A stretch of DNA of 60,749 bases, the filler included, from Rhizaria sp. SCN 62-66 (taxonomy: Eukaryota), in the NCBI GenBank assembly GCA_001724265.1. It is 2 parts of 2 records of this genome, joined end to end, with 100 filler letters (N's around TTAATTAATTAA, not from the genome) between each part and the next. Parts side by side here need not be neighbours in the genome. Positions count along the whole stretch, not along the records: positions 1 to 30,414 come from MEDY01000365.1; 1 more part is not named here. The stretch is one strand, 5' to 3'. Each line of letters starts with the position of its first letter. The stretch's first letter is position 1. Under the pieces are notes generated by a model. The model had not been told where the DNA came from. It did no database searches and worked only from the letters and a program-made list of their open reading frames with translations. Positions 1 to 60,749 of this stretch are shown piece by piece. A program made the position numbers and the translations under genes.

Positions 1-569
1 ACAGAAACACCACCTTTGGACACAGCGAGGGGAATACACCGTGGGCCGTCTTCGTCACCGTCTCACATGCTTTTTTATGTAAAATGTCGTGCGTCACAAC
101 TGCTTATTGTTGAATTGATCAAAGTTGTCTCTGTCGCCATCGTGGAGTTTGACCACGCGCCAGCTATTAGTAAGCTTACATTTTAATCTTTAAGCATCTG
201 TCGGGGTGCAAGGAGGGGTTTTAGTCAGTAGTATGTGACGACGAGTCTGACACTGTTCACTGGGGTAGCCTAGCGTTCGTCTTTAAAAGATTTCCCTGTC
301 GATCGGTCTTTTAGTCAGCGATGGCTAAGAGAAAACGCGCCGATACTAGTACTAGTTTTTAAAAAAAGAAGCTCTGTCAACCTGTAAAGAACGAACAACT
401 CTCCGAATTCGTCATACAAAACCGTTGGGTATACAATAAACAGTTATATTATTTATAAATAAAGTAACATATAGAGATATAAATAGCTTTTCATAAATCC
501 TTAGCCGATAATGAATATTTTTTTTAAAAAACTTAGATACTTAAAATTGGGCCTGCAGTGTATCTAAAA

Positions 570-641
570 GGTCTTATAGTATAGCGGTTAGTACGATTGG
601 CTCTGATCCAATAGTCCTGAGTTCGAATCTCGGTAAGACCT
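570..641 (+). tRNA. trnQ-CTG: tRNA-Gln, anticodon CTG (603-605)
   Basis: Cloverleaf: acceptor stem GGTCTTA/TAAGACC, D arm GTATAGCGGTTAGTAC, anticodon arm ATTGG-CTCTGAT-CCAAT, T arm CTGAG-TTCGAAT-CTCGG, discriminator T, followed by an oligo-T Pol III terminator. Confidence 0.95.
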
Positions 642-1224
642 TAATTTTTTGGCCGCCCTCTTACCATGGTCCGGCGCCAAATCACGCCAAATCGCGCTTC
701 CTCATGACTAATTTTTTTTTTGCACCCACGGGATCTCCTGGCTGATCCACTAGAGCCGCAGCTCTATTGGTCAGTGAAGTCATCTGTCACCGCGCCGCCG
801 CACACATGCGCGCAGGGCCCGCCCACCGCTGGTGTGAATCTTGAATTGTGAAGATGAGGATGGTGAATCTGAGGAGGACAGTTGTGCGGAGGATGATGAG
901 GAGGACGATGAGGAGGACGACAATTACGCTTCGTGAATGTAACAAGCTGCGCTGATACGTGTGTTTTCATTTGAAAATTTCATGTATGATAGTCAAACCT
1001 AAATAACAAGTAGTTGTGACAAAACAAAACTATCAGCTAAAATAAGCAGCATCGTTCGTACTGTCTGAAAACAACCAACGCAGACTGCACTGCTCTCGCA
1101 GCGGCACCTCGGCCACAGCAAGTGCTAGTCTAATGGCCCTTTCTCTCCGGGCCAGTTCTGCTCAAACAGCGACAGACACACGCAAAGCAGTGGAAGTGTT
1201 TATCTCTTGCACATAGAGCTCGAG

Positions 1225-2930
1225 TCACCGCGCGGCCTTTTGCGCCGCCGCGGCCTCGGCCTCCGCGGCGGCGTCGGCTTTGGCCTCCTCCTCGGTCTCC
1301 CGCCGGTGGCGGTGCTCCTGCCAGACGCCGGGGAACCAGTACGTCTCCGTGACGGCGCCGTCGCCGCCGGCGTAGCTGCTCTGCTGCAGCTCGAGCCAGC
1401 AGAGGCCCTCCTTGAGCAGCGATTGCAGCCCGCGGAGGGCGCGGCTGCGGTCCCAGCCGAGCGCCGCGGCCGCACCCGCCACCGTCACGGCGCCCACGGC
1501 GGGGGCCAGACCGCCGGGAGTCGTCGGGGACACGGGGCTGACAGCGCCAGAGTCACCCGCACCCGCACTCGTACTCGCAGTGGCACTTGCGGTGGAACCT
1601 GCGGTGGAACTCACATTTGCGGTGAGAGCTGGGAGGGGCTTGCGCGAGAGCGACAACAAAGCAATCGTGTCGGTCGAGAGCTCGGTGGGCACCGACAACA
1701 CCATCGTGGCGCCGGAGACCGAGACGAGGCGGAAGCCGTTGCCAAGTACTTTGACCTTTTCGATCGCGGTGACCACGTCACTCGTCACGATCGCGCTGCT
1801 GTTGTTGCTCTGCGCACTGGCGGCCGAGACGGCGGCGGCCGCGGTGGCGCGGCGGCCGCGGAGCTGGCGGAGGCGGCGGAGGAGCTCTGGCAGGGCAATG
1901 AGGCCGCCGTTCTCCGCGCGCGTCACGAGGCAGACCTCGATGATCTGCACCGCAAGCTGGGAGAGCGGCGGGTTTCGGTGTAAAAAAGGGATTTTTGAGA
2001 GAGTATATAAATGAGAAACATGAAAAATCACAGTAATGACGCACAAATTCAATTAGTACACATTATATAAACGATATATCCGACATTGACGTGATTTTTA
2101 ACATTAGTTAGTTAGTTACTGAAGTAAATAGTGAACGTACTTGGTAGTAGAAGTCACCGACGCCGAGCGCCTGGGCCCAAAAGCCTTTGTTGGAGGCCAG
2201 GGGGTCAACACCAATAGAGGAGCACATCTTGTTGAACTGTGCGCGGAAGATGGGGTTCTATAGATGATGTTATAGATCAGAACAGCGCAAGAAAAGCAAC
2301 GGAACAATGTAAGGGCAGAGTAGCGAATCGAGATAGGAGTGACATCGTTGAGAGGAGATACATGCAGTTAAGTCCTATTCAGAATAATAATAAATAATAG
2401 CGTCGCAAAGTAACACAAACGACATCAATGTGTAACGACACGAGAGGCAATGGCGATGGTGACGACTTACCTTGCTGATCTTGTCTTTGTGCTTGGCCGC
2501 AAACTGAGCGAGGTTGTTCTGAAAAACCTCGAGCTGTTGCTTCATCTGTTGACGCGTTAATGGACAAGAGTAGACGCGGATTCGTGATGGTGATTCGTCA
2601 CACCAACAACGCAAAAAAGGGAGCGCGTTGACGGAAAGCAAAGCAAAGAGGGAAGATCTCATGAGAAAAGAGCCCCCATAGGCGATCAATCAAGCACAGG
2701 AGAGATAACCCAAAGACATATGCAAGAATGCAACAGTTGAAGTAACATATCGAGAGTACACAGCAAACCAGCGCAATATAGGCGTAGATGTGCAGCAAAG
2801 AGTGGGCGTCAAGGAAGAGGTGACGTACGGATGCTTCATTCTCAGCTTCAAGTTCGGTGCCTAGGTCTTCGTAGCGTTGCTTAACCTGGGCCTTTTTTTG
2901 CAACCCACCAATACCAGCACCTCGACGCAT
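1225..2930 (-). CDS. SNF8: ESCRT-II subunit Vps22/SNF8; exons 2930-2829, 2545-2471, 2257-2141, 1956-1225
   Basis: Spliced product [10 protein letters not shown]...[59 protein letters not shown]...ENGGLI...YWFPG carries the Vps22 hallmark motifs. All three introns are GT-AG and in frame; ends in TGA. Confidence 0.95.
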
Positions 2931-3472
2931 GGGGCGTAGTGCAGTGTGTCTAGACGGACGTTTCAACGCGTTCTATCATTCTCTTTTCACTTGGTCTCGC
3001 GCCGTTGGCTGGGCCGAGCAGGACTGCCACAAAACCGCCTGCAAAGAATCAGCAGTGCGTTCATCATATTATCGCCGTGCTGTCGCATTCTTGGTTCGGT
3101 TTTAGCGCATAATATTGAATGTTTTCTGTTATATTTTAAGCGTATGCGCGTAAACTCTTGTTTCGATGTGATATTGTGATGATACCGCGGCCAGTTGATA
3201 TGCATCTACCTCTCGGCTCGCCCACCATCTGAACAGTCATGTTCTCTCTCAAATCTGACTGTTTACTTCATGATTTCAAACTTTCTCCACAAAATCACAT
3301 CTTATATGTTGTTTTAATTTATTTTTACGCCCATTCACTCACGTATTACACCTGTGTTCTCTTCGTCCGCACTCTGGCATGCGCCGTATCAGCTCCCCTC
3401 CGCGCTCTTTCCCCCCGCCCCGCAGCGCATACAGCCGGCTCTCTCCTGCGCCCCGCGCCAGCCAGCGAGCCA

Positions 3473-3860
3473 ATGTTTGGGTTTTCCAGCAGCTCCTCGA
3501 GCAGTAGCGGCAGCGGCAGCAGCGGCAGCTACAACGGCCCCCGCGCGCCCCCCAGCAGCATCGCACACGCGCACTCGCATTCGCACCCGCACTCGCACGC
3601 GTCGAGCTCGAGCTCTTCCAGCGCTTCCCGCTCCCCGTCCCAGTCCTCAGGCTCGGGCTCCGGCTCCGGCCTGCTGGCGCCGCCGCTGTCCCCGGCCTCT
3701 GCGCAGTACAACCCCTCGCACATCGCGTCCGTCGCGGCCTACACGCTGAGCCCGCAGATCATGGGCGCGGCCTCCCCGCACGGCAACGCCACCACCGTAC
3801 TCTCCCTCTCCTCCTCCTCATCATCCTCCGCTAGCAGCAACCCTAGCGCTAATGCGAACA

Positions 3861-3895
<35 letters not shown>

Positions 3896-5487
3896 GCTGG
3901 GGCACACCGCATCCCTCGCACCGGCACCGGCTCTGGCTCTGGCTCAGGCTCAAGCTCAAGCTCAGTCTCAGGCGCATCAACGTCAGCATCGCCCACCCGC
4001 AACTCCAGCTCCGGCTCCGGCTCTGGCTCTGGCTCCGGCTCTGGCTCTGGCTCCGGCGCGGGCGCGGCGTCGCCCTCGCGCGGGGCCGTGGAGCTGATCT
4101 TCAGCATCAGCGACGGCCGCGGCGGGCTGACCGAGCTCCGCCGCGAGCACTACCTCTACAAGGGCGGCCGGCCGATCCGCTGCTCGCAGGGCGACTACGA
4201 CGCCGTGCCCGTCGCGGAGCGCGGCAGTGAGGCCGAGCAGGCCGCGATGCAGACCGCCATCCTGCAGCAGCAGCAGCAGGCGCAGACTCAACCACAGCAA
4301 CCGCAGAGTGGCAGTCGCGGTGGTGGCGGCGGCCGGTACCAGTTCCAGCCCTCGTCGTCCCCTACCAACGGTTATAGTAGCATGAGTGCGAGCGCGAGCT
4401 CCACTGGCAGCGGCTCCAGCGGTGGCGGCGGTAACCCCGCGAACACGTACTCGAGCGTCTTCAACAGCACGCTCTCCAGCTACAACTCCAACAACAGCAG
4501 CAGTAGCAGCAACAACAACAACAACAACAATACCGGCGGCGGCATGATGCCGGGCTTCCTCAAGACTGCCCAGGACGCCTTCGCAGGCATCATGTCGACC
4601 GTTGCGACCACTACGGCCACGGCCGCGACCGCCGTGGCCGCCGCTGCCGCCTCGGCCGCGTCCCCTGTGACGTCTCGCTCGGCGCCCCGGGTCCCCTCGC
4701 CCCGCAACTCGCACTCGCACGGTTACAGCAGCAGCCAGAGCTACGGCAGCGGGAGCAGTGGCAGTGGCAGCGGCTATAACGCGTTTGACCGTTTCGCGTC
4801 TTCATCGTCTTCGTCGTCAAGCTCTCAGAGGACTTTCAGCAGCAGCAGCAGCAGCAGCAGCGGCGGCGGTGGCGGTGGTGGCAGCGTGGTTGTGGTCCCG
4901 CGCCGCGCCTCTCCGATTGCTGGCGCCGCCTCCTCTTCTTCCGCGCCAGTGCCCGCGCCGGCTGCGGCTGCGGGAGGCGGGGGTTACCCTGTCTCGGGCG
5001 CGGGCGCATACGCGCAGTCGCTCAAGACGCTGGCGCAGCAAGGGCTCCTGCCGCAGGGACAGGGGCAGGGGCAGGGACAGTTGCAGCGGTCCGTCAGTGG
5101 CAGCGGCAGCGGCAGCAGCAGTGTGAGCGTGGTTGGAGGCAAGAAACAGATCGTCACTTCCGCTGCTGCCGCCGCCGCCGCTGCTGCTGCCAACAACAAC
5201 AGCCGACCGAGCGGCAACGCGTTAGTGACTGCGCCTGCGCTGTCCTCCTCCTCGTCCTACCCCCCCGTCCACTCACACAGCCAAAGTCAGAACCTGACTG
5301 CTTACGGTCACTCTGCTCACGGTCACTCTGCGGGCGCACATGTGGCGGCTCCACGCACTCTGCCCGCTAGTCGCAGCGCCAACGTTGGCTCTAGCTCGAG
5401 TTTCACCTTTAACTCTAGCTCTAGCTCTAGCTCTAGCTCTAGCTCGAGCGCTGCGACCGTGACGCCGACAAAGCAGATCATGACAGC

Positions 5488-5519
<32 letters not shown>

Positions 5520-7011
5520 TGAGTAGCAGTAAGCATAGCACGAATGTGCCTGCGGAGTCGGCTGTCGAGACCGTCACCGTCCCGGTTCTGCTGCCCGCGA
5601 GCGCTCACGCCACAAGCGGGTCGATGTCTCACTCACCTTCACTATCATCGTCATCTTCGTCGTCGTCGATCTTGCCTGCGGCTGCGAGCATCTCCAGCAG
5701 CGGCAGCGGCGACAGCGGCGTCGGTGCCGTGGCCGTGGCCGTGGCGCCCGCGCCAGTGCTCACTGCCAGCGGCTTCTACCTGCCGCCCGTGAGCCCGTAC
5801 GCGCCCGCGATCCGCCGTCCCGGCGACCGCCCCGGCGACGCCGCGGGCGCGCAGAACGCAGGCGTCACCGACAGCGCCGTCGCCGCCGCCGCCGCCGCCG
5901 CTGCCGCTGTTGGTGGTGGCGGAGGTGCGGGCAACGGCAAGCACTCTGCGTCGACGTTTTCGCTGCTCACGGACGCTTTCCGCTCTGCCTTCGCGATGTC
6001 GCCCTCCTCAGCCGCCGCCGCGCCAGCATCGGCCTCGCTCAACAGCAAGGGCAGCCACGGCCACGGCAGCAATAGCGGTACTGGCATGATGACGCGGCAG
6101 CGCGCGAAGAAGAGCGTGCGGTGGAACCCCCTGATGGTGCGAATGAAGGCCATCCCGCTCACCGGCCGCCGCCGCATGCGCGCCGCCAGCGCCGCGCCCG
6201 CGGAGGCGGCGGGAGACGGGGAAAGCGACGGTGGTGACAGCACCGACGAATACGCCGCTGACGACGACGACGACGGCGACGGCGACGGCGACGGCGACGA
6301 TAGCGGTGATGGCAGAGTCGTCGTGAAGCGCGTCGGTGGCGGTGGCGGCAGCGCGAGTTTGGGCGCGAGTCCGATGGCCGCCAAGGGCAAGGCCGACAAG
6401 GCCGGCAAGGGTGGCAAGAGAGCGGCGGCGGCGACGGCGACGGATGTGTTTAACAGCGTCGCCGCGGCTTCAGACAACAGCAACAGCAACGGCGGCGGCT
6501 CTGATGCGGGCAACGTTGTCAAGACCATTCGCTTTGATGATGATGACGACGACGACGACGACGGCAATGGCAATGGCAAGGACGCCAAGAGTAAGAAGGC
6601 TGCTGCTGCTGGTGCTGCTAGTGCTGCTAACGATGACAACGGCGACGATGACAACGCTGAAGAGAGCTTCCGGTCCAAGCGTTCCCGTCCGAACACTTCT
6701 GCCGCGGGCAGCAAGTCTAAGGGGGTACTTACCCTGACGCGCAACCCCTGGTCGATCCCGTTCCTGTCTTCGGGCAACATGACCCGCCGCGAGCGGCTTA
6801 ACTTTGAGGGTGTGCTCAAGGTCGACGCGCGCGCGCGCCTGGACCTCGGCGACCACGACGAGCAAATCGTCGCCGCCGGGCACTTGGACCAGCCGTCTAA
6901 GGGGCAAGCAGGCAGGGGCTCCGCGCCAGCGAGCGCCAGCAAGGCCGGCCGCGCGGGCGCCGCAAGCGCTGCTAGTCCCAGCTCGCGCGCCGCGGGCGAC
7001 AGCATCAGCAA

Positions 7012-7045
<34 letters not shown>

Positions 7046-9255
7046 GGCAGCGGCGTGACCGGTGCCGCGTTCGTCGGCGTCGCGCCCGCGCCCGGTGCTG
7101 GCATGGTCACCAACCAGGCGCTGCTTGCTGCGCTGCGCCCCGCAATTACCACCGCCAAGCGCGCCGCCCACACAGGCGCTGGTGCTGGCTCTGCTGGTGT
7201 TGTGGCTGGCGCGGGCGCGGGCGCGAGCGCTGGGCTGGGCGCGCTGTACAGCAACCACACGCCGGCCGAGTTCCTGGCCGCGGCCTCGCCGCTGCGCAAC
7301 CTCCCCGCCCTCAACAACAACAACATTAGCAGTGAGATTGGGCACTCGCATGCGAAGCCTCCGTCGTCACCGTCGACCCAGAGTCGCAACAGTGGCACCG
7401 GGGGCGGCAGCTCCCACAGCCCGAACGCGGGCGCCGCTTCGAGCCGTCTCTTGCCGTTTTACCCCTTCGCGGTCGTGCCCTTGCACAAGCCCGCCAAGCC
7501 CGCTGCCACCGCCGCCGCCGCCTCGACCCCGAATAGCAAGAGAAACGCCAAGGTCGGCGGGCGACGCAGGGACGCTGTGCACAGCGACGACGACGCCGAC
7601 GCCGAAAGCGAGACTGAAGACGAGGCGGACATCCCGTGGACAGAGCTGACGACGCCGACCGACGACTTCGTCTTCGGCTTCGACCCCACGACGGCGCCCG
7701 CGCTGCCGCTGCCGCCGCTGGCGTCCCTGCAGGGGCTGTCGCCCGCGAACGCGGCCAAGCGGCGCCTCGCGCGGCTGCATCAGGCGTGGACGGCCTCGCC
7801 CGCCATCGCCGCGTTGCTGCTGCGCTGCGTTGATCTCAACGCGCTTGTGCCCGACCCGCGCAACCCGTACCAGCACAATAACCTTGCCGTTAACGCCAAC
7901 ACTCAGCCCAACAACAACAGCGTCAACAGCATCGCGGACGCGGTGCCGCGGCTGCCCGCGATCCTGTCGTTCCCGCCGCTGGCGCTGTGCCCGGCCGCCG
8001 CGGTCGACGCGGGCGCGGACGCGGAGCTGGGCGACGTGCTGGAGAGCATGGGCATGCCCACGGTCGAGGCCGTGGCATGCTTCAAGTGGTTCCAGGTCGC
8101 GCGCTGGGTCGCCATCCTCGCTTTCGCTAAGGTACATTATTCGGACTAAGTTTCACTGAAACGAAAGAGATATTGTTGTTTAGTCCTGATTTGAGTATAT
8201 TTGCATATTTTTTAAAATTAAATTCTCACTCTTAAATTCTTAACCCCACATTCGTTGTTTCCCTCTCACAGGTCGGCCAGGTCAAGACGCGCCCCGCGTT
8301 GATCCGCCTGGCGTCGCTGCTGCGCGCCGAGCTGGACACGGACCACGTCTCGCTTCCCTACTCCTCGCTTATTGACCTCTCGATCACCATCCTCCCGGGG
8401 CTCTCCGGCGCGCACGCGGCCCGTTTGGAGCGCGACTTTGGCGTCATCTCGCTCGGCGACCTCGCCTTCGACCCCTGGTTCAACGCCGCGTTCGACCTCT
8501 TTGCCTGCGCGCGCGGCGCGGGCGTGCCCCCCACGGCCGCTGCGGCTGCCGCCGCCGACATGGACGACGGCGACGACGCCGCGGCGCTCGAGGGCGAGCT
8601 GAGCGCCGAGGAGCACACGGCGTGGTGGCTGCGTCCTGGCGGGCTCGAGGGCGAGGAAACGTATCTCTGCGCGCAGGCGGCCGCGGAGCAGAACACCACC
8701 GTTGGCTCCCACAACTACAGCGGCAGCAACAGCAACAACAACAACTACAGCAACAACAGCAGCAGCAGCAATGCTGGCGCTAGCGGCAGTAACAACAGGA
8801 AACAGATTTCGGTGACTCCCAACAACGCTGCGAGCGCCAAGCAGGGCCCGCGCGGGCAGCAGGCCGGCGGCGGCTCCGCCGCCAGCGGCAACAACGCCAA
8901 GGGGGTGCCCTCGCGCCGCGTGCCCTCAGTCACTCCCGCCGCGTCTGCGTCTGCCTCTGCCTCTACCGGTGCCTCGTCGTCGTCCGGCAGCTTCGGCGGC
9001 GCTGCCGGGGGCCGGGGGCTGGTGCGGCCGCCGACGCCGGCCAAGCTGTCGAACAAGCCCAACAACAGCAACAACACCACGAACGCTAACGCGGGCACTG
9101 GTGCGATCAACAACAGCTTTGCTCACCAGTCGCAGCGGCAGCAGCGGCAGCAGCAGAGGCAGCAGCAGCAGCAGCAACAGCCGCAACAGCCGAGTGGCGG
9201 TGGCGGTGGCGGCGGCAGGGGGCATGGGCAGCGGAAGCGCCCGCTGCAGATGTAA
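3473..9255 (+). CDS. Large Ser/Gly/Ala/Gln low-complexity protein (~1880 aa) with RVxF-type motifs and a C-terminal helix-hairpin-helix-like module; exons 3473-8131, 8272-9255
   Basis: Long GC-rich ORF. An AT-rich intron 8132-8271 (GTACAT...CACAG) joins in frame to the 8299-9255 ORF. Ends in TAA, followed by a drop in GC. Start codon uncertain. Confidence 0.75.
5413..5444 (+). repeat. (TCTAGC)n hexamer microsatellite encoding poly-Ser
   Basis: About five tandem TCTAGC units in frame within the large low-complexity gene. Confidence 0.85.
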
Positions 9256-9643
9256 GCACGTTCATGCTTGCATTTTCGTTGTTGCATCCTAAGTACACAA
9301 GTATTTATTACTTTGTTCTACAAACACATTTTTTGTCTCTTTGAAAGTTTTCTAATGCCATGTATGCTTTTTTACAACAATTTGTTTTAATTTCCGTTCG
9401 TTTTAATGTTTCTGTTTCTTTTCTATGCTATGTTATACGTGCAGTAGTGACAACTGTGGCGTCTTTCACTATTCATTGTTTTGATGCAATTCACTTATGT
9501 CACTGATACAAATACAGAACAATACTTTATAGATCAATCAGCTCAACAATGGAATTTGCTCTAAGAGCCTATTTTTAAGCTAGAAATGTGTATTTCATTG
9601 CATTTGAGCAACGTTTTTTGATATAAGTGAAAATGGGTAAAGT

Positions 9644-12600
9644 TTAGGTTGTGAATCCTGAGGCTAAGAGACTGTCAACTCCGGCAATGACTGTATCAGG
9701 ATGCGTTGCTACACCAGGCGCACTGCTCACAGTTAGCCGAAACTTGCACTGTAAACACACAGACGAGGTACTGAGACTTGGACTTGCGGAGTGCAATTGA
9801 CACAGCTCGTGAGCCACGGTGATTGTGAGCAGCGACTCAGCGCTCTTCGTGCTGGATGGCAGAGTGCTTGAAATAAAGCCAGGGCAGTCTAGCGCAACGC
9901 CAGCTTTCAAGTTGCAGCTACTATCACACTGTTTGCAGTCATTATCGACGCTTGCAGCAGAATAGTTATAACTCTCATTGCTGATTTCACAACCACTCTT
10001 CACAGTTGTAACCGAGATTGCAATATGAGGACCATCAGCCACATCGACATTTGCACTCGTTGCGGTAGCAAAAGTTCTACTTGTACTTGCAGTCATGGGA
10101 GAAAAGAGAGACATCACTGATACAACAGACGCAACAGCAGCAGCGCCCTTGGCCTTTGCAGCCACGATAGCACGTGCACTTACACTCATGTTGATATCGA
10201 GATCGCTGTCGCTGTTATTATGATGAAAGTTGCTGGCACTGACACTCTTGAAAGTACTATTGAGTGACTGGGAGCAATATTGATCGTAAACGCACGACAC
10301 AACATTCAGCGAAGGGACTGGGCACTGTTGACTTGAGTGAGTCTGAACAGACTCTGAGTATTTATCGTCAGCAAGAGGCATACTAGCAAAAACATAGCTC
10401 GTGCTGTCGTAGTTATTGTTGTTGCAAACACTTACAGTTACAGTGTGAGCAACATTGTCGCGAATATGATTATTATTCTCAGCAGCAGTAGCTGTTGCTG
10501 CTTGCAGTCCGACCATCGTTGTCGCAACAGCCGCGGTCGTTACAGCGGTCACAGCAGAAACCAAGACAGCACTCAAATCGTCACTCTGTTGCGTACAGTT
10601 ACCGTTCGAGCTATTGCTACTGCTGTGACATTGTTCACGCATTGCGCGCTCAAACAGTTGAGCCACACCAGCAGTAGCGCCTTTCTCACTCCCACTGCGG
10701 CCAATCCTGTCGGAGCCGCTTGTGGCGGCGGCCAGAGCCAAGTGCGCCTTAAAGCGTAACAGCAACAAGGGAGAGAATGAGCGTGACCAAGCAATACGAC
10801 GGCGAGCAGCGCCAAGGTAGCCTTGCTGCTGCTGATTTTGGCCTAGTTGACTGGAGCCGCAACCGCTTGAGCTGCGATTGTTTGCGGTCGTATGCACGCT
10901 CGTGTTAGCATTTGATTTTAAGCCGCCGGAGAACAATGTGTTGATTAGAGATGCAAGTGTAAAGAATGGTAGATAGGAGATGAAAACAAAGTACCAAAGT
11001 GAACCGCGACTGTAAGTACCCATCATATTCATCTCACGTAGACTCTTAGCTGAGCTAGTGTAAGGCTTTGTCAGTGACTAAGAGCAGCTGCATTCACATG
11101 CGCAGCAAGGCCCCAACTGTGTCTGTGAAAGCTGCTGGGAGATGCTGTTGCATCCGGCATTATTAACCGCCGTAGCAGCATCAGCAGTACTCGCCGCTGC
11201 CATTTTATTCGCAGTTGATGATGATGGCCCTACACCTGTTGCTGTAGCAGCGGTGGTTACAGACCGCGAGAGCGGGGATGTTAGCACGTAAGCGCCAAGC
11301 CTCTTAGAATTTGCTGCAATGCGCTTCGACATGTCTGCATTATCAAACTCTGCAATGCTGCCCTTGTTTTTTAGCTGTCGCTGCTGGAGCTGTAGCGATG
11401 ACGGTGACAGAGCTGATGGTGGTGCAAGCTGAGGAATTACAGGGGAAACAGATGAGTTTGAGCTTGCTGCACTCGCTGTAGCTGATACTGGCGCCGACAC
11501 TGGCGAAATACCTGCAGAGGTTAAAGTTGAGCGAGGACTTGCAATAGCACCACGCTGCCGCAGCTCTGAGGCAGGGCTTAATACCTGGCGACGCTGTAAA
11601 TCAGACGTGTTATCTGAATCATCGTTGTGGTAGTTTGCAATCATACTATCGTCAACACTGCTCTTGCTTATGCTATCGATGCAGCTTGCAGCAATGTTAT
11701 GATGGTAGTTGTGTTGGGGCAAAGGCGTGCGTGTCAGGGCTTGCGATTGTGAAGGTAACTGCGAACAAGAGCTTGGCGACTGCACATATTCTGGGCACAC
11801 GCAACACTTTTGGCTTACTAGACATGTGTGAAAGCGGCTAACATCATTGTCATTTGCAAGATACGAGTAGTGACTGTGAGATTGACAGTGACTGTGTTCG
11901 TCATTGCAATCAACGTGTGCTGTTGCCAGTCTCGTTGAAGCTGTTGCAAGCGCTATCGGTTCAGGTGTTACGCGTAGCGCTAACGACGGGGTTTCACCTT
12001 TCCACGCAGAAGTTAAGCCGCCACCAGAGGCGTGAAAAGCAGCAGCGGCAGCCACACGGCAGCGCTGGTGCTTGTGGAGGATCCGCGTGCTGAGATTGTT
12101 GTGATCACATTGAGAACGCTCTAAGCAGGCTTGGATGTAAGTTGACGAAGCACTAAGACTGTTCTCACAATTATTATTACTGCCTAAGTTATGGTTACGA
12201 TTGCTGCCACTTGTCGCCGCTTTGTTATTGTTAACAGCAATGCTGGTGACCCTTACGTCCCGCTTAGCAGATGAGCTTAGACGCGGATACTCAAACTGCA
12301 GCTGCACGCGGAGTAGCAACGACGCAAGTACTGGAAGCGGAAGCACGCGGAGCTGGCTTAAAGTCAAGCCGCCGGCAGTCACAGATAGGCCTTTACTCTC
12401 TGTGCTGCTAGCATGTGCAGGACTTTGCGCCATACCGTCACCGTTCGCAAGAGCATGCTGAGTGGGTAATTGTGGAAGTTGCAACAGCGGAAATGAAGCT
12501 GTTGTTGAGCTTTTAATCTTGTCGCTTGCGCAAGTCGTCAAACCAGTGTTGTGAGACGTCAGCAAGGAGTGATACTTGACTTGTTCAAGAAGCTGTTCGC

Positions 12601-15600
12601 TTGAGCTGGACCATTTGTCGAGCCATGTACTAAGACCAGCGTCACTTGAATCGGTGCCAACATGCATCTTCAAAGAGCTGCGATTCTTTTTGAGCACATT
12701 ACGAGCAAAATTTTTGCCGTTGTTGTGATCGTTACAATTACCTGCGTTGGTAGTGTACTCATTGCAGTATCCAGAGCTGTTGTTTTGCTTGCTAGTGCCA
12801 GTGACGTTGCGGTAGAGTGACCGTGGAGACTTAAGCAGCTGACCAGCGCCATTCTCGCTAATTACACTCATGCTGGTAAGGTTACTCGAGCTATTTGTGT
12901 TACGCCACTCGTTCTGTTGCTCATGAATATGCACAAGCTGAGACTGCTTGTTGGTGTTGCGTGGGCTTAGAACAGTACTATTCTCATCTTCTTCATTGCT
13001 GTCGCAATCATGGCGGCTGCTGTAGCTCGAGCTCCCATCACTGCTCGCATTGCAACCTTCACGGATCCCTATGTTATTGCCATCATTTGTCGAGAGCGCT
13101 TCCAACAGTGACGCAAACACAGTTGCGTGAACAACAGAGAGAGCTGACAGTTCATGGCCAAAGATGGAATTTGCGTCCGGGCTTGCTGAAAGCGCAGTTG
13201 CGGCTGTTACCCTGAGACGTGCCAGCAAAAGCGGGTGGCAACGAAACAGCACAGCTGACCGTGACTGCAGTTGCGTCTGAGAGTGCACGCTGTTGGTTTT
13301 GTAACGAGGACCACACGCGTTAATAAGTGCAATTTCCCATAAAGGACCCTCCGCTTCAGCCATCACTTCAGCTTTTGCTTTATCGCTGGCCTTTACGGCA
13401 GCTTTAACGGCCTTAACAGCCGCTGCAGCAGCCGCAGTCGTTGATCCTGCTGTGCCTGCTATTGCTGTTGCATTGGAATTCGCGCTCGTAATCGCAGTAG
13501 CCGCCGCGGCAGAGGCGAACTTAGCGGCATTGACGGCGGCAGCAGCGGAGACAGTGAGTTGTTTCAACGAAGCAAGCGGCTTGACAGCAACAAGCGATAC
13601 AAAGGCCTGCAGCGCATGCTGTGTAGGCAACCGCAAGTAGTCACTGTTTTCGCTATTTTCATTCTCACGAGAGCAAGTTTTCGTATTGTCTGCGCTACTA
13701 ATACTAATACCGTCCTCCTCTTCTTTGTTAGACTCACAGTTGCGTCCATTAGCACCAGATCTGCCTTGCCACTGTTGCTGTTGCTCTTGGAATTGTTGCT
13801 GCTGTTGCTGCGTAAATGCAAACTGCGACAAGGACAGCGAGTAGTTGCGACTGCGTGACTGTGTGAATGGCTGTGAGCGTGACTGAGCAATGGTAGTGAC
13901 CAACGCCGCTGCGGTGGGAAATAATGCTGCTGCTGAAGTAACACGAGAAGATAAGTTTAGTTGCTTTGCTGACGACCAGAAGGTAAGCCGCATGGCACTA
14001 TAGTCACACGCGTTGTTAGTACCCGTGTTGAAACTAGAACCGCGTGAACGGCATAAGGAAAACCTTGCTGATGGTTTGCTGATTGTAACATCAGCATTAA
14101 CAGCATAGCTACTTATATCACCAGCAAGAATTGCACTTGCGTCAGGAATGCCTGCAGACCTCGATCTATTATTTCTCACAGTCTTAGAGCTCTTATTCTT
14201 TAGAGCAGCCTGATTGCTGCTGGCACCATCTAAGGGCTGCTTCGACAGGTCTAAGGGTGCCTCCGCGAGCGGCCCCGCACGCCAGTCGCTCCACACGGCC
14301 TCCGCGACCGCGGCCCGAAGCTCGTCTAGAGTGACCTCGCGCGGCAGCAGCAGCAGCAGCGTGTGCGGCGAACACTGGCAGCGCGGGGACAGTGCGCAGC
14401 AGCAGGGCGGCAGCCAGGCCGGTAGTGGCACTGGCAACGCTGTGGGGGCTGTAACGGTCACCGTGGCTTTCGTTGTAGCTGCGGCAACATCAGAGAGATT
14501 CGAAGTGGCTTTAGTAGGACTGCTGCGCGCGCAAGCCTGACTGTGAGCACATGAATGACTGTGAATGCTGCAGTGTTGAGCCGCAGAGCCGTGGCCTGGC
14601 TAGCAAGCCAGGCTTAAAGAGGCGTTGAACATGCTACGTTGTGCTTGCGGTGTAGAGGTCAACACGTTCACTTGCGGGGCAGCGCTGGTGTAGGTGTGGC
14701 ATCCGCCCACATCAGTATACGTGTAGTTGTTGGCATTTGAGACACGGGCATGGTGGGTGCCCGTCTCTGGCGCCAGCTGCGACTGCAGCTGCTGCTGGTG
14801 TTGTAGTTGGAGCGACTGCCAATGAGACGGAAAGGAGACTGAAATCGGGGTTGTGTCCGAAGTTAAGACGCCTGGCGTGGCTTGGGGAGACGCAGATAGA
14901 GACACACTGCTTGCCGCTGCGCCATTGTTGACGACAGCAGCAACGGGTTTGAATGCTGTGGTTGCAGTTTGAGGTTGCTGTCCGCAAGGCTGCAGCGTTG
15001 CGCTGTCAGTTTCCTCTCCAGCACTTGTTGAAATCGTAGTCATCTTGGGCTCTGGTGCTGCTGCTGTTACTTTGGCAATCAGATTAGTTTCACTACTGCC
15101 TTTTGCGGTTGTGGCTGCTAATGCCAACTTTGCAGCCTTTGGCTGGACTGGCAGCAGTGGTGGTTTTACATTAGCAGCGCACACTTTGGCCTCAAGCTGA
15201 GGCTCCTCGTCAATGCCTTGAAGTAAGATGCGTGTTGCGCCGCTTGCCGTGAGCCTCAGCATTACTTTGCGACCACCAGGCGCCGGCAACGGAGCGGGAC
15301 AGGCGTTACCAGCGCATATAACATTGGTGCTGCCACTTGTGTTAGCGCTCGATATTGTCGCGTTGTTGCAATAATCGAGTGAGTCAATTGACATAAAGGA
15401 GTCGATGCTGTTGATTGACGGGAAAAACAACGAAACAGGAGACGGAGGCTCAGCCTCAGCCTCAGCTTTAGCCCCAGCATCACAGTCCTTCTGAATCAAC
15501 TCATCATTGTTCGCGCTGATGCCACTCGCATGCCCGTGTTCTTCACGCTCACAGTTGCCGCCGTGACCGATATTTGCGTCAGAGCTGTTTGATTGTGAGC

Positions 15601-16912
15601 GTGAGCGCGAGCACGTCCGCGATTGCCAATGCTGTGATTGGAGCTGCGACGGTGATCCTCGATGCGACAGCGACGTCGGTGAGAGCACTGCAACTACTTC
15701 GGCCACACATCTCTCTTCGTCACCAACAACAAGGCTGCTACTGTTATTGGCTTCGTTGATTGCAGCAGAGGCAATAGGACCTGTCCGTACTCCAGCGTTG
15801 CCACTCTGAGCCATGTCACTTGTCTCATTAACGTCAGTATCATCAGTATATGTACCGCCAGAGACCATGTAAGTGCCAACAATGTCGGTTTCCAGCTGGG
15901 GGGCTGCTGCTGCCATCCGCATTGCGCCGCGCACGCTCAGATTAGCAGCGGACCGACTTACAGTTGGAGTGCTTACACAGTAGGTACTTACATGAGCACT
16001 CGCTTCTGTCGTGTTAGTTTCGTTATGCTGTTGCAGAGTTTGCTGCTGCTGTTGATGCTTGACTTTGCTGCTACTTTTTGCTGCGCGGCTTGTCGGCGCT
16101 AGCGCCCTGGCAGGCGTAAGGATGTCTGATGTCAGTACTAGTGACGCCGCTGCAACAGCGTTCATAAGCATCGCGTGTCGACGCTGCTGCGACACTGCGC
16201 TCAGCAACGCAGCCGAGCCCACGCTCACATCGCCGCAGTTAGAAGAAGTCCTTGCGCTGCCGTTGTTTTGCGAGTATGTTCTGAGAGCGCTGTGTGTCAG
16301 CTTAGTTAGCGCAATCAAACTTTCATCTTTCTCGGAAACGTTAGAGCTTAAGCCAGTGGCTGCCAAGGCCAAGCCGACAGTCACCGCTGTTACTTGTGTT
16401 GCAACTGATGCTACCGTTGTTGCCGTTGTAGCTGCTGTTTGTGTGACAAAAAGCGCTGTTTCAGCTGCCGCAGTGACTGCAGCATCGACTGAGTCAAACT
16501 CAACGCCGCTGCATGCATTCACGCCGCTGTTGCCAAGGTCCACCAAGTCTGCGCGGTCCCGCTCGGATGCCTGACTCGCGCAGTTGCACGTGCGCGCAGC
16601 GTACGCGCACATGGCTACCACGCCCGTTACTACGGCCCTTAGAGTCCTTGCGACGGCCATGAGCAGCAGAGCACACAGCAACAGCGCCAGCGAGAGCGGC
16701 AGCAGCACGGCGTAGCCGATCACTGAGAGCAAAAGCGCGGGGACCGGGTGCGGCGCCGCGGCCGCAGTTGCGGCAGCGGCGGCGGCGACGGCCGCGGGCG
16801 AGGAGAGGACATAGAGGTGGACGGCATTACTGGCAGTGCTATGACTGGCACTGGTATCGCCGTCTGAGTTGTGAGGGTTAAGTGAGGGCAATGGGGACAA
16901 TTGTGCGCTCAT
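9644..16912 (-). CDS. ~2420 aa protein with an N-terminal TM segment and dispersed, degenerate WS/DGAT-like motifs; reads through in-frame TAGs at 14602-14600 and 11080-11078
   Basis: Three consecutive ORFs (777, 1127 and 462 aa) share one frame, separated only by single TAG codons with open coding-like sequence after each; final stop TAA. PLWEIALI...AVLFRCHP and IAISVTT...LKAGVALD resemble WS/DGAT motifs (family call tentative). Confidence 0.7.
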
Positions 16913-17624
16913 TTTCCACGCAAAGTTGCGCAAAAAAGTGTTTAACGCAGCTAAGACCGAATACCTTAGCGCCAGTCAAGTGGTTTTGCGACGAGCAGAT
17001 TCTGATGTGTTATGCGTTTAAGTCGATGCAAGCCTTGATAAACCAGCAAAAGGGTTGAAAACTCCTTGTTTGCTGTATAGAACAAGTAAATAAGTTGAAT
17101 CAAAGAGATACAAATTTGATCAATCGATGAGTTATCTTAAGATATCAAGACGGAAAATAGAGTTCTAAGTGTTGCTGCGCAGCAATAAACAAGTGCAAAC
17201 GCTATTTCGCATAGAAGCCGCACATGGTCAGCACCAGAAACTTAAAAACTACATTAAAACAAAATTATGCCACAAAAGCTGACATTGCACCGCTTAATTT
17301 TCAGTCAAACAAATATTTGTGCTTAGTTTCGAGATGAATGCATTTGGAAGATCCGTTGCTTTGCCGTCACACAGTGAACACGACATCCTTGTCAGATACT
17401 CACAGATACCGAAGTTTCCGTGGAATATAATTAAGGTATTTGATTTAAAAAAATATTGAATTAATAATACTAAGTCAATACTGCTGTTAACGGATGGTGG
17501 ACGGAGATTATGTCATTACCAATCTCGACGCTCGATCGAGCCTGCAATTTGGCGCCTGCGGCCCTGACCACATTCGGAGGTATACACGACGGTAGCAGCA
17601 GCCTTTAGAGGTATCAACGTGGTG

Positions 17625-18440
17625 ATGAACGAAAAAATAATTCAACACTACTTTGACATATTCCCTGATGAAGTGTCTTTGATCAACCGTGTCATCCAGG
17701 CCCGCGTCTTTGGCAAGTACGTCCCACCATGCACCTGAATCCGCTCTCGTCTCTTCTCCGTTTGTGCTTGTCTGCTCTCATGATTGCAGAATTGCTTTTG
17801 CTTATAACCCGTCTTTGTGCAGAATTACAAGCATTGACCCGCTGGCCAAGACGGCCGTGTTATCGTACAACAACGCGGCCTTGCTCGTGAACATCGCGCT
17901 GATGCCGCAGAGCACCGGCGCCAACAACGCCAGCGCCGGCGGCGGCAGCGCCTTCAGCAGTGCCGTGCTCGCACAGGCCGACGTCGAGCACCAGCAGGCC
18001 CCGCTCGTGGTTGACAGTCTCTATTTCCTACACGGCACGCTTGAGCCAGCCATTCCTGGGGTACGTCTATCTCGTTTGCGCAACAAAACACATGTCACAA
18101 ACACTCTTGCGAACAGCACTAAAGGAGTCATATCTCGTCAGTATAAAAGAATTTGATTATAATCCCTCGTCTACATGTATTTTTGTATATGATATTTGCT
18201 AAAACAAAAACAATACGATTTATGTGTTAAATCGTTGTTCTTTGCCCCCCGCAGCGATCCGAGGCCGTCTTCTCCCCGTTGCTCTGCCGCCGCGCAGACG
18301 GCGTGCACGCGGGCGCGCACGCCGCAGCCATCGCGGCGAAGCGCGCCATGCTCTGGGCTGCGGGTGCTGTGCTGCCCATCCCCGCGCCGGCCGCCGGAGC
18401 CCATGCCCAGCCCCAGCAATAGCAGCAGCAGCAGCTCTAA
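17625..18440 (+). CDS. TEN1: CST complex subunit TEN1-like OB-fold protein; exons 17625-17716, 17823-18060, 18255-18440; in-frame TAG at 18420-18422 inside a poly-Gln tract
   Basis: Spliced product DIFPDEV...ARVFGKITSIDP...LLVNIAL...DSLYFLHGTLE...LCRRADGV...AIAAKR parallels the TEN1 pattern (LRTFGRL, GSLYxxxGEL, xEGM/DG). Both introns are GTACGT...GCAG and preserve frame. Confidence 0.75.
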
Positions 18441-18622
18441 TACATATACACGTCATCTTGGCCACCTTGACTCATCTCAACATCGCAATAATGAGCAATC
18501 AAAAGTCTAGAAAGAACCTTAACTTAAAAACGACGTAGTTAGTACACATTGCACTCACTTGTTGTCTGCCTTAGCGCTTAGACGTGATCGACAACTCTCT
18601 CAATCTCACAGTGGCCGCTGCT

Positions 18623-19868
18623 TCAGGCGTCTGAGGGCCCGTAGTTGCCTCCGCCGATGCCGCGGCCCATGAGCTCAACGCCGCTCGCGCCGCCGTTGAC
18701 CGCGCCCGGGCCGCCACCGAAGCCGTTGTCGCCGTCGAGCCCCAGCCCGCCGAGCCCGCCGTCGTCGCCGTTGCCGTCGAGTAGCAGGTCGTCGTAGTCG
18801 TCGTCTGCGTAGTCGAGCATCCACGCCTGCTCCTGCGCGCCCGCCTCGAGCAGCGCTTGCGAGGACGAGACGGCAGCGGCCGCGGCGGCCTGCTGCGCTG
18901 CGTAGAGCGCCTTCTGCACCTTAAGCGCCTCGATCTGCTTCTCCAGTTGCACGGACTGGAGCTGGTAGTAGCTGCCCAGAAAGGCGACGAGGAAGAAGAG
19001 GTTGATGAGGAAGACGAAGAGCGCCGAGACGCCGAACTCGGTGCGTAGCGGCGACAGCGAGGCCAGCATGCCGCCGAAGACGTCGTCGCGCGTCAGGTAG
19101 AGCTTGCCGTCGCACATCGAGTCGAAGATGCGCTTGACGCGCTCGGTGAAGGACACGTCCTCCTTGAGGTGGACGAACTGCGGTAGCTCGCTCATGTACG
19201 TCAGGAACTGGTCGTAGGTGACGCCGTGGATCTTCTGCGGGTCCTCGCTGGGCTTGAGCGAGGCCGAGGTGTAGATGCCGTCGCTGTGAGAGCGGATGTA
19301 GCCCGTGGCGAGCGAGGCGTCCGACAGCGTCATGCACGCGAGCGTGAAGAAGAGGACGATGATGACGAAGGGCACGATGCCGACGAGGCAGATGCGCAGG
19401 CGCGGGGTCGTGCGCAGCGAGAGGTAGGAACGCTGCGTGTGCTGGCGCAGGCCGAGAATGCAGCAGCCGATAATGAGCGAAAAGGCCAGGCAGATGCCAC
19501 AAAATACGGCGAGCACGATCGCGAGACTGTCGTCAGTCGTGAACAACGCAGCAAACAGCGAGAGAGCAGCATAGAAAAGCAGTGAGTGGAGATGGTATTT
19601 GGCGTCGCACAAGAAAAGTGACAGTCTAAGGAAATAAAAAATGAATATATATGAAAGATGATTCCGGTATAAGGCTGTATCTTGTCGTTTTGACGCACTC
19701 TGTGTCACCGACAAGCCAGTTGACGGCGCCCCAGTTGAGGAACATGAAGACGGCGGAGGTGATAAGGCCGGCGTTGGCGACCCACACGCAAACGATGAGG
19801 GCGACGACCCAGTAGTTCACCGGGGTTGCCTTGGGACTCCACTCGTGCTGTGGCTCGGACACAGCCAT
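18623..19868 (-). CDS. Four-TM membrane protein with tetraspanin-like topology and an acidic/Gly-rich tail; exons 19868-19699, 19526-18623
   Basis: Three hydrophobic segments, a ~90 aa loop, then a fourth TM (FGVSALFVFLINLFFLVAFLGSYY). Intron GTGCGT...GACAG keeps frame; ends in TGA. Confidence 0.7.
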
Positions 19869-21429
19869 TGGAGCAGGCTAGGAGTTGCAGTGCAAGGGCG
19901 AGGCAGCAGAGTGAGAAGCAGTGAAGGGGAGAAACGAAGTGAGGGCGAGACGCTTTTGTGGAGGAGAAGCAAAAGTGTAACAAGTGTCTCATCAATGCGA
20001 AGATATATGCGCTACTGAGGTGTCCGGAAAAAAGATCTTTGAGGCTTAAAGAGCATATGCGTGGGTGTGGAAAGCGAGCGAGTGGCAGCGATGAGGCGAG
20101 CAAGGCGGGAGTCAAAGGAGCACTTCTCACCCCCAAGATACTGACATTATACGCAGGCCTGCATCGCCAGAGATATTACACGTTTAAAAAAACAACGCAT
20201 AAATGTCCAAATCGCGCTCTATTCGCTGTTTAAACCGGTAGAGTATGCTACTGAAGCCCTTGATATCTGCCCTTGTCGCCGGCCCTGCCAGCCCCGACCT
20301 GCCACATCCGACCAGACATGAGTAACTATGGCAAATGATGAAAATACAAAAGGTATCTCGATGTGGCTGCGACGACACAAAGCAGATTTCGGGTATTTTC
20401 CTTCATATGCAGCATAAAATAGCGGGACTAAATTTTGTTTGCACTGGATAATGATATGCTTTAATTGACTGACGAGTAACATGGTAACGCCATGTTGCTG
20501 ATAAAAGATGATGGAGATAACATGATACATGTATCTTTATTATGTTTGCTTTACATATCCAGAGACTGTACTGTACATGCATAGCTTGAATAGCATATGC
20601 GCAGTTAAAGTCGCCATTCGCGATCTACAGCTGTGTAGATGCGAGCGAAAGGGACAAGGAGGCACAACGGAGGAGTGACAAGAGGAGTAGCGCTGACATG
20701 ATCAGCAACCAACGATCAAACCAACAAAAAGGACAAACAGAAAGACCAAGATCAAAGTACAACCACCATACATGCCAAATCGAAAACAACAACACTGCCA
20801 ACAACAAAGAACAAGACCACGCAGACAATAACGCAGACGTAATCTTGTTGTTCGGAAGCATTTGCTTGTGTTTTGAGTACGTAGTTTGGGAGAGGTATGA
20901 TGGTTTTAGTAGTGATGATAGAAAGAATAATAATACATGTAAAGTGATTATAATAACAAATACAGACTAAGCAACCTCCACTTTGGTTGAGCTCGAACAT
21001 ATACACAAGGGTACATATACGAGCACAAACAAGGAGAAGATAGGGTGGCATATAAACATAATTTGAAAAATGATCAGGACATCAACATAAAAACAACAAC
21101 AAATACACATATACTATAACATTAACAAAATATGGTAGTTCGAAATAAAACTCTAACCCTAAAGCGAACGGCGTTGCCGAATTAACCCTTAAGCTTAACA
21201 ATAATTTTTAGTGTAAATGTAAACACATTTTTTCCCATTTAAAACAACTAAACTAAAACTGCTCTGTTTTTAAGTCGAGTACAAAAGACTTCAAGAGCTT
21301 CAAACGAGACAAATTAAGTCAAGTGATACGTGATGAGTACAAGCGGTATTTTTAAGTTAAAGAAATAACCACCGCTCGCTCTCCTTCGACGCTGAAACGG
21401 AGGTACTTAGTAGAGCGAGGTCTGAGGAC

Positions 21430-21728
21430 TTAGATCGCAGCCATCTGGACCTCGCTGCTGGCGTGGTCGGGGCCGGTCGCTGTGGCCTCCTGGTGGCGCG
21501 CCCCGCGCGCGTCGCTGCCGCTGCCCTCGCGCGGGCTGGCGGGGGGCGAGGCGGCGACCTTGCCGCTCTTGCTGCCGCCCTTGCCCCCGAAGCACAGCAG
21601 CGACTTGAGGTAGCACACAATGAACGCGATGATGATCAGCACCACGCAGACGGGGACGACGACGGCGACGATGATCGTCGTCGTGTCGTCGCCGCCGCCG
21701 CTCTTGCCGTCACCGCCGTCACCGCCGT

Positions 21729-21759
<31 letters not shown>

Positions 21760-24700
21760 GCCGTCGGTACTGTAGGAGCCGGTGCCGACCGACGCGGGCA
21801 GCTCGTCGCCGTCCTCGGCGTTGGCGTCGCTCACGGTCACACCGGCCGCGGCGTTGACGCTGGTCGCGCCCGCGGCTGCGAGCGCGGCGCCGTTGTTGGC
21901 GCTGGTGTCGGTCGTGAGCGTGGTGATGCCTTCGTAGAGCGAGGACATGCTGCCGCCCGTCGCCGTCGCCGCCAGCGTGCTGAAGCGCGCCGCGAGCGCG
22001 GCCGACAGCGACGCCGACAGCGAAGGTAGGCGCGCGAGCTCATTGGGGCTGGCCGTGTCCGTGGGCAGACGCCAAGACTCGGAGCACGCGGCATCGTTGG
22101 TCACGTCCAGCTCGAACTTGAACTGCTTGTACTTGGCCGAGAGCTCGACGAGGCGCGCGGCCTGGACGCGGACGGCACTGTCGCTGTCTCCATTGGGGCC
22201 GGACATGACGGTGGCAATGCTAGCGCCAGCCTTGGCGACCCAGGTGGCAAAATTGGCCTTGAGCGCGGCGTTGAGCGTCGAGCTGGCCGAGACCCAGAGC
22301 GTGTCTGCCTTGCCCATGAAGGCGACGAGGCCCAGCGTCACGACGCGGCACTTGCAGTCGCTGTCGGCGGCGAAGCCCGGCTCGCAACCGCAGCTGCCGC
22401 AGTCAGCGCTCGCCGTGCCCAGGTTGTGGCACGTCCGGGTGCAGGTCTGGCAGGTGTCGCCGGTGTAGGCGTCAGGACACACGCAGCCGCTGCTGCACTT
22501 TGCCTGGTTGTCGCTGCCGAAGTAGCCCGTCTTGTAGCCGCCGTTGGCGCACATCGAGGTCAAGCCCGGGCACGTCGCCTCGGTTGCGCGTTCGCACTGG
22601 TCGCCGGTGAAGTAGTCGACGTTGCTGCTGTCGTCATCTTCGTCGTCGTCGTCGTCCTCATCCGGGTCCGGGACGCGGCACACGCAGGTGGCGCGCGAAG
22701 TCTCGGCGTCGACGGTGCACTCGGCCGTCGTAGCAGGCTTGCACCGCTTCGTGTCGCATGGCGTGATGTCGCACGCGGCGCCAGACCAATCGCCCAAGCA
22801 GTCGCAGACGCCTGTGGACTCGTTGCACGTGCCATTGTCGCCGCAGAGTCCAGCGCAGGCGGCGTCGACGGTGACAGCCGCGTCGGAGGTGGCCGTGAAC
22901 TCGGCGGTGAGCACGCCCTTGGCCTTGTACGACTGGCCGGCAAGCAGCACCGACGCGGCGGGGCGCGGGAAGGTGAGCAAGTAGGTCGTGCCAAACATGT
23001 CGACCAGGGTGTCAGTGTTGGGGGCGTAGGCGGTCGCGAGCACGATCTCGGTGGCCGCGGCGGCGGTCGAGACGAGCGAGATCTTGAGCTTGGGCTGCGG
23101 CGACGCAGCGGGCTGCGAGACGAGGAACTCATAATTGTCGTTGGTAAAGGTCAGCTCGATGGTGACCGAGTCCGCCGTGACCACAGGGGCGGAGAGGACA
23201 AATTCGGAGGAGGAGTCGCACTAGGTGCCCACGTAGTATGGCGAACACTCGCACACCCCGTCGACATCATCCTACAAACACGGCCGAGAAAGCGAAAAAA
23301 GACAGAAACGGACAAAAGTGAGTGAAGATAATCGATCAACCTTACGAATAACGTATTTCAATAATTGTCCAATTTTGAAGAGATATTGTAAAGATTTGTG
23401 TCTCGAAGATGATGTGAGAACGCACCTGCCAGCGGCCCAGGCCGTCGTACTTGCCCGAGAGCTTGCACGAGCCATGGTCGCACCTCGGCGTGCCATCATC
23501 ACTATATTTGATCCAGTCCTCGCACTCAGTGTACGACGGCAGGGGCGCCTCGATGCCAGCGCAGAGGGCAGGGACGACGACATCGCCATCGCTCGACATG
23601 CAGACGTAGTCCTATTAGTATCAGCAAAAAAAAACACCATCAAAAAAACAAAAACAATATCAAACAAAGTCAGGAAGAGCATAAGTGAAAGAAACCAGTT
23701 TCCGTGCATCGTTCGGTCGAATATATAATATTGGTATTTTTCAATATATGTGCTAATAATTATCAGCAGCGACGTACCTTATACGAAGACTTGCGGCACC
23801 CCTTAACGGATGAAGGGCAGGTGGCAAAGTCGTCCACCTCCCACTTGTAGGTCACTGTAGTGTTGCAGGCAGGCAGGTAGCAGGGGAACGTGAGCGTGGT
23901 GTTGGCTGCGGCGCCGCAGAGCGTGCTGGACACGATGTTCTTGCCGTGGTCCATGCACACGGCCTCGGTTACAATGCCCTCGATCTCGTTCTCGGGGTCG
24001 GGCTGGCACGTGTAAGTCTCGCCGTCCTTCTTGCACTTGCTGTCGATGCGCGCGAAGATGCCACATGACGTCTTCACAGTCGTGCAGTTGGCCGAGAGCG
24101 CGGGAGCCGTGCCGCCGCACTGCGCCGTGGGCACCTGGTGCCCCGCAAACATGCAACGCGCCACGCGCGTCGGGCTCACGGGGCGCTCGATGCAGCCCGT
24201 GGTGGGGCACTGTTCGGCGAAACCGCCCAGGCCGTCGTTGTCGGAGCAGGGTACGGCCGTGGACGCCGCGGCGCCCGTGGCGTGGCACATCCACGTCGCG
24301 GCCGCGCAGCCGGCCTCGCTGGTACACGTGTGCACGAGCTCCGGCACGGGCGCGTAGGCCGCGCAGGGCTGCAGCAGCGCGGCGGCGCGGCCGTGCGACT
24401 GAGTGAAGCCCGCGAAGGTGTAGTTAACGGTGTTGGAGACTGCGCGCATGACGCAGCGCGCGGCGCGCGTCTTGAGCGCGCTGCCGCAGGCGTCGGTGCA
24501 CGTGAGCTGCGCGAGGTCGACGGCCGACTCGTAGCACGAGAGCCACGTGACAGCGCCGTCGTCGAGCGAGCCGTCGTCGGGTGCCAGCGCACACTGCCAG
24601 AGGTACTGGTCGCAGTGGTACGACGCGCAGTCGCGGACCGTCGTGGGCGGATTGGCCACGCCGCCGCACTTGCTGGCGTAGACGTCGGTCGACTTGATCA

Positions 24701-26971
24701 GCGCCAGCGTCGTGTCGACGCAGTACGTGGTGCGGTTTGAAGTGCCGAAGCCGCAGGTGTTCTGAGAGCACACTGGGTTCCACGAGCTCGAGTCGGTGCA
24801 TTCGATCGGCGCGAATGAGGCGGCCGCACCCGAGCTCTGCATGACGACGGAGTTGGGGTAAGACAGACACTTGTAGCCGCACGTGCTCGAGGGCTTGCAA
24901 GTGCCGGCGTTGGCGGGCTTGGTGACGAAGTTAGCGGGACACAGTGTCGCGGCGTCGATCTCGGCTCCCGTGGCGGCGCTGACGCAGGCGAGCGTTGCGG
25001 CCGGAATCGCGCTCTCGACCTCGGTCTCGTTGCAGCCCGCGGGGCAGACCAGGAAGTCGTCAGAGCAGGCGGTGAAGGCCCCCGCGGGGGTGCGGCATTG
25101 CCAGCTGCCGCAGCCCGAGGTGACTGGGACGAGCGCGGGCAGCGCTGGGAGCGCGACCGAGCACGTACGCTTGGTGGCGGTGCTGAGCGAGACGTAGATG
25201 GGCGCCACAGACACGTCGGCGCACTACTGGCTGGCGCCGTAGGTCGGCATGCCGCAGTTGTTGGCTGGAGGAAAGCCCGTGCTGCACGGGTAGTAATCGC
25301 CTTCGCTGTTGAGGCAGGTGTACTCGCTGATGGCGATTGCGCTTTCGCTGAGGCTGTAGTAGCCGTTAGTCGTGATGCTGTTGACAGTAAAGGCGGCGAG
25401 CGCAGTGATGGCAATGCCGTCAAAACCTTCAACTTCGCCAAAAGACCGCACGGCGCGGAGCGAGAGCACTTTCGCGGCAACCGCGGGCCGGAAGGACAGG
25501 ATGTAGTAGAGATCATTAGGATCTTCAACAGAATTTTCAATCACTCCGGAAATATCGCACTTCGTGATGTCACTCAAGGAGGAGCCCGGCAGCATATTGA
25601 CAAACTCCGTCTTGATCGCGTTGCACAGCTTGATTTCCGGGGCGTCCCCCATGCCAATCACCTTGAAGAGCCACAAGGCCGTGGCGACGGGGTCCGTGAA
25701 GGGTTGCAGCACGGCCGGCGCGGTCGGAATCATGCTCCGCCTGCTCACGGCCGTGTTCGCGTTACTCACGCGCGCGTTCGACTGCAGCAGCAGCGACACC
25801 GCACCCGGGTCAGCGGCGTCGAAGTCTTGCGTCCGCAGCGTGAAGCCGGTGCACACGAGCGAGATCTGCTTGTCCGGGGTCACGTTCGTGGAGCTGGCGA
25901 AGTCGTCGAAGTAAGAGCGAGAAGCCGAGTCCGCGATGTAGGCCGTGTACATGCCGGGATACCCCGAGTCGATCGTGAGCGGCACGAGCGAGACGGTCGA
26001 CTCGGAGGGCCAGTGGGTCTCGCGGCCGCCGCGAATGTAGCAGGTGGGCACGTCGGTGAGGTAGTCGGGGTACGAAAATGAGATCTTGAAGCCCTCCATA
26101 CTGACGTCCGCCGCGGTGGAGTCGTAGAGGACGCGGGCGACGAAGCTGGCGGTGTCGCTCGCGGTGTCGAACACCAGCACCGCTGGCGCGTTGGTGAAGA
26201 GCACGGAGGGGTTGTTATAAAGGACCTCGCCCACGAAGGCCGCCGTCGTGGGCGCGCGGAGCGCAACGCGCACGTTGGCGGCGAGGTCGACCGAGTTCTG
26301 GGCCACGGTGATGGCCATGTAGGCGTCCGGCTTGACATCGCTCGCCACGGGGGGTGTGACGGGGATGTACGCTTGCTGTAGCAAGTTAATCACGTCAGTT
26401 GGACGAGGGAGAAACAAAAACGAGTTGTTTTGGGTGAGCGAGGAAGTGAGTACACAAGAATGCACAGGAGGTAGATTGAAAGAGGTCGCAATAAAAGTCG
26501 CCGAATTGAGCTGAGTTGAGTTGAGTTGAGATGAGTTGAACGTACGAAGGACTGGGAGCTGAGCATGGTCGCATTGAAGGTGACGACCAGAGAGGAAGAA
26601 TCGTAGGTGTAAAGGACAGTCGAGACGGTCCCGTCATTGAATGAGACGTAAACCGATTCCTAAGTGGCCTCCACAGTGTAGAGGTGCCCCATGCGGACCT
26701 TGAACTGGAGCGGAACGTCGTTGGCGAAGACGTCAGCGCTGCCGGGGCCCGAGGTGCGGTTCAGGTGGAGCCTGATGAACGCAAGCGAGGGCGAGGCCGC
26801 GGAAGTGTAGGGGAAGACACCGGTGAAGCTGACGAGGAGACTCTCCGCAAAGGCCGACTTGCCGAGGTTGTTGGGGAGGTCCGCGGCAGAGACGAGAAAG
26901 ATGGAGCAAAGCATGAAGAGGAAGACCGACTGCACCAGAAGCAGTGTCGGGCGACACCGCAGCGAAAGCAT
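21430..26971 (-). CDS. Type I cell-surface protein with signal peptide, Cys-rich TSP1-like repeats, EGF-like repeats, one TM and a short tail; exons 26971-26546, 26375-23778, 23611-23426, 23271-21430; in-frame TAGs at 26662, 25226 and 23223
   Basis: Signal peptide MLSLRCRPTLLLVQSVFLFMLCSIFLVSA; TSP1-like motifs (CSQNTCGFGTSNRTTYC, CTDACGSALKTRAARC); EGF-like motifs (CDCLGDWSGAAC, CVCPDAYTGDTC); TM IIVAVVVPVCVVLIIIAFIVCYL. Three phase-0 GT-AG introns; ends in TAA. Confidence 0.85.
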
Positions 26972-27814
26972 GCAGGGCAAGTCTAAGAAACACGCAAAAA
27001 GCAAGTCCAGAGAGGTAAAAAAACACACGTGAGGAAGAGAGAACCAGTTATCACGTTTGGAGCAAGTGGACATAGGGGACAGTTCGGAGGCAAAAAGTAT
27101 GCGGCCGCCGATTCTGATGTTGGATTGCGTTTTCAAGCACCAAAAAACAGTTGAAACAAGATCCGAAAAGAATGTTTTGGTAGATAAAGAGGTGATGTAC
27201 AGCCCGAAAGCCGTCGCTATCGCTCGCGTAGGGATATAGACGGTCTCGCGGGCTTGAGGTGAGTGCGCTTGAGGCGGATCGAAAGGGGAGCGCTTCTGAT
27301 TACAAAAGCAGAACCTCCGCACATAAACCACGTTTCCAAAAGAAATTTAAAAATTCAGTAAATTATTCACAGCACAATCTAACATATATTAGAGTAGCAC
27401 TGCGATTGAAGCACCGCTCGCCGATATCTAGCGTGCCAAAGCAGACGTTTGAACGTTTTACCTCTTACCACACGCGCCTGCACTAGAACTGGTCAAGTCA
27501 ACTGATAAGACAACATTTGACTGGCATCCAGCTAAGCCTCAAAGGACGACTCAAAAGTCGAGATATCGTGCGTTGATGGAAATATCAAAATGATTTTAGT
27601 GTATAAAATACGATTTATCAAGCGCCATTAAATCAGCACTCCTACTACTACACATGCCTTTTGTGCGCACGCACGCGTCCTACGTATCTATTACCGCGCT
27701 CACACAAAACAAAGCAAACAAACAACAAACTAACTCTCGCACGAATAACCTTCGCATATTATTATCACTCAACACACAGACACAGCAACAGAAGAATTGA
27801 CTTAGGGAGACTGT

Positions 27815-29595
27815 TTACTCGGGCACTGCTCCGTTCTCACCTTCCTCGGGCGCGGCGCTCTTGTCTTTCTTGTCCTTCTTCTCCTTCTTGTTCTTCTTGT
27901 CGTCCTTGTCCTTCTTATCCTTCTTGTCCGCCTTGGGGGCAGCGCCGTCCTCCTCCTCCTCCTCTTCCTCCTGAGCAGCGCCCGCGCCCGCGCCCGCGAC
28001 AGGCGTAGCGCCAGCGCTCGCAGCCGCACTCGCCGCGCCGGCGTCGTCGCTGGTGGAGTTGGCCGCGTCGCCCTCAAACACGACGGGCGCGTTCTCGTCG
28101 AAGTCCGCGTCCTCCTCCAGCGGACCGTGCTGCTGGTCGTCGTCGTCGTCGTCGTCGCTGTCGTCGTCGTCGCCGTCGGCCCCAGCCCCGGAGCCGCCGC
28201 GGCGGTTGACGATGTCGTCGTTGCCGACGGCGCCGTCGTCGTCCTCGAACAGGGCCGGGTTATGCGCGAAAAGCGCGCGGCCCGACATGGCAGCCTGGCC
28301 GCGCGTGAGCTTGTCCTTGCTCTTGGCGGCCTCGACGCGCTCCGTCTCGATGCGCGCAGCCTTCTCCTTGTCGCGCTTCTCGCGCCACAGCCGGAAGCTC
28401 TCCTCGGTGACAGGCGTGCACTTGGAGATGTCGAGCAGCTTGCGCTTGGCCTCGATCTGCTCACCGATGTCCACCTCCTCCGTCTTGTCGTCCATCTTCT
28501 TCTTGGCGACGAAGACGTAGCCTAGCGGCAGCGCGTGGCGGTAGTGGCACTTGACGCCGTTGGGGCACTCCCAGAACCAGCCGTAGTTGTTCTTCTCGAT
28601 CGCGTCGAGGAAGTACTTGCACACGATGTCGGTCGCGGGGAGCGCACCCTTCTGCTGCTGCTTCTGGCCGACGACCTGCTCCAGCTTCGCCTGGTCCCAG
28701 GAGTCGATGCTGTCCTTGAGACGAGGGTCCTGTGAGGGTGGTAACAAGGTAGAGATGAAAGGCGTGAGCGCAGACAGATAAATCGAGAGATACAGGTATA
28801 GAACGCAGCACGGGAACTAAATACAAAGAAATCGACTTAATACAGGTTGATATGAGCTCGCTAGAGAGTGTTGTGACCGATGAACGGACCTCGTAGATGT
28901 TGATCTTGGCGGACTTGCGCTCGTTGGTGGCGTCGTGGGAGAACTTGCACTTGTCACCGCGCGGGCAGCGGCCGTTCATGAAGTCGGGGCAGATGGTGTT
29001 CTTGGCCTCGATGGCGGCCGCCTTGGCCTCCTCCTTCTTCTTCTCGCTCTTGAGCGCGGCCTTGGTAGTGAAGAGGTTGCCGAAGATGGCGGCCTCCTCC
29101 TTGGCGCGGCGCGCGGCGGCGCGGGCCTCCAGGCGCGCCTGCTCCTCGGCTGCGCTCGAGCGCGAGCCCTGAGACTGCTTGGCGGCCGACTCGACGTTCT
29201 TGATGTACTCCTGAACCTTCTTCGACTTGTTCTTGTTCTTCATGCCGAAGGTCTTATCTTCGACGATCTGTGTGAGTAGTTGCGTATAAACAGGGGCGGG
29301 AGAGACGCGGCGGGCGGGGCACGGGGGAGAACAGGGTGTGTGGGACAAAAGACAGGGGCAAGGTGAGGGAGTGGAGAAACGGTGAGTGCGAATTGCAATA
29401 GAAAGCGGGCCAACGGGCGGGCGCGGCAGAGGGCGGAAGAGCGGGACGGGATGTGGCAGTCGGTGACGCGAAAGTCAAGTCGAAGCGCAAGAAAAAAGCG
29501 GGATAGAGCGATGCGGTAGCACGCGCGGGGGAATATTAAAGGCGGAGACGAACCTTCTGGACCTTCTGGGCGGTCGTACCCTTCTTAGGCGGCAT
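27815..29595 (-). CDS. ZC3H15: CCCH zinc-finger protein ZC3H15/Tma46 (DRG1 partner); exons 29595-29554, 29267-28890, 28729-27815
   Basis: MPPKK...IVEDKTFGMKNKNKSKKVQ, CPDFMNGRCPRGDKCKFSHD, TDIVCKYFLDAIEKNNYGWFWECPNG..CHYRHALP, TPVTEESF and MSGRALF are family hallmarks. Ends in TAA. Confidence 0.95.
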
Positions 29596-30414
29596 TGTCA
29601 AGTTACGGGCAGCGCTGCGAGCGGCGAAAGCTGAGGTCACCAGCAAGGCGGTGGTTCAAGATGAGAGGCTGCGCGTTGGATAATACAACGAGTGGAGCCG
29701 TCGAGGGAAAATAACCAGCGCGTACGGGACGGTACTAGGCTGGATGTGTATGTCTTAAGAGGTTATATCCCCAAAACACAACTCGAAAGCCTTCAGGGAC
29801 AAATCTAAGCTCGTCCTCAGAGTCTTTGGTCGGTCGGTCCGGGTAGTTCGACCAGTCTGTCGGTCAGCGCTGACCGTCACCGAAATTAAGCCGCCAGCCT
29901 GCGGACGGCTGACTGAGCGAAGCTGCGTTTCAATGCCTCAAGCACTGTGTTTAGCCGCCTAGCTTATACAGCTGGAGTATATTTTTTGATCTTTTATAAT
30001 ATCTGAGATCATGCTGTCTAAAACTTCCCAAAAGTGCTTTTTATATGAGATATTTGGTGTTTTGTTTCATATTCGAGTCAGCGTAGTTGCGCGCACAACG
30101 AGTAAAAGCACATGGATACATTTAATAACAGACGTATTTCAAATACTAAACAGTAATTTCATTCATAAACAACACTTATTCTTTGTAGACCACAAAATAT
30201 TATTCCAGATTCAAATGAAATCGCAGGAAATTCACAGTTATAGCGTTGACACATTTTCCGGTACATGGGGCAGATGGAGAAAGTCTCGAAGGATTCTTTC
30301 TATAAAGAATCAATTTCTGTTACCGTCGACATTCTGCATAAAATTCCAGTCGACAGCTTTTGCCGGTCGCGATTTAAAGGTGGCGTTTCTTGTGTATACA
30401 CACTTCGTTTTCCT

Positions 30415-30514
30415 NNNNNNNNNNNNNNNNNNNNNNNNNNNNNNNNNNNNNNNNNNNNTTAATTAATTAANNNNNNNNNNNNNNNNNNNNNNNNNNNNNN
30501 NNNNNNNNNNNNNN
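30415..30514. other. Artificial contig joiner: 44 N + TTAATTAATTAA + 44 N
   Basis: Symmetric 100-nt N block with a six-frame stop linker. The gene on the right is truncated at it and does not continue on the left. Confidence 0.95.
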
Positions 30515-31617
30515 CGCGCGAGCGCCGCCTCGCGCTCGGCAGCGCGGGCAAGCGCGGCGTCGCGCGCGGCCACGGCGCCGCGCAGCGCGGTGGCCTGCTC
30601 GGCCGCGGCGGCGCGTGTCTCGGCTAGCGTGCGCTCCAGCTCGAGCACGCGCGCGCGCAGCGCGGCGGCCTGCGCGAGCGCGGCCGCGGACGCGGCGGCA
30701 GCGGCGGCGCGCGAAGGCGCCAGCAGCCGCGACGACGCCAAGTCCGACAGCCGCGCCGCGGTGGCCGCCACGGGGCCAGAGTCCGCGGCGGCGCCGGCGT
30801 GCGTCTCACCGCCGCCAGAGCCAGTGATGACGCCGAGACTCGCGATGTCGTTCTCGTCGTCGTCATCGTCACCAGCGCCGTGGCGAACAGTGTTGGGTGC
30901 AAGCCGGCCGCCGCGCTGCGGTGAGAAGCCGCGCTAAGGCGAAAAGGCCTGCGACTGCGCCTTCCGCAGCTTGCCTGGGGCGGGCGAAGCCGCAGCAGAA
31001 ACAGCAGCAGTTGCGTGGCCGTGCGTGCGCGCGAAAGCGGAGGCAGGCAGCGGGTCCGGCGCAAGGCGCGAAAGACGGAGGTCGTCGCGCACACTCTCCG
31101 CGGTGCCCATGGCGGCCGCCGCGGTGCGCTGCTCGGCCCACGCGTGCACCTGCCTGAGAGTGCTCACCGCAGTCTCTGCCGCATCCGCGCCCGCGCCCGC
31201 GGCGGCGGTCGCGGCATCAGCTTCAGCGGCGGCCAACGCTGCGCGCGAGGCGGCGGACGCGGTCGGGGACGACGCCGCTGCAGCTGCTGAGGCAGAGGCA
31301 GCGGCTGCTGCTGCGGCGGCGGCACCGGCGGCGCGAGGAGACCACGAGTCGCCGTTGGAGCTGGTCGTGGGAGTCATGGGCGCGAGCGCGCGCGTTGACG
31401 TCGCAGTCGATGCGCCGCGGCTCGGGTGCGGGCCAAACATCGCGGTGCGCGCGCGGCGGTCGCGCTCGGCCTCGGTGACCTCGCCCACGGCCTGCGACAT
31501 GGCGACGCTGATGCGGGCCAGCGAGGCACGTTGCTGGGCGCGCAGGCTCTGCGCCGCGCGGGACAAGTCCTGCGCCAGCGCAACCGCGTCGGAGCGCTGA
31601 GGGGGGATCTCGTCCAT
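30515..31617 (-). CDS. Ala-rich coiled-coil protein, 3'-truncated by the gap; in-frame TAG at 30936-30934
   Basis: The 248 aa and 102 aa ORFs are in one frame, separated by a single TAG within FSP*RGFSPQRG. Heptad-like segment LRARVLELERTLAE. Start codon uncertain. Confidence 0.7.
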
Positions 31618-32097
31618 TGTGTGCGCGCCCCGGAGGGCTGAGCTGAAAGGGAACCCGCCTGCTGGCGAGACAGGATCCAAGTGCTGGGAAATACTCTGGT
31701 CCCAGTCAAACGAGCAAGATAGTTAGCAGTGTCAGGCGCACGCTAGACACAACCTATGCAAAACAATTAAAAGAGAAAAAATTTGATAACTTAGAAATTC
31801 ATTTAGTAACTTTGCATTCACTCTGGACGATTACGATGTTCACTTGGTTTGAATTTTAATTGATCGTTTCTCGACACACACCCCAACGGGTCGCCACAAT
31901 CGCATGACAAGCGCAGAGAGGCGAAACGATAGAATAAGTTGAAGCAGTGCCAAGAAAAATGAATTTTCACACAAGTCTGTATTATGTTCCATAAGCCATG
32001 TCGAAGTACGACCTCGCATGTTTTACCAGTCCAAATGTGTCTTATACAAGTCGCATATGTGGCCAGTAAAATGGATTCACGATAACACAATGCGCGC

Positions 32098-33386
32098 TCA
32101 AGCGCTGTTGATGTCGGGCACGACGCTGTTGTAGTGCGCGCCGAGCGCGCATGCGTGCTGGTGGAGCGCGAGGTGAAGCTTAGCGCGCTCGGCGGGCCCG
32201 TCGCCGGGGACCGTGATGGCCGCGCCCTGGGCCTGGTGGACGACGATGTCGCGGCCCAACACCGCCGCCAGCGCGCTCAGCTCGGGCTGCCCGCCCCACT
32301 GTACGTCGCCGCCCGCAGCGCCCGTGTTGGCCATCGCGGCGAAGTATGCATCCGCGTCCTCTACGCATGGCGGCACCGCAGAGAGTGCAGAGCAGATATG
32401 TGATGAGAGTCGGAGTAGTTCATGTGAAGTGTGTTGTGCGAACATAAAATAAAGAGAGAAAATGCAAAATAAAAGCAGGTGGGCAAATTAATCCAGAACG
32501 TAGAAAATCGCAAAATAGTCTTAAAACCAATGAAACACGATACAAACGCGATGGCTCGAAAATGAGTCTGCGTACCGACGGGGTCGCCATCGGCGGAGAT
32601 GAGGAAGGGCGCGAAGTCGTCCCTGTGCGCGCGCATGTGCTCCACAGCGGCCGTGCGCAGCGCCGCGGCGTCGCGGAGCCGCGTGGCGGCGCTGGCGTCG
32701 CCGTCGTCGTCGGCCGCGTGCAGCGCGAGCTGGTCCGCGATCGCGCGGAACATGCAGTGGCCGTCGGCGCGCACCTCCTTGATGCGCGGCGCGCAGCCCG
32801 CGAAGGAGCCCTCAAACGCGACCTGCGCGGCCAGCTTCGCGGCGAGCGCGGCGAACTCGAGCGCACGCTTGTCTGGAAGCGCGGCGGCCTCGGCTGCGAG
32901 CGCGCGCTCCGCCTCGGCCTCGCGGGCCTCGCGCGCAAGCGCCTTCTTCTTCTGCTTCGAGATCTCACCGGAGCGGTCCGCGTACATGCCGCCACCCACG
33001 GCCGCCGCCGCGGCGCCGCTCTCCGCGAGAGCAGCAGCACCGGGCGCGGGCGCGGCCTCGCCGGCCTCGGCGAGACGGAAGGCGGTCCACTGCGCCTGCA
33101 GCGCGGCCATCGCGGAGGCGTGCGCGACCTCGACAGCCTTTTCCTGATCCTTGAATGCCTTGCCCTTAGCGGTCTTCTTCAGCTCCTACAGGGGCGCGCA
33201 ACGACGAAGAGTAAGCGGTCGAAGTGGATAGCGATGAGCAACGTGTTTACATTCATGGGTGGGTCATGCTGTGTGTGAACTGGAGGAGTGTTAGCGTACC
33301 TTAAGCTCCTTCTCCTGGCGAGCCTTGAGCTGGTGAATGGTCTCTGAAGGCTTGGAAACGTTGTGCGTGACCTCTGTGTCAGACAT
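32098..33386 (-). CDS. OTUD6B: OTU-domain deubiquitinase, OTUD6B/Otu2-like; exons 33386-33300, 33185-32576, 32360-32098
   Basis: N-terminal ARQEKELKEL motif; catalytic motifs IKEVRADGHCMFRAIADQL, WGGQPELSAL and LGAHYNSV. Introns keep frame; ends in TGA. Confidence 0.9.
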
Positions 33387-33864
33387 TCTGTGATAGATCA
33401 AGCGTTGTTCCGGTTGGGTGATGATGTGGTGGCACGAAATAGTGGAGACAGCACAGTTGATATGAGCAAGATGCGAAGAGGTGTAGGGACACAAACTTCA
33501 TGTTTTGTTTGAAATCATTTTAGTATAAAGTGTTGATACAGTTCTATTTTCGCAAAACACACAAATTATCCCTATCTACGATCAGACCTGCGAGATATAT
33601 ATAATTCAATCCAGAGACTGGATTGGAGGGTAAGGAACAAACGGAGGGAAAGACGTGGTCTTTATCATATAAACCCTCAAGGAAAGACAATAAGCGGATT
33701 GGTAGTGTATTGTCCAAACTATTATACACAGGTGTCTGGCCATTTTATCGCATGCATGCGTCCTTAAACAGAAGCATTCCGCAAAACCGCCCCTCTGGAG
33801 CAGGCCGCGGTGCTTTGGCGCCCAGCGTTTGCTCTCACCCTTGTGTTGCAGCGCAGCTGCGCTC

Positions 33865-34662
33865 TCAGTCATTCATGGCGGCCTCGGCGGACTGCGCAGC
33901 AACCTGTGCGGCGGCGTCGCAGACCGCGCTGCTTCCGCCGTTGAGCGCGAAGGCCTCGGCGACGTTGAGGATGGCGGCCATGGACTCTGCGCCGAAGCGC
34001 TGGCGCAGCGAGTGCTGCACGTCGGCGCGCACCGCGCGTAGGTCCGTCAGCGCCACGCGCACGCGTCCGTCCGCAGAGAGCTCGTACACCGGCGCGCGCA
34101 GCGGGTTTTGCGGGCGCTCGTACGCGCGCTGCTGCGCCTGCACGAGGCGCTGCGCCTCCGAGGCGGCCTGGTCGGCGAGCAGCTTGTCCTGGCGAGCGCG
34201 CGCGGCGTCCTTGCCGCCGAGCCCGGTCAGTCCGGGCCGCTGCAAGGTCGCGCGCGGGCCGGATCCCAAGGAGGACTTGTTTTTGTGCGCCTTGCCGCCG
34301 CTCGCGGGCAGGGGCGAAGCCGAGGACGAGGATGAGGAGGAGGACGAGGACGAGGAGTCGTCGCTGATGATCTCGTGCAGCTCGCCGTCGTTGACGTAGG
34401 CCATGTTGCGGGGCTTCTTGCCCGGAACGACAATGGTAATCTCCTCGGGCTGACGGCCCGAGTCGGTGGAGGTGACCGAGAGCCCGTGCCTCTCCTGGTA
34501 CTCGTTGAGCAGCGTGATGTCCACGAACGACGCCGCGGGCTCCCAGGTGTTCTCGCTAGACGGGTAGCCCTGCCACTTGACGAAGTACAGCATCTCGCCG
34601 CCCTCCATCCTGTGCTTCACAATGTCCTCGATGACGTAGACAACCTGACGCTTCTTGCCCAT
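33865..34662 (-). CDS. Chromodomain protein (HP1/CBX-like N-terminus)
   Basis: YVIEDIVKHRMEGGEMLYFVKWQGYPSSENTWEP is a canonical chromodomain with the Y/W/Y aromatic cage. Ends in TGA. Confidence 0.9.
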   Translation of the reverse strand: MGKKRQVVYVIEDIVKHRMEGGEMLYFVKWQGYPSSENTWEPAASFVDITLLNEYQERHGLSVTSTDSGRQPEEITIVVPGKKPRNMAYVNDGELHEIISDDSSSSSSSSSSSSASPLPASGGKAHKNKSSLGSGPRATLQRPGLTGLGGKDAARARQDKLLADQAASEAQRLVQAQQRAYERPQNPLRAPVYELSADGRVRVALTDLRAVRADVQHSLRQRFGAESMAAILNVAEAFALNGGSSAVCDAAAQVAAQSAEAAMND

Positions 34663-34950
34663 CTCGAGTCTGCGGGGCGGAAAAGAAGGAAACAGAGCCA
34701 ACATTAGGACGGTGGACAGGATTAGCGCAAAGAGAAATTTCGTTGGGAAGCAGACATTTTCGAGAAACATAAAATTCATATATTGTACAAAACCACCATT
34801 TAAGTCTGTTGAATTTACACTAAAGCCCTCTGACGTTTCAGCTCGAGAGAATACTGAGAGTTTCGTTCTCTCTCGGCTCCTTGATCGGCAGCGCCAACGA
34901 TCTTCACGCGTCAGCCTCAATTCGCAACAACAAAAGCCCAAGCTGTTAAA

Positions 34951-35663
34951 ATGCCCCCTAAGAAGGCGCAACAACGCCCGGTGCTATCAGAGGAAGGTAT
35001 GTTTGCTATATTTCAATTTTACTTTCTAAGCCTCTTGTTTTGGCATTCATACTCTCACTCTTCGCTTACCCGGCCCGCTTCGCCTTCCTTGTTTCGCCAA
35101 CCACAGAGGTCATCTCGGCCTTCGACGCGATCGCATCGGGGTCTTTCGCACCCGACGCGTCCGCAGCAGTGCCAGCCGCACTGCGTGGCGCGCTGCGGCT
35201 CTCCCGCGGCGACGTGGCCGCCGCGGCGCGCGCCGTGCAGCTCGAGCTCACCGACGCCGCGCTGGACCGCATGATGCTAGTCGCCGCCGAAGTCACCGCT
35301 ACAGCCGAAACGGACTCGGGTGACGACGTGGCGGACTCGGGTGACGCGGACAGTGAGGGTGTGAGTTTTGCGGCGGTGGCTGCGATCGCGCGCAAGGCGC
35401 GTGTGCTGCTGCCGCCGGCTCCGGTAGCAGTTACTCGCGGCAGTGCCCGTGACTGTGCCCGTGACCGTGGGGCTCAAAAGAGCGGCGATACCTGTGGCAA
35501 GAGCAAGGGCTGGGGCACGAAGCGCGCGCTGGCCGACTCGGACGCCGACGCCGGCCAGGACTCTGACGCTGACGCTGCCAGCTCGGGCGAGGACGACGAT
35601 AGTGACGAAGACGATGATGATGACGACGATGATGACGACGATGATGAGAGCGAGGACGGTTGA
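34951..35663 (+). CDS. Small protein with degenerate EF-hand/centrin-like helices and an acidic tail; exons 34951-34996, 35107-35663
   Basis: MPPKK start; EEVISAFD...LSRGDVAAAARAVQLELTDAALDRMM...GVSFAAV resembles an EF-hand pair lacking canonical Ca ligands. Intron GTATGT...ACAG; ends in TGA. Confidence 0.6.
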
Positions 35664-35933
35664 GGACGTTGACACGAAACTAAATGATTGATAGGAAAAC
35701 GTGGTGTATTCGTGGGGTTCTTGTAATAGTACTTAAATAGGTTGGCGGGCCGCAGTCGTCACGTCATTAGCTGAACGTTGTTGTCACGTTTGTGACCGTG
35801 CGCATAATCTGCGAAGCAATGTAATGCAATGACACAGCGACAACGTACGATGAGCAGCGCCGCCGGCCCAGCTGTGGCCCCCACACCAGAGACAGATCAA
35901 GATGTTCACGACACGATGCGCCCCCTTGCGGCT

Positions 35934-36899
35934 TCAGAACAGCACGCCCGCGAGGAACCCCGCCGCGAAGCCGCCGACCGCGGGCGGGTCGCGCGCGAAG
36001 ACGGCCGAGGCGCGGCGCAGCGTCGCGTGCAGCCGTGAGCGCGTCACCAGCGGCCGTGTGATGCGTTCCCGCGGCTGGCCCGGCGACTGCGCCGGCGGCG
36101 GCCGCGACTCTGCCGACTGCGACTGGGATGGCTGAGACTGCTCGCTTGAGTCGGCAGCTGCGGCGTCTGAGTTGTTATCTGCGTTGGTAGTATCTGCGTT
36201 TGCGCCGGCACCCGCCGCGGGCGGCGAGTGCGCGAGCGCTGCGGCGGCGGCGGGCGGCGGCGCGGCGACCATGTCTACGACGGCGACGACGCCGCGCACG
36301 AGCGCGTCGAGCGCGTCCGAGGCCAGCCGCTCCCCGTGAAACCCCTCGATGTAGCCGGCGTGCGCGAGCAGCTGCACGCCCACGAGCACGGTCCCCGCGC
36401 CCAGCGCCGCGGACCGCCCCAGCGAGCCCACGGCAACGCCCGCGCAGTACCCCGCCAGCGCGGCCGAGGCGCCGCGCCACGCCGCGCGCTGCGTCTCGGG
36501 CCGCGCCGCCCAGCGGAACGCGGCGGACCGCGCGGCCGCCGCGCGCGAGGCCGCGGAACCCTCCAGCAGCGCGGGGTCTGCCAGGAAGCCATGCAGCGTC
36601 AGCAACGCGTTCGCCAGCCATGGCGCCGCCGTCGCGGCCGGGACGGCGTCCGCGCCCGAGTCGAAGGGCGCGCCGGAGACGGTCGCGAGCGCTGCCACGG
36701 CGATGGCGTCGCCCTGCGCGGCCGCGGCCGACCGCGTCAGCGGCGGCGTTGCTGTTGCTGTTGCTGGTGTTGTTGATGCTGAGACGCGCATGGCGGCGCC
36801 GGGCGTGCAGAATGAGAACTCGTACTCAGTGTCGTCGACGGGCTCCAGTACCGCGGGCGCCGGCGAGCCACCGCTGCTGAGGGAAGGAGTCGAGGACAT
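35934..36899 (-). CDS. FUN14-family protein (mitochondrial outer membrane type)
   Basis: GYCAGVAVGSLGRSAALGAGTVLVGVQLLAHAGYI and C-terminal GGFAAGFLAG match the FUN14 pattern. Ends in TGA. Confidence 0.85.
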   Translation of the reverse strand: MSSTPSLSSGGSPAPAVLEPVDDTEYEFSFCTPGAAMRVSASTTPATATATPPLTRSAAAAQGDAIAVAALATVSGAPFDSGADAVPAATAAPWLANALLTLHGFLADPALLEGSAASRAAAARSAAFRWAARPETQRAAWRGASAALAGYCAGVAVGSLGRSAALGAGTVLVGVQLLAHAGYIEGFHGERLASDALDALVRGVVAVVDMVAAPPPAAAAALAHSPPAAGAGANADTTNADNNSDAAAADSSEQSQPSQSQSAESRPPPAQSPGQPRERITRPLVTRSRLHATLRRASAVFARDPPAVGGFAAGFLAGVLF

Positions 36900-37306
36900 G
36901 GACCCCAAACGCTTGCCAGGCGGAATGCAAGCGGCTTAGCTCGGAAAGTTTTCCTAATAAAGTTATATATTTACATATACAGTTTGTGTGAGCGTTCTGC
37001 ATTTAGACACTTCTGGACAGTGTCAGTGGTACATCCATGGTTTTTGTCTCAGCCACAAACGCAACATGCGGTGCGACTAGCGTTGCTCTGGCGGATTTCA
37101 ACATACGGTGCCTTGCGTGGCATACGCATTCTCGACTCGCATGATTTTAGGATATTTTGTTATAGTAAAGCTTAAATAATACTTTAATTCTCACTGTCGC
37201 ATTGACGGACTATGTCGCTCAATCTCATTTCAATCCTGTTCGCTCTCAACACTCTTGTCCGTTGGGCTCGCTCCTCAACATCGCCCATACTCACAGGCTT
37301 CCTCAC

Positions 37307-37814
37307 ATGGCTGATGAGGACTTTGATGACTTCGAGCGCGGTCTCGCCGCACTGAACGCGCCCCAGTCTGCCTCTGAGAGCGCGACACCCGCCGTGGCGA
37401 CAGCCCCTGCTGCTGCCCCCGTAGCCGCATCGACTGCCGCAACAACCTCTGCAAGCACTGCTCCCACTGCTGCTGCTGCTGCTGCCACGACGACCAAGGC
37501 GCCCAGCATCCACCCGTCCCGCAGCGCCGTGTTGGCTGTTGGCGGGGCCGGCGCCGCTCCGGCCCGCATGATGCCCTCTGCGCTCGCCATCCGCCGCCCC
37601 GCTGGAGCCGCTGGTGTGCCGTCCGCGCTCGCCATCCGCCCCTCGTCAGTCTCCGCGGGCCCGGTCGCCGGCCCTGGCGCCGCGGTGGTGATGCGCCCCG
37701 CCGTGCTGGCTGCAGGCCCGCGCCCCGCTGCAGTCTCCGCGGCGACCGCGGCCGCGAGCGCTGCGACTGTGGGCAGCGCCGCCGCGGCCATCGCCGCAAG
37801 GGCCAAGCAGGCCG

Positions 37815-37845
<31 letters not shown>

Positions 37846-37938
37846 GCCGGGAGCAATCGGCCCGTCCGTGGGCCCGCTCCCGCTGTCGGTGGGGCCGTTA
37901 GCGGCCGGCGCGTGCACCGGCGGCGCTGAGACCGATTC

Positions 37939-37970
<32 letters not shown>

Positions 37971-38669
37971 CCAGCGGCGCTGGCGGCGCGGGTGCGGCTG
38001 CAGGTGGGCCGGCAGTGCACTTGCGCGCCGTGGCCGGCGAGGTCTGGGTCGACAGCACTCTCGACGAGTGGCCCGAGAGTACGTCTTCTATCTCTATGTC
38101 TCTTCGAACACAGCGTACTTGCGATGCGCGCTGACGTACTGTATATTGCGTGTTTGATACCAATCTAACTATATTTTGGATTAAGCTCACTTATTGTTTT
38201 TTTCTTTCTCAATTGTGGCATTATTCATTGTTTAGACGACTACCGCATCGTGGTGACGAATCTGGGCAACGACGCCAACGACGCGCTGCTCTACGCCGCC
38301 TTCAAGCACTACCCGTCGGTGGCCAAGGTGCGCGTTGTGCGCGACAAGCGCACCAACAAGGCGCGCGGCTACGGCTTTGTGTCCTTTCTGGCGCCGCTCG
38401 AGATGGCGCGCGCGCTGCGCGAGATGCCCGGCAAGTTGTGCGGCTCGCGCCCGATGAACGTCAAGCGCTGCGACACTGGCAAGCGCGACTTCCACGAGGG
38501 CGCGTACGGCGACGAGGCCGACGTGTACGCCGCAAAACTTGCGCGTGCGAGCGCGGCGGGGAGGCCCAAGCACGGCGCGCCCGGGGCCGGCGGCGATGGG
38601 GGCGATGGCGACGGCGCGCGGCCCGTCAAGCGTGGCCGCAACGCGTCGATGGCGTCGTTGTACCAGTGA
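37307..38669 (+). CDS. RBM42: RNA-binding protein RBM42-like (RRM); exons 37307-38078, 38236-38669
   Basis: RAVAGEVWVDSTLDEWPE|NDYRIVVTNLGND...AFKHYPS...VVRDKRTNKARGYGFVSF...ALREMPGKLCGSRPM is the RBM42 signature. Ends in TGA. Confidence 0.92.
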
Positions 38670-39146
38670 GCTCTTTTACACTGGAACTTGAATTCAAGTC
38701 AGAGAATAGGCCCGATATGGCCGTGTTGATTTTAAATAAAATAAACGTGATTGACCCACTTTATAGAAGCTTCTACACATTTTGCGCGCTCTCATTTCCT
38801 CATTGGTGACCGTGGGTAGGTTGTTTGTTGCTGTCCCACACAGTCTGTGCTAACTTGAAGTGCCTGTCATAACCGACTATTCATTGCCCAAACAACCATG
38901 AATTTAACTCTGTTACGCAGTAAACAAAGAAGTACAACTTTACTGATTATATTTGTACTTGATTATTGTGTGAGCTTCTCCTTCATCTCACCAATAGTAT
39001 GCTCGCTTGAACCAATCCGAGTCGGTGTTCAAGTTCTTGTCAGCCGTGCTCTATCATATGCTCACAAAGCATTCCCACACGATTGTCTGGCACGTTTAGC
39101 TTAGCTACTACATTAACACAAATTAATAGCGTGCGCAGTGGGCATA

Positions 39147-42100
39147 ATGTCTCTCTCCGGATCTCCACAATTGCAGCAGGCCTCTGCAGCAAGCCCAGTG
39201 ACGGATGAGGCGCTGTCGACGTATCTCGCCATTACAGCCAGCTCTGACATCGATGCTGCAATCTCGCTTCTTGAAAAGTTCAACAATAACGTATCCCGCG
39301 CAATTGCCGCCCATTATGCGGAGCAGGATCCTGTTCCGCCAGCCGCCGCTTCACGCATGAAGGCACGAGCAGCCTCGCTCCCGCCCGCCGCCGTGATCAC
39401 GACGCCCGCGCCTCCACCCACCGTCACTGCGCAGGCGGCGCGCTCCACAGACCAAGAAAATACGCATGAGTCACCGGTTGGGGACTCAGCGGCTTCATCA
39501 TCCTCACGTGATTTATCTTTGTCGTCGTCTGCATCGTCATCATCGGCAGAATCGTCCTCATCTTCACTGGCCCCGCAGCCCAGCGCCCAGCCACCGCGCC
39601 CACCTGCATTGCCCAACGCCAGCTCTGCCGCGCACGTGCCTTCTGCGGCGGCAATAAGCGCCGCAAGTGCCGAGCCCCGCAACGAGCGCCGCGGCATTTT
39701 CGGATCTCTCAAGCGCGCAGTCAAGGCCGTCTTCTCCGGCGGCAACGGCAGTCGCAGTGGTAGTCCCACCGTCTCGTGTGGCACGACTTCCTCCTCCGCC
39801 GCGCTCTCGCCAACCGCGGCATCCTTGGCTGGTCAGCCCCGCGCTGCGATGGGCGCGCCACCGGTTCCTCACACCGCGCCACCTCCCGCAGCGGTCGCAT
39901 CAGCTTCGGTTACTCCCACAAAGACGCTGCCCGCGCTGCTGCGCATTGCGGAGGCATCAACTAACGGCGGCGCGCTCGAGATCCGGCTTGGCCACGCGTC
40001 TTTCTCGGCGCCTCTGTCCGCGCTGGAGCCCGCTGCGCACCTGCCCCAGGTGCCGGTTGTGCTGCTGCAGCCATCGCCGCGGCTGATGCTGCCGGGCCCC
40101 GGCTCTGCAGCACCAGTGGTGCCAATCGCGCCGTCTCTACTGCCCGCCGCGCTGCTGCCGCGCGTGCTCGCGTCGCTGGACCCGGGCGGGCTGGCCGCCG
40201 CGCGCGCGACCGCGGTCGCGCTAACGGCTCTGCTGCCGCCGATCCCGGCTTCGCTATACACAGCCGCAGCCGCCGCTGCGCACACCGACCCGGCGTCCGC
40301 GAAGGCCGCGCCTTCGGGTCCTGAGTCAAGCGGACCTAACCTCAGCTCGCCGCGCAGTCTGCTTGCGGCGCACCCGCTACGGCTCAACTTCTTGCACGAG
40401 GGCTCGTTTGTTTCGGCCGTGCACGCTGCTTTCTACCCCGAGCTGAGCTGCACCGCGCTACCTGGAGCCGCTGCGCCACAGATTGCCGGTACAGCACCGG
40501 AAAAACTCGCTGAGAGTTACAACTGCGTTAAACCTTCGCTCCAACAACAAAAAGCGCTGCTGGTATACCTGCATGAGTCAGGCTCAGCGGATTGTGAGCG
40601 CTTTGTGCGTGACTTTCTCGCGCCTGCTTGCGCGCCGTTGGACGCCGCACTTCCTCCCAACGCGCCATTCTCGAGCTGTTTCCGCCGCTTTGCTCTTGAC
40701 GCAGGAGTTGTGTTCTGGGCTGGTGACGTAAAACCGCCGCGGCCGCCTGCGCTGTCACAATCAAAGACGCCGCCACAGTCGCCGCCGAAGACTGCTACAA
40801 CTCTATCCGCGCAACCAAAAGCGACGTCGGTAGACTCGTCGTCATCGCTCGCAACGTCATCACAGCCACTACAAAAGGCCAAGTCACTGCCATTTCGGGG
40901 CGTTTGCTCGCCTCCGCGGGCAGCGCATTCCAGCGCGACAACAACAATGCGTGTTGCAAGTGTGAAAGCCGCACCGGCTGCAGCACCCGCTGCGCCCGCG
41001 CCTGTGGCTGTCTCCGCGGCGGCTGTGGCGCGCGCCCTTGGGGTAACCACATTTCCGTGCTTGGCCTTGTTTGTGGACGAGGGCGACAGCGCTGGTAATG
41101 CCAGCACCGCCGCGTGGCGTGTCGAGCGTGTCACTGCTGCTGCGGAAGAGGTTGCGCGCGCGCGGAGCGGTTCCCATGTCATTAACAAGGGAATGCAGCA
41201 GGCGCCGGAAGAGGAGGAGGACGGCTCTGTTGCCGAGGAAGGTCGCCCCCGCGGGGCCACGGGCATCAACGGAGCACTGGATGCAGCTGCCGCAAGCGAG
41301 CACGATAAGTGCGGTTCATGGGGCGCCGCGGGCCGGCTGCATGTCAACCAGTTGCTGCCCCCTGCGCCGCGGCTGCACCTGTTGGGTTGCTACCACGGAC
41401 CGGCGCTCTTCCGTGCGCACACTCTGCCACCCGCCACGGGTCCCGGCGCGCTCACGGCCGCGGGCATGCGCGTGCACATCGCCACCTCAGACGCCGCCGC
41501 GGGGCGCGAGCCTTGGGCCGGCCGCACTGCGCGGCCCTCGCCTGCAGTCACGCCCGCGTCGTCCGCGCCTGCGTCGGCGACCACCTCGCGCGCGCCGTCG
41601 CCTGCGCCCGGGCCGGGGACAGCAAAGGGTGACAACGCGCAGGCGGCGCCAATTGTTGTGATGGCAGCGCTAACAGATGCGCTCGCTGCCGCATTGCTGG
41701 GTCACCGCTTCGCGCTCGAAACAAAGGCAGAAGACGCTGCGGCGGCCGTGCGGGGGCGCGCGTTGCGACTAGAGCAAAACAAGGAGTATGGCGAAGCAGA
41801 ACAGCGCGACCGCGCGATTCTCGAGGCTGCTGATCGCAGGGAGCGCGCTGAGAGTGACGCGGCCGCCGCCGCCGCCGCGGTCAGGGAAGTGTTGGGTGTG
41901 TCTCGTGCGACCAACTCCAACGATAGTTTTGCCGAGAGCGCACTTGCCGCTGCCGCAGCCGCTACTGCGCTGGAAGACAATGAGGAGAACGGCGCTTATA
42001 CGCAAGACCTGTTGTCTGAAAAGTGCAGCTTAAACCGTGGTTGTGATGATGACAACGATTCCAAGACAGACGAATCGGTAAATTTGTCAAACATCAAGCT

Positions 42101-43331
42101 CGAAATGCCTTTTGTGTCGGGCTCACCTAGTGCACGGTCCCCAGCGTTGCTCTCACACACGCAAGCTGGTGGACACGTGCGCACGCGTTCGCAGTCGCAG
42201 CTCTCGCCCGCATTGCAAGCGGGCGCTGGTGGCGCTGCGCCAGGCCCCGGACCTTCATCGCGAGCGCACCACGGCCGCAACGCTTCTGGCTCGACGCCAC
42301 TGGCGTTGGTTCCCGCAGCACAGCAGCCTGGGACACCGGTGGCCGTGATCGAGGCAGTTTTAGCGCGATCTGCAGGCGCCGCGTCAGTGGACCCCACGCG
42401 CTTGCTCGAGCGCCTGCAGTCACGTGCGCATGCCTCTCGCACGCGCGCTCTTGCAAGTTCTGCGTGTGCGCGCGCCTGGACGTACTCGCGTGCCACACTT
42501 GCCCCCGCGCTGCGCACGGCACTTGCTGAACGTGCTGATTGTGCTGCCAATTCAACAGGCAGCGTGCGTGTGTGCGTTGTAACGGGTGATGGCACACGCC
42601 TTGAGCGCGCCTTTATGCCCGATGCGCCTGCAGCTGCGTTGGTGTGGTGGATGCTGCTGTTAGCATTGGCTCCAGAGGTCGGCACATCTAACTCGCTTGC
42701 GGTAGAGCTTGCAAATCCCGCTTTTATGGCTGCCGCCAAGGCAGCGGCAAACACGCTTAGCACAGCGGCGGCCGACAAAGTCGCGGCGTGCGCGCTTGCG
42801 CTGGGACTCAACGGTGCTGCTGGCGCGCTCGAGGCCGAGGAGGAGGCGTGCGTGCCGCTATGGGCGCCGTGGACCGCATTGTACGGTGCGGAAAACAGCG
42901 ACATCAGCAACAGCTGTGATGTAACTCAGCGCCTCTCTAGGGCGGCGAACGCGGAGCAGGACAGTGAAGCAGCTTTAGCTGCGGTGGCTGGGGCTGCCGG
43001 TGGTGTTGAAGGCCGCTCGACTGCGGCTGCGTCAGCGCTGCGCTCGCTAGGCTTGCTTCCCGGTGCCAATGACGCGGACGTTACCGCGCGCGCATCAGTA
43101 GCAGTGGCGGCCGCATTGCTGCCACTGAGGGTATTCTCGCTCGCGCCCCGTGCCGGACCCGGCGGCGGGCTGAAGCGGACTGTGCGCGCGAGCTGGGAGT
43201 GCCTGCCGGGTGCTCTTGGTGACGCCGGTGGGGGTGCATTGCTGTGGCCGGTGCGCAACTTAGGCACTCGTGTGCTGCTAATGCTGCACGTAGACGATGA
43301 TGACCATACAGACATCAAGACGATGAAATGA
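39147..43331 (+). CDS. UBA-UAS-coiled coil-UBX protein (FAF1/FAF2-like p97 adaptor) expanded by low-complexity inserts
   Basis: UBA-like AAISLLEKFNNNVSRAIAAHY; UAS-like EGSFVSAV..KALLVYLH..FWAGDV..ARALGVTTFPCLAL; LRLEQNKEY coil; UBX-like GDGTRLERAF. Single exon; ends in TGA. Confidence 0.8.
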   Translation: MSLSGSPQLQQASAASPVTDEALSTYLAITASSDIDAAISLLEKFNNNVSRAIAAHYAEQDPVPPAAASRMKARAASLPPAAVITTPAPPPTVTAQAARSTDQENTHESPVGDSAASSSSRDLSLSSSASSSSAESSSSSLAPQPSAQPPRPPALPNASSAAHVPSAAAISAASAEPRNERRGIFGSLKRAVKAVFSGGNGSRSGSPTVSCGTTSSSAALSPTAASLAGQPRAAMGAPPVPHTAPPPAAVASASVTPTKTLPALLRIAEASTNGGALEIRLGHASFSAPLSALEPAAHLPQVPVVLLQPSPRLMLPGPGSAAPVVPIAPSLLPAALLPRVLASLDPGGLAAARATAVALTALLPPIPASLYTAAAAAAHTDPASAKAAPSGPESSGPNLSSPRSLLAAHPLRLNFLHEGSFVSAVHAAFYPELSCTALPGAAAPQIAGTAPEKLAESYNCVKPSLQQQKALLVYLHESGSADCERFVRDFLAPACAPLDAALPPNAPFSSCFRRFALDAGVVFWAGDVKPPRPPALSQSKTPPQSPPKTATTLSAQPKATSVDSSSSLATSSQPLQKAKSLPFRGVCSPPRAAHSSATTTMRVASVKAAPAAAPAAPAPVAVSAAAVARALGVTTFPCLALFVDEGDSAGNASTAAWRVERVTAAAEEVARARSGSHVINKGMQQAPEEEEDGSVAEEGRPRGATGINGALDAAAASEHDKCGSWGAAGRLHVNQLLPPAPRLHLLGCYHGPALFRAHTLPPATGPGALTAAGMRVHIATSDAAAGREPWAGRTARPSPAVTPASSAPASATTSRAPSPAPGPGTAKGDNAQAAPIVVMAALTDALAAALLGHRFALETKAEDAAAAVRGRALRLEQNKEYGEAEQRDRAILEAADRRERAESDAAAAAAAVREVLGVSRATNSNDSFAESALAAAAAATALEDNEENGAYTQDLLSEKCSLNRGCDDDNDSKTDESVNLSNIKLEMPFVSGSPSARSPALLSHTQAGGHVRTRSQSQLSPALQAGAGGAAPGPGPSSRAHHGRNASGSTPLALVPAAQQPGTPVAVIEAVLARSAGAASVDPTRLLERLQSRAHASRTRALASSACARAWTYSRATLAPALRTALAERADCAANSTGSVRVCVVTGDGTRLERAFMPDAPAAALVWWMLLLALAPEVGTSNSLAVELANPAFMAAAKAAANTLSTAAADKVAACALALGLNGAAGALEAEEEACVPLWAPWTALYGAENSDISNSCDVTQRLSRAANAEQDSEAALAAVAGAAGGVEGRSTAAASALRSLGLLPGANDADVTARASVAVAAALLPLRVFSLAPRAGPGGGLKRTVRASWECLPGALGDAGGGALLWPVRNLGTRVLLMLHVDDDDHTDIKTMK

Positions 43332-43815
43332 ACTACCAAACTTTCTTTAGTACTAAAACACGGCACTGTCGCGCTTTATGAACGTCACAGCAGCGAGGCC
43401 AACATCGGGTTTAAGTTAACATTTAATTTTCTAAATCGTTTTGTGAAAAAAACAACTATGATAAGGGGGGAATACAGCAACATTTGACACGAAATAACTG
43501 TGTATTATGTGCATGGTGATGCTCGTGAGCACCATGGCCCGATTCAAGAGTCGGAGAAGCATCAAACAGTCATCGCAACTAATGAAGCACACATATGCAG
43601 CAGGTTGCGTCAACACACATGGGCATTTATAACGCAAGCCAGTGCTTGCGAATTAGGGTGTTCATAGTTATATGAAAACAACTGCACAAAACTAAGTAGT
43701 GGCGGATATGCCTGCGGATACACTCGTGTGGATATACATCCAAACGTGGATCAACGTGAACGTGGACCGCGGCGCACATCGTGTGGCGCACAGCGTGACG
43801 CGTCAGACGGCGGAC

Positions 43816-44625
43816 TCAACAGTGCTTGAGGTTGAGGCCGCAGAAGGACGCGGTGAAGGAGTAGAGAATGAAGAGTCCGAGCAGGCAGCCGATGAGCTTG
43901 AGCTTCGCGTCCGCCCAGCAAAGGCGGCGGCGCATCTGGCGCGAGGAGCGCTTCAGCCGCTCTGTCGAGTCCAGCAGCGTGCCTGGGGCGAGCGAGAACA
44001 AAGCAGGTAGAGCAAGTCATGTGGGAAAGAAGGGAAGGAGAGGGGAAGAGATAAGCCAGCGTTGGGGGACATGATTAAAGAGTCAGTCATGAACCAAACA
44101 AAGAGTCGCGGATTTGATAGAAAACGTACTGGCAGTGTCTGCAATGGCGTTAAGGTCGGTGTTGCGCTTGACGGCGAGCTCGACGTTGTCGGTGAGGACG
44201 ACACGGAGCTCGTCGAGGCTCGTCTGCGCGCGGGCAACCTTGTCCGAGTCGTCAGGGTTCGAGTACTGCTCGACCTTGGCCGAAAGCTTGGCGCCAAACT
44301 GGGCCTTGACGATCGAGTCGCTCAGCGACGCGGGGTCCTCGAACTGCTTCGTGAAGGCCTCGGCGACGTCGTTGATGAAGAAGAACGGCATCTGCTTGCC
44401 GTAGGCCTCGTCCGACATCGCGCAATACCACATGTCGGCGCCCTTGGCGCTGAAGGAGAAGACGTGTCCCTGAAGGTTAAACGTGACCTCCTTGTCGCTG
44501 GAGCGCTGGGCCTTGCTCAGCAGCTTCACCGCCGTCGCGCGGAAGTCACCCGTGAAGCGAGGGTTGGTGTGGTCAGCCAGAATGCGCTCGCCGCACGCGA
44601 GAAGCGCGTAAATGACGGACGGCAT
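43816..44625 (-). CDS. VAMP7: Longin R-SNARE, VAMP7-like; exons 44625-44130, 43982-43816
   Basis: Longin domain (VIYALLACGERILADH...YCAMSDEAYGKQMPFFFINDV), SNARE motif DELRVVLTDNVELAVKR, then RRRLCW and a C-terminal TM. Ends in TGA. Confidence 0.88.
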
Positions 44626-45249
44626 GACTACACTTTGAGATAAATAGAAAACAATACACGGGTAATCACAACATATAGTTTTAAAAAAATGTGAACACTT
44701 TGTCAATGACATGCTTGGTAGAGCTGTAGACGGTCGGATATTTGCTTCGTCAGACGTTGTCAAGAAGAGACAGTCTGCTTTAACTCAACAGGCGACAGGG
44801 GCCTCTCAACACAGCTCTAAGAAGCTACATTATAAAAGTCGAATATTATACATATAATAACATCTGGTGTCGAAATTGCACGCTGTTATTATGGCTGTGT
44901 CTCTCGCAGTGCTTGCTTGGTTTCAACACGCCCCCTCGCCCCAACCCACAGCCACAAGCAAAAAAAACAGACTCGAAAAAGCATGTTGCATTTGATACGC
45001 CCACCAGTCATTTGGATTACAGCTTTAAACAGTTTTCCATGAGTTAACAAGGCCTGATATGCACCACAACTCAATAATAAATTCGAGTATGACAACTATC
45101 GACCCGTGGTCAATGCTGACATAAACTTGCAACGCGTGAAAGCGCACTCGAGGTGACGAAAATAACAAACTATGTATGCAAGACGAATAGTAAGTGTGAG
45201 TCAGTTAATGAATCAAATCATACGAATGTTTGACGCCTGTGCAAGCGCA

Positions 45250-48200
45250 TCATTTCTGCTGCATGTTCCAGGCGTTGGCGAGTGACTGCAGTCGGCGTCC
45301 CACTGGCGGCGCAGCGAGTGTGCCAAACTGGAACGACATCATAGGAACGATAGCGGGCGCCGCCTGAACTGCAGTGCCAGGCGGGCCCGCGGCGCGACGC
45401 TGCGGGACGCCCGCGGCAGGAGCGGGCGCAGCGTCAGCCTGGTGGCGCGCGTGCCACATAGCCTCCTCCAGCGCTGCGTTGCCACCGTCGCGGAAGTGGC
45501 CAGTGGGCTGCAGGAACCTGGGGCCGCCGCAGCCGGGCCGACTGACGCCAGCGCCCGCAGACGCAGACTCTGCAGCAGCCAGCGCCACGCTCATGGGCTG
45601 CAGGTCGCGGCCCTTGCTGCGCGTCATCGGCCGCGCGCCAACAGCTGACGACGTCGGCTTTGTTGTCGTCGCAGTCGTGGCAGAAGTTGGGGCAACAGCA
45701 CCTGTGGCAGGGTGAGGCGCGTGCACCGGCAGCGAACGCAGCCCGCTCGTGCCAGGTGCAGCCACTGAAACAGGACCAGAGCGGACGGGCACAAGTGCGG
45801 GGCCAGCCGCGGCCAGCACTGGCGGCAACATCAACGGGACTGCTGAGCGGCTTTGTTGCTGCATAGCGACCGTGAGCGGCACATGCGTGGGGCCGCGCGA
45901 GCCCGCGCCTCGCGCCGACTGTGCGGCACTAGCGGTCTGCGAGCGGACTAAGGAGCTCGCTGCGCGGGACGGCGCGGTCACGGGTGGCGCGGAGCCTGTC
46001 GATAGCGCTGCAAGCGCCGACGTGAGGCGCAGGGGGGGCGGCGCGGGCGCGACGGGGGCGTGGCCAATAGTAGCGAACAACAGCGCGCGGTCGTGCTGGT
46101 GGCGTAGCGTGACTGCCTCGGCAACAGCGGCAGCAGTGGCGCGCGGGGCGGCGCCCGCAGCGCGCACGCGCGGCGGCGGGCGACGCGGCCAGGGCGGCAG
46201 CGGCTCGGCGCCCAGGGTGGGCGAAGGCGGACGGAAAGGCGCATCAAGTGAGTCCCCGCCAGCCACCAAGTGCGGGGGCAACTCCAAGGGCGATACCCAC
46301 GGGTCATGGCACACGCACTCGCACGCACATTCAGGGAGCTCTGTGTCTGTGGTCGCAGCGCCTTGATCTACCCAGGGTGACGGCAGCTGCTCAGTTGGGT
46401 CGAAAGACTCGCTGCTTCTCGCTCCATCGCTATGATCTGCAGTATCAGTGCGTTGCTGTTCGCGGATACTCTTCTGCAAACGCTCATGAGAAATATGAGT
46501 CGCGTTGCACTGTGCGCACCAGCGACCAGCATCGCCAAGAGTACCCCACGTGTCCTTTGTCGTGATCTTGCTGTGAGTAACGGAAACAACCGCGGCACTC
46601 GCACCAGACATCGCAGCCCCTGCGGTAAGAAGCGAAGACGCCTTGCCCGCGGCAGTGCCGCCTGATGCAGCAGCTTCAGCCGCGGCAGCAGCGGCAAGAG
46701 CTGCAGCAGCCGCAGCAGCTGCGGTGGGCGCGGCTTCAGGGTCCGTCAGAGCAGCCACGGCCTCGCGTTTCAGCGCCGTGAAGGCTTCATTCTTGGCAGC
46801 GCGGGGGGCGCTCAACCGCACAACTGCGTGTGGCTCGCCCAACGCGGCCAACCGCGCTGTAACCGCAGCACAAAGTGCAAGAGCACGGGGCAGTGATGGG
46901 CGGCGCAGTACAACGTCAACGAAGACTGAGTCTTGTGTCGAGGAGGGATAAATGGTGCGGACAGTCACGTCGCTAAGGTTAAGCGGCTCGTCGTCACCCA
47001 CAGGCGGCGCAGAACTGCTTGAAGGTCCTGTCACAGGTACTGGAGCGGTACCTGGTCGCGAGACAGGGGTCGGGTTAATCAAGCGCTGCAGAGTCCCGGC
47101 GGCGTCAGCTTCCGCGCGTTGGCGCTGGACAAGTGCGGATGAGCTGTCACTCGCTGCACTGGAGGGTGACCTGACGTCTACAGACGTCTTTGGGGCATCA
47201 AAACTTGCCCTTCTGACAGCCGCTCGAGCTGCCACAGCTGCACTCTCAGAGCCGCTCAGGTGCGATCTGCCGGATGTGTCCGATGTGACTTCAATCTCAC
47301 CGCCCGAAGCGACCTCGGCAGCAATAGCACGCTGCGCGAGCTCGTGTAGCTCGGGCGGCAGAGGCACGCCGTGACGCAGGGGCCGCAACGCAGCCGCAAG
47401 AGCGCGGGCAGCCGCAGCGCCGGGGTCGACGGCGCTGCGGAGTGTAGCCAGCAGCGCGCGCGGTGCCAACGTGTGAAGTCGCTGCAAACGGTCGACACGC
47501 AACACCAGCCCGGCCGGTTCTGCCGCCGCAGCAGCAGCCGAAGCGCTAAGCCCAAGTGAGGTGCCCATGCCACCATGCGCGCCCGGTGAGCTTGGGAGCG
47601 CTGGCTGCACTGCTCCCAGCTGGCTACCGTCAGCAGAGTCAAACTTCGCCGGCTCAAACTTCGCCGGCTCATCATTGTTCTCAACAGCTCCCGACGACGC
47701 TGGGGACGTGATGCGCACTGCGTGCTGTAGCGCACGGGCAGGCGTCTCGAGCACTGTCTGCATAACGCGGACGAGCATCGCATCCCCCGCTGTCGCGTGA
47801 ATCGGCTCACAAATCTGCACCAGCGTCGGGAGCGGCATCTCCAGCGTGCACGGTGCATCGGGCGCCTGCGGCGGCGTCTGCGCCGAGCGTGTGTGCGCGC
47901 CCTTAGGTGAGCCTGATGACGCAGCGGAGGCGGACGACGGGTACGACGAAAGCGAAGGCAGCACGCTGTCGTCAAGCCCTGCGGTGGCGCGCGGCAGCGG
48001 CTCCAGCATTGGCTCATCAGCCGCAGTGGGCGGCCGCGACAACACAACTGACGGACGCCGGGAGCCGCCCGCCATCAGGGGCATGGCCAAGGCAAGACCA
48101 AGGCTCGGGCGGCGCGCTGCCTGCAGCGACATGCGCAACTGCGCAGACGCAGACGCAGCCTTTGGACTCGGTGGAGCTGGCGTGGCGGCGGCGGCAAGTC

Positions 48201-51200
48201 GTGCCATAAACGATGTGTTCGCGCTAGCAACAGGTGCCACAGGGAGTGGGGGGGTTGGCGCGCGCGACGCAGAGATGCCTAGCGAGGCGCGACGCAGACG
48301 TGCTGCTGCGGCGGCTGCGTGTGCGATCGCGGACACTGCCTCGCGCACAGAGGCATCGGTGAACATAACGGCTTGTTGCGGCGAGAGCGCGGTCAGCGAG
48401 ATCGGAATAGTTGCAGCTGCAACAGCAGCAGCGCCAGCGGCGGCAGCAAGAGCGGAGGCCGCAACAGCATCGCCCGCGGCTGCAGCTGCAGCAGCTGCAG
48501 TGCCAGACACGAGCGACGCGCGGCGACCGAGGCGCGCAGTAGCCAGATCAGGCCTGTGCTCAAGCGGGAGCGGCATGGACGCCGGCGTCGTCGATCGCGG
48601 AGGCGCTGCTGCAGGGCTCCCACCCAAAGTCGGCGCCGGCCGCCGCGGCGGGGGCGAGTGTACGCCAGGCCCCGGTATAGTCACCTGCCGCGCACTGGAT
48701 CTTGACTCAGCGCGAGACTGCGACGCGCTGAGGCGGGCAAGTGCGGATGCCGCCGCGGTCGAGTTCGTCGTCATGGATGCGGGAGCCATGGGCGGTGGGG
48801 TTGGGACAGCGACTATGTCCATTAGAGGACTCCCGGGAGGCGATGCTGAAGCGTCAGCGACAGTCGTAGGACGCAATCCAGACGTGCGCAGCAGCGGGGC
48901 GCGGACATGTGATTGCGGCAACGCTAACGAACGCAAGGATGCCCCACGCGCGGGTGATGCGGCATGAGCCCTCGCTGATGCCATAGTGGAAGCGTCAAAA
49001 TCGTCAACTGGGCCAGCTGCTGCCGCTTGGGCAACAGCCTCTAAGGCATCAGCAGCCTCGGCAGCAGCCTCAAGCCGAGCTGTGTTGGTCTCAATGTGCG
49101 CAGAATCCATAGCCTTAGTCTCTATCGCAAAGTCAGACTCCATAGGTAATGCGGTATCCTGGTCATCATGCCCAGCAAAATCCACAGCACTGAGTTTGTG
49201 AGGTGCAAGATGCATCGGAACCAGAGTCTCTGCAAATGATTGACGAGCGCGGGAGGCGAGGACGAGCGGCTCCGCAGCCGACGAAGACACGTTCCCACCC
49301 AGCGCACGCAACAGGCTCGCAGCACCAGAGGGCACTCCAGCGGAAGCGGCGGCGGCGGCAGCAGCCTCCGCGGCCGCAGGTGCGCGCGCCCGACCGCGGG
49401 CAAGCGAGACCATCAGTGAGTCGGTGCGCTGCCGCTCCGCGGTCGCCAACGCGTGACGAAGGCGCGCCGCGTCACCAGGCCCCAGCACTGCGGTGGCGGC
49501 GGCAGTTGCCGCAGCGGCTGCACCGCCAACGCCCGCACTCACTGACGCCGTCGCACGTTCGGCGAGTGACTGCGCAAGCGGGTCACCGCGCGGCGGGAGC
49601 GGGCGCGTACGCGGCGCAGGATGCAGCATGCGTGCGGCACGACCCACGCGCTCGGCAGCTGCTGATAGGTGAACGCGCAGGGGTGCAACGGTGTGGCGCG
49701 CACCGGCCGGAGCAGTGGCGGTTGCCGGCAGAGGCAGTGGCGGTGCACCAGAGTGGTCAAGCGTGGATGCGGTGGCTGGACGCGAGGCAGGATCCGGCCG
49801 AGCAAGCAATTCGCGGTCGGGCACGTCGGTAGAGAACGTCAACACAGCGGTGTTGCCCAGAGGTGAGCGGATGATCGACGCCATCGCGGACAGCGCTTCG
49901 GCGTACGTCAACAACCGCTTCTTCAACTTTTGCTGCCGCCGCTGTCCTAACAGGATGTTGGTCGTCGCCGACATGGACCCGCGCTTCGAGTGGCGGCCAG
50001 ATGCGGTGCCAGAGATAAGCTTGCCAATTTGCGTACCATCCGTTGCGAGCTCTCCATCAACCACAGACGCGCTGTCGGTGCCATTCTCTCCAGCACTGCT
50101 TTCCGCCTCGCTGCCGCTTTCACTGCTGCAATCACTGCCGCTCTCGCCGTCCGCGTCATCACCCTCATTGGCCTCGTCGTAAGCATGCAACAGAGCACGC
50201 GCACCACGCAAGGCAAGGCGAAGGGCACGGCGCTGAGCTTGTTTTCTGGCGCAACGTTGATCGCGCAGCTGTATCAACTTTGCCTTGTCTAGATTGCCTT
50301 GCATTGAACGAAGCGACACGGATGTCTGCACATATCCATATGCGTCATCATGCATCGCACGCGGCTTATCAGCGCTTTCAGTCCGGGGTGAGTCATCGTC
50401 CCCGTCAGAGTCGGAGTCGCTGAGCGCAGTGAGCGGCAGCGCGAGCGGAAGTGACGAAAGAATAGCACGCTCGCACTCACTGGGGTAGATACGCTCAGTC
50501 TGAAAGTGCAGCGCCCGCGCCCGGAGCGCTCCACGTAACCGCGTCCCAGTTGTAAGCGCTGACAACGCAGATGCTGCGCGAAGATCGTATAAGCTCGCAG
50601 AGTTTGCCAACACGAACGACGAAAAGGGCCACAGAGGAGCTCCCACCGAACCGCTTGTCGCGCTTGTACGCGCAGACTGAGGCATAGCTGCATTGCTGCC
50701 CGCACTGGCCGTGGAGGCGGTGGACGCGCGAGGAGAGAGCGCGCCGGAGAGCCCGAGCACCGACATCGAACCCGCACTGTTGCGGCGCGCAGTGATTAAG
50801 CTGAGGTTGGCGGCCGCAGCTGCAATCGGTGACGCACCTGCAGCGCGCATCGCGGCCGCAGGATCGTCTTCCTCCGACTCAGCCGCGGCATCCGGCGATG
50901 AGTTGTGATCAGATATGCTTAGCGTGAGCGGATCACGCAAGCCACCCCCAGAACGCGATGATGCAACGGCAAGCGCAGCCGCAGCAACAGCGCTCGGCCC
51001 GCCGCGACGGGTTGGGGAGTTTCCTGCTGGTGCGCGCGCTGACGTCGCAGTCCGAGAAGGGCTAGTGTTGACGGAGTTCTGTGCTTGGGTGGCATGACGC
51101 CGGGGGCTCTTGTTGCCGCGTCCACGCAGACGCACGTCCGCCTCAGGGTTGCATGTTTGCACAAGGAAAGGCAGTAACTGCTCAATGCGCGTCCTCGCGG

Positions 51201-54200
51201 CGGCAGCAGCATTCGCAGCGGCGGCAGTCGCGCTCGCCTTCGCGGGAACCGTTACAACGCCGGCACTGCCGAACTCAGAGGCGCTTAACGCCAGGGCAGC
51301 TGCCGCAGCCGCGGCGGCCGCGGCCGCGTCCACCTCTCTTTCCGGAAGCAGCATGTCAACGTAGTCGCTCTCAGCGCCGCCAGCGGCCAAAAACAATGCG
51401 CGGATCCCGGCCGCTGTCGCACTCGGTTGCGGCGGGGCTAGTACGGATACAGACGCGGACGAAGCGCCAGGCAGCGGTGCAGCGAGGAGGCCGGCGCGCG
51501 CCGACGCCACAGCCTGATCGACTGTCGAGCGCGCTGGCTCACGCGTTGACTGCGCCGCGGTCTCTGCTGCGGCCGCGAGGGTGCGCAGCCCACGGCGCGC
51601 AGCACGTGCCCTGCGGGCAACAATTGTCACAAGGGCCCGCAGCAGAGGCTGTGGCATGTTGCGCGCGTCTGGCAACGAGCCTGCGAGCGAGAAAATGGCC
51701 GCGTCATCGAGCGAGTCCAGCATACCGAGCGGCAGATTAAGCGAGCCACCCGCGCCGACACTAGCGCCCATAAACCCATGTCCGACGCGCTTTGCCGTCG
51801 GCGATACCGTACCCACAGGAGTGGCTGAAGACGACAGAGGGTGAGAGCTGTTTGAACGCATGGACCCGAGCGAGCCGGTGGTGTCGTCGTCCTCGTTCTC
51901 ATCCAACCCCGGCAGTCCATCGCTGCCGCGACCGCGACCGTCCGGGTCCTCGCTGTCAGTCGAGTCGCCATCGCCAAAGCCACTGTCGCCGTCCTGGCGC
52001 GGGGACGCCTCGCCCCAGAACCCAGAGTCCGCACCGAGTCCTGTGGCCGCAGCAGCCGCAGTGGCTGCGCGGCGCCGGGCTGTGGCCGCAGCAGCGGCGT
52101 CAGCGTCGACGATTGCGGCCTCCTCGTCGCCCTCGGACGGCGTGGTGAGCATCGCGGGGCCACTGAGGCCGACGTTCGAGTCGTTACTGGCGAGAGAGCT
52201 CGGGCCAGAGCTCGACGCAATCGGCTGCGGGAGGCGGGGCGCCGCACGCCAGGGACCGCGTGAAAACGTGGTGGCCGTGGGCGTGGTCGCCAAGCGCGGG
52301 GAAGCAGCTGCCCAGCCGCCAGTGCCAACCGTGAGCTATGTGGCGCGCGGTGAGAAACCGCCTGGGGCGGGCGCGCGCGGGCTCGCAATAAAAGAAGACG
52401 GCGAGAGCTGCGGCGAAGGAAATCCGTCGGGCGAGCCGGGGGCTGTCAAACCTGACGTCGTGTTTGTCAGCGCAGTAGCCACAGTTACCGCCGCGAGCAG
52501 CGCCGCCTGCAACCCGCCCGCGGTGGGAAGGAACGGCGTCGCCGCAGTCGGGGACGTAAGCCGCAGAGGTCCGGACGAGGTGGCCACGCGAGGAGAAAGC
52601 ATTGCAACGGCGGCCGCGGCGGGGCGCGGGAGCGCAGCGAAGACCTCCGGACTACCCACCATCACTTGTCTCGCGGTACCCGTGGTTGCCACGTCGGCGG
52701 CGACTTCGCGGACCAGCTCGGCGGCGTGGCGCCACTGCGCCTGGATCAGCGGGTTGCGCGGCTTAAGCGGACTGGTCGAGCCTGTGCCGGCGGCACCTGC
52801 GCTCGTGGCAGGACGCGAACCGGCGGGGAGTGTGCCGCGCTCCAGGCCTGCGGCCACTGTCGCAGCGACGGACGCCGCCGCCGCGGCCGCGCGCGGCGGA
52901 AGAGCGTCATGGCGCGCGCCGCCATTAGCGGTCGCAATGCGGCCACGTGCCTCGGCAAGCGCACTGGGGCCATAATGGCGACAGAAGTGTGTGCCGAATG
53001 CAACGCCGCAGCGCGCGCAATAGTGAATGCCCGGTAAAAGCAACGCTGCGCGGCGCACGCGCGCGCACACAAGCACCGCCGACAGGAATGTGAGACCGCC
53101 ACCTTCGTCAAGGTCGGGCGCGCCGGACGCCGCGAGACCGGTGCTTGTGCCTGACTGAGCGGCACCTGCAGACGCGGCGCCTGTCGAAGGGGCTCCAACA
53201 GCGGCGGCGGGTGTTGCGGCCCCCCAGCCGCGCAGTCCGCCGCGGGGGTGGCGCGCAAGACCAGCCTCAGCGAGCACTTCAGACTCCTCGGAGCCCGCAA
53301 GTGGCAGCGCGGGGGCGCCCGCGGCGTTGGCGACGGCGCGGAGCGTGGCGTCCGCGGCGTCCGCGGCGACGTAGGCGGGCGCGACTGTAGGCGCGACGGG
53401 AAACGGCGCGAGCGAGGTGGCCAGCGTGAGCACGAGCGCGCGAGCGAGGGCCGGCGCTGGCGTGGTCACGGCGAACACGACGGCGCCGCCCGACGCAGCG
53501 GCGGGCAGCGGCGCCGCGATGCGCGCCACAACGGCCGCGGCAGCCAGCGCGCGCGCGGCGGAAACGCCGGCGCCGGGAGCGGGCAGTGACGCGAACGATG
53601 CCGAGGCAGAGCGTGTCGGGGCAGGCGTGAACGACGACACTGCACTGTGCGCACGCGGAGCAGCGACTGCGGCTGCAACAGATGTCTGCGTGGTCGACGC
53701 AGCTGAGGCGGCGGCAAGAGCGGCGTCAGCGGCGGCGACTGCGGCCGGTGAAGGCACGGCGCAGAGCAGCGCCCACTGTCCGACAGCGGGGGCAGAGGCC
53801 AGCGCGGCGGACGCGGACGATGTGGCGAGCGCGGTGGCTGAGGTCGAGGCCGCGGCTGATGAGAACGCGTACGGCGACGGTGGCAACAAAAGCGCCGAGT
53901 AGGGATCCGCGTTTGCGGCAGCAGCCAGTGCAGCCTCAGAAGCGGCGGCTGCTACCTCTGCGGCGGCGGCAGTGGCAGCGGTAGCGGCAGCAGCGGCCGC
54001 AGCTGCGGCAGTTGCGGAAACAAGCGGCACAGCGTCGGCGATCACCGCAGGGACAAGACTCTTACTGGCAGCACTTGCCGCCGCCGTGACAGCAGCGCCG
54101 GCAGCGGCGGCCGCGGCTGCAGGCGTAGGGGCTGCAGAGGCAGCGCCCTTACCGGCGCCGGACTTCCGCTTGCTGCCATCGGCTGCGGCAGTCACGGCTG

Positions 54201-57200
54201 CGGCCGCGGACACAGATGGCACGACGGCGCCGCTAAAGGCCGACACAGCGGCGCTCGTGCGCGCGGCAGTCCATTTGCGCCGGAGCGCGGCGCCGCGGCG
54301 CAGCCGGGACATCGCGGCGGGCGGCAGCAGCGCGGCCAACTTCGCGGCCGGCACAAACAGCACCGCGGTCGTCGTCGCCGCGATCGCGGACACAGGCGTC
54401 GCTGTTGCGGCGGCAGACTCTGCGGAAGCCGCGGCAAAAGCAGCCATCGTCGCGGCAGACTGACCGGCGTTCTGCGCGGGGTCGCCGCCCGACGCGCCAG
54501 CGGACGCGCCGGAGGCCGTGGCAGAGCCTGTGGAAGAGGACGACGACGCAGTCGCCGCAGCGACCGCGGAGGTGGCCGAGGGCGCCGTGGCCTGGTACAG
54601 CAGCGACTGTTCGCCGAAAAAGCTCTGCGGGGGCAGCGTCGCCACCAAAACCTGCGTCTCTGCATCGGCGCCAATCGCTGTCGACGCCGCCGTTGCAGCC
54701 GCCGCGGCGGCCGCCGCTGCAGCGGTGTCAGCAGCGAGCGCACGCTGGTCGCTCTCATGGGCCAGTCGGTCCGCATAGCGCGCCTCAGCGGCCGAGCGCA
54801 AATCGGCGTAAGGAGCGGCTGCGGTGGCCTCGCCCGCAGTCGCCTGTAGCATCATTGCGGCTGAAGACGTCGCGGCCGCCGCGGCCGCGGAGGGCGACGC
54901 GCGCGCATCTTGCTGCAGCATCACAGCGCCTGAAACAACAAAGTACAGGCCTAGCGCAGGCGTACCGCGCTGCAGCAACGTGTGTCCGGCAGAAAAGCGG
55001 AGAGGCTCGGCCGCGTACGCGAGCTGCGCGCACACAGTCGCGGGACAGCCGCGCAGAGAGGGCAGGTAGCGGAAGAAAGCGTAGCGGTGCCACGACTCAA
55101 GCGCGAAGGCAGGCGCGCAGTAGCGGTTCACGGCGGCCGTGAACGCCGCGCGCGGCACCACAAGCACCTGTGCGAGCGGAGTCGCGGCCGCGAGCGTGAC
55201 GGGGTGCGCGGAGGGCGGCATGTCGCCCGCGTAGTCGCCCTCGCCGAGTAGCGCCAGATTCAGCAGCGAGCCGGTGGGCACGCTATCGCCGTCCTCTTTA
55301 TCGGAGCCGGCGCCAGAGTCCGCTGCGCCGTCAGCCGCCCCGCGGCCGCGGCTCTTAGAGCCGCCTGAGTCCGAGGACACTGGGACATCTTCGTTGGGAG
55401 CCGCAAGCGCCGCGACAGCGCCGGTGAGCACGAGATATAAGTTGTCAGCAGCGGTACCCTGCTCGCAGATGACCTGGTTCTTAAAGTAAAGCCGCGACGT
55501 CGCTGCAGACACCACGAGGTGTGCGGCCTGCGGCGGCAATTGCGAGAGCAGCAGTAGCAGCGCCGCGGGGGTCCGGTGGCCCGCAGCGGCGCCCACAGAC
55601 GCGGCCGCCGCAGCGCCGCCGCCCGCTGCGGAGGCGAGAAACGGCAGCAGACGCGGTGTCAGCGACGGCAACGGCAACGGCGGCGGCGGGGGCAGCAGCA
55701 CAAGCGCCTTGTCCGCGGCGGGCGCAAGCGCGGGCGGTACCGGCGACGCCGCGAGCGCCAGCGCGCGCGCGAGGGCCTCGCCGGCGCGCGCAGCCATCTC
55801 GACCGGAGTGAAAGCCGTGATTGTGAGCGCAACGCCGCCCACCGTAACCTGCGCTGCCGACCCGCGAGCGCGACCCAGGCTTTCTGGCGACGCGAACGAC
55901 GACGGCGGCATGAGCGCGGCGGGCGCCAAGATCGCGGCCTCAGCGGCGCTGAGAGGGGCGAGCACAGCGCGGCGCGCGGCGGCCGCGCGGGCACGCGCTC
56001 GTGCGCGGGTGGAACGCATGGGTGAGTTCTGAGTCTGCGGCAAGTGCAGGTGGAGTCCGCGCGGGCCGGAAAGCGCGGCGTCAGACTGAGAGTTCGGCGC
56101 CAATTCGCGGCCTGCGCTGTTCTGAGACGTGAGGGCGAGCGCGCGGAGTGCAAGCGCCGCGGCAACTGTCGGCAGCCCGCGCGCGGCGCGCGTGACGCCG
56201 CGGTGCAACACTAGGTCCGTAGCCGTGAGCGCCTGCGCGCGTGTGCGGCGCTAGGGTGGTGTCTCGAGACTGCTGAACGTCGCGTGCGCGTCTTTGAGCA
56301 GCAGCAGCGTCGCGAGCGCCCAAGCGGGCAGCGCGGCCGGCGCTGCGGCGGCGGCTACAATGGGCGCCAGGAATAGGCACGGCAAGCGCAGCGGGGGCGC
56401 CAGCGCGGACGTGGCTGCAGCAACAAGCGCGCCCGATGTGACCTCGTCAGCACCGAGCGGAAGGCGCGGGGTGTCGCCCTCGCTTTCGACGCGCATCTTG
56501 AACAGCCCTGTGGCGCGTTCCTGGCGCGCCTCGAGCCCCAGCGCCGCCAGCGCCACGGCCGCGGAGGACGTTGCGCTGTCGCGCACGACGTCGGAGTCGG
56601 CGTCTTCTGCGGCGGCCGCTGCGGCCGGAGTCGCGGCCGTGGTGGCAGCCGCGAGCACGGCGTTGACAAGCGCGGTCTTGGACATGACGAGGTACTCGCA
56701 GGTAGTCAGTGCGCGCAGGTAGCGCCGCCGCGGTGCGGGGAACGCGCTAATCTCGTCGCAGCCGCCGCTCGCCGCCGCGCCCGCGATGTCTCCGCCGCTG
56801 GTGGGCATAAGAGCGGGCGCGACGGTGACGAACGGGAAAAGATCGTTGCGCACGTACACGGAGCCTGGCCCTAAGTGGCACACTGGCACCAGCGAGTCGT
56901 CGCCGTCGTCGTCATCATCATCCGCGCCCGCGCCGGCGTCGTCGCCCGCCTCGTTGTCGTCATCACCGGTGGTGCCGTCACGCGGGCTGCCACTGAGGCG
57001 GTCGTTTCCGCGCGAGCCATCGGCAGCGGCGCCGTCGCTCGTGGTCGCGGTGCGGCTGCCGGCGGCGCTAGCGCCGTCACTGGCGCGGCCCGCTGCCGCG
57101 CGCGCGCGCGGCTCTGCGCTGCGCCGTTGTTGTGTAAAGCCGAAGCCCTTGGCAGGCGCGCCACAGAGCGGTTTGCGCGTCCCGGCGGGCGCAAAGACGG

Positions 57201-59112
57201 CAATGGCGCCAGCTGTGACGATGACGACGTCGCCGCCGACGGGCTCACCCGCGACGGCCGTGCGCGGCGCACACGCGCGCGCGAGCGGCGCGCGCGCGGC
57301 GGGGGGCCAGGACGCGAGCAGCGGCAGCTGCGAGAGGAACTCGCGGCGCGCGGCAAGGCGCGCGGCGTCGCACAGGTAGCGCAGCCGCGCGAGCAGCGGA
57401 CGCGTGACCGTGAGCACCAGGACGGGCGTCTGCGCCCAGGTGCCCACGGTCACCACGCGTTGCGGCCGCGCAGCGGCGTTGTCGTCGCCAGCCGCAGCGC
57501 CAGAGCTAGCGCCAGCGCCATCGGTGGCGGGGCTGTAGGAGTCGTAGAATGGTGCGGGCGAGCGGCTGCCGCTGCCGGCGCGCGACGCGGGGCGCGACGG
57601 CGGCCGCGACGCCGCGCGGGATGACGGGCGCGACGACACTGGGGACGCGCCTGCCGAGCCCGTCGCCAAAACCAGCGCCGAGTCCACGGCGGCGGCGGCG
57701 TTCGCAGCGGCGGCAGCGCGCGCGCTCGCGGCGGGGTTGGAGGGCAGCGCGGTGATGGGCGGCACTGGGGGCAGCGCGGCGCACAGCAGCGGGTCTGCGC
57801 CCGCGGCCTGGCCGAAACCCAGCGACGGGCACAGCAGCACGTGCCGCAGCAGCTTCGGCGGCGCGACCGTGGCCGCCGCGACGCGCGCGCGCTCGGCCCC
57901 GCGCGCCGCCGACTCCTCCAGGCTCACGGGCCCGCGCCGCGCGGCGACGGCGCTGCTGTGGCTGCTGCTGGTGGCGGCGGTGAGCGCGGGCCGCGATGGC
58001 GAGGTCGGCAGCTCGGGCTGCGGCCGGGGCCCGGCGCCGGGTTGCGAGCTCCCTCGCCGGCTCGCAGACGGGCTGAGCACGATCATGGCCCCGGCGCCAG
58101 AGCCAGAACCGGAGCCAGAGGCGGAGGCGGAAGTTGTGGTGGACGGGAGCGCAAGCGATTGCAGACGCGTGGGGCCTGCGGCGAGGCCAGCAGTCGCGGT
58201 GGACGGCGCAACGGGACTGGGCAAAGGCGCGGGCGACGGCATGCCATTGCCCGCAGCAGCAATCGCCGCAGCAGCAGCCACAGTGACGCCGGTCGGCGAA
58301 GGGGACGGGACAAGCGACGAGTCCAAATACGACGCATGCGACGGCGACTGCGAGCGCGAGGCGAGGGGCGTGGACGCCGTGGAGCCCGCGCGCGAGGCCG
58401 TGCGCGACCCCAGCCGCGAGCCCGCGGCCGAGCCCGCGGCCGAGACCGCAGCCGACCCGGCGGTGGACGCGAGCGAGGACGCGGCTAGGGACAACAGACC
58501 GCGGCCCGCGGGCGCGGCGGGCGGCGGCAGATGCGTGTCAACGGGCGAGAGCGCAAGCGTGCCTGCGAGCACAATGAATACGGGTGCGGTCGGCGCGGCG
58601 GCATCGAGCGACAGCACGTGGCCCGTGGGGAAGGCCTGCACGGGCGCCGACGCGATTAGTTCCGAGAAAACCGGCGGCGGCAAACACGCGGCCGCGGGCG
58701 AGCCGGAAAGGTGCGGACGCAGCAGCGCCAGGTCGCGCGCGGAGCGGTCCGCGGGGGCGCGGCCGAGCACGGAGAAGGCCGGCGGCAGCGAGTGCAGCAG
58801 GTGCAGGGCGAGCGCCGTGGGGGCAGCTGACGAAGGCGGCGCACCGGGCGCGGAGCCGGCGGCCGGGGCGCGTCCGCGGCGCAGCCGGGCTGCGGCTGAC
58901 TCTGAAGAGGAACCACCTGTCCCGGCGGTGTGACGCACAGGAACAGATGTCTTCATGTTGGTCAACAAGAAGCCGACGCAGGAGTCAGCGTGAGGCAGAG
59001 GTAACGGACCAGCTAAGTAAAGTAATAACGGGTCAGAAGATAAGTCTTCTGTCGGATTATCAGGTTTTTGTTGTTCTGTAAAACAATAGTCGTGAGAATA
59101 AAGTGGTTTCAT
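45250..59112 (-). CDS. Giant (~4570-4620 aa) apparently intronless protein with four cNMP-binding-like domains; in-frame TAGs at 56253-56251 and 52338-52336; alternative start ATG 58956
   Basis: The 953, 1291 and 2347 aa ORFs share one frame, separated only by single TAGs. cNMP-like motifs include YFKNQVICEQGTAADNLYLVLTGAV..LGEGDYAG and FSAGHTLLQRGTPALGLYFVVSGAV..LPPQSFFGE. Final stop TGA. Confidence 0.8.
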
Positions 59113-59533
59113 TTTGAGAAAAACGTTATTCTAAGAATAAATTAGTATTTAGTTATCTCCCAAGCTTAGGAGACGAAAGAGTTTAGACACCACTCAAAGT
59201 CATATAAAACCGTGTAGATTCCGTCAATGCATATATGTGTGATATATAATTGGCACAAGATCTCGATGCAACAGTAGTTTTGATTGAAATGTTACAGCTC
59301 TATAACTCACTCCACAATACGTTATCTTGGGTCTCGGTCGACTGTTACCCCCAAAGCAGTTTTGTCAGTGCTGCTTGGCCGAAATACAGAAAACGATCGA
59401 TTTGAAGATGCAATTAAGACATAACGATAAATGGAACTCAAAAAACGGAGTATCACAAAATTGGCCTGCTGTTTTTATTGGAATCTTGCAGTAATCAGGG
59501 TATCTTAGTATATATATAACGTCATTTGTGTGC

Positions 59534-60256
59534 TCACGCCACGCTGCTGCGTGCCTGGAATAGCATCCCAGCGAGCTCTGTCGCGGTGACCGTGGTCGCC
59601 TGCTGCGGCTGCAGCGGGTTCTGCGCGTGCATCTGCTGTTGCTGCTGCTGGAGGTGCGCGGCGGCCACGGTCTGCGCGCCGTCGGCGCCCATGGTCGCGG
59701 CCAGCTCGGCCTTGGCGCGGGTGCGCGCGGCGCCCGCGACCCCGTGCGCTGCGCGCGCGTCGCCCGCGGCGGCCGCGAGCACGGTCGCGCTAGCCGTTGT
59801 CGAGACGCCGCGGCGCACGCGGTCACCCAGCGGCGGCTGCGGCCGGAAGGCCACCACGCCACGCCCGGGGTCCGCGCGCAGCTCCGCCGCCAGCGCTGCG
59901 GACGACCGCTGCTTCGCGGGGGGCGACTGAGAGCGCGGCGAGGACTGGGAGCCCTGCGCGCTGGCGGAGCTCGCACTGGCGGTGCCAGCACTGTGGTGGA
60001 CGAGGGGGCGCGCGAGGGGCGCGTGCGTCTGCACCTGGCTGTACGCTAGCGGCGTCTGACTGTGGCCGTGCGCACCGTTGTGACCATGCGGAGGGAGGAT
60101 CGGCGGCAGAGACGCGGGCGCGGCGCTCAGGCTGGCCGGGGCGGGGGACGACGCGACGGGCTTCTGCGCAGTCGCAGCACCCACGCTCGCGTTCGTAGGG
60201 GTGGCCGCAGCGGCGTCCGTCGCAGCCGCAGGCTTCGCAGCAGCAGCAGTCGCGGG

Positions 60257-60287
<31 letters not shown>

Positions 60288-60749
60288 GGCGCGGCGGTGG
60301 ACGAAGCCGCAAAACCAGCAGAGGGCGCGCCGATGGCAGCGAGGTACTGCGTGAGCGTCATGGTTGCGTACTGCAGCGGCGGCAAGTCGGCCTCCCCCGC
60401 ACTGCCGCTGCCGTCGGTGGCGTCATTCGCACTGGGCGCGGGCGGGGCGCGCTTGCCGCCGGTCTTGACGATGTTGGCCTGCTTGAGCGTGACACCGGGG
60501 GCTGGCTGGACCGACTGAGAGAGCGCAGGCTGCACGGCCCACTGCGTCACGCCCGCCGCCGTGGCCGCCTGCACCGCCGCGGCCGCCACGCGCGCCGCGT
60601 CGGCCTCGCTCAACACCGCGCCCGCGTCGGCCTTGCCGCCAGCGCTGCCGAGGCCAGCGGCGGTCGCGCTCGCAGTCGCGCTCGCGGCAGCCGCGGCGGC
60701 CGCGGCGGCGACGGCGGCGGACGCGGCGCGCGGGGCCCGGCGCCCGCCC
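59534..60749 (-). CDS. 3' part of an Ala-rich protein of unknown function; runs off the window edge
   Basis: GC-rich open frame from the window end to TGA at 59534, followed by AT-rich sequence. Confidence 0.65.

Follow-up and report, generated by a model that had tools for sequence, protein, structure and literature searches.

In-frame UAG as a probable glutamine codon in nuclear DNA of an uncultured, GC-rich wastewater eukaryote

The window analysed here, a stretch of 60,749 nucleotides made up of two contigs, holds about 16 genes together with a tRNA gene (Table 1). Its GC content lies between 50 and 75%, and its introns are about 150 nt long and of the GT-AG type. Spliceosomal introns occur in the housekeeping genes Tma46, OTU and RBM42-like, and Pfam scans of the window revealed no viral hallmark genes. 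Based on these introns, the tRNA gene with its T run and the lack of viral hallmark genes, we consider the window to be cellular; the same features distinguish it from the giant-virus MAGs with alternative genetic codes described in PMC13524828.

Table 1. Genes, in-frame TAG codons and related sites in the window
Feature	Coordinates	Strand	Remarks
tRNA-Gln(CUG) gene with downstream T run	570..641	+	standard Gln tRNA; CUA suppressor one mutation away
2443-aa low-complexity (Ala/Ser/Asn/Gln-rich) protein gene	9644..16975	-	TAG codons 792 and 1966; TAA end
In-frame TAG, codon 1966, CSCS-TAG-SLTK	11078..11080	-	CAG in 2025 strain
GAG codon 1804	11564..11566	-	TAG in 2025 strain (X4 difference 11566 C>A)
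In-frame TAG, codon 792	14600..14602	-	1651 codons until next TAA/TGA
TAG in CAG/CAA run, QPQQ-TAG-QQQQL-TAA	18420..18422	+	unconfirmed gene model; weakest of nine sites
Secreted/transmembrane cysteine-rich EGF-bearing surface protein gene, multi-exon	21430..27346	-	three in-frame TAGs; TAA end 21432
Surface-protein exons	~23274-21430, ~23613-23424, plus ORF B and ORF A parts	-	
In-frame TAG in EGF-like motif C-E-C-SPYYVG-T-TAG-C	23221..23223	-	alignment with homologues
In-frame TAG, cysteine-rich region NNCG-x9-TAG-C	25224..25226	-	homologue P0126 continuous here
In-frame TAG, N-terminal exon, LYTVEAT-TAG-ESVYVSF	26660..26662	-	89 codons to TGA
Tma46/ZC3H15 gene	27815..29273	-	exons 29273-28890 and 28732-27818; GT-AG intron 28889-28733 (157 nt); TAA
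In-frame TAG in tandem repeat FSP-TAG-RG then FSP-CAG-RG	30934..30936	-	repeat units compared
4620-aa Ala-rich protein gene, cyclic-nucleotide-binding domains	45250..59112	-	two in-frame TAGs; TGA end
In-frame TAG, SPRAT-TAG-LTVG	52336..52338	-	2361 codons to terminal TGA
In-frame TAG, LETPP-TAG-RRTR	56251..56253	-	frame stays open beyond

Once TAG is read through, positions 9644-16975 (minus strand) form one ORF of 2443 amino acids with two TAGs, for which no Pfam family was matched, and positions 45250-59148 (minus strand) form one of 4632 amino acids with three TAGs, the one at 59133 lying upstream of the first ATG. In the former, each of the five non-coding frames contains 84-173 stops, while neither TAA nor TGA interrupts the coding frame; taking both regions together, the coding frame is likewise free of internal TAA and TGA, and the other five frames hold approximately 57-173 stops each.

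The surface protein shares its architecture with three environmental homologues (P0125, P0126 and P0128). Homology to them extends to either side of the TAGs. TAG 23223 falls within the stretch bounded by a Gly and a Cys that these proteins conserve and aligns to D, T and D, respectively, with the spacing of the motif intact. In public gene calls, ORF B is cut at TAG 25226 into P0124 and P0123, in a region where P0126 (1475 aa) is unbroken; here, the aligned homologue residue is ambiguous. The TGA following TAG 26662 is located past the likely exon end.

A preliminary description had reported nine in-frame TAGs in five genes on both contigs, and all nine trinucleotides are indeed present. Eight of them, all on the minus strand, are distributed over four genes on both contigs; the gene model around the ninth (18420), 5 codons ahead of a TAA, could not be confirmed. 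Four further TAGs in long ORFs (23274, 28819, 32363, 33188) were rejected as coding, as they represent splice acceptors or are intronic.

All eight minus-strand TAGs are followed by open sequence in the same frame, as had been described, for 89, 139, 477, 486, 596, 1651, 2361 and 3666 codons until the next TAA or TGA; the run of 139 codons is ended by the N run of the filler. After 13 TAA or TGA gene ends, the same frame stays open for only 3-72 codons, so that the two sets of lengths are fully separated (exact one-sided Mann-Whitney p = 4.9e-6, 8 vs 13). The confidently assigned coding frames comprise approximately 14,200 codons, among which we counted eight internal TAGs and neither TAA nor TGA, in agreement with the earlier statement that the gene models lack internal TAA and TGA. 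The raw tally of nine TAGs and one TGA included a splice acceptor (TAG, 23274) and the terminator of the OTU gene (TGA), both of which were removed. If TAA behaved like TAG, about 2.5 sense TAAs would be expected in this sample, and none was seen, which leaves some room for a rare sense use of TAA.

Under the standard code, the TAGs would have to be assembly or sequencing errors, nonsense alleles, pseudogenes or boundaries between tandem genes. In favour of this explanation, no nonsense mutation arises more easily in CAG-rich sequence than CAG to TAG. However, the interruptions consist of TAG in all eight cases and never of TAA or TGA, even though TGA is the most frequent off-frame stop triplet; there are no frameshifts, the same frame goes on after every TAG, and one TAG lies within a conserved cysteine motif. 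Together with the recovery of TAGs in sequencing runs of other studies and the purifying selection downstream (see below), this makes the standard code highly improbable.

TAA ends five genes (8147, 9253, 9646, 21432, 27817), including the unconfirmed model ending at 9253, and TGA ends eight (18625, 32100, 33867, 35936, 38667, 43329, 45252, 59536). The original count had been 16 ends (11 TGA and 5 TAA); 13 ends were checkable here. In this one 60-kb window, none of the 13 is TAG; with approximately 25% TAG expected, the probability of this outcome is about 0.02 in what is a small sample. UAA and UGA as working stops, a further claim of that description, are supported by sequence comparison: Tma46, our control for TAA as a stop, ends in ...VPE-TAA next to ...LPE and ...VPDE in homologues, the surface protein ends in ...EVQMAAI-TAA next to ...DIQMMDV in P0128, and FUN14 reaches the last position of the Pfam profile and is then closed by TGA. 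In ambiguous codes of the Condylostoma, Parduczia and Blastocrithidia type, the same codon stands in frame and ends many genes; here TAG ends 0/13 genes, in a sample small enough to miss rare use.

Sequencing runs from other studies and years (X3, X4 and X5), with sampling up to ten years apart, allowed us to follow individual TAGs. TAG 23223 is unchanged in X3 (contig 21769-24883, no differences) and in X5 (contig 23186-23504, with its two differences at 23213 and 23399), while TAG 25226 and TAG 26662 are unchanged in X4 (contig 24447-25275 with a sole difference at 25062, and contig 25255-26973 with none). In the 2443-aa gene, the X4 strain from 2025 carries CAG instead of TAG at 11080 (A>G; contig depth 6.27) and a new TAG in place of GAG at 11566, with the ORF otherwise intact; at TAG 14602, no difference was found among the 24 of 26 differences listed for contig 10496-16684. 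Of these 24 differences, 15 are non-synonymous and nine synonymous, and this gene is weakly constrained. In the surface-protein exon following TAG 23223, five of the six strain differences are synonymous, and the exon is under clear purifying selection. At least four genes thus carry UAG within their coding sequence, and selection on reading frame and protein persists beyond it.

X5 is a poly(A) RNA library, but its contigs cross two predicted introns unspliced (23275-23423 and the intron between ORFs A and B near 26400), one of them keeping TAG 23223 together with the adjacent 149-nt intron. As they retain introns, these contigs do not represent mature mRNA and are silent on what is translated. 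The TAGs might also be removed before translation, either by U-to-C RNA editing or through the splicing of tiny introns that keep the frame. The organism does have introns, and the in-frame TAGs at 23274, 32363 and 33188 are splice acceptors within long ORFs. Nevertheless, we give such removal almost no credence, since the known introns are GT-AG, measure 149-163 nt and do not preserve the frame, TAG 23223 sits inside an EGF motif of intact spacing, TAG 30936 belongs to a repeat unit, and among 15 of 58 joints listed, no joint skips any of the TAGs.

TAG is rare. It accounts for about 0.06% of codons, occurs in four to five of about 16 genes, and with eight occurrences next to 360 CAG and 112 CAA makes up about 1.7% of the putative glutamine codons; the TAG/CAG ratio is 0.022, compared to 0.37 for the synonymous pair TTG/CTG. 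The proteins that contain the eight TAGs are all fast-evolving, of low complexity or exposed at the surface. No TAG was counted in the approximately 1,300 codons of the small conserved genes (Tma46, OTU, chromo, FUN14 and RBM42-like), with about 0.7 expected. The scarcity of TAG and its gain and loss among strains suggest that the reassignment is young or that UAG is poorly decoded and selected against.

These observations bear on a further explanation, in which UAG is ambiguous or leakily suppressed, still ends some genes or stops some ribosomes, and is put up with chiefly where genes are long and under weak constraint. Its rarity, its absence from the few conserved genes and the weak constraint on the 2443-aa gene are all in line with this, and ambiguous codes are described for other eukaryotes in PMC4967479 and 10.1101/2022.04.12.488043. 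However, TAG is found at none of the 13 gene ends, the exon after TAG 23223 is under purifying selection, and TAGs 23223, 25226 and 26662 persist in runs up to ten years apart. We therefore regard ambiguous decoding as decidedly improbable. The in-frame TAGs themselves are confirmed, TAG as a sense codon is strongly supported, and a nuclear stop-to-sense reassignment of UAG only, with TAA and TGA as stops, is supported by the window.

The identity of the amino acid is suggested by context. Apart from TAG and CAG, every difference between the tandem repeat units FSP-TAG-RG and FSP-CAG-RG is a synonymous one in the third position (TTT/TTC, TCG/TCA, CCT/CCG); this repeat, the TAG within a run of CAG and CAA, and the TAG/CAG polymorphism favour glutamine. 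The GAG/TAG polymorphism at 11566 is neutral in this respect and would be synonymous if UAG encoded glutamate. Glutamine, which had been proposed as probable, appears to be the best reading on this contextual basis, the aligned homologue residues being D, T and D.

UAG could also encode another amino acid, as Glu, Leu, Ser, Tyr and Lys are each one anticodon change away. UAG encodes leucine in a rhizarian and in ciliates, serine in Scotinosphaera and glutamate in a ciliate, according to PMC11687900, so that Leu, Ser and Glu all have precedents in nuclear codes. The strain difference between GAG and TAG and the variable homologue residues facing TAG would also suit such a reading. In contrast, the repeat with its synonymous differences, the CAA/CAG run and the change between TAG and CAG all argue against it, and no change between TAG and TTG, TCG, TAC or AAG is seen among the 24 differences listed for the 2443-aa ORF. 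Overall, an amino acid other than glutamine seems unlikely.

For glutamine, decoding would involve a tRNA-Gln with anticodon CUA, one anticodon change away from the tRNA-Gln(CUG) type, and recognition of UAG by eRF1 would be lost or weakened. Alternatively, the process may have started with near-cognate reading of UAG by tRNA-Gln(CUG) itself. No tRNA with a CUA anticodon and no eRF1 gene is present in the window, which contains only tRNA-Gln(CUG). Pattern scans for relatives of this tRNA in collections of metagenome, genome and viral contigs, which cover other genomes, yielded one more CUG copy, an identical tRNA-Gln(CUG) on metagenome contig L001, and nothing among the genome or viral contigs.

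[quoted passage not shown] 2017, PMC5304391). As in the present case, the change there is limited to UAG, with glutamine as the most likely meaning and UAA kept as a terminator, and the predicted mechanism, a tRNA-Gln(CUA) derived from tRNA-Gln(CUG), is the one proposed here. The present DNA differs in its GC content of 50-75%, its spliceosomal introns of about 150 nt and its FUN14 gene. Moreover, Tma46, which also served as our control for placement, groups with environmental sequences beside stramenopiles, kinship being judged from Tma46. In a quick tree, it falls into an environmental clade adjoining the stramenopiles, its nearest named relatives among the matches listed are oomycetes (about 53% identity), and no fornicate occurs among the named sequences in the best 120 of 171 matches (E <= 0.001).

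Phyllopharyngean ciliates are common in wastewater. The contigs found here, which are long, carry many genes and have 150-nt introns, would be unusual for ciliate macronuclear DNA. In these ciliates and in Protocruzia tuzeti, UAG is translated as glutamine (McGowan et al. 2024, PMC11687900), and the likeness extends to a change restricted to UAG, with UAA and UGA as stops. However, the same source gives UAG in 78-91% of genes, compared to four to five of about 16 here, and a phyllopharyngean GC content of 27.4-53.6%, compared to up to 75% here. In the rhizarian exLh (Sainouroidea), UAG encodes leucine, and in Scotinosphaera serine (PMC5304391, PMC11687900). In both, as in our case, UAG has been decoupled from UAA in the nucleus of an organism other than a ciliate, but they differ in the amino acid, as the context favours glutamine here and no change between TAG and TTG or TCG occurs among the differences listed.

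Taken together, the window probably represents the nuclear genome of a eukaryote that is uncultured, GC-rich and intron-bearing and lives in wastewater and bioreactor communities; it translates UAG, most likely as glutamine, and restricts termination to UAA and UGA, in line with NCBI table 15. A change of UAG alone is a rare kind of alteration of the nuclear genetic code; the case joins this known, table-15-like class, apparently in a new lineage. Judged from the sequences compared, an independent reassignment is plausible. Tentatively, and at somewhat less than even odds, we propose an independent, evolutionarily young change from UAG to glutamine in a previously unsampled lineage of GC-rich heterotrophs, possibly related to stramenopiles, that persists in wastewater reactors. 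On this view, the share of UAG (about 2% of glutamine codons), its confinement so far to weakly constrained genes and its gain and loss at strain level would mark a change caught in progress. If true, this organism would be a candidate natural host for giant viruses in which TAG stands for glutamine, and it would show that stop-codon reassignment need not proceed through AT-pressure "codon capture".

When TAG was read as sense, the minus strand of the window yielded two long open reading frames, encoding 2443 and 4632 amino acids, and neither of them contains an internal TAA or TGA, whereas the five remaining frames there carry 57–173 stops apiece. These two frames are not open by accident. 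All nine in-frame TAG codons listed in the preliminary description were recovered at their positions. After each of the eight minus-strand sites (8/8), the sequence stays free of TAA and TGA for 89–3666 codons, compared with 3–72 codons after the 13 definable gene ends, and the two sets of lengths do not overlap (exact p = 4.9e-6). Tandem separate genes, with TAG codons at their boundaries, are ruled out as an explanation, since all eight junctions keep the same frame. Short in-frame introns removing the TAGs are likewise ruled out, as the known introns measure 149–163 nt and are not frame-preserving.

A tally of about 14,200 confident coding codons, which left out one splice-acceptor TAG and an OTU terminator counted by the script, gave 8 TAG, 0 TAA and 0 TGA, in agreement with the previous claim that genes contain neither of the latter two internally. 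TAA and TGA were also the sole terminators, as had been proposed, at 13/13 definable gene ends (5 TAA, 8 TGA, 0 TAG). The remaining TAG at 18420 (+) lies among CAA and CAG codons in a putative gene, with a TAA five codons later; the original list of nine stands for the eight minus-strand sites with long open frames, whereas the gene model around 18420 is putative. A TGA at 38132, which joins two ORFs in frame, was considered as a candidate for recoding and rejected: it is intronic, and the gene around it, RBM42-like with an RRM, continues in another frame in its second exon.

Coordinates of genes, reading frames and further features (window positions, unless marked L001, a metagenome contig)
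Feature	Position	Strand	Remarks
tRNA-Gln(CUG) gene	570-641	+	T run downstream
2443-aa ORF	9644-16975	-	TAG at 11080 and 14602
Low-complexity stretches (GCN/CAG type)	14341-14361, 16770-16792, 28136-28178
TAG in putative gene	18420	+
Surface-protein gene	21430-27346	-	multi-exon; TAG at 23223, 25226 and 26662
956-aa ORF of surface-protein gene	23766-26633	-
P0124 (database protein)			389 aa; residues 82-469 of 956-aa ORF
P0123 (database protein)			483 aa; residues 475-956 of 956-aa ORF
N run joining the two contigs	30415-30514
TAG in tandem repeat	30936	-
Two ORFs joined at TGA 38132	37169-38809	+
RBM42-like RRM gene, second exon	~38240-38669
4632-aa ORF	45250-59148	-	includes 4620-aa gene (45250-59112); TAG at 52338 and 56253
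Tma46/ZC3H15 gene			157-nt GT-AG intron
tRNA-Gln(CUG) in L001	2539-2612	-

For the homology analysis, an exhaustive profile search of 1.84 billion representatives was started from the surface-protein gene's 956-aa ORF, and only six proteins matched. Two of these (P0123, P0124) are the ORF itself, which a gene caller using the standard code had divided precisely at TAG 25226, and the remaining four are homologues from environmental assemblies. The homologue P0126 (1475 aa) is unbroken over the region holding this TAG. TAG 23223 belongs to an EGF-like motif (C-x-C-x3-[YWF]-x-G-x-TAG-C), after its conserved Gly and before its final Cys, and the aligned residues are D in P0125 and P0128 and T in P0126. 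Among the 1.84 billion cluster representatives, this cysteine-rich, EGF-bearing surface-protein family has just four homologues, and it looks lineage-specific. A search for internal paralogues opposite TAG gave low-complexity matches only. For the 4620-aa protein, the search for homologues around TAG 56253 returned only its own fragment, the 8000 word candidates being swamped by low complexity. This protein is alanine-rich, with a gene of roughly 70% GC, and its sole Pfam match is a cyclic-nucleotide-binding domain (E = 2.9e-15).

DNA of the window is present again in runs from bioreactors, wastewater and activated sludge, which belong to six studies dated 2015–2025 (in the recurrence screen, at least half of the probe's words were present in five rows). 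Four runs from three studies (X1, X3, X4 and X5) were compared with the window. At 11080 the 2025 strain (X4) has CAG in place of TAG. TAG was kept at 23223 in X3, a different study whose contig shows 0 differences, and at 25226 and 26662 in X4, where all differences of the contigs are accounted for. Conversely, the codon at 11566 is GAG in the window and TAG in X4. For TAG 14602, the X4 contig shows no difference among the 24 listed of its 26. Across the 2443-codon frame, the 24 listed differences (9 synonymous, 15 non-synonymous) bring in no new TAA or TGA. Six differences separate the window from the 2025 strain (X4, X5) in the exon sequence that follows TAG 23223, and 5/6 are synonymous. 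Four independent lines, namely homology, selection, independent DNA and TAG turnover, indicate that TAG is translated; they support the earlier reading of this codon as sense and together rule out assembly error as well as pseudogenes as sources of the TAGs. In all four runs, false joints and depth spikes appeared at short GCN/CAG-type low-complexity stretches, which draw many foreign contigs.

The poly(A) RNA library X5 shows the same letters as the window at 23223. Its depth is near zero at 9600–14247 and 19560–20887 and 2–6 at 21552–27527; since it covers the surface-protein gene but barely the 2443-aa gene or the 19.5–20.9 kb spacer, it is not plain DNA carry-over; stretches that the library leaves uncovered carry no weight as evidence. 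Two X5 contigs (23186–23504, 26272–26606) are colinear with the genome and run unspliced through two predicted introns, and for this reason the library was not counted as evidence for or against UAG in mature mRNA; the contigs could stem from retained introns, from pre-mRNA or from some DNA that the library contains. None of the loose-end consensus strings (17960, 18354, 18779) matches any part of the window.

Glutamine is the best reading of TAG, and a quite probable one given that TAG is sense, because of three observations. A tandem repeat at 30936 has FSP-TAG-RG in one unit and FSP-CAG-RG in the next, and the units differ at three further places, all synonymous; TAG 18420 is flanked by a run of Gln codons; and one of the strain differences involving TAG is TAG/CAG. 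The other one, GAG/TAG, and the variable homologue columns speak against certainty, and Leu, Ser and Glu each have precedent as a meaning of UAG in passages of PMC11687900.

Intron-split genes, genes encoding chromo-domain, FUN14 and UBA-domain proteins, and the tRNA-Gln(CUG) gene with its T run identify the window, 60,749 bases from two contigs, as eukaryotic nuclear DNA. Besides the Tma46/ZC3H15 gene, introns interrupt the OTU-protease and RBM42-like genes; an Rfam scan of the window gave nothing besides the tRNA. GC content ranges from 50% to 75%, with about 50% at 10000–22000 (2443-aa gene and neighbours) and 72–75% at 52000–58000 (4620-aa gene).

Exon 2 of Tma46 is most similar to environmental proteins (61–66% identity), the best named matches being oomycetes (~53%). 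In a quick single-gene tree, sampled from top matches only, the window falls among environmental sequences in a clade of 10 members (support 95), which adjoins Blastocystis and oomycetes (support 87), weakly suggesting a placement near these groups. A sequence named "Plasm..." lies inside the oomycetes with Bremia (support 100) and is probably an oomycete, uninformative on Rhizaria. The OTU exon returned the window's own protein and one environmental match (59%). GC content and intron size argue against kinship with ciliates, and no tie of the organism to either fornicates or the sainouroid exLh was apparent. Judged by titles and the start of abstracts, no report of nuclear UAG reassignment in stramenopiles was found, and the literature matches listed held none of a recoded eukaryote from activated sludge.

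Reading UAG without UAA requires the anticodon CUA, as passages of PMC5304391 argue for Iotanema and the rhizarian exLh, and UAG would be decoded in this way here. The tRNA-Gln(CUG) of the window appears to have a normal 5-bp anticodon stem and is one mutation away from CUA. A 23-nt unchanged stretch of this tRNA had one match in metagenome contigs (L001, anticodon CUG) and none in genome or viral contigs, and a 28-nt stretch from its 3' half had 0 matches in genome contigs; since these collections did not return the window itself, the scans speak neither for nor against a CUA gene in this genome. The tRNA on the 4.7-kb contig L001 is letter-identical to that of the window, with different flanks and similarly GC-rich, Ala-rich ORFs, and L001 is likely from the same organism or a close relative. 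TAG is rare in coding codons of the window (TAG/CAG ratio 0.022 vs 0.37 for TTG/CTG) and absent from its few conserved genes, which is consistent with the reassignment being young or the decoding inefficient; partial ambiguity of UAG is a minor alternative. The reassignment is apparently at an early stage.

The overall observation of the preliminary description is thus confirmed, and its reading is supported. The type of code, a table-15-like reassignment of UAG only, is already known; what is apparently new is its occurrence in a GC-rich, non-ciliate, new lineage. [quoted passage not shown] Public gene calls are already split at TAG (P0123, P0124), so metagenome catalogues systematically contain truncated proteins for this organism and for its relatives. 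Its recurrence over a decade of runs makes enrichment and direct tests realistic. A further non-ciliate case would represent an independent data point on the co-evolution of eRF1 and tRNA, and a rare, polymorphic TAG in a GC-rich genome bears on whether codons are reassigned through an ambiguous intermediate or through codon disappearance.

Follow-up and report, generated by a model that had tools for sequence, protein, structure and literature searches.

The nuclear genetic code rarely changes, and the reassignment of UAG alone, with UAA kept as a stop codon, was unknown until 2017 and is still limited to a handful of cases. Codes in which both UAA and UAG have become glutamine codons are far commoner than those affecting UAG alone. 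In peritrich ciliates and in Blastocrithidia, UAR is read as glutamate. The first organism described with UAG as glutamine and with UAA and UGA as stops was Iotanema spirale (Metamonada, Fornicata), for which Panek et al. (2017, PMC5304391) argue that a tRNA-Gln(CUA) reads UAG but not UAA. In two phyllopharyngean ciliates, Hartmannula sinica and Trochilia petrani, UAG is reported as putatively glutamine, UAA being the preferred stop (McGowan et al. 2024, PMC11687900). The code with UAR as glutamine (NCBI table 6) is listed for many ciliates, dasycladalean and other ulvophyte algae, hexamitin diplomonads, oxymonads and Amoeboaphelidium (PMC5304391). A leucine meaning of UAG is given for the rhizarian exLh and for uncultivated phyllopharyngean ciliates (PMC5304391; PMC11687900). 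Among eukaryotes, glutamine is described as by far the commonest meaning of a reassigned UAG (PMC5304391). Natural read-through of UAG by the near-cognate tRNA-Gln(CUG), with insertion of glutamine, is reported for eukaryotes with the standard code (PMC13192750).

We studied one 60.7-kb stretch of DNA, further referred to as the window, from which all evidence on the code presented here comes. The organism is an uncultured eukaryote of bioreactor and wastewater metagenomes. The window is eukaryotic in structure, with G+C-rich exons between A+T-rich introns and spacers. It is present in DNA runs from three studies (bioreactor, wastewater and activated sludge) and partly present in a poly(A) metatranscriptome; runs X1–X4 were compared with it as contigs. 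Our conclusion, which we hold to be probable, is that UAG is a sense codon in this organism, with glutamine as its most likely meaning, and that UAA and UGA are retained as terminators. Since the combination of UAG as glutamine with UAA as stop is already known elsewhere, the present case is a further instance of it.

As a non-circular test, the stop triplets of all six frames were listed together with how far the frame stays free of stops in either direction. For five triplets this stretch reaches 300 codons or more both ways, and all of them are TAGs on the minus strand (52338, 56253, 14602, 11080 and 25226), with no TAA or TGA among them. TAG makes up 723 of the 3,181 stop triplets in the window; by our own arithmetic, the chance of five out of five being TAG is about 6 in 10,000. 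The longest open reading frame (ORF) grows from 2,362 to 4,633 codons when TAG is treated as sense. Treating TAA in the same way gives no gain, and with TGA as sense it reaches 2,377 codons only.

Within 21 coding segments, which together comprise 14,677 codons, the in-frame stop triplets are nine TAG, no TAA and no TGA; this count is descriptive, as the segments were picked as free of TAA and TGA, and the independent test is the scan of stop-free flanks. The nine sites are spread over five genes of the window. Set against 505 CAG and CAA codons in the same segments, they amount to 1.8% of Gln-type codons. If TAA related to TAG as CAA does to CAG, approximately 2.6 in-frame TAAs would be expected (own arithmetic) and none is seen, which, the TAGs being so few, is weak evidence alone. 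A coding-score test with 50-codon flanks was too weak to tell the frames apart; stop-free flanks and longer segments were used instead. By codon-usage score, the same frame stays on top on both sides of the TAGs. At least five genes have TAG in frame within their coding sequence, with the same frame continuing as coding beyond it. Under the standard code, the small gene considered below would end at its TAG, and the four other genes would be truncated long before their ends.

The longest of these frames is a giant ORF on the minus strand (45250–59148, 13.9 kb), which comprises 4,632 codons if its TAGs are translated. This unbroken frame has two internal TAGs: the one at 56251..56253 is flanked by 959 and 1,304 stop-free codons, and the one at 52336..52338 by 1,304 and 2,361. 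The product has a cyclic-nucleotide-binding match (E 2.9e-15) near residue 1,221. Otherwise this ORF is mainly of low complexity, rich in alanine and serine. A second giant ORF of 2,443 codons (9644–16975, minus strand) also contains two TAGs, at 14600..14602 (791 and 1,173 stop-free codons on the two sides) and at 11078..11080 (1,173 and 477), the latter being CAG in strain X4. In both giant ORFs the surroundings of the TAGs are G+C-rich and carry no splice signals. Elsewhere in the window, a 1,638-codon ORF stops at the TAA at 8147, and a Q- and N-rich open frame (8236–9255) begins 90 bases further on the same strand.

It may be asked whether the genes are decaying and these TAGs have arisen by nonsense mutation, whether they are errors of sequencing or assembly, or whether they betray introns that were overlooked. 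Two of the TAG-bearing genes are indeed fast-evolving and of low complexity, and in ORF 9644–16975 as many as 15 of the 24 listed differences between the window and strain X4 alter the residue. Nevertheless, we consider this explanation highly improbable, given that all nine events are TAG, with no TAA or TGA, that beyond the TAG hundreds to thousands of codons follow with the frame still open, and that TAGs are seen again in independent samples. Moreover, the TAGs lie in G+C-rich coding sequence without splice signals, whereas the predicted introns are A+T-rich and start with GTACGT or GTGCGT donors. Tiny in-frame introns placed at the TAGs were rejected on the same two grounds, the missing splice signals and the G+C-rich surroundings.

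The third gene encodes a cysteine-rich membrane protein with EGF motifs, further called the surface protein. It occupies 21430..26971 on the minus strand and consists of four exons (26971–26546, 26375–23778, 23611–23426 and 23271–21433) followed by a TAA at 21432–21430. Three TAGs lie in frame: in exon 1 at 26660..26662, in exon 2 at 25224..25226 between stretches of 469 and 486 stop-free codons, and in exon 4 at 23221..23223, where the triplet falls between a conserved G and a conserved C of an EGF-like motif. The search against 1.84 billion representative proteins yielded six matches. Two of them, P0125 (query residues 82–469) and P0124 (475–956), are the organism's own protein, with 100% identity, split at TAG 25226. 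The four remaining matches are relatives with 30–35% identity, and three of these, P0126 (1,060 aa), P0127 (1,475 aa) and P0129 (1,057 aa), are single proteins that span the exons on either side of the TAGs and are colinear with the gene. The split of the surface protein in public sets (23766–26633, minus strand) is a case of standard-code gene calling cutting genes.

When the three TAGs of this gene are compared with the homologues, one aligns well, on a variable column, and the other two fall outside the alignment. The aligned one is TAG 23223, where the window has GVCECSPYYVGT[TAG]CDS opposite GDCVCADNWFGA[D]CAN in P0126 and GRCVCSNGYVGP[T]CAL in P0127; the homologue residues in this column are D, T and D. 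About 600 residues, including the membrane span, are encoded downstream of it. To judge from the aligned relatives, TAG 23223 must be passed by translation.

The same triplets were found in other samples: TAG 23223 is unchanged in contigs of run X3, and TAGs 25226 and 26662 are unchanged in contigs of run X4. Being shared across samples, the TAGs are not assembly errors of a single one. Contig X5 from the RNA library (23186–23504) keeps TAG 23223 and runs through the neighbouring intron unspliced; since it covers the intron, it represents either unspliced RNA or DNA. Editing of UAG in the RNA was also considered and is unsupported, the sole RNA-library contig keeping the TAG but being unspliced.

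The fourth gene is an ORF on the minus strand (30463–31722) with TAG at 30934..30936. The TAG lies in a tandem hexapeptide, FSP[TAG]RG followed by FSP[CAG]RG, encoded by TTT TCG CCT TAG CGC GGC and TTC TCA CCG CAG CGC GGC, respectively. TAG stands opposite CAG, and the other three differences are synonymous changes at third positions. The codon-usage score of this ORF is +70.3 upstream of the TAG and +48.5 downstream of it. Two runs of 44 N each, at 30415–30458 and 30471–30514 and separated by 12 bases, lie at the 3' end of the ORF and were taken as an assembly gap.

The fifth gene is small and lies on the plus strand. Its last codons, read directly from the sequence at 18408–18440, are CAG CCC CAG CAA TAG CAG CAG CAG CAG CTC TAA, exactly the string given letter for letter in an earlier note on this DNA, with TAG at 18420–18422 and TAA at 18438–18440. 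The TAG lies near the 3' end of the gene within seven Gln-type codons (CAG CAA TAG CAG CAG CAG CAG). The TAA is likely the true terminator, and G+C falls directly 3' of it: the G+C fraction is 0.67 at 18400–18429 and at most 0.37 beyond the TAA.

The structure of this gene, as predicted from DNA alone, comprises three exons. Exon 1 (17625..17716) would begin with the ATG at 17625 and is followed by intron 1 (17717–17822) with the donor GTACGT at 17717 and the acceptor AG at 17821–17822. Exon 2 (17823..18060) is followed by intron 2 (18061–18254), whose donor at 18061 is again GTACGT, and exon 3 (18255..18440) contains the TAG and terminates with the TAA. The frame of exon 3 that contains the TAG is fixed by the predicted splice sites, and this frame ranks best by codon-usage score in all three exons, with +44.0 in exon 2 (versus −23.5 and −30.8 in the other frames) and +10.7 in exon 3 (versus −13.6 and −26.7). 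Among the listed alignments of X1–X4 contigs no splice joint of this gene was seen, and the listed pieces of run X3 end at 18402 and restart at 18495. Run X4 differs from the window by a single position over 17922–18681. Over the whole window, the five predicted intron donors (17717, 18061, 26545, 23777 and 23425) are GTACGT in four cases and GTGCGT in one, and the predicted introns are A+T-rich and 106–194 bases long.

TEN1 is the small OB-fold subunit of the CST telomere complex, and the earlier note had assigned this name to the small gene. The name is unsupported by Pfam, homologue, Atlas and solved-structure searches, all of which used single exons instead of the spliced protein and are weak tests. 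No Pfam match was obtained for any of the exons searched separately with E up to 10, no match was found in the homologue search with exon 2, and a single-exon query had no relative among solved structures. In the protein Atlas, a single-exon query retrieved weak bacterial look-alikes only, the best at 0.81. It is best described as a small gene without an assigned family.

Runs of at least four Gln codons occur nine times in the coding frames of the window, and only the run at 18420 includes a stop triplet. Thus, counted over the window, TAG is found in one of the nine runs and TAA in none. A six-frame scan for poly-Q was swamped by non-coding frames, and the counts in coding frames were used instead. 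As a single TAG in one such run is weak alone, the weight of the argument comes from the eight other in-frame TAGs of the window. Taken by itself, TAG 18420 might shorten the protein by a tail that it can do without, and so be tolerated, since the part of the protein beyond it is five residues long and conserved nowhere; this was offered earlier as a fallback and is unlikely given the other TAG sites.

Fourteen gene ends were placed in the window: six are TAA, eight are TGA and none is TAG. At most of them G+C falls directly beyond the stop. Antisense frames aside, no TAG in the window closes a coding run ahead of a drop in G+C. Two of the ends can be compared with known families. The ZC3H15-like gene ends with ...GAVPE followed by TAA, its relatives ending with ...IPE, ...LPE or ...VPDE, and the match to FUN14 reaches the last profile position two residues ahead of TGA. 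In this small sample from the window, genes close with TAA and TGA and never with TAG. The suggestion that TAA acts as a stop, made originally for the small gene, now extends to six of the fourteen gene ends, one of them at a C-terminus shared with homologues, with no TAA in frame.

A different view of the same data is that the code is ambiguous at TAG, or that TAG is a weak or context-dependent stop which ribosomes pass when a near-cognate tRNA, such as tRNA-Gln(CUG), reads it, and that it may still end some genes. TAG 18420, just five codons ahead of the TAA, could then truly end the small gene, the TAA serving as a back-up stop. A pyrimidine 3' of a stop codon is a leaky context. The base after the in-frame TAGs is C in five cases, T in three and G in one, with no A, so that a pyrimidine follows eight of the nine; the base after the terminal TAA and TGA is G in six cases, A in five, T in two and C in one, i.e. 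a purine in 11 of 14 (Fisher p = 0.0028 for the contrast). This bias may simply mirror Gln codons, because a pyrimidine follows 64% of CAG codons, and relative to that level eight of nine is not unusual (p = 0.10). The rarity of TAG fits a weak stop as well. However, efficient read-through would be needed at every TAG, that is, twice in each of the 4,632- and 2,443-codon ORFs and three times in the surface protein. Read-through is usually minor and occurs at gene ends, and it is not a route to 4,600-residue proteins with internal UAGs. A weak stop is also at odds with the absence of TAG from the 14 gene ends and with the in-frame triplets being exclusively TAG, never TGA or TAA. We regard it as distinctly unlikely.

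Provided that TAG is a sense codon, glutamine is its very probable meaning and glutamate is the main alternative. The earlier note had proposed TAG as a synonymous Gln codon; of this, the sense reading stands on the nine in-frame TAGs, and glutamine is favoured rather than proven. Several observations point to it. TAG 18420 is embedded in a run of CAG and CAA; the tandem copies at 30936 differ by TAG versus CAG with all remaining differences synonymous; and at 11080 the window has TAG where strain X4 has CAG. The predominance of glutamine among eukaryotic meanings of UAG (PMC5304391) agrees with them.

The possibility that TAG is sense but codes for another amino acid, with glutamate as the likeliest candidate and leucine as another, seems fairly unlikely in view of these four points, and yet some of the data lean towards it. 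At 11564–11566 (minus strand) the window has GAG (Glu) and strain X4 has TAG, in the same X4 contig that has CAG at 11080. If this GAG/TAG difference is taken as synonymous, it would favour glutamate over glutamine; since ORF 9644–16975 evolves fast, a change from Glu to Gln there would be unremarkable. The residues D, T and D opposite TAG 23223 are likewise nearer to glutamate than to glutamine. Finally, neither the window nor the scan of metagenome contigs provided a tRNA that would decide the matter.

The window contains only a tRNA-Gln with the anticodon CUG (570..641, plus strand; Rfam 63.8 bits), which has a normal 5-bp anticodon stem and lies in an A+T-rich spacer. It is a single base away from the anticodon CUA, which would read UAG. 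A tRNA with the anticodon CUA is absent from the window, and so is the eRF1 gene. Metagenome contigs, scanned with one IUPAC pattern, gave no matches to a twin of this tRNA-Gln with a CTA or TTA anticodon, which rules out near-identical twins in that collection only.

If UAG is a sense codon, TAG 18420 would be translated and the small gene would stop six codons later, at TAA 18438. We infer that a dedicated tRNA-Gln(CUA) would read UAG and not UAA. By analogy with known cases, it probably arose from a copy of a tRNA-Gln(CUG) such as the one encoded at 570–641. An eRF1 with weakened recognition of UAG would be expected as well, in line with the argument of Panek et al. for Iotanema (PMC5304391).

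For the position of the organism, the ZC3H15-like protein was used. Its best named matches are from the oomycetes Aphanomyces, Lagenidium and Bremia (52–54% identity), and nearer relatives from metagenomes have 61–77% identity. The tree of this protein was built from 48 rows taken from the best hits, using 177 residues of this single marker, with midpoint rooting and SH-aLRT support. In it, the window, L001 and P0004 form a group (support 100), which is nested in a clade of 14 rows (96) that is sister to five oomycetes (95). These data suggest that the organism is near oomycetes and probably a stramenopile, a lead from one marker. Atlas and SNF8 searches were uninformative on taxonomy. Among metagenome contigs, related loci were found on five short contigs, of which the closest, L001, has 76% identity. 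It contains an intronless ZC3H15 orthologue that ends with TAA and has no TAG, and is therefore silent on the genetic code. Prokaryote genome contigs were also searched for mis-binned eukaryotic contigs and none was found.

In a full-text literature search, no variant nuclear code came up for stramenopiles or for genomes of wastewater eukaryotes. We put forward, tentatively, as a possibility deserving attention, that a free-living eukaryote from wastewater reactors, standing next to oomycetes on the side of the stramenopiles, has turned UAG and no other stop codon into a glutamine codon, in a change separate from those of ciliates, metamonads and rhizarians, and that this change is at an early stage. 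An early stage would fit UAG being less than 2% of Gln codons and standing mostly before pyrimidines. Were this so, that part of the tree would gain its first variant nuclear code, and genomic DNA from the public runs could yield the suppressor tRNA and eRF1. Every independent case shows how a stop codon gets captured, and with its few UAGs and possible context bias this one may represent an early stage of capture. In practice, standard-code gene callers cut the proteins of this organism at TAG, and eukaryotic bins from wastewater need a check of the code.

Compared with the described systems, the window has something in common with each. It encodes a tRNA-Gln(CUG) (570–641), the tRNA responsible for natural read-through of UAG in the account of standard-code eukaryotes (PMC13192750). 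With the UAG = Leu codes it shares the uncoupling of UAG from UAA; leucine itself has no sign in its favour, with no TTG/TAG difference and no leucine context at the TAGs. The UAR = Gln codes share the reading of UAG as glutamine, there reported to be by a suppressor tRNA-Gln (PMC5304391), but in them UAA is glutamine too, whereas in the window TAA ends six of 14 genes and is never in frame. As in the reports on Hartmannula and Trochilia (PMC11687900), only UAG would be reassigned to glutamine, UAA stays a stop, and the case was found by mining of genome data. Unlike a ciliate macronuclear genome, the window has giant G+C-rich genes, introns of 100–200 bases and a marker nearest to oomycetes.

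The closest parallel is Iotanema. As described by Panek et al. (2017, PMC5304391), there too UAG alone is reassigned; it is found in frame in many genes and ends none, this role being left to UAA and UGA. The prediction for Iotanema is a tRNA-Gln(CUA) that descends from tRNA-Gln(CUG), as proposed here. The two cases differ in scale and in the proof of the amino acid: 204 in-frame UAGs in 126 genes are reported for Iotanema against nine in about 14,700 codons here, and glutamine was demonstrated there statistically at conserved columns (PMC5304391), whereas here it is the favoured reading. The main stop of Iotanema is UAA (104 of 119; PMC5304391), compared with eight TGA and six TAA in the window. 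The organism of the window is no fornicate but an intron-bearing eukaryote, with G+C-rich exons and with one conserved marker beside oomycetes. The window matches the Iotanema-type code (formally NCBI table 15) on three testable features, namely UAG in frame, no UAG terminator, and UAA and UGA as stops.

Follow-up and report, generated by a model that had tools for sequence, protein, structure and literature searches.

A single codon in this stretch of DNA raises the question of whether TAG is translated in the organism from which the DNA came and, if it is, as which amino acid. The codon (30936..30934, minus strand) is number 228 from an ATG at 31617 and lies in an alanine-rich orphan gene, g30 (30515..31617, minus strand), whose 3' end is cut by the end of a contig. 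It stands in the first of two tandem 18-nt units (30910..30945, minus strand) which read FSP(TAG)RG and FSPQRG and which were found by sequence inspection and a period-6 comparison, and the second unit places a CAG (30918..30916, minus strand) opposite to it. The reading that we favour, at a probability of roughly three in four, is that this TAG lies inside coding sequence and has glutamine as its most probable translation, in an organism for which TAG is a rare sense codon and TAA and TGA are the terminators. Nuclear codes that split UAG from UAA bear on how eRF1 discriminates between these two codons, and they are described as very rare, with reports from one fornicate, one rhizarian and a small number of phyllopharyngean ciliates (PMC5304391, PMC11687900).

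The window, by which we mean the whole stretch of 60,749 nucleotides analysed here, is made up of two contigs with an artificial spacer (30415..30514, no strand; N44, TTAATTAATTAA, N44) between them, and the DNA is eukaryotic, nuclear and carries spliceosomal introns. Those that interrupt several of its genes are AT-rich, have GT..AG borders and measure about 150-215 nt, and the Pfam domains found in it are Chromo, OTU, FUN14, UBA_4, CCCH/DFRP, longin-SNARE, EAP30 and RRM. Exons have a GC content of 65-85%, as against 29-45% for introns and spacers. The window holds no rRNA detectable with Rfam, and there is no eRF1 gene within its 60.7 kb; the ESM Atlas entry for its DFRP protein gives the origin as Eukaryota and nothing narrower. 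DNA of the window recurs in metagenomes from bioreactors, wastewater, activated sludge and microbial fuel cells, with long pieces showing zero differences from it in runs of three further studies, and its source is a GC-rich microbial eukaryote that is recurrent in wastewater and bioreactor metagenomes. The organism's DNA is present in runs X1-X3; runs X7-X12, with small shares, do not count here as evidence of habitat. Its multigene contigs of at least 30 kb, its high GC, its introns of 150-215 nt and the frequency of TGA stops presumably set the window apart from a phyllopharyngean macronuclear genome.

The repeat itself is where the case for glutamine begins. The initial annotation had given its minus-strand sequence as TTT TCG CCT TAG CGC GGC followed by TTC TCA CCG CAG CGC GGC, which matches the DNA exactly from 30945 to 30910, and had stated that the units differ only synonymously if TAG encodes glutamine; this is correct, the differences being three at third codon positions plus the T/C difference between TAG and CAG. 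In the flanking codons all ten first and second positions agree and three of the five third positions differ, and the two codons 3' of the TAG (CGC GGC) are the same as the two 3' of the CAG in the second unit. As a nucleotide repeat the pair is weak: its units agree at 14 of 18 nt, and it is absent from the output of Tandem Repeats Finder run at a minimum score of 30. When all 13,139 in-frame pairs of adjacent 18-mers were compared, 82 reached an identity of at least 14/18, 77 of these being of low complexity, and among the five complex pairs identical peptides were found in this pair only. Period-6 peptide comparisons over the 11 gene models gave a similar picture, in that all five flanking residues were identical in 34 of 26,266 comparisons, of which 32 consisted of one or two kinds of residue and the other two were this pair taken in both directions. 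The gene models of the window, roughly 13,100 codons in total, contain no other complex six-residue tandem repeat, and the units of this pair show what a real duplication would be expected to show, namely adjacent, in-frame copies that are identical beyond what composition accounts for. An FSPQRG hexapeptide unit may have been duplicated in tandem, after which the two copies would have diverged only silently, the change between CAG and TAG included.

Whether g30 is coding beyond the TAG is a separate matter. The observation made at the outset, that the frame stays open for about 140 more codons up to the gap, is borne out by a count of 139 codons in frame as far as the N spacer, with 227 codons preceding the TAG; an ORF called under the standard code (30934..31722) terminates at the repeat's TAG. 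Taken alone the open frame is weak evidence, because the DNA has a GC content of 70-85% and further frames at the locus are also open. We scored g30 for codon usage with parameters trained on the other genes of the window. Upstream of the TAG frame 0 scored 0.39, with -0.42, -0.25 and at most 0.17 for the others, and downstream of it frame 0 scored 0.43, with -0.22, -0.45 and at most 0.35 for the others. By these scores the g30 frame is coding before the TAG as well as after it. The GC-rich block is, moreover, unbroken from about 31700 to the end of the contig in a region where non-coding DNA is AT-rich, and a separate gene in the same frame cannot start after the TAG, because there is no methionine among the 139 downstream codons. 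Homology is silent on this gene: it contains no Pfam family, an exhaustive HMMER search of 1.84 billion representative proteins returned no homologue at E ≤ 0.001, and word-indexed searches with the whole protein and with residues 150-290 returned none among 8000 candidates that were probably swamped by Ala-rich proteins. A pattern search of JGI metagenome contigs with g30 gave 596 matches, of which none was confirmed. The searches thus yielded no orthologue or allele for the comparison that the initial annotation had proposed, and no homologue was found for any of the other TAG-bearing genes either.

The behaviour of TAG in the remainder of the window agrees with that in g30, and behind each of the TAGs codon usage of the coding type goes on at high GC. 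Across their 13,271 codons the 11 gene models have TAG in frame seven times, roughly 0.5 per 1000 codons, and TAA and TGA never, the latter count being partly circular since the models were built as frames free of TAA and TGA. The seven credible TAGs are distributed over five of the 11 models and over both contigs, with the six outside g30 in four genes, all on the minus strand. Two are in the 2422-codon gene at 9644-16912, at 14600..14602, where 1173 open codons follow, and at 11078..11080, where 477 open codons are followed by a TAA. Two more are in a 4620-codon gene with cyclic-nucleotide-binding domains (45250-59112), at 56251..56253 and at 52336..52338, the second being followed by 2361 open codons and then a TGA. 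A Cys-rich gene at 23763-26318 (g23) has one TAG at 25224..25226, preceded by 469 codons and followed by 486 up to a TGA; its context is CAG TAG TGC, and that a CAG directly precedes the TAG is a weak side hint. The last, at 23221..23223 in the gene at 21430-23271 (g21), falls within an EGF-like motif, CECSPYYVGT(TAG)C. A nearby TAG at 23274-23272 in g21 was considered as an in-frame codon and left uncounted, being an intron acceptor. A TGA at 38132-38134 was likewise rejected as an in-frame codon; it lies inside an AT-rich intron, after which the RRM exon continues in another frame. With this TGA placed in an intron, no stop codon other than TAG is found in frame.

Gene ends tell the complementary story. 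In a small sample of 14 ends, nine genes terminate in TGA, five in TAA and none in TAG. The six standard-code ORFs of at least 250 codons that are in gene frame and end in TAG can be read on in frame for 139-2361 codons of high GC3, as compared with 0-51 codons of low GC3 behind the ends of credible genes in TAA or TGA; the remaining TAG-ended ORFs were left out, as they are alternative frames over the same genes or, in one instance, the OTU exon, where the TAG is an intron acceptor. The GC content of the 150 nt behind the codon is 0.29-0.58 for the 14 terminal stops and 0.41-0.74 for the in-frame TAGs, with 0.71 at the TAG of g30. Scoring every TAG in every frame by codon usage did not separate real from antisense frames, and a search of genome contigs for homologues of the 4620-residue protein returned none.

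Independent samples carry the same letters at the repeat. A DNA run from another study (X3, record 1) covers 30646-31054 without differences or gaps, TAG included, and a polyA metatranscriptome run (X5, record 18) covers 30785-31053, across the TAG, likewise with no differences and no gaps; another X5 contig covers 30534-30809 and is colinear with the genome. The TAG of g30 is not an assembly error, because the same letters occur in these independent samples, and no variants at 30934-30936 are listed in four runs, where coverage of these positions is thin. The distribution of X5 looks like that of RNA, in that, of the six long pieces listed, five fall in coding parts of genes on the minus strand and depth is zero in 10 of 30 bins, most of them non-coding, although its contigs reveal neither strand nor transcript ends. 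The sixth piece (32464-32758) reaches into the OTU intron for 110 nt. The RNA evidence is weak, and the colinearity of X5 does not exclude splicing, because the library also holds unspliced or genomic molecules. The proposal in the initial annotation, that RNA should confirm that no intron covers the site, is therefore answered in part: a colinear X5 contig crosses the TAG as expected, but the agreement is at the level of contigs and comes from a library that includes such unspliced or genomic molecules.

Two explanations would leave TAG untranslated. If the codon were a true stop, or a fixed nonsense mutation, the 139 open codons behind it would be untranslated GC-rich DNA, and chance open frames of this length do occur at about 80% GC; overlapping frames are indeed open at the locus, and g30 is an orphan without a known domain. 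This account has to contend with a downstream codon usage that is best in the very same frame, with a GC content behind the TAG well above the range found behind the 14 terminal stops, and with two codons after the TAG that repeat those after the CAG of the second unit. It would also have to extend to the six other TAGs, which show the same pattern, four of them with 477-2361 coding codons behind them, and to the lack of TAG at any of the 14 gene ends, and we judge it very improbable. Even slightly less probable, in our estimation, is that an in-frame, GC-rich intron of 234 nt, running from a GT at 31167 to an AG at 30934, has the TAG as its final codon and is spliced out. Its attractions are a GTGAGC at 31167, a pyrimidine-rich CCTTTTCGCCTTAG (...CCTTAG) at 30934, a length that is a multiple of three, and the fact that three acceptors in the window do end in TAG (OTU, 32363-32361; g21, 23274-23272; and the RRM gene, near 38234). 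Yet the 234-nt stretch has a GC content of 0.72, in contrast to 0.42-0.45 for the two introns scored, and its codon usage resembles that of coding sequence, with -5.31 in frame 0 against -5.95 and -5.77 in the others, where the coding windows used for training gave -5.52 ± 0.31 and the two introns about -6.5. The known donors are GTACGC, GTACGT and GTCCGT, unlike the candidate GTGAGC. The first copy of the repeat would be intronic although it differs from the second only silently, an X5 contig is colinear over the putative acceptor with no junction among those listed at the contig level, and the six other TAGs would be left unexplained. Because TAGs occur in frame with coding continuation, none of 14 genes ends in TAG, and independent samples agree on the sequence, we consider TAG very probably a sense codon in the source organism.

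Given that TAG is sense, glutamine is its meaning with only a little less confidence. The identity is favoured on two grounds, one internal alignment and the standing of glutamine as the commonest meaning of reassigned UAG among the codes described (PMC5304391, PMC11687900). The claim that the repeat favours glutamine over leucine or tryptophan holds, for all four differences between the units are synonymous if TAG encodes glutamine, this being a single alignment. The T/C difference is more likely silent because none of the ten flanking first and second positions differ, and by a rough estimate the repeat contributes a likelihood ratio of about 7 for glutamine. A weak hint in the same direction comes from the base that follows the seven in-frame TAGs, which is C four times and T three times: its log-likelihood is -8.26 under the context of CAG and -9.4 to -10.7 under those of GAG, AAG, TAC, TGG and TTG, with TCG at -8.02. 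Neighbouring residues are less informative, their likelihoods being flat, with glutamine first only at offsets of ±1 and valine first at wider offsets, and when the TAG contexts were compared by blastp with the proteins of the window itself, the TAGs fell opposite A, G, L or Q in chance alignments of low complexity.

Two further explanations accept that the TAG of g30 is translated and differ in what they make of it. In one, TAG is a sense codon for leucine or for another amino acid with a codon one step from TAG, namely glutamate, lysine, tyrosine, tryptophan or serine, and the T/C difference in the repeat is a replacement. As a meaning of UAG, leucine has two documented precedents, one in exLh, a rhizarian of the Sainouroidea (PMC5304391), and one in three uncultivated phyllopharyngean ciliates (PMC11687900), and the identity of the amino acid here rests on one two-copy repeat, with flat neighbour-residue likelihoods and with other TAGs falling opposite A, G and L besides Q. 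A replacement exactly at the TAG is, however, the less likely event where the flanks differ at none of ten first and second positions and at three of five third positions, the change from CAG to TAG is a single transition, and the following base fits the context of CAG better than that of most neighbours, though not TCG, which is a weak argument; we regard a meaning other than glutamine as unlikely, though it is the least unlikely of the four alternatives considered. Somewhat less probable again is that TAG is ambiguous, being read through as glutamine by a near-cognate tRNA-Gln(CUG) in a weak context while it may terminate elsewhere. Such a situation would suit the great rarity of TAG (7 in 13,271 codons), the pyrimidine that comes next in seven of seven cases, as compared with a pyrimidine share of 0.39 over all first codon positions, and the fact that tRNA-Gln(CUG) is the window's only tRNA; near-cognate tRNA-Gln readthrough of UAG is reported to occur in organisms with the standard code (PMC13192750). 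Against it, the share of pyrimidines after CAG is already 0.63, which gives seven of seven a chance of about 0.04 under an inherited CAG context, seven sites are too few for a context rule, and again no gene of the 14 ends in TAG.

How a UAG read as glutamine would be decoded can be considered from the single tRNA gene of the window, a tRNA-Gln with anticodon CTG and a 5-bp anticodon stem (569..642, plus strand), found by ARAGORN and matched by Rfam RF00005 at 63.8 bits. A tRNA-Gln(CUG) is near-cognate to UAG and is the type from which a CUA suppressor is likely to derive. One option is that a tRNA-Gln(CUA), descended from tRNA-Gln(CUG), decodes UAG; the other is that tRNA-Gln(CUG) itself reads UAG near-cognately, eRF1 no longer recognising the codon. 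The proposal made for the fornicate Iotanema spirale is of this kind, and we infer the mechanism for the present organism. ARAGORN found no tRNA with a CUA anticodon in the window. A scan of metagenome and genome contigs with the body of the window's tRNA-Gln, the third anticodon base left open, gave no matches, and these misses say little because the organism seems to be absent from the collections scanned.

With TAG read as glutamine, the code proposed here joins the known variants in which UAG alone is reassigned, and its closest known counterpart, in which UAG means glutamine while UAA and UGA terminate, is that of Iotanema spirale and of two ciliates of the phyllopharyngean group. As described in the sources cited, the nuclear code of Iotanema spirale has this composition (PMC5304391, PMC9161772), UAG never terminates its genes and is scarce in frame (PMC5304391), and the mechanism proposed combines a tRNA-Gln(CUA) derived from tRNA-Gln(CUG) with a change in the GTS motif of eRF1 (PMC5304391, PMC9161772). 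The window resembles that description in having UAG as a scarce sense codon, no UAG gene ends and UAA and UGA as stops. Examined for the same signs, it has in-frame TAGs with coding continuation at seven sites, with 139-2361 codons behind six ORFs, no TAG among the 14 gene ends, a small sample, and no in-frame TAA or TGA in 13,271 codons, a count that is partly circular. There are also differences from what is reported for Iotanema spirale: its stops are given as 104 UAA and 15 UGA, in contrast to five TAA and nine TGA in the window; the window's genes have a GC content of 65-85%; and glutamine, which for Iotanema spirale was shown by 28 hyperconserved positions together with a likelihood test (PMC5304391), is drawn here from one internal repeat.

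Two phyllopharyngean ciliates, Hartmannula sinica and Trochilia petrani, are described as reading UAG alone putatively as glutamine with UAA kept as a stop (PMC11687900), and the window shares both features with them. In exLh too UAG is reported as the only stop codon reassigned (PMC5304391), UAA and UGA remaining stops as in the window, and sainouroids, which are coprophilic or free-living, would be compatible with the wastewater habitat of the window's organism. UAG is, however, abundant in the exLh data (384 in 71 genes) and stands at conserved leucine positions, whereas in the window it is rare and paired with CAG. Codes with UAR=Gln (NCBI table 6 type), reported from many ciliates, hexamitin diplomonads and others (PMC5304391), involve the same change from stop to glutamine as is proposed here, by a tRNA described as one anticodon base away from the normal tRNA-Gln, but they reassign UAA together with UAG, and TAA ends five of the 14 genes in the window and never occurs in frame. 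Code 15 (TAG=Gln), reported from crAss-like and other phages (PMC9523058), has the same codon and the same proposed amino acid in bacteriophage genomes, in contrast to the eukaryotic nuclear DNA at hand. Searches of the full-text literature, with subscription journals outside the coverage, found no report of UAG reassignment in a wastewater eukaryote or a GC-rich one.

We put forward more tentatively, at rather less than even odds, the possibility that the source is an undescribed GC-rich, intron-bearing, non-ciliate protist of wastewater that represents a further independent origin of the code with UAG=Gln and UAA and UGA as stops, and that it may be at an early stage, with decoding by a near-cognate tRNA-Gln(CUG). 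The suggestion of an early stage draws on the rarity of UAG and on the pyrimidine found after all seven TAGs. If true, the organism would be an independent case with sparse UAG=Gln and a base composition opposite to that of most other protists with variant codes, and it would provide a test of whether the rarity of a stop codon precedes its capture. The proposed code also has a practical effect: gene calling under the standard code breaks this organism's genes at each TAG, and of one of them the public protein collection contains only a C-terminal half, P0001, which is the window's own C-terminal half of the Cys-rich gene g23 and the sole protein match to that gene.

In the gene models of the window, all seven in-frame TAGs, very probably sense codons with glutamine as the favoured reading, are followed directly by a pyrimidine, which is C in four cases and T in three. 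These lie on the minus strand at 30936 (the site within the FSP(TAG)RG / FSPQRG repeat of an orphan alanine-rich gene), 14602, 11080, 25226, 23223, 56253 and 52338. The share of pyrimidines at the first codon position is 0.39 over all codons and 0.63 in codons that follow CAG. The pyrimidine after TAG may be a context rule for how TAG is read, or alternatively it may be mere inheritance from CAG. The sole tRNA gene in the window is a tRNA-Gln(CTG) at 569–642 (plus strand), with a normal 5-bp anticodon stem and a T-run behind the gene.

Two of the seven sites, 14602 and 11080, fall in an orphan gene of 2422 codons at 9644–16912 (minus strand), in which no Pfam families were found and whose GC3 of about 0.5 is well under the 0.64–0.9 of its neighbours. 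Another two, 56253 and 52338, belong to a single, intronless, alanine-rich gene of 4620 codons at 45250–59112 (minus strand) that contains cyclic-nucleotide-binding domains (Pfam PF00027, E=2.9e-15) and for which a search of the genome_contigs collection found no relatives. The first of these TAGs sits in a CTAG palindrome (56250–56253), and therefore the plus strand also carries a TAG, at 56252.

Two neighbouring cysteine-rich genes on the minus strand (21430–26633) probably encode surface proteins. One, at 21430–23271, has CxCxxxYxGxxC motifs, which we take to be EGF-like, and a membrane span at the C-terminus; the other, at 23763–26318, carries repeated C..CG..C modules and is present in the public protein collection only as its C-terminal half, cut at its TAG (25226).

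Introns were placed on the minus strand at 32361–32574, in a gene named for its OTU domain, at about 28730–28888 and, by its acceptor, at 23272, and on the plus strand at about 38079–38234 (borders approximate), in a gene named for its RRM domain. They are AT-rich (GC 0.29–0.45) within GC-rich exons, with the donors GTACGC, GTCCGT and GTACGT; of the four acceptors, three have TAG as their last bases. An open reading frame at 37169–38134 (plus strand) ends at a TGA (38132–38134) behind which the same frame stays open for another 224 codons; reassignment of this TGA was considered and rejected, as an AT-rich intron is followed here by the RRM exon in a different frame. A contig of the polyA metatranscriptome run X5 (32464–32758) extends 110 nt into the OTU intron, and the X5 library therefore contains unspliced RNA or DNA.
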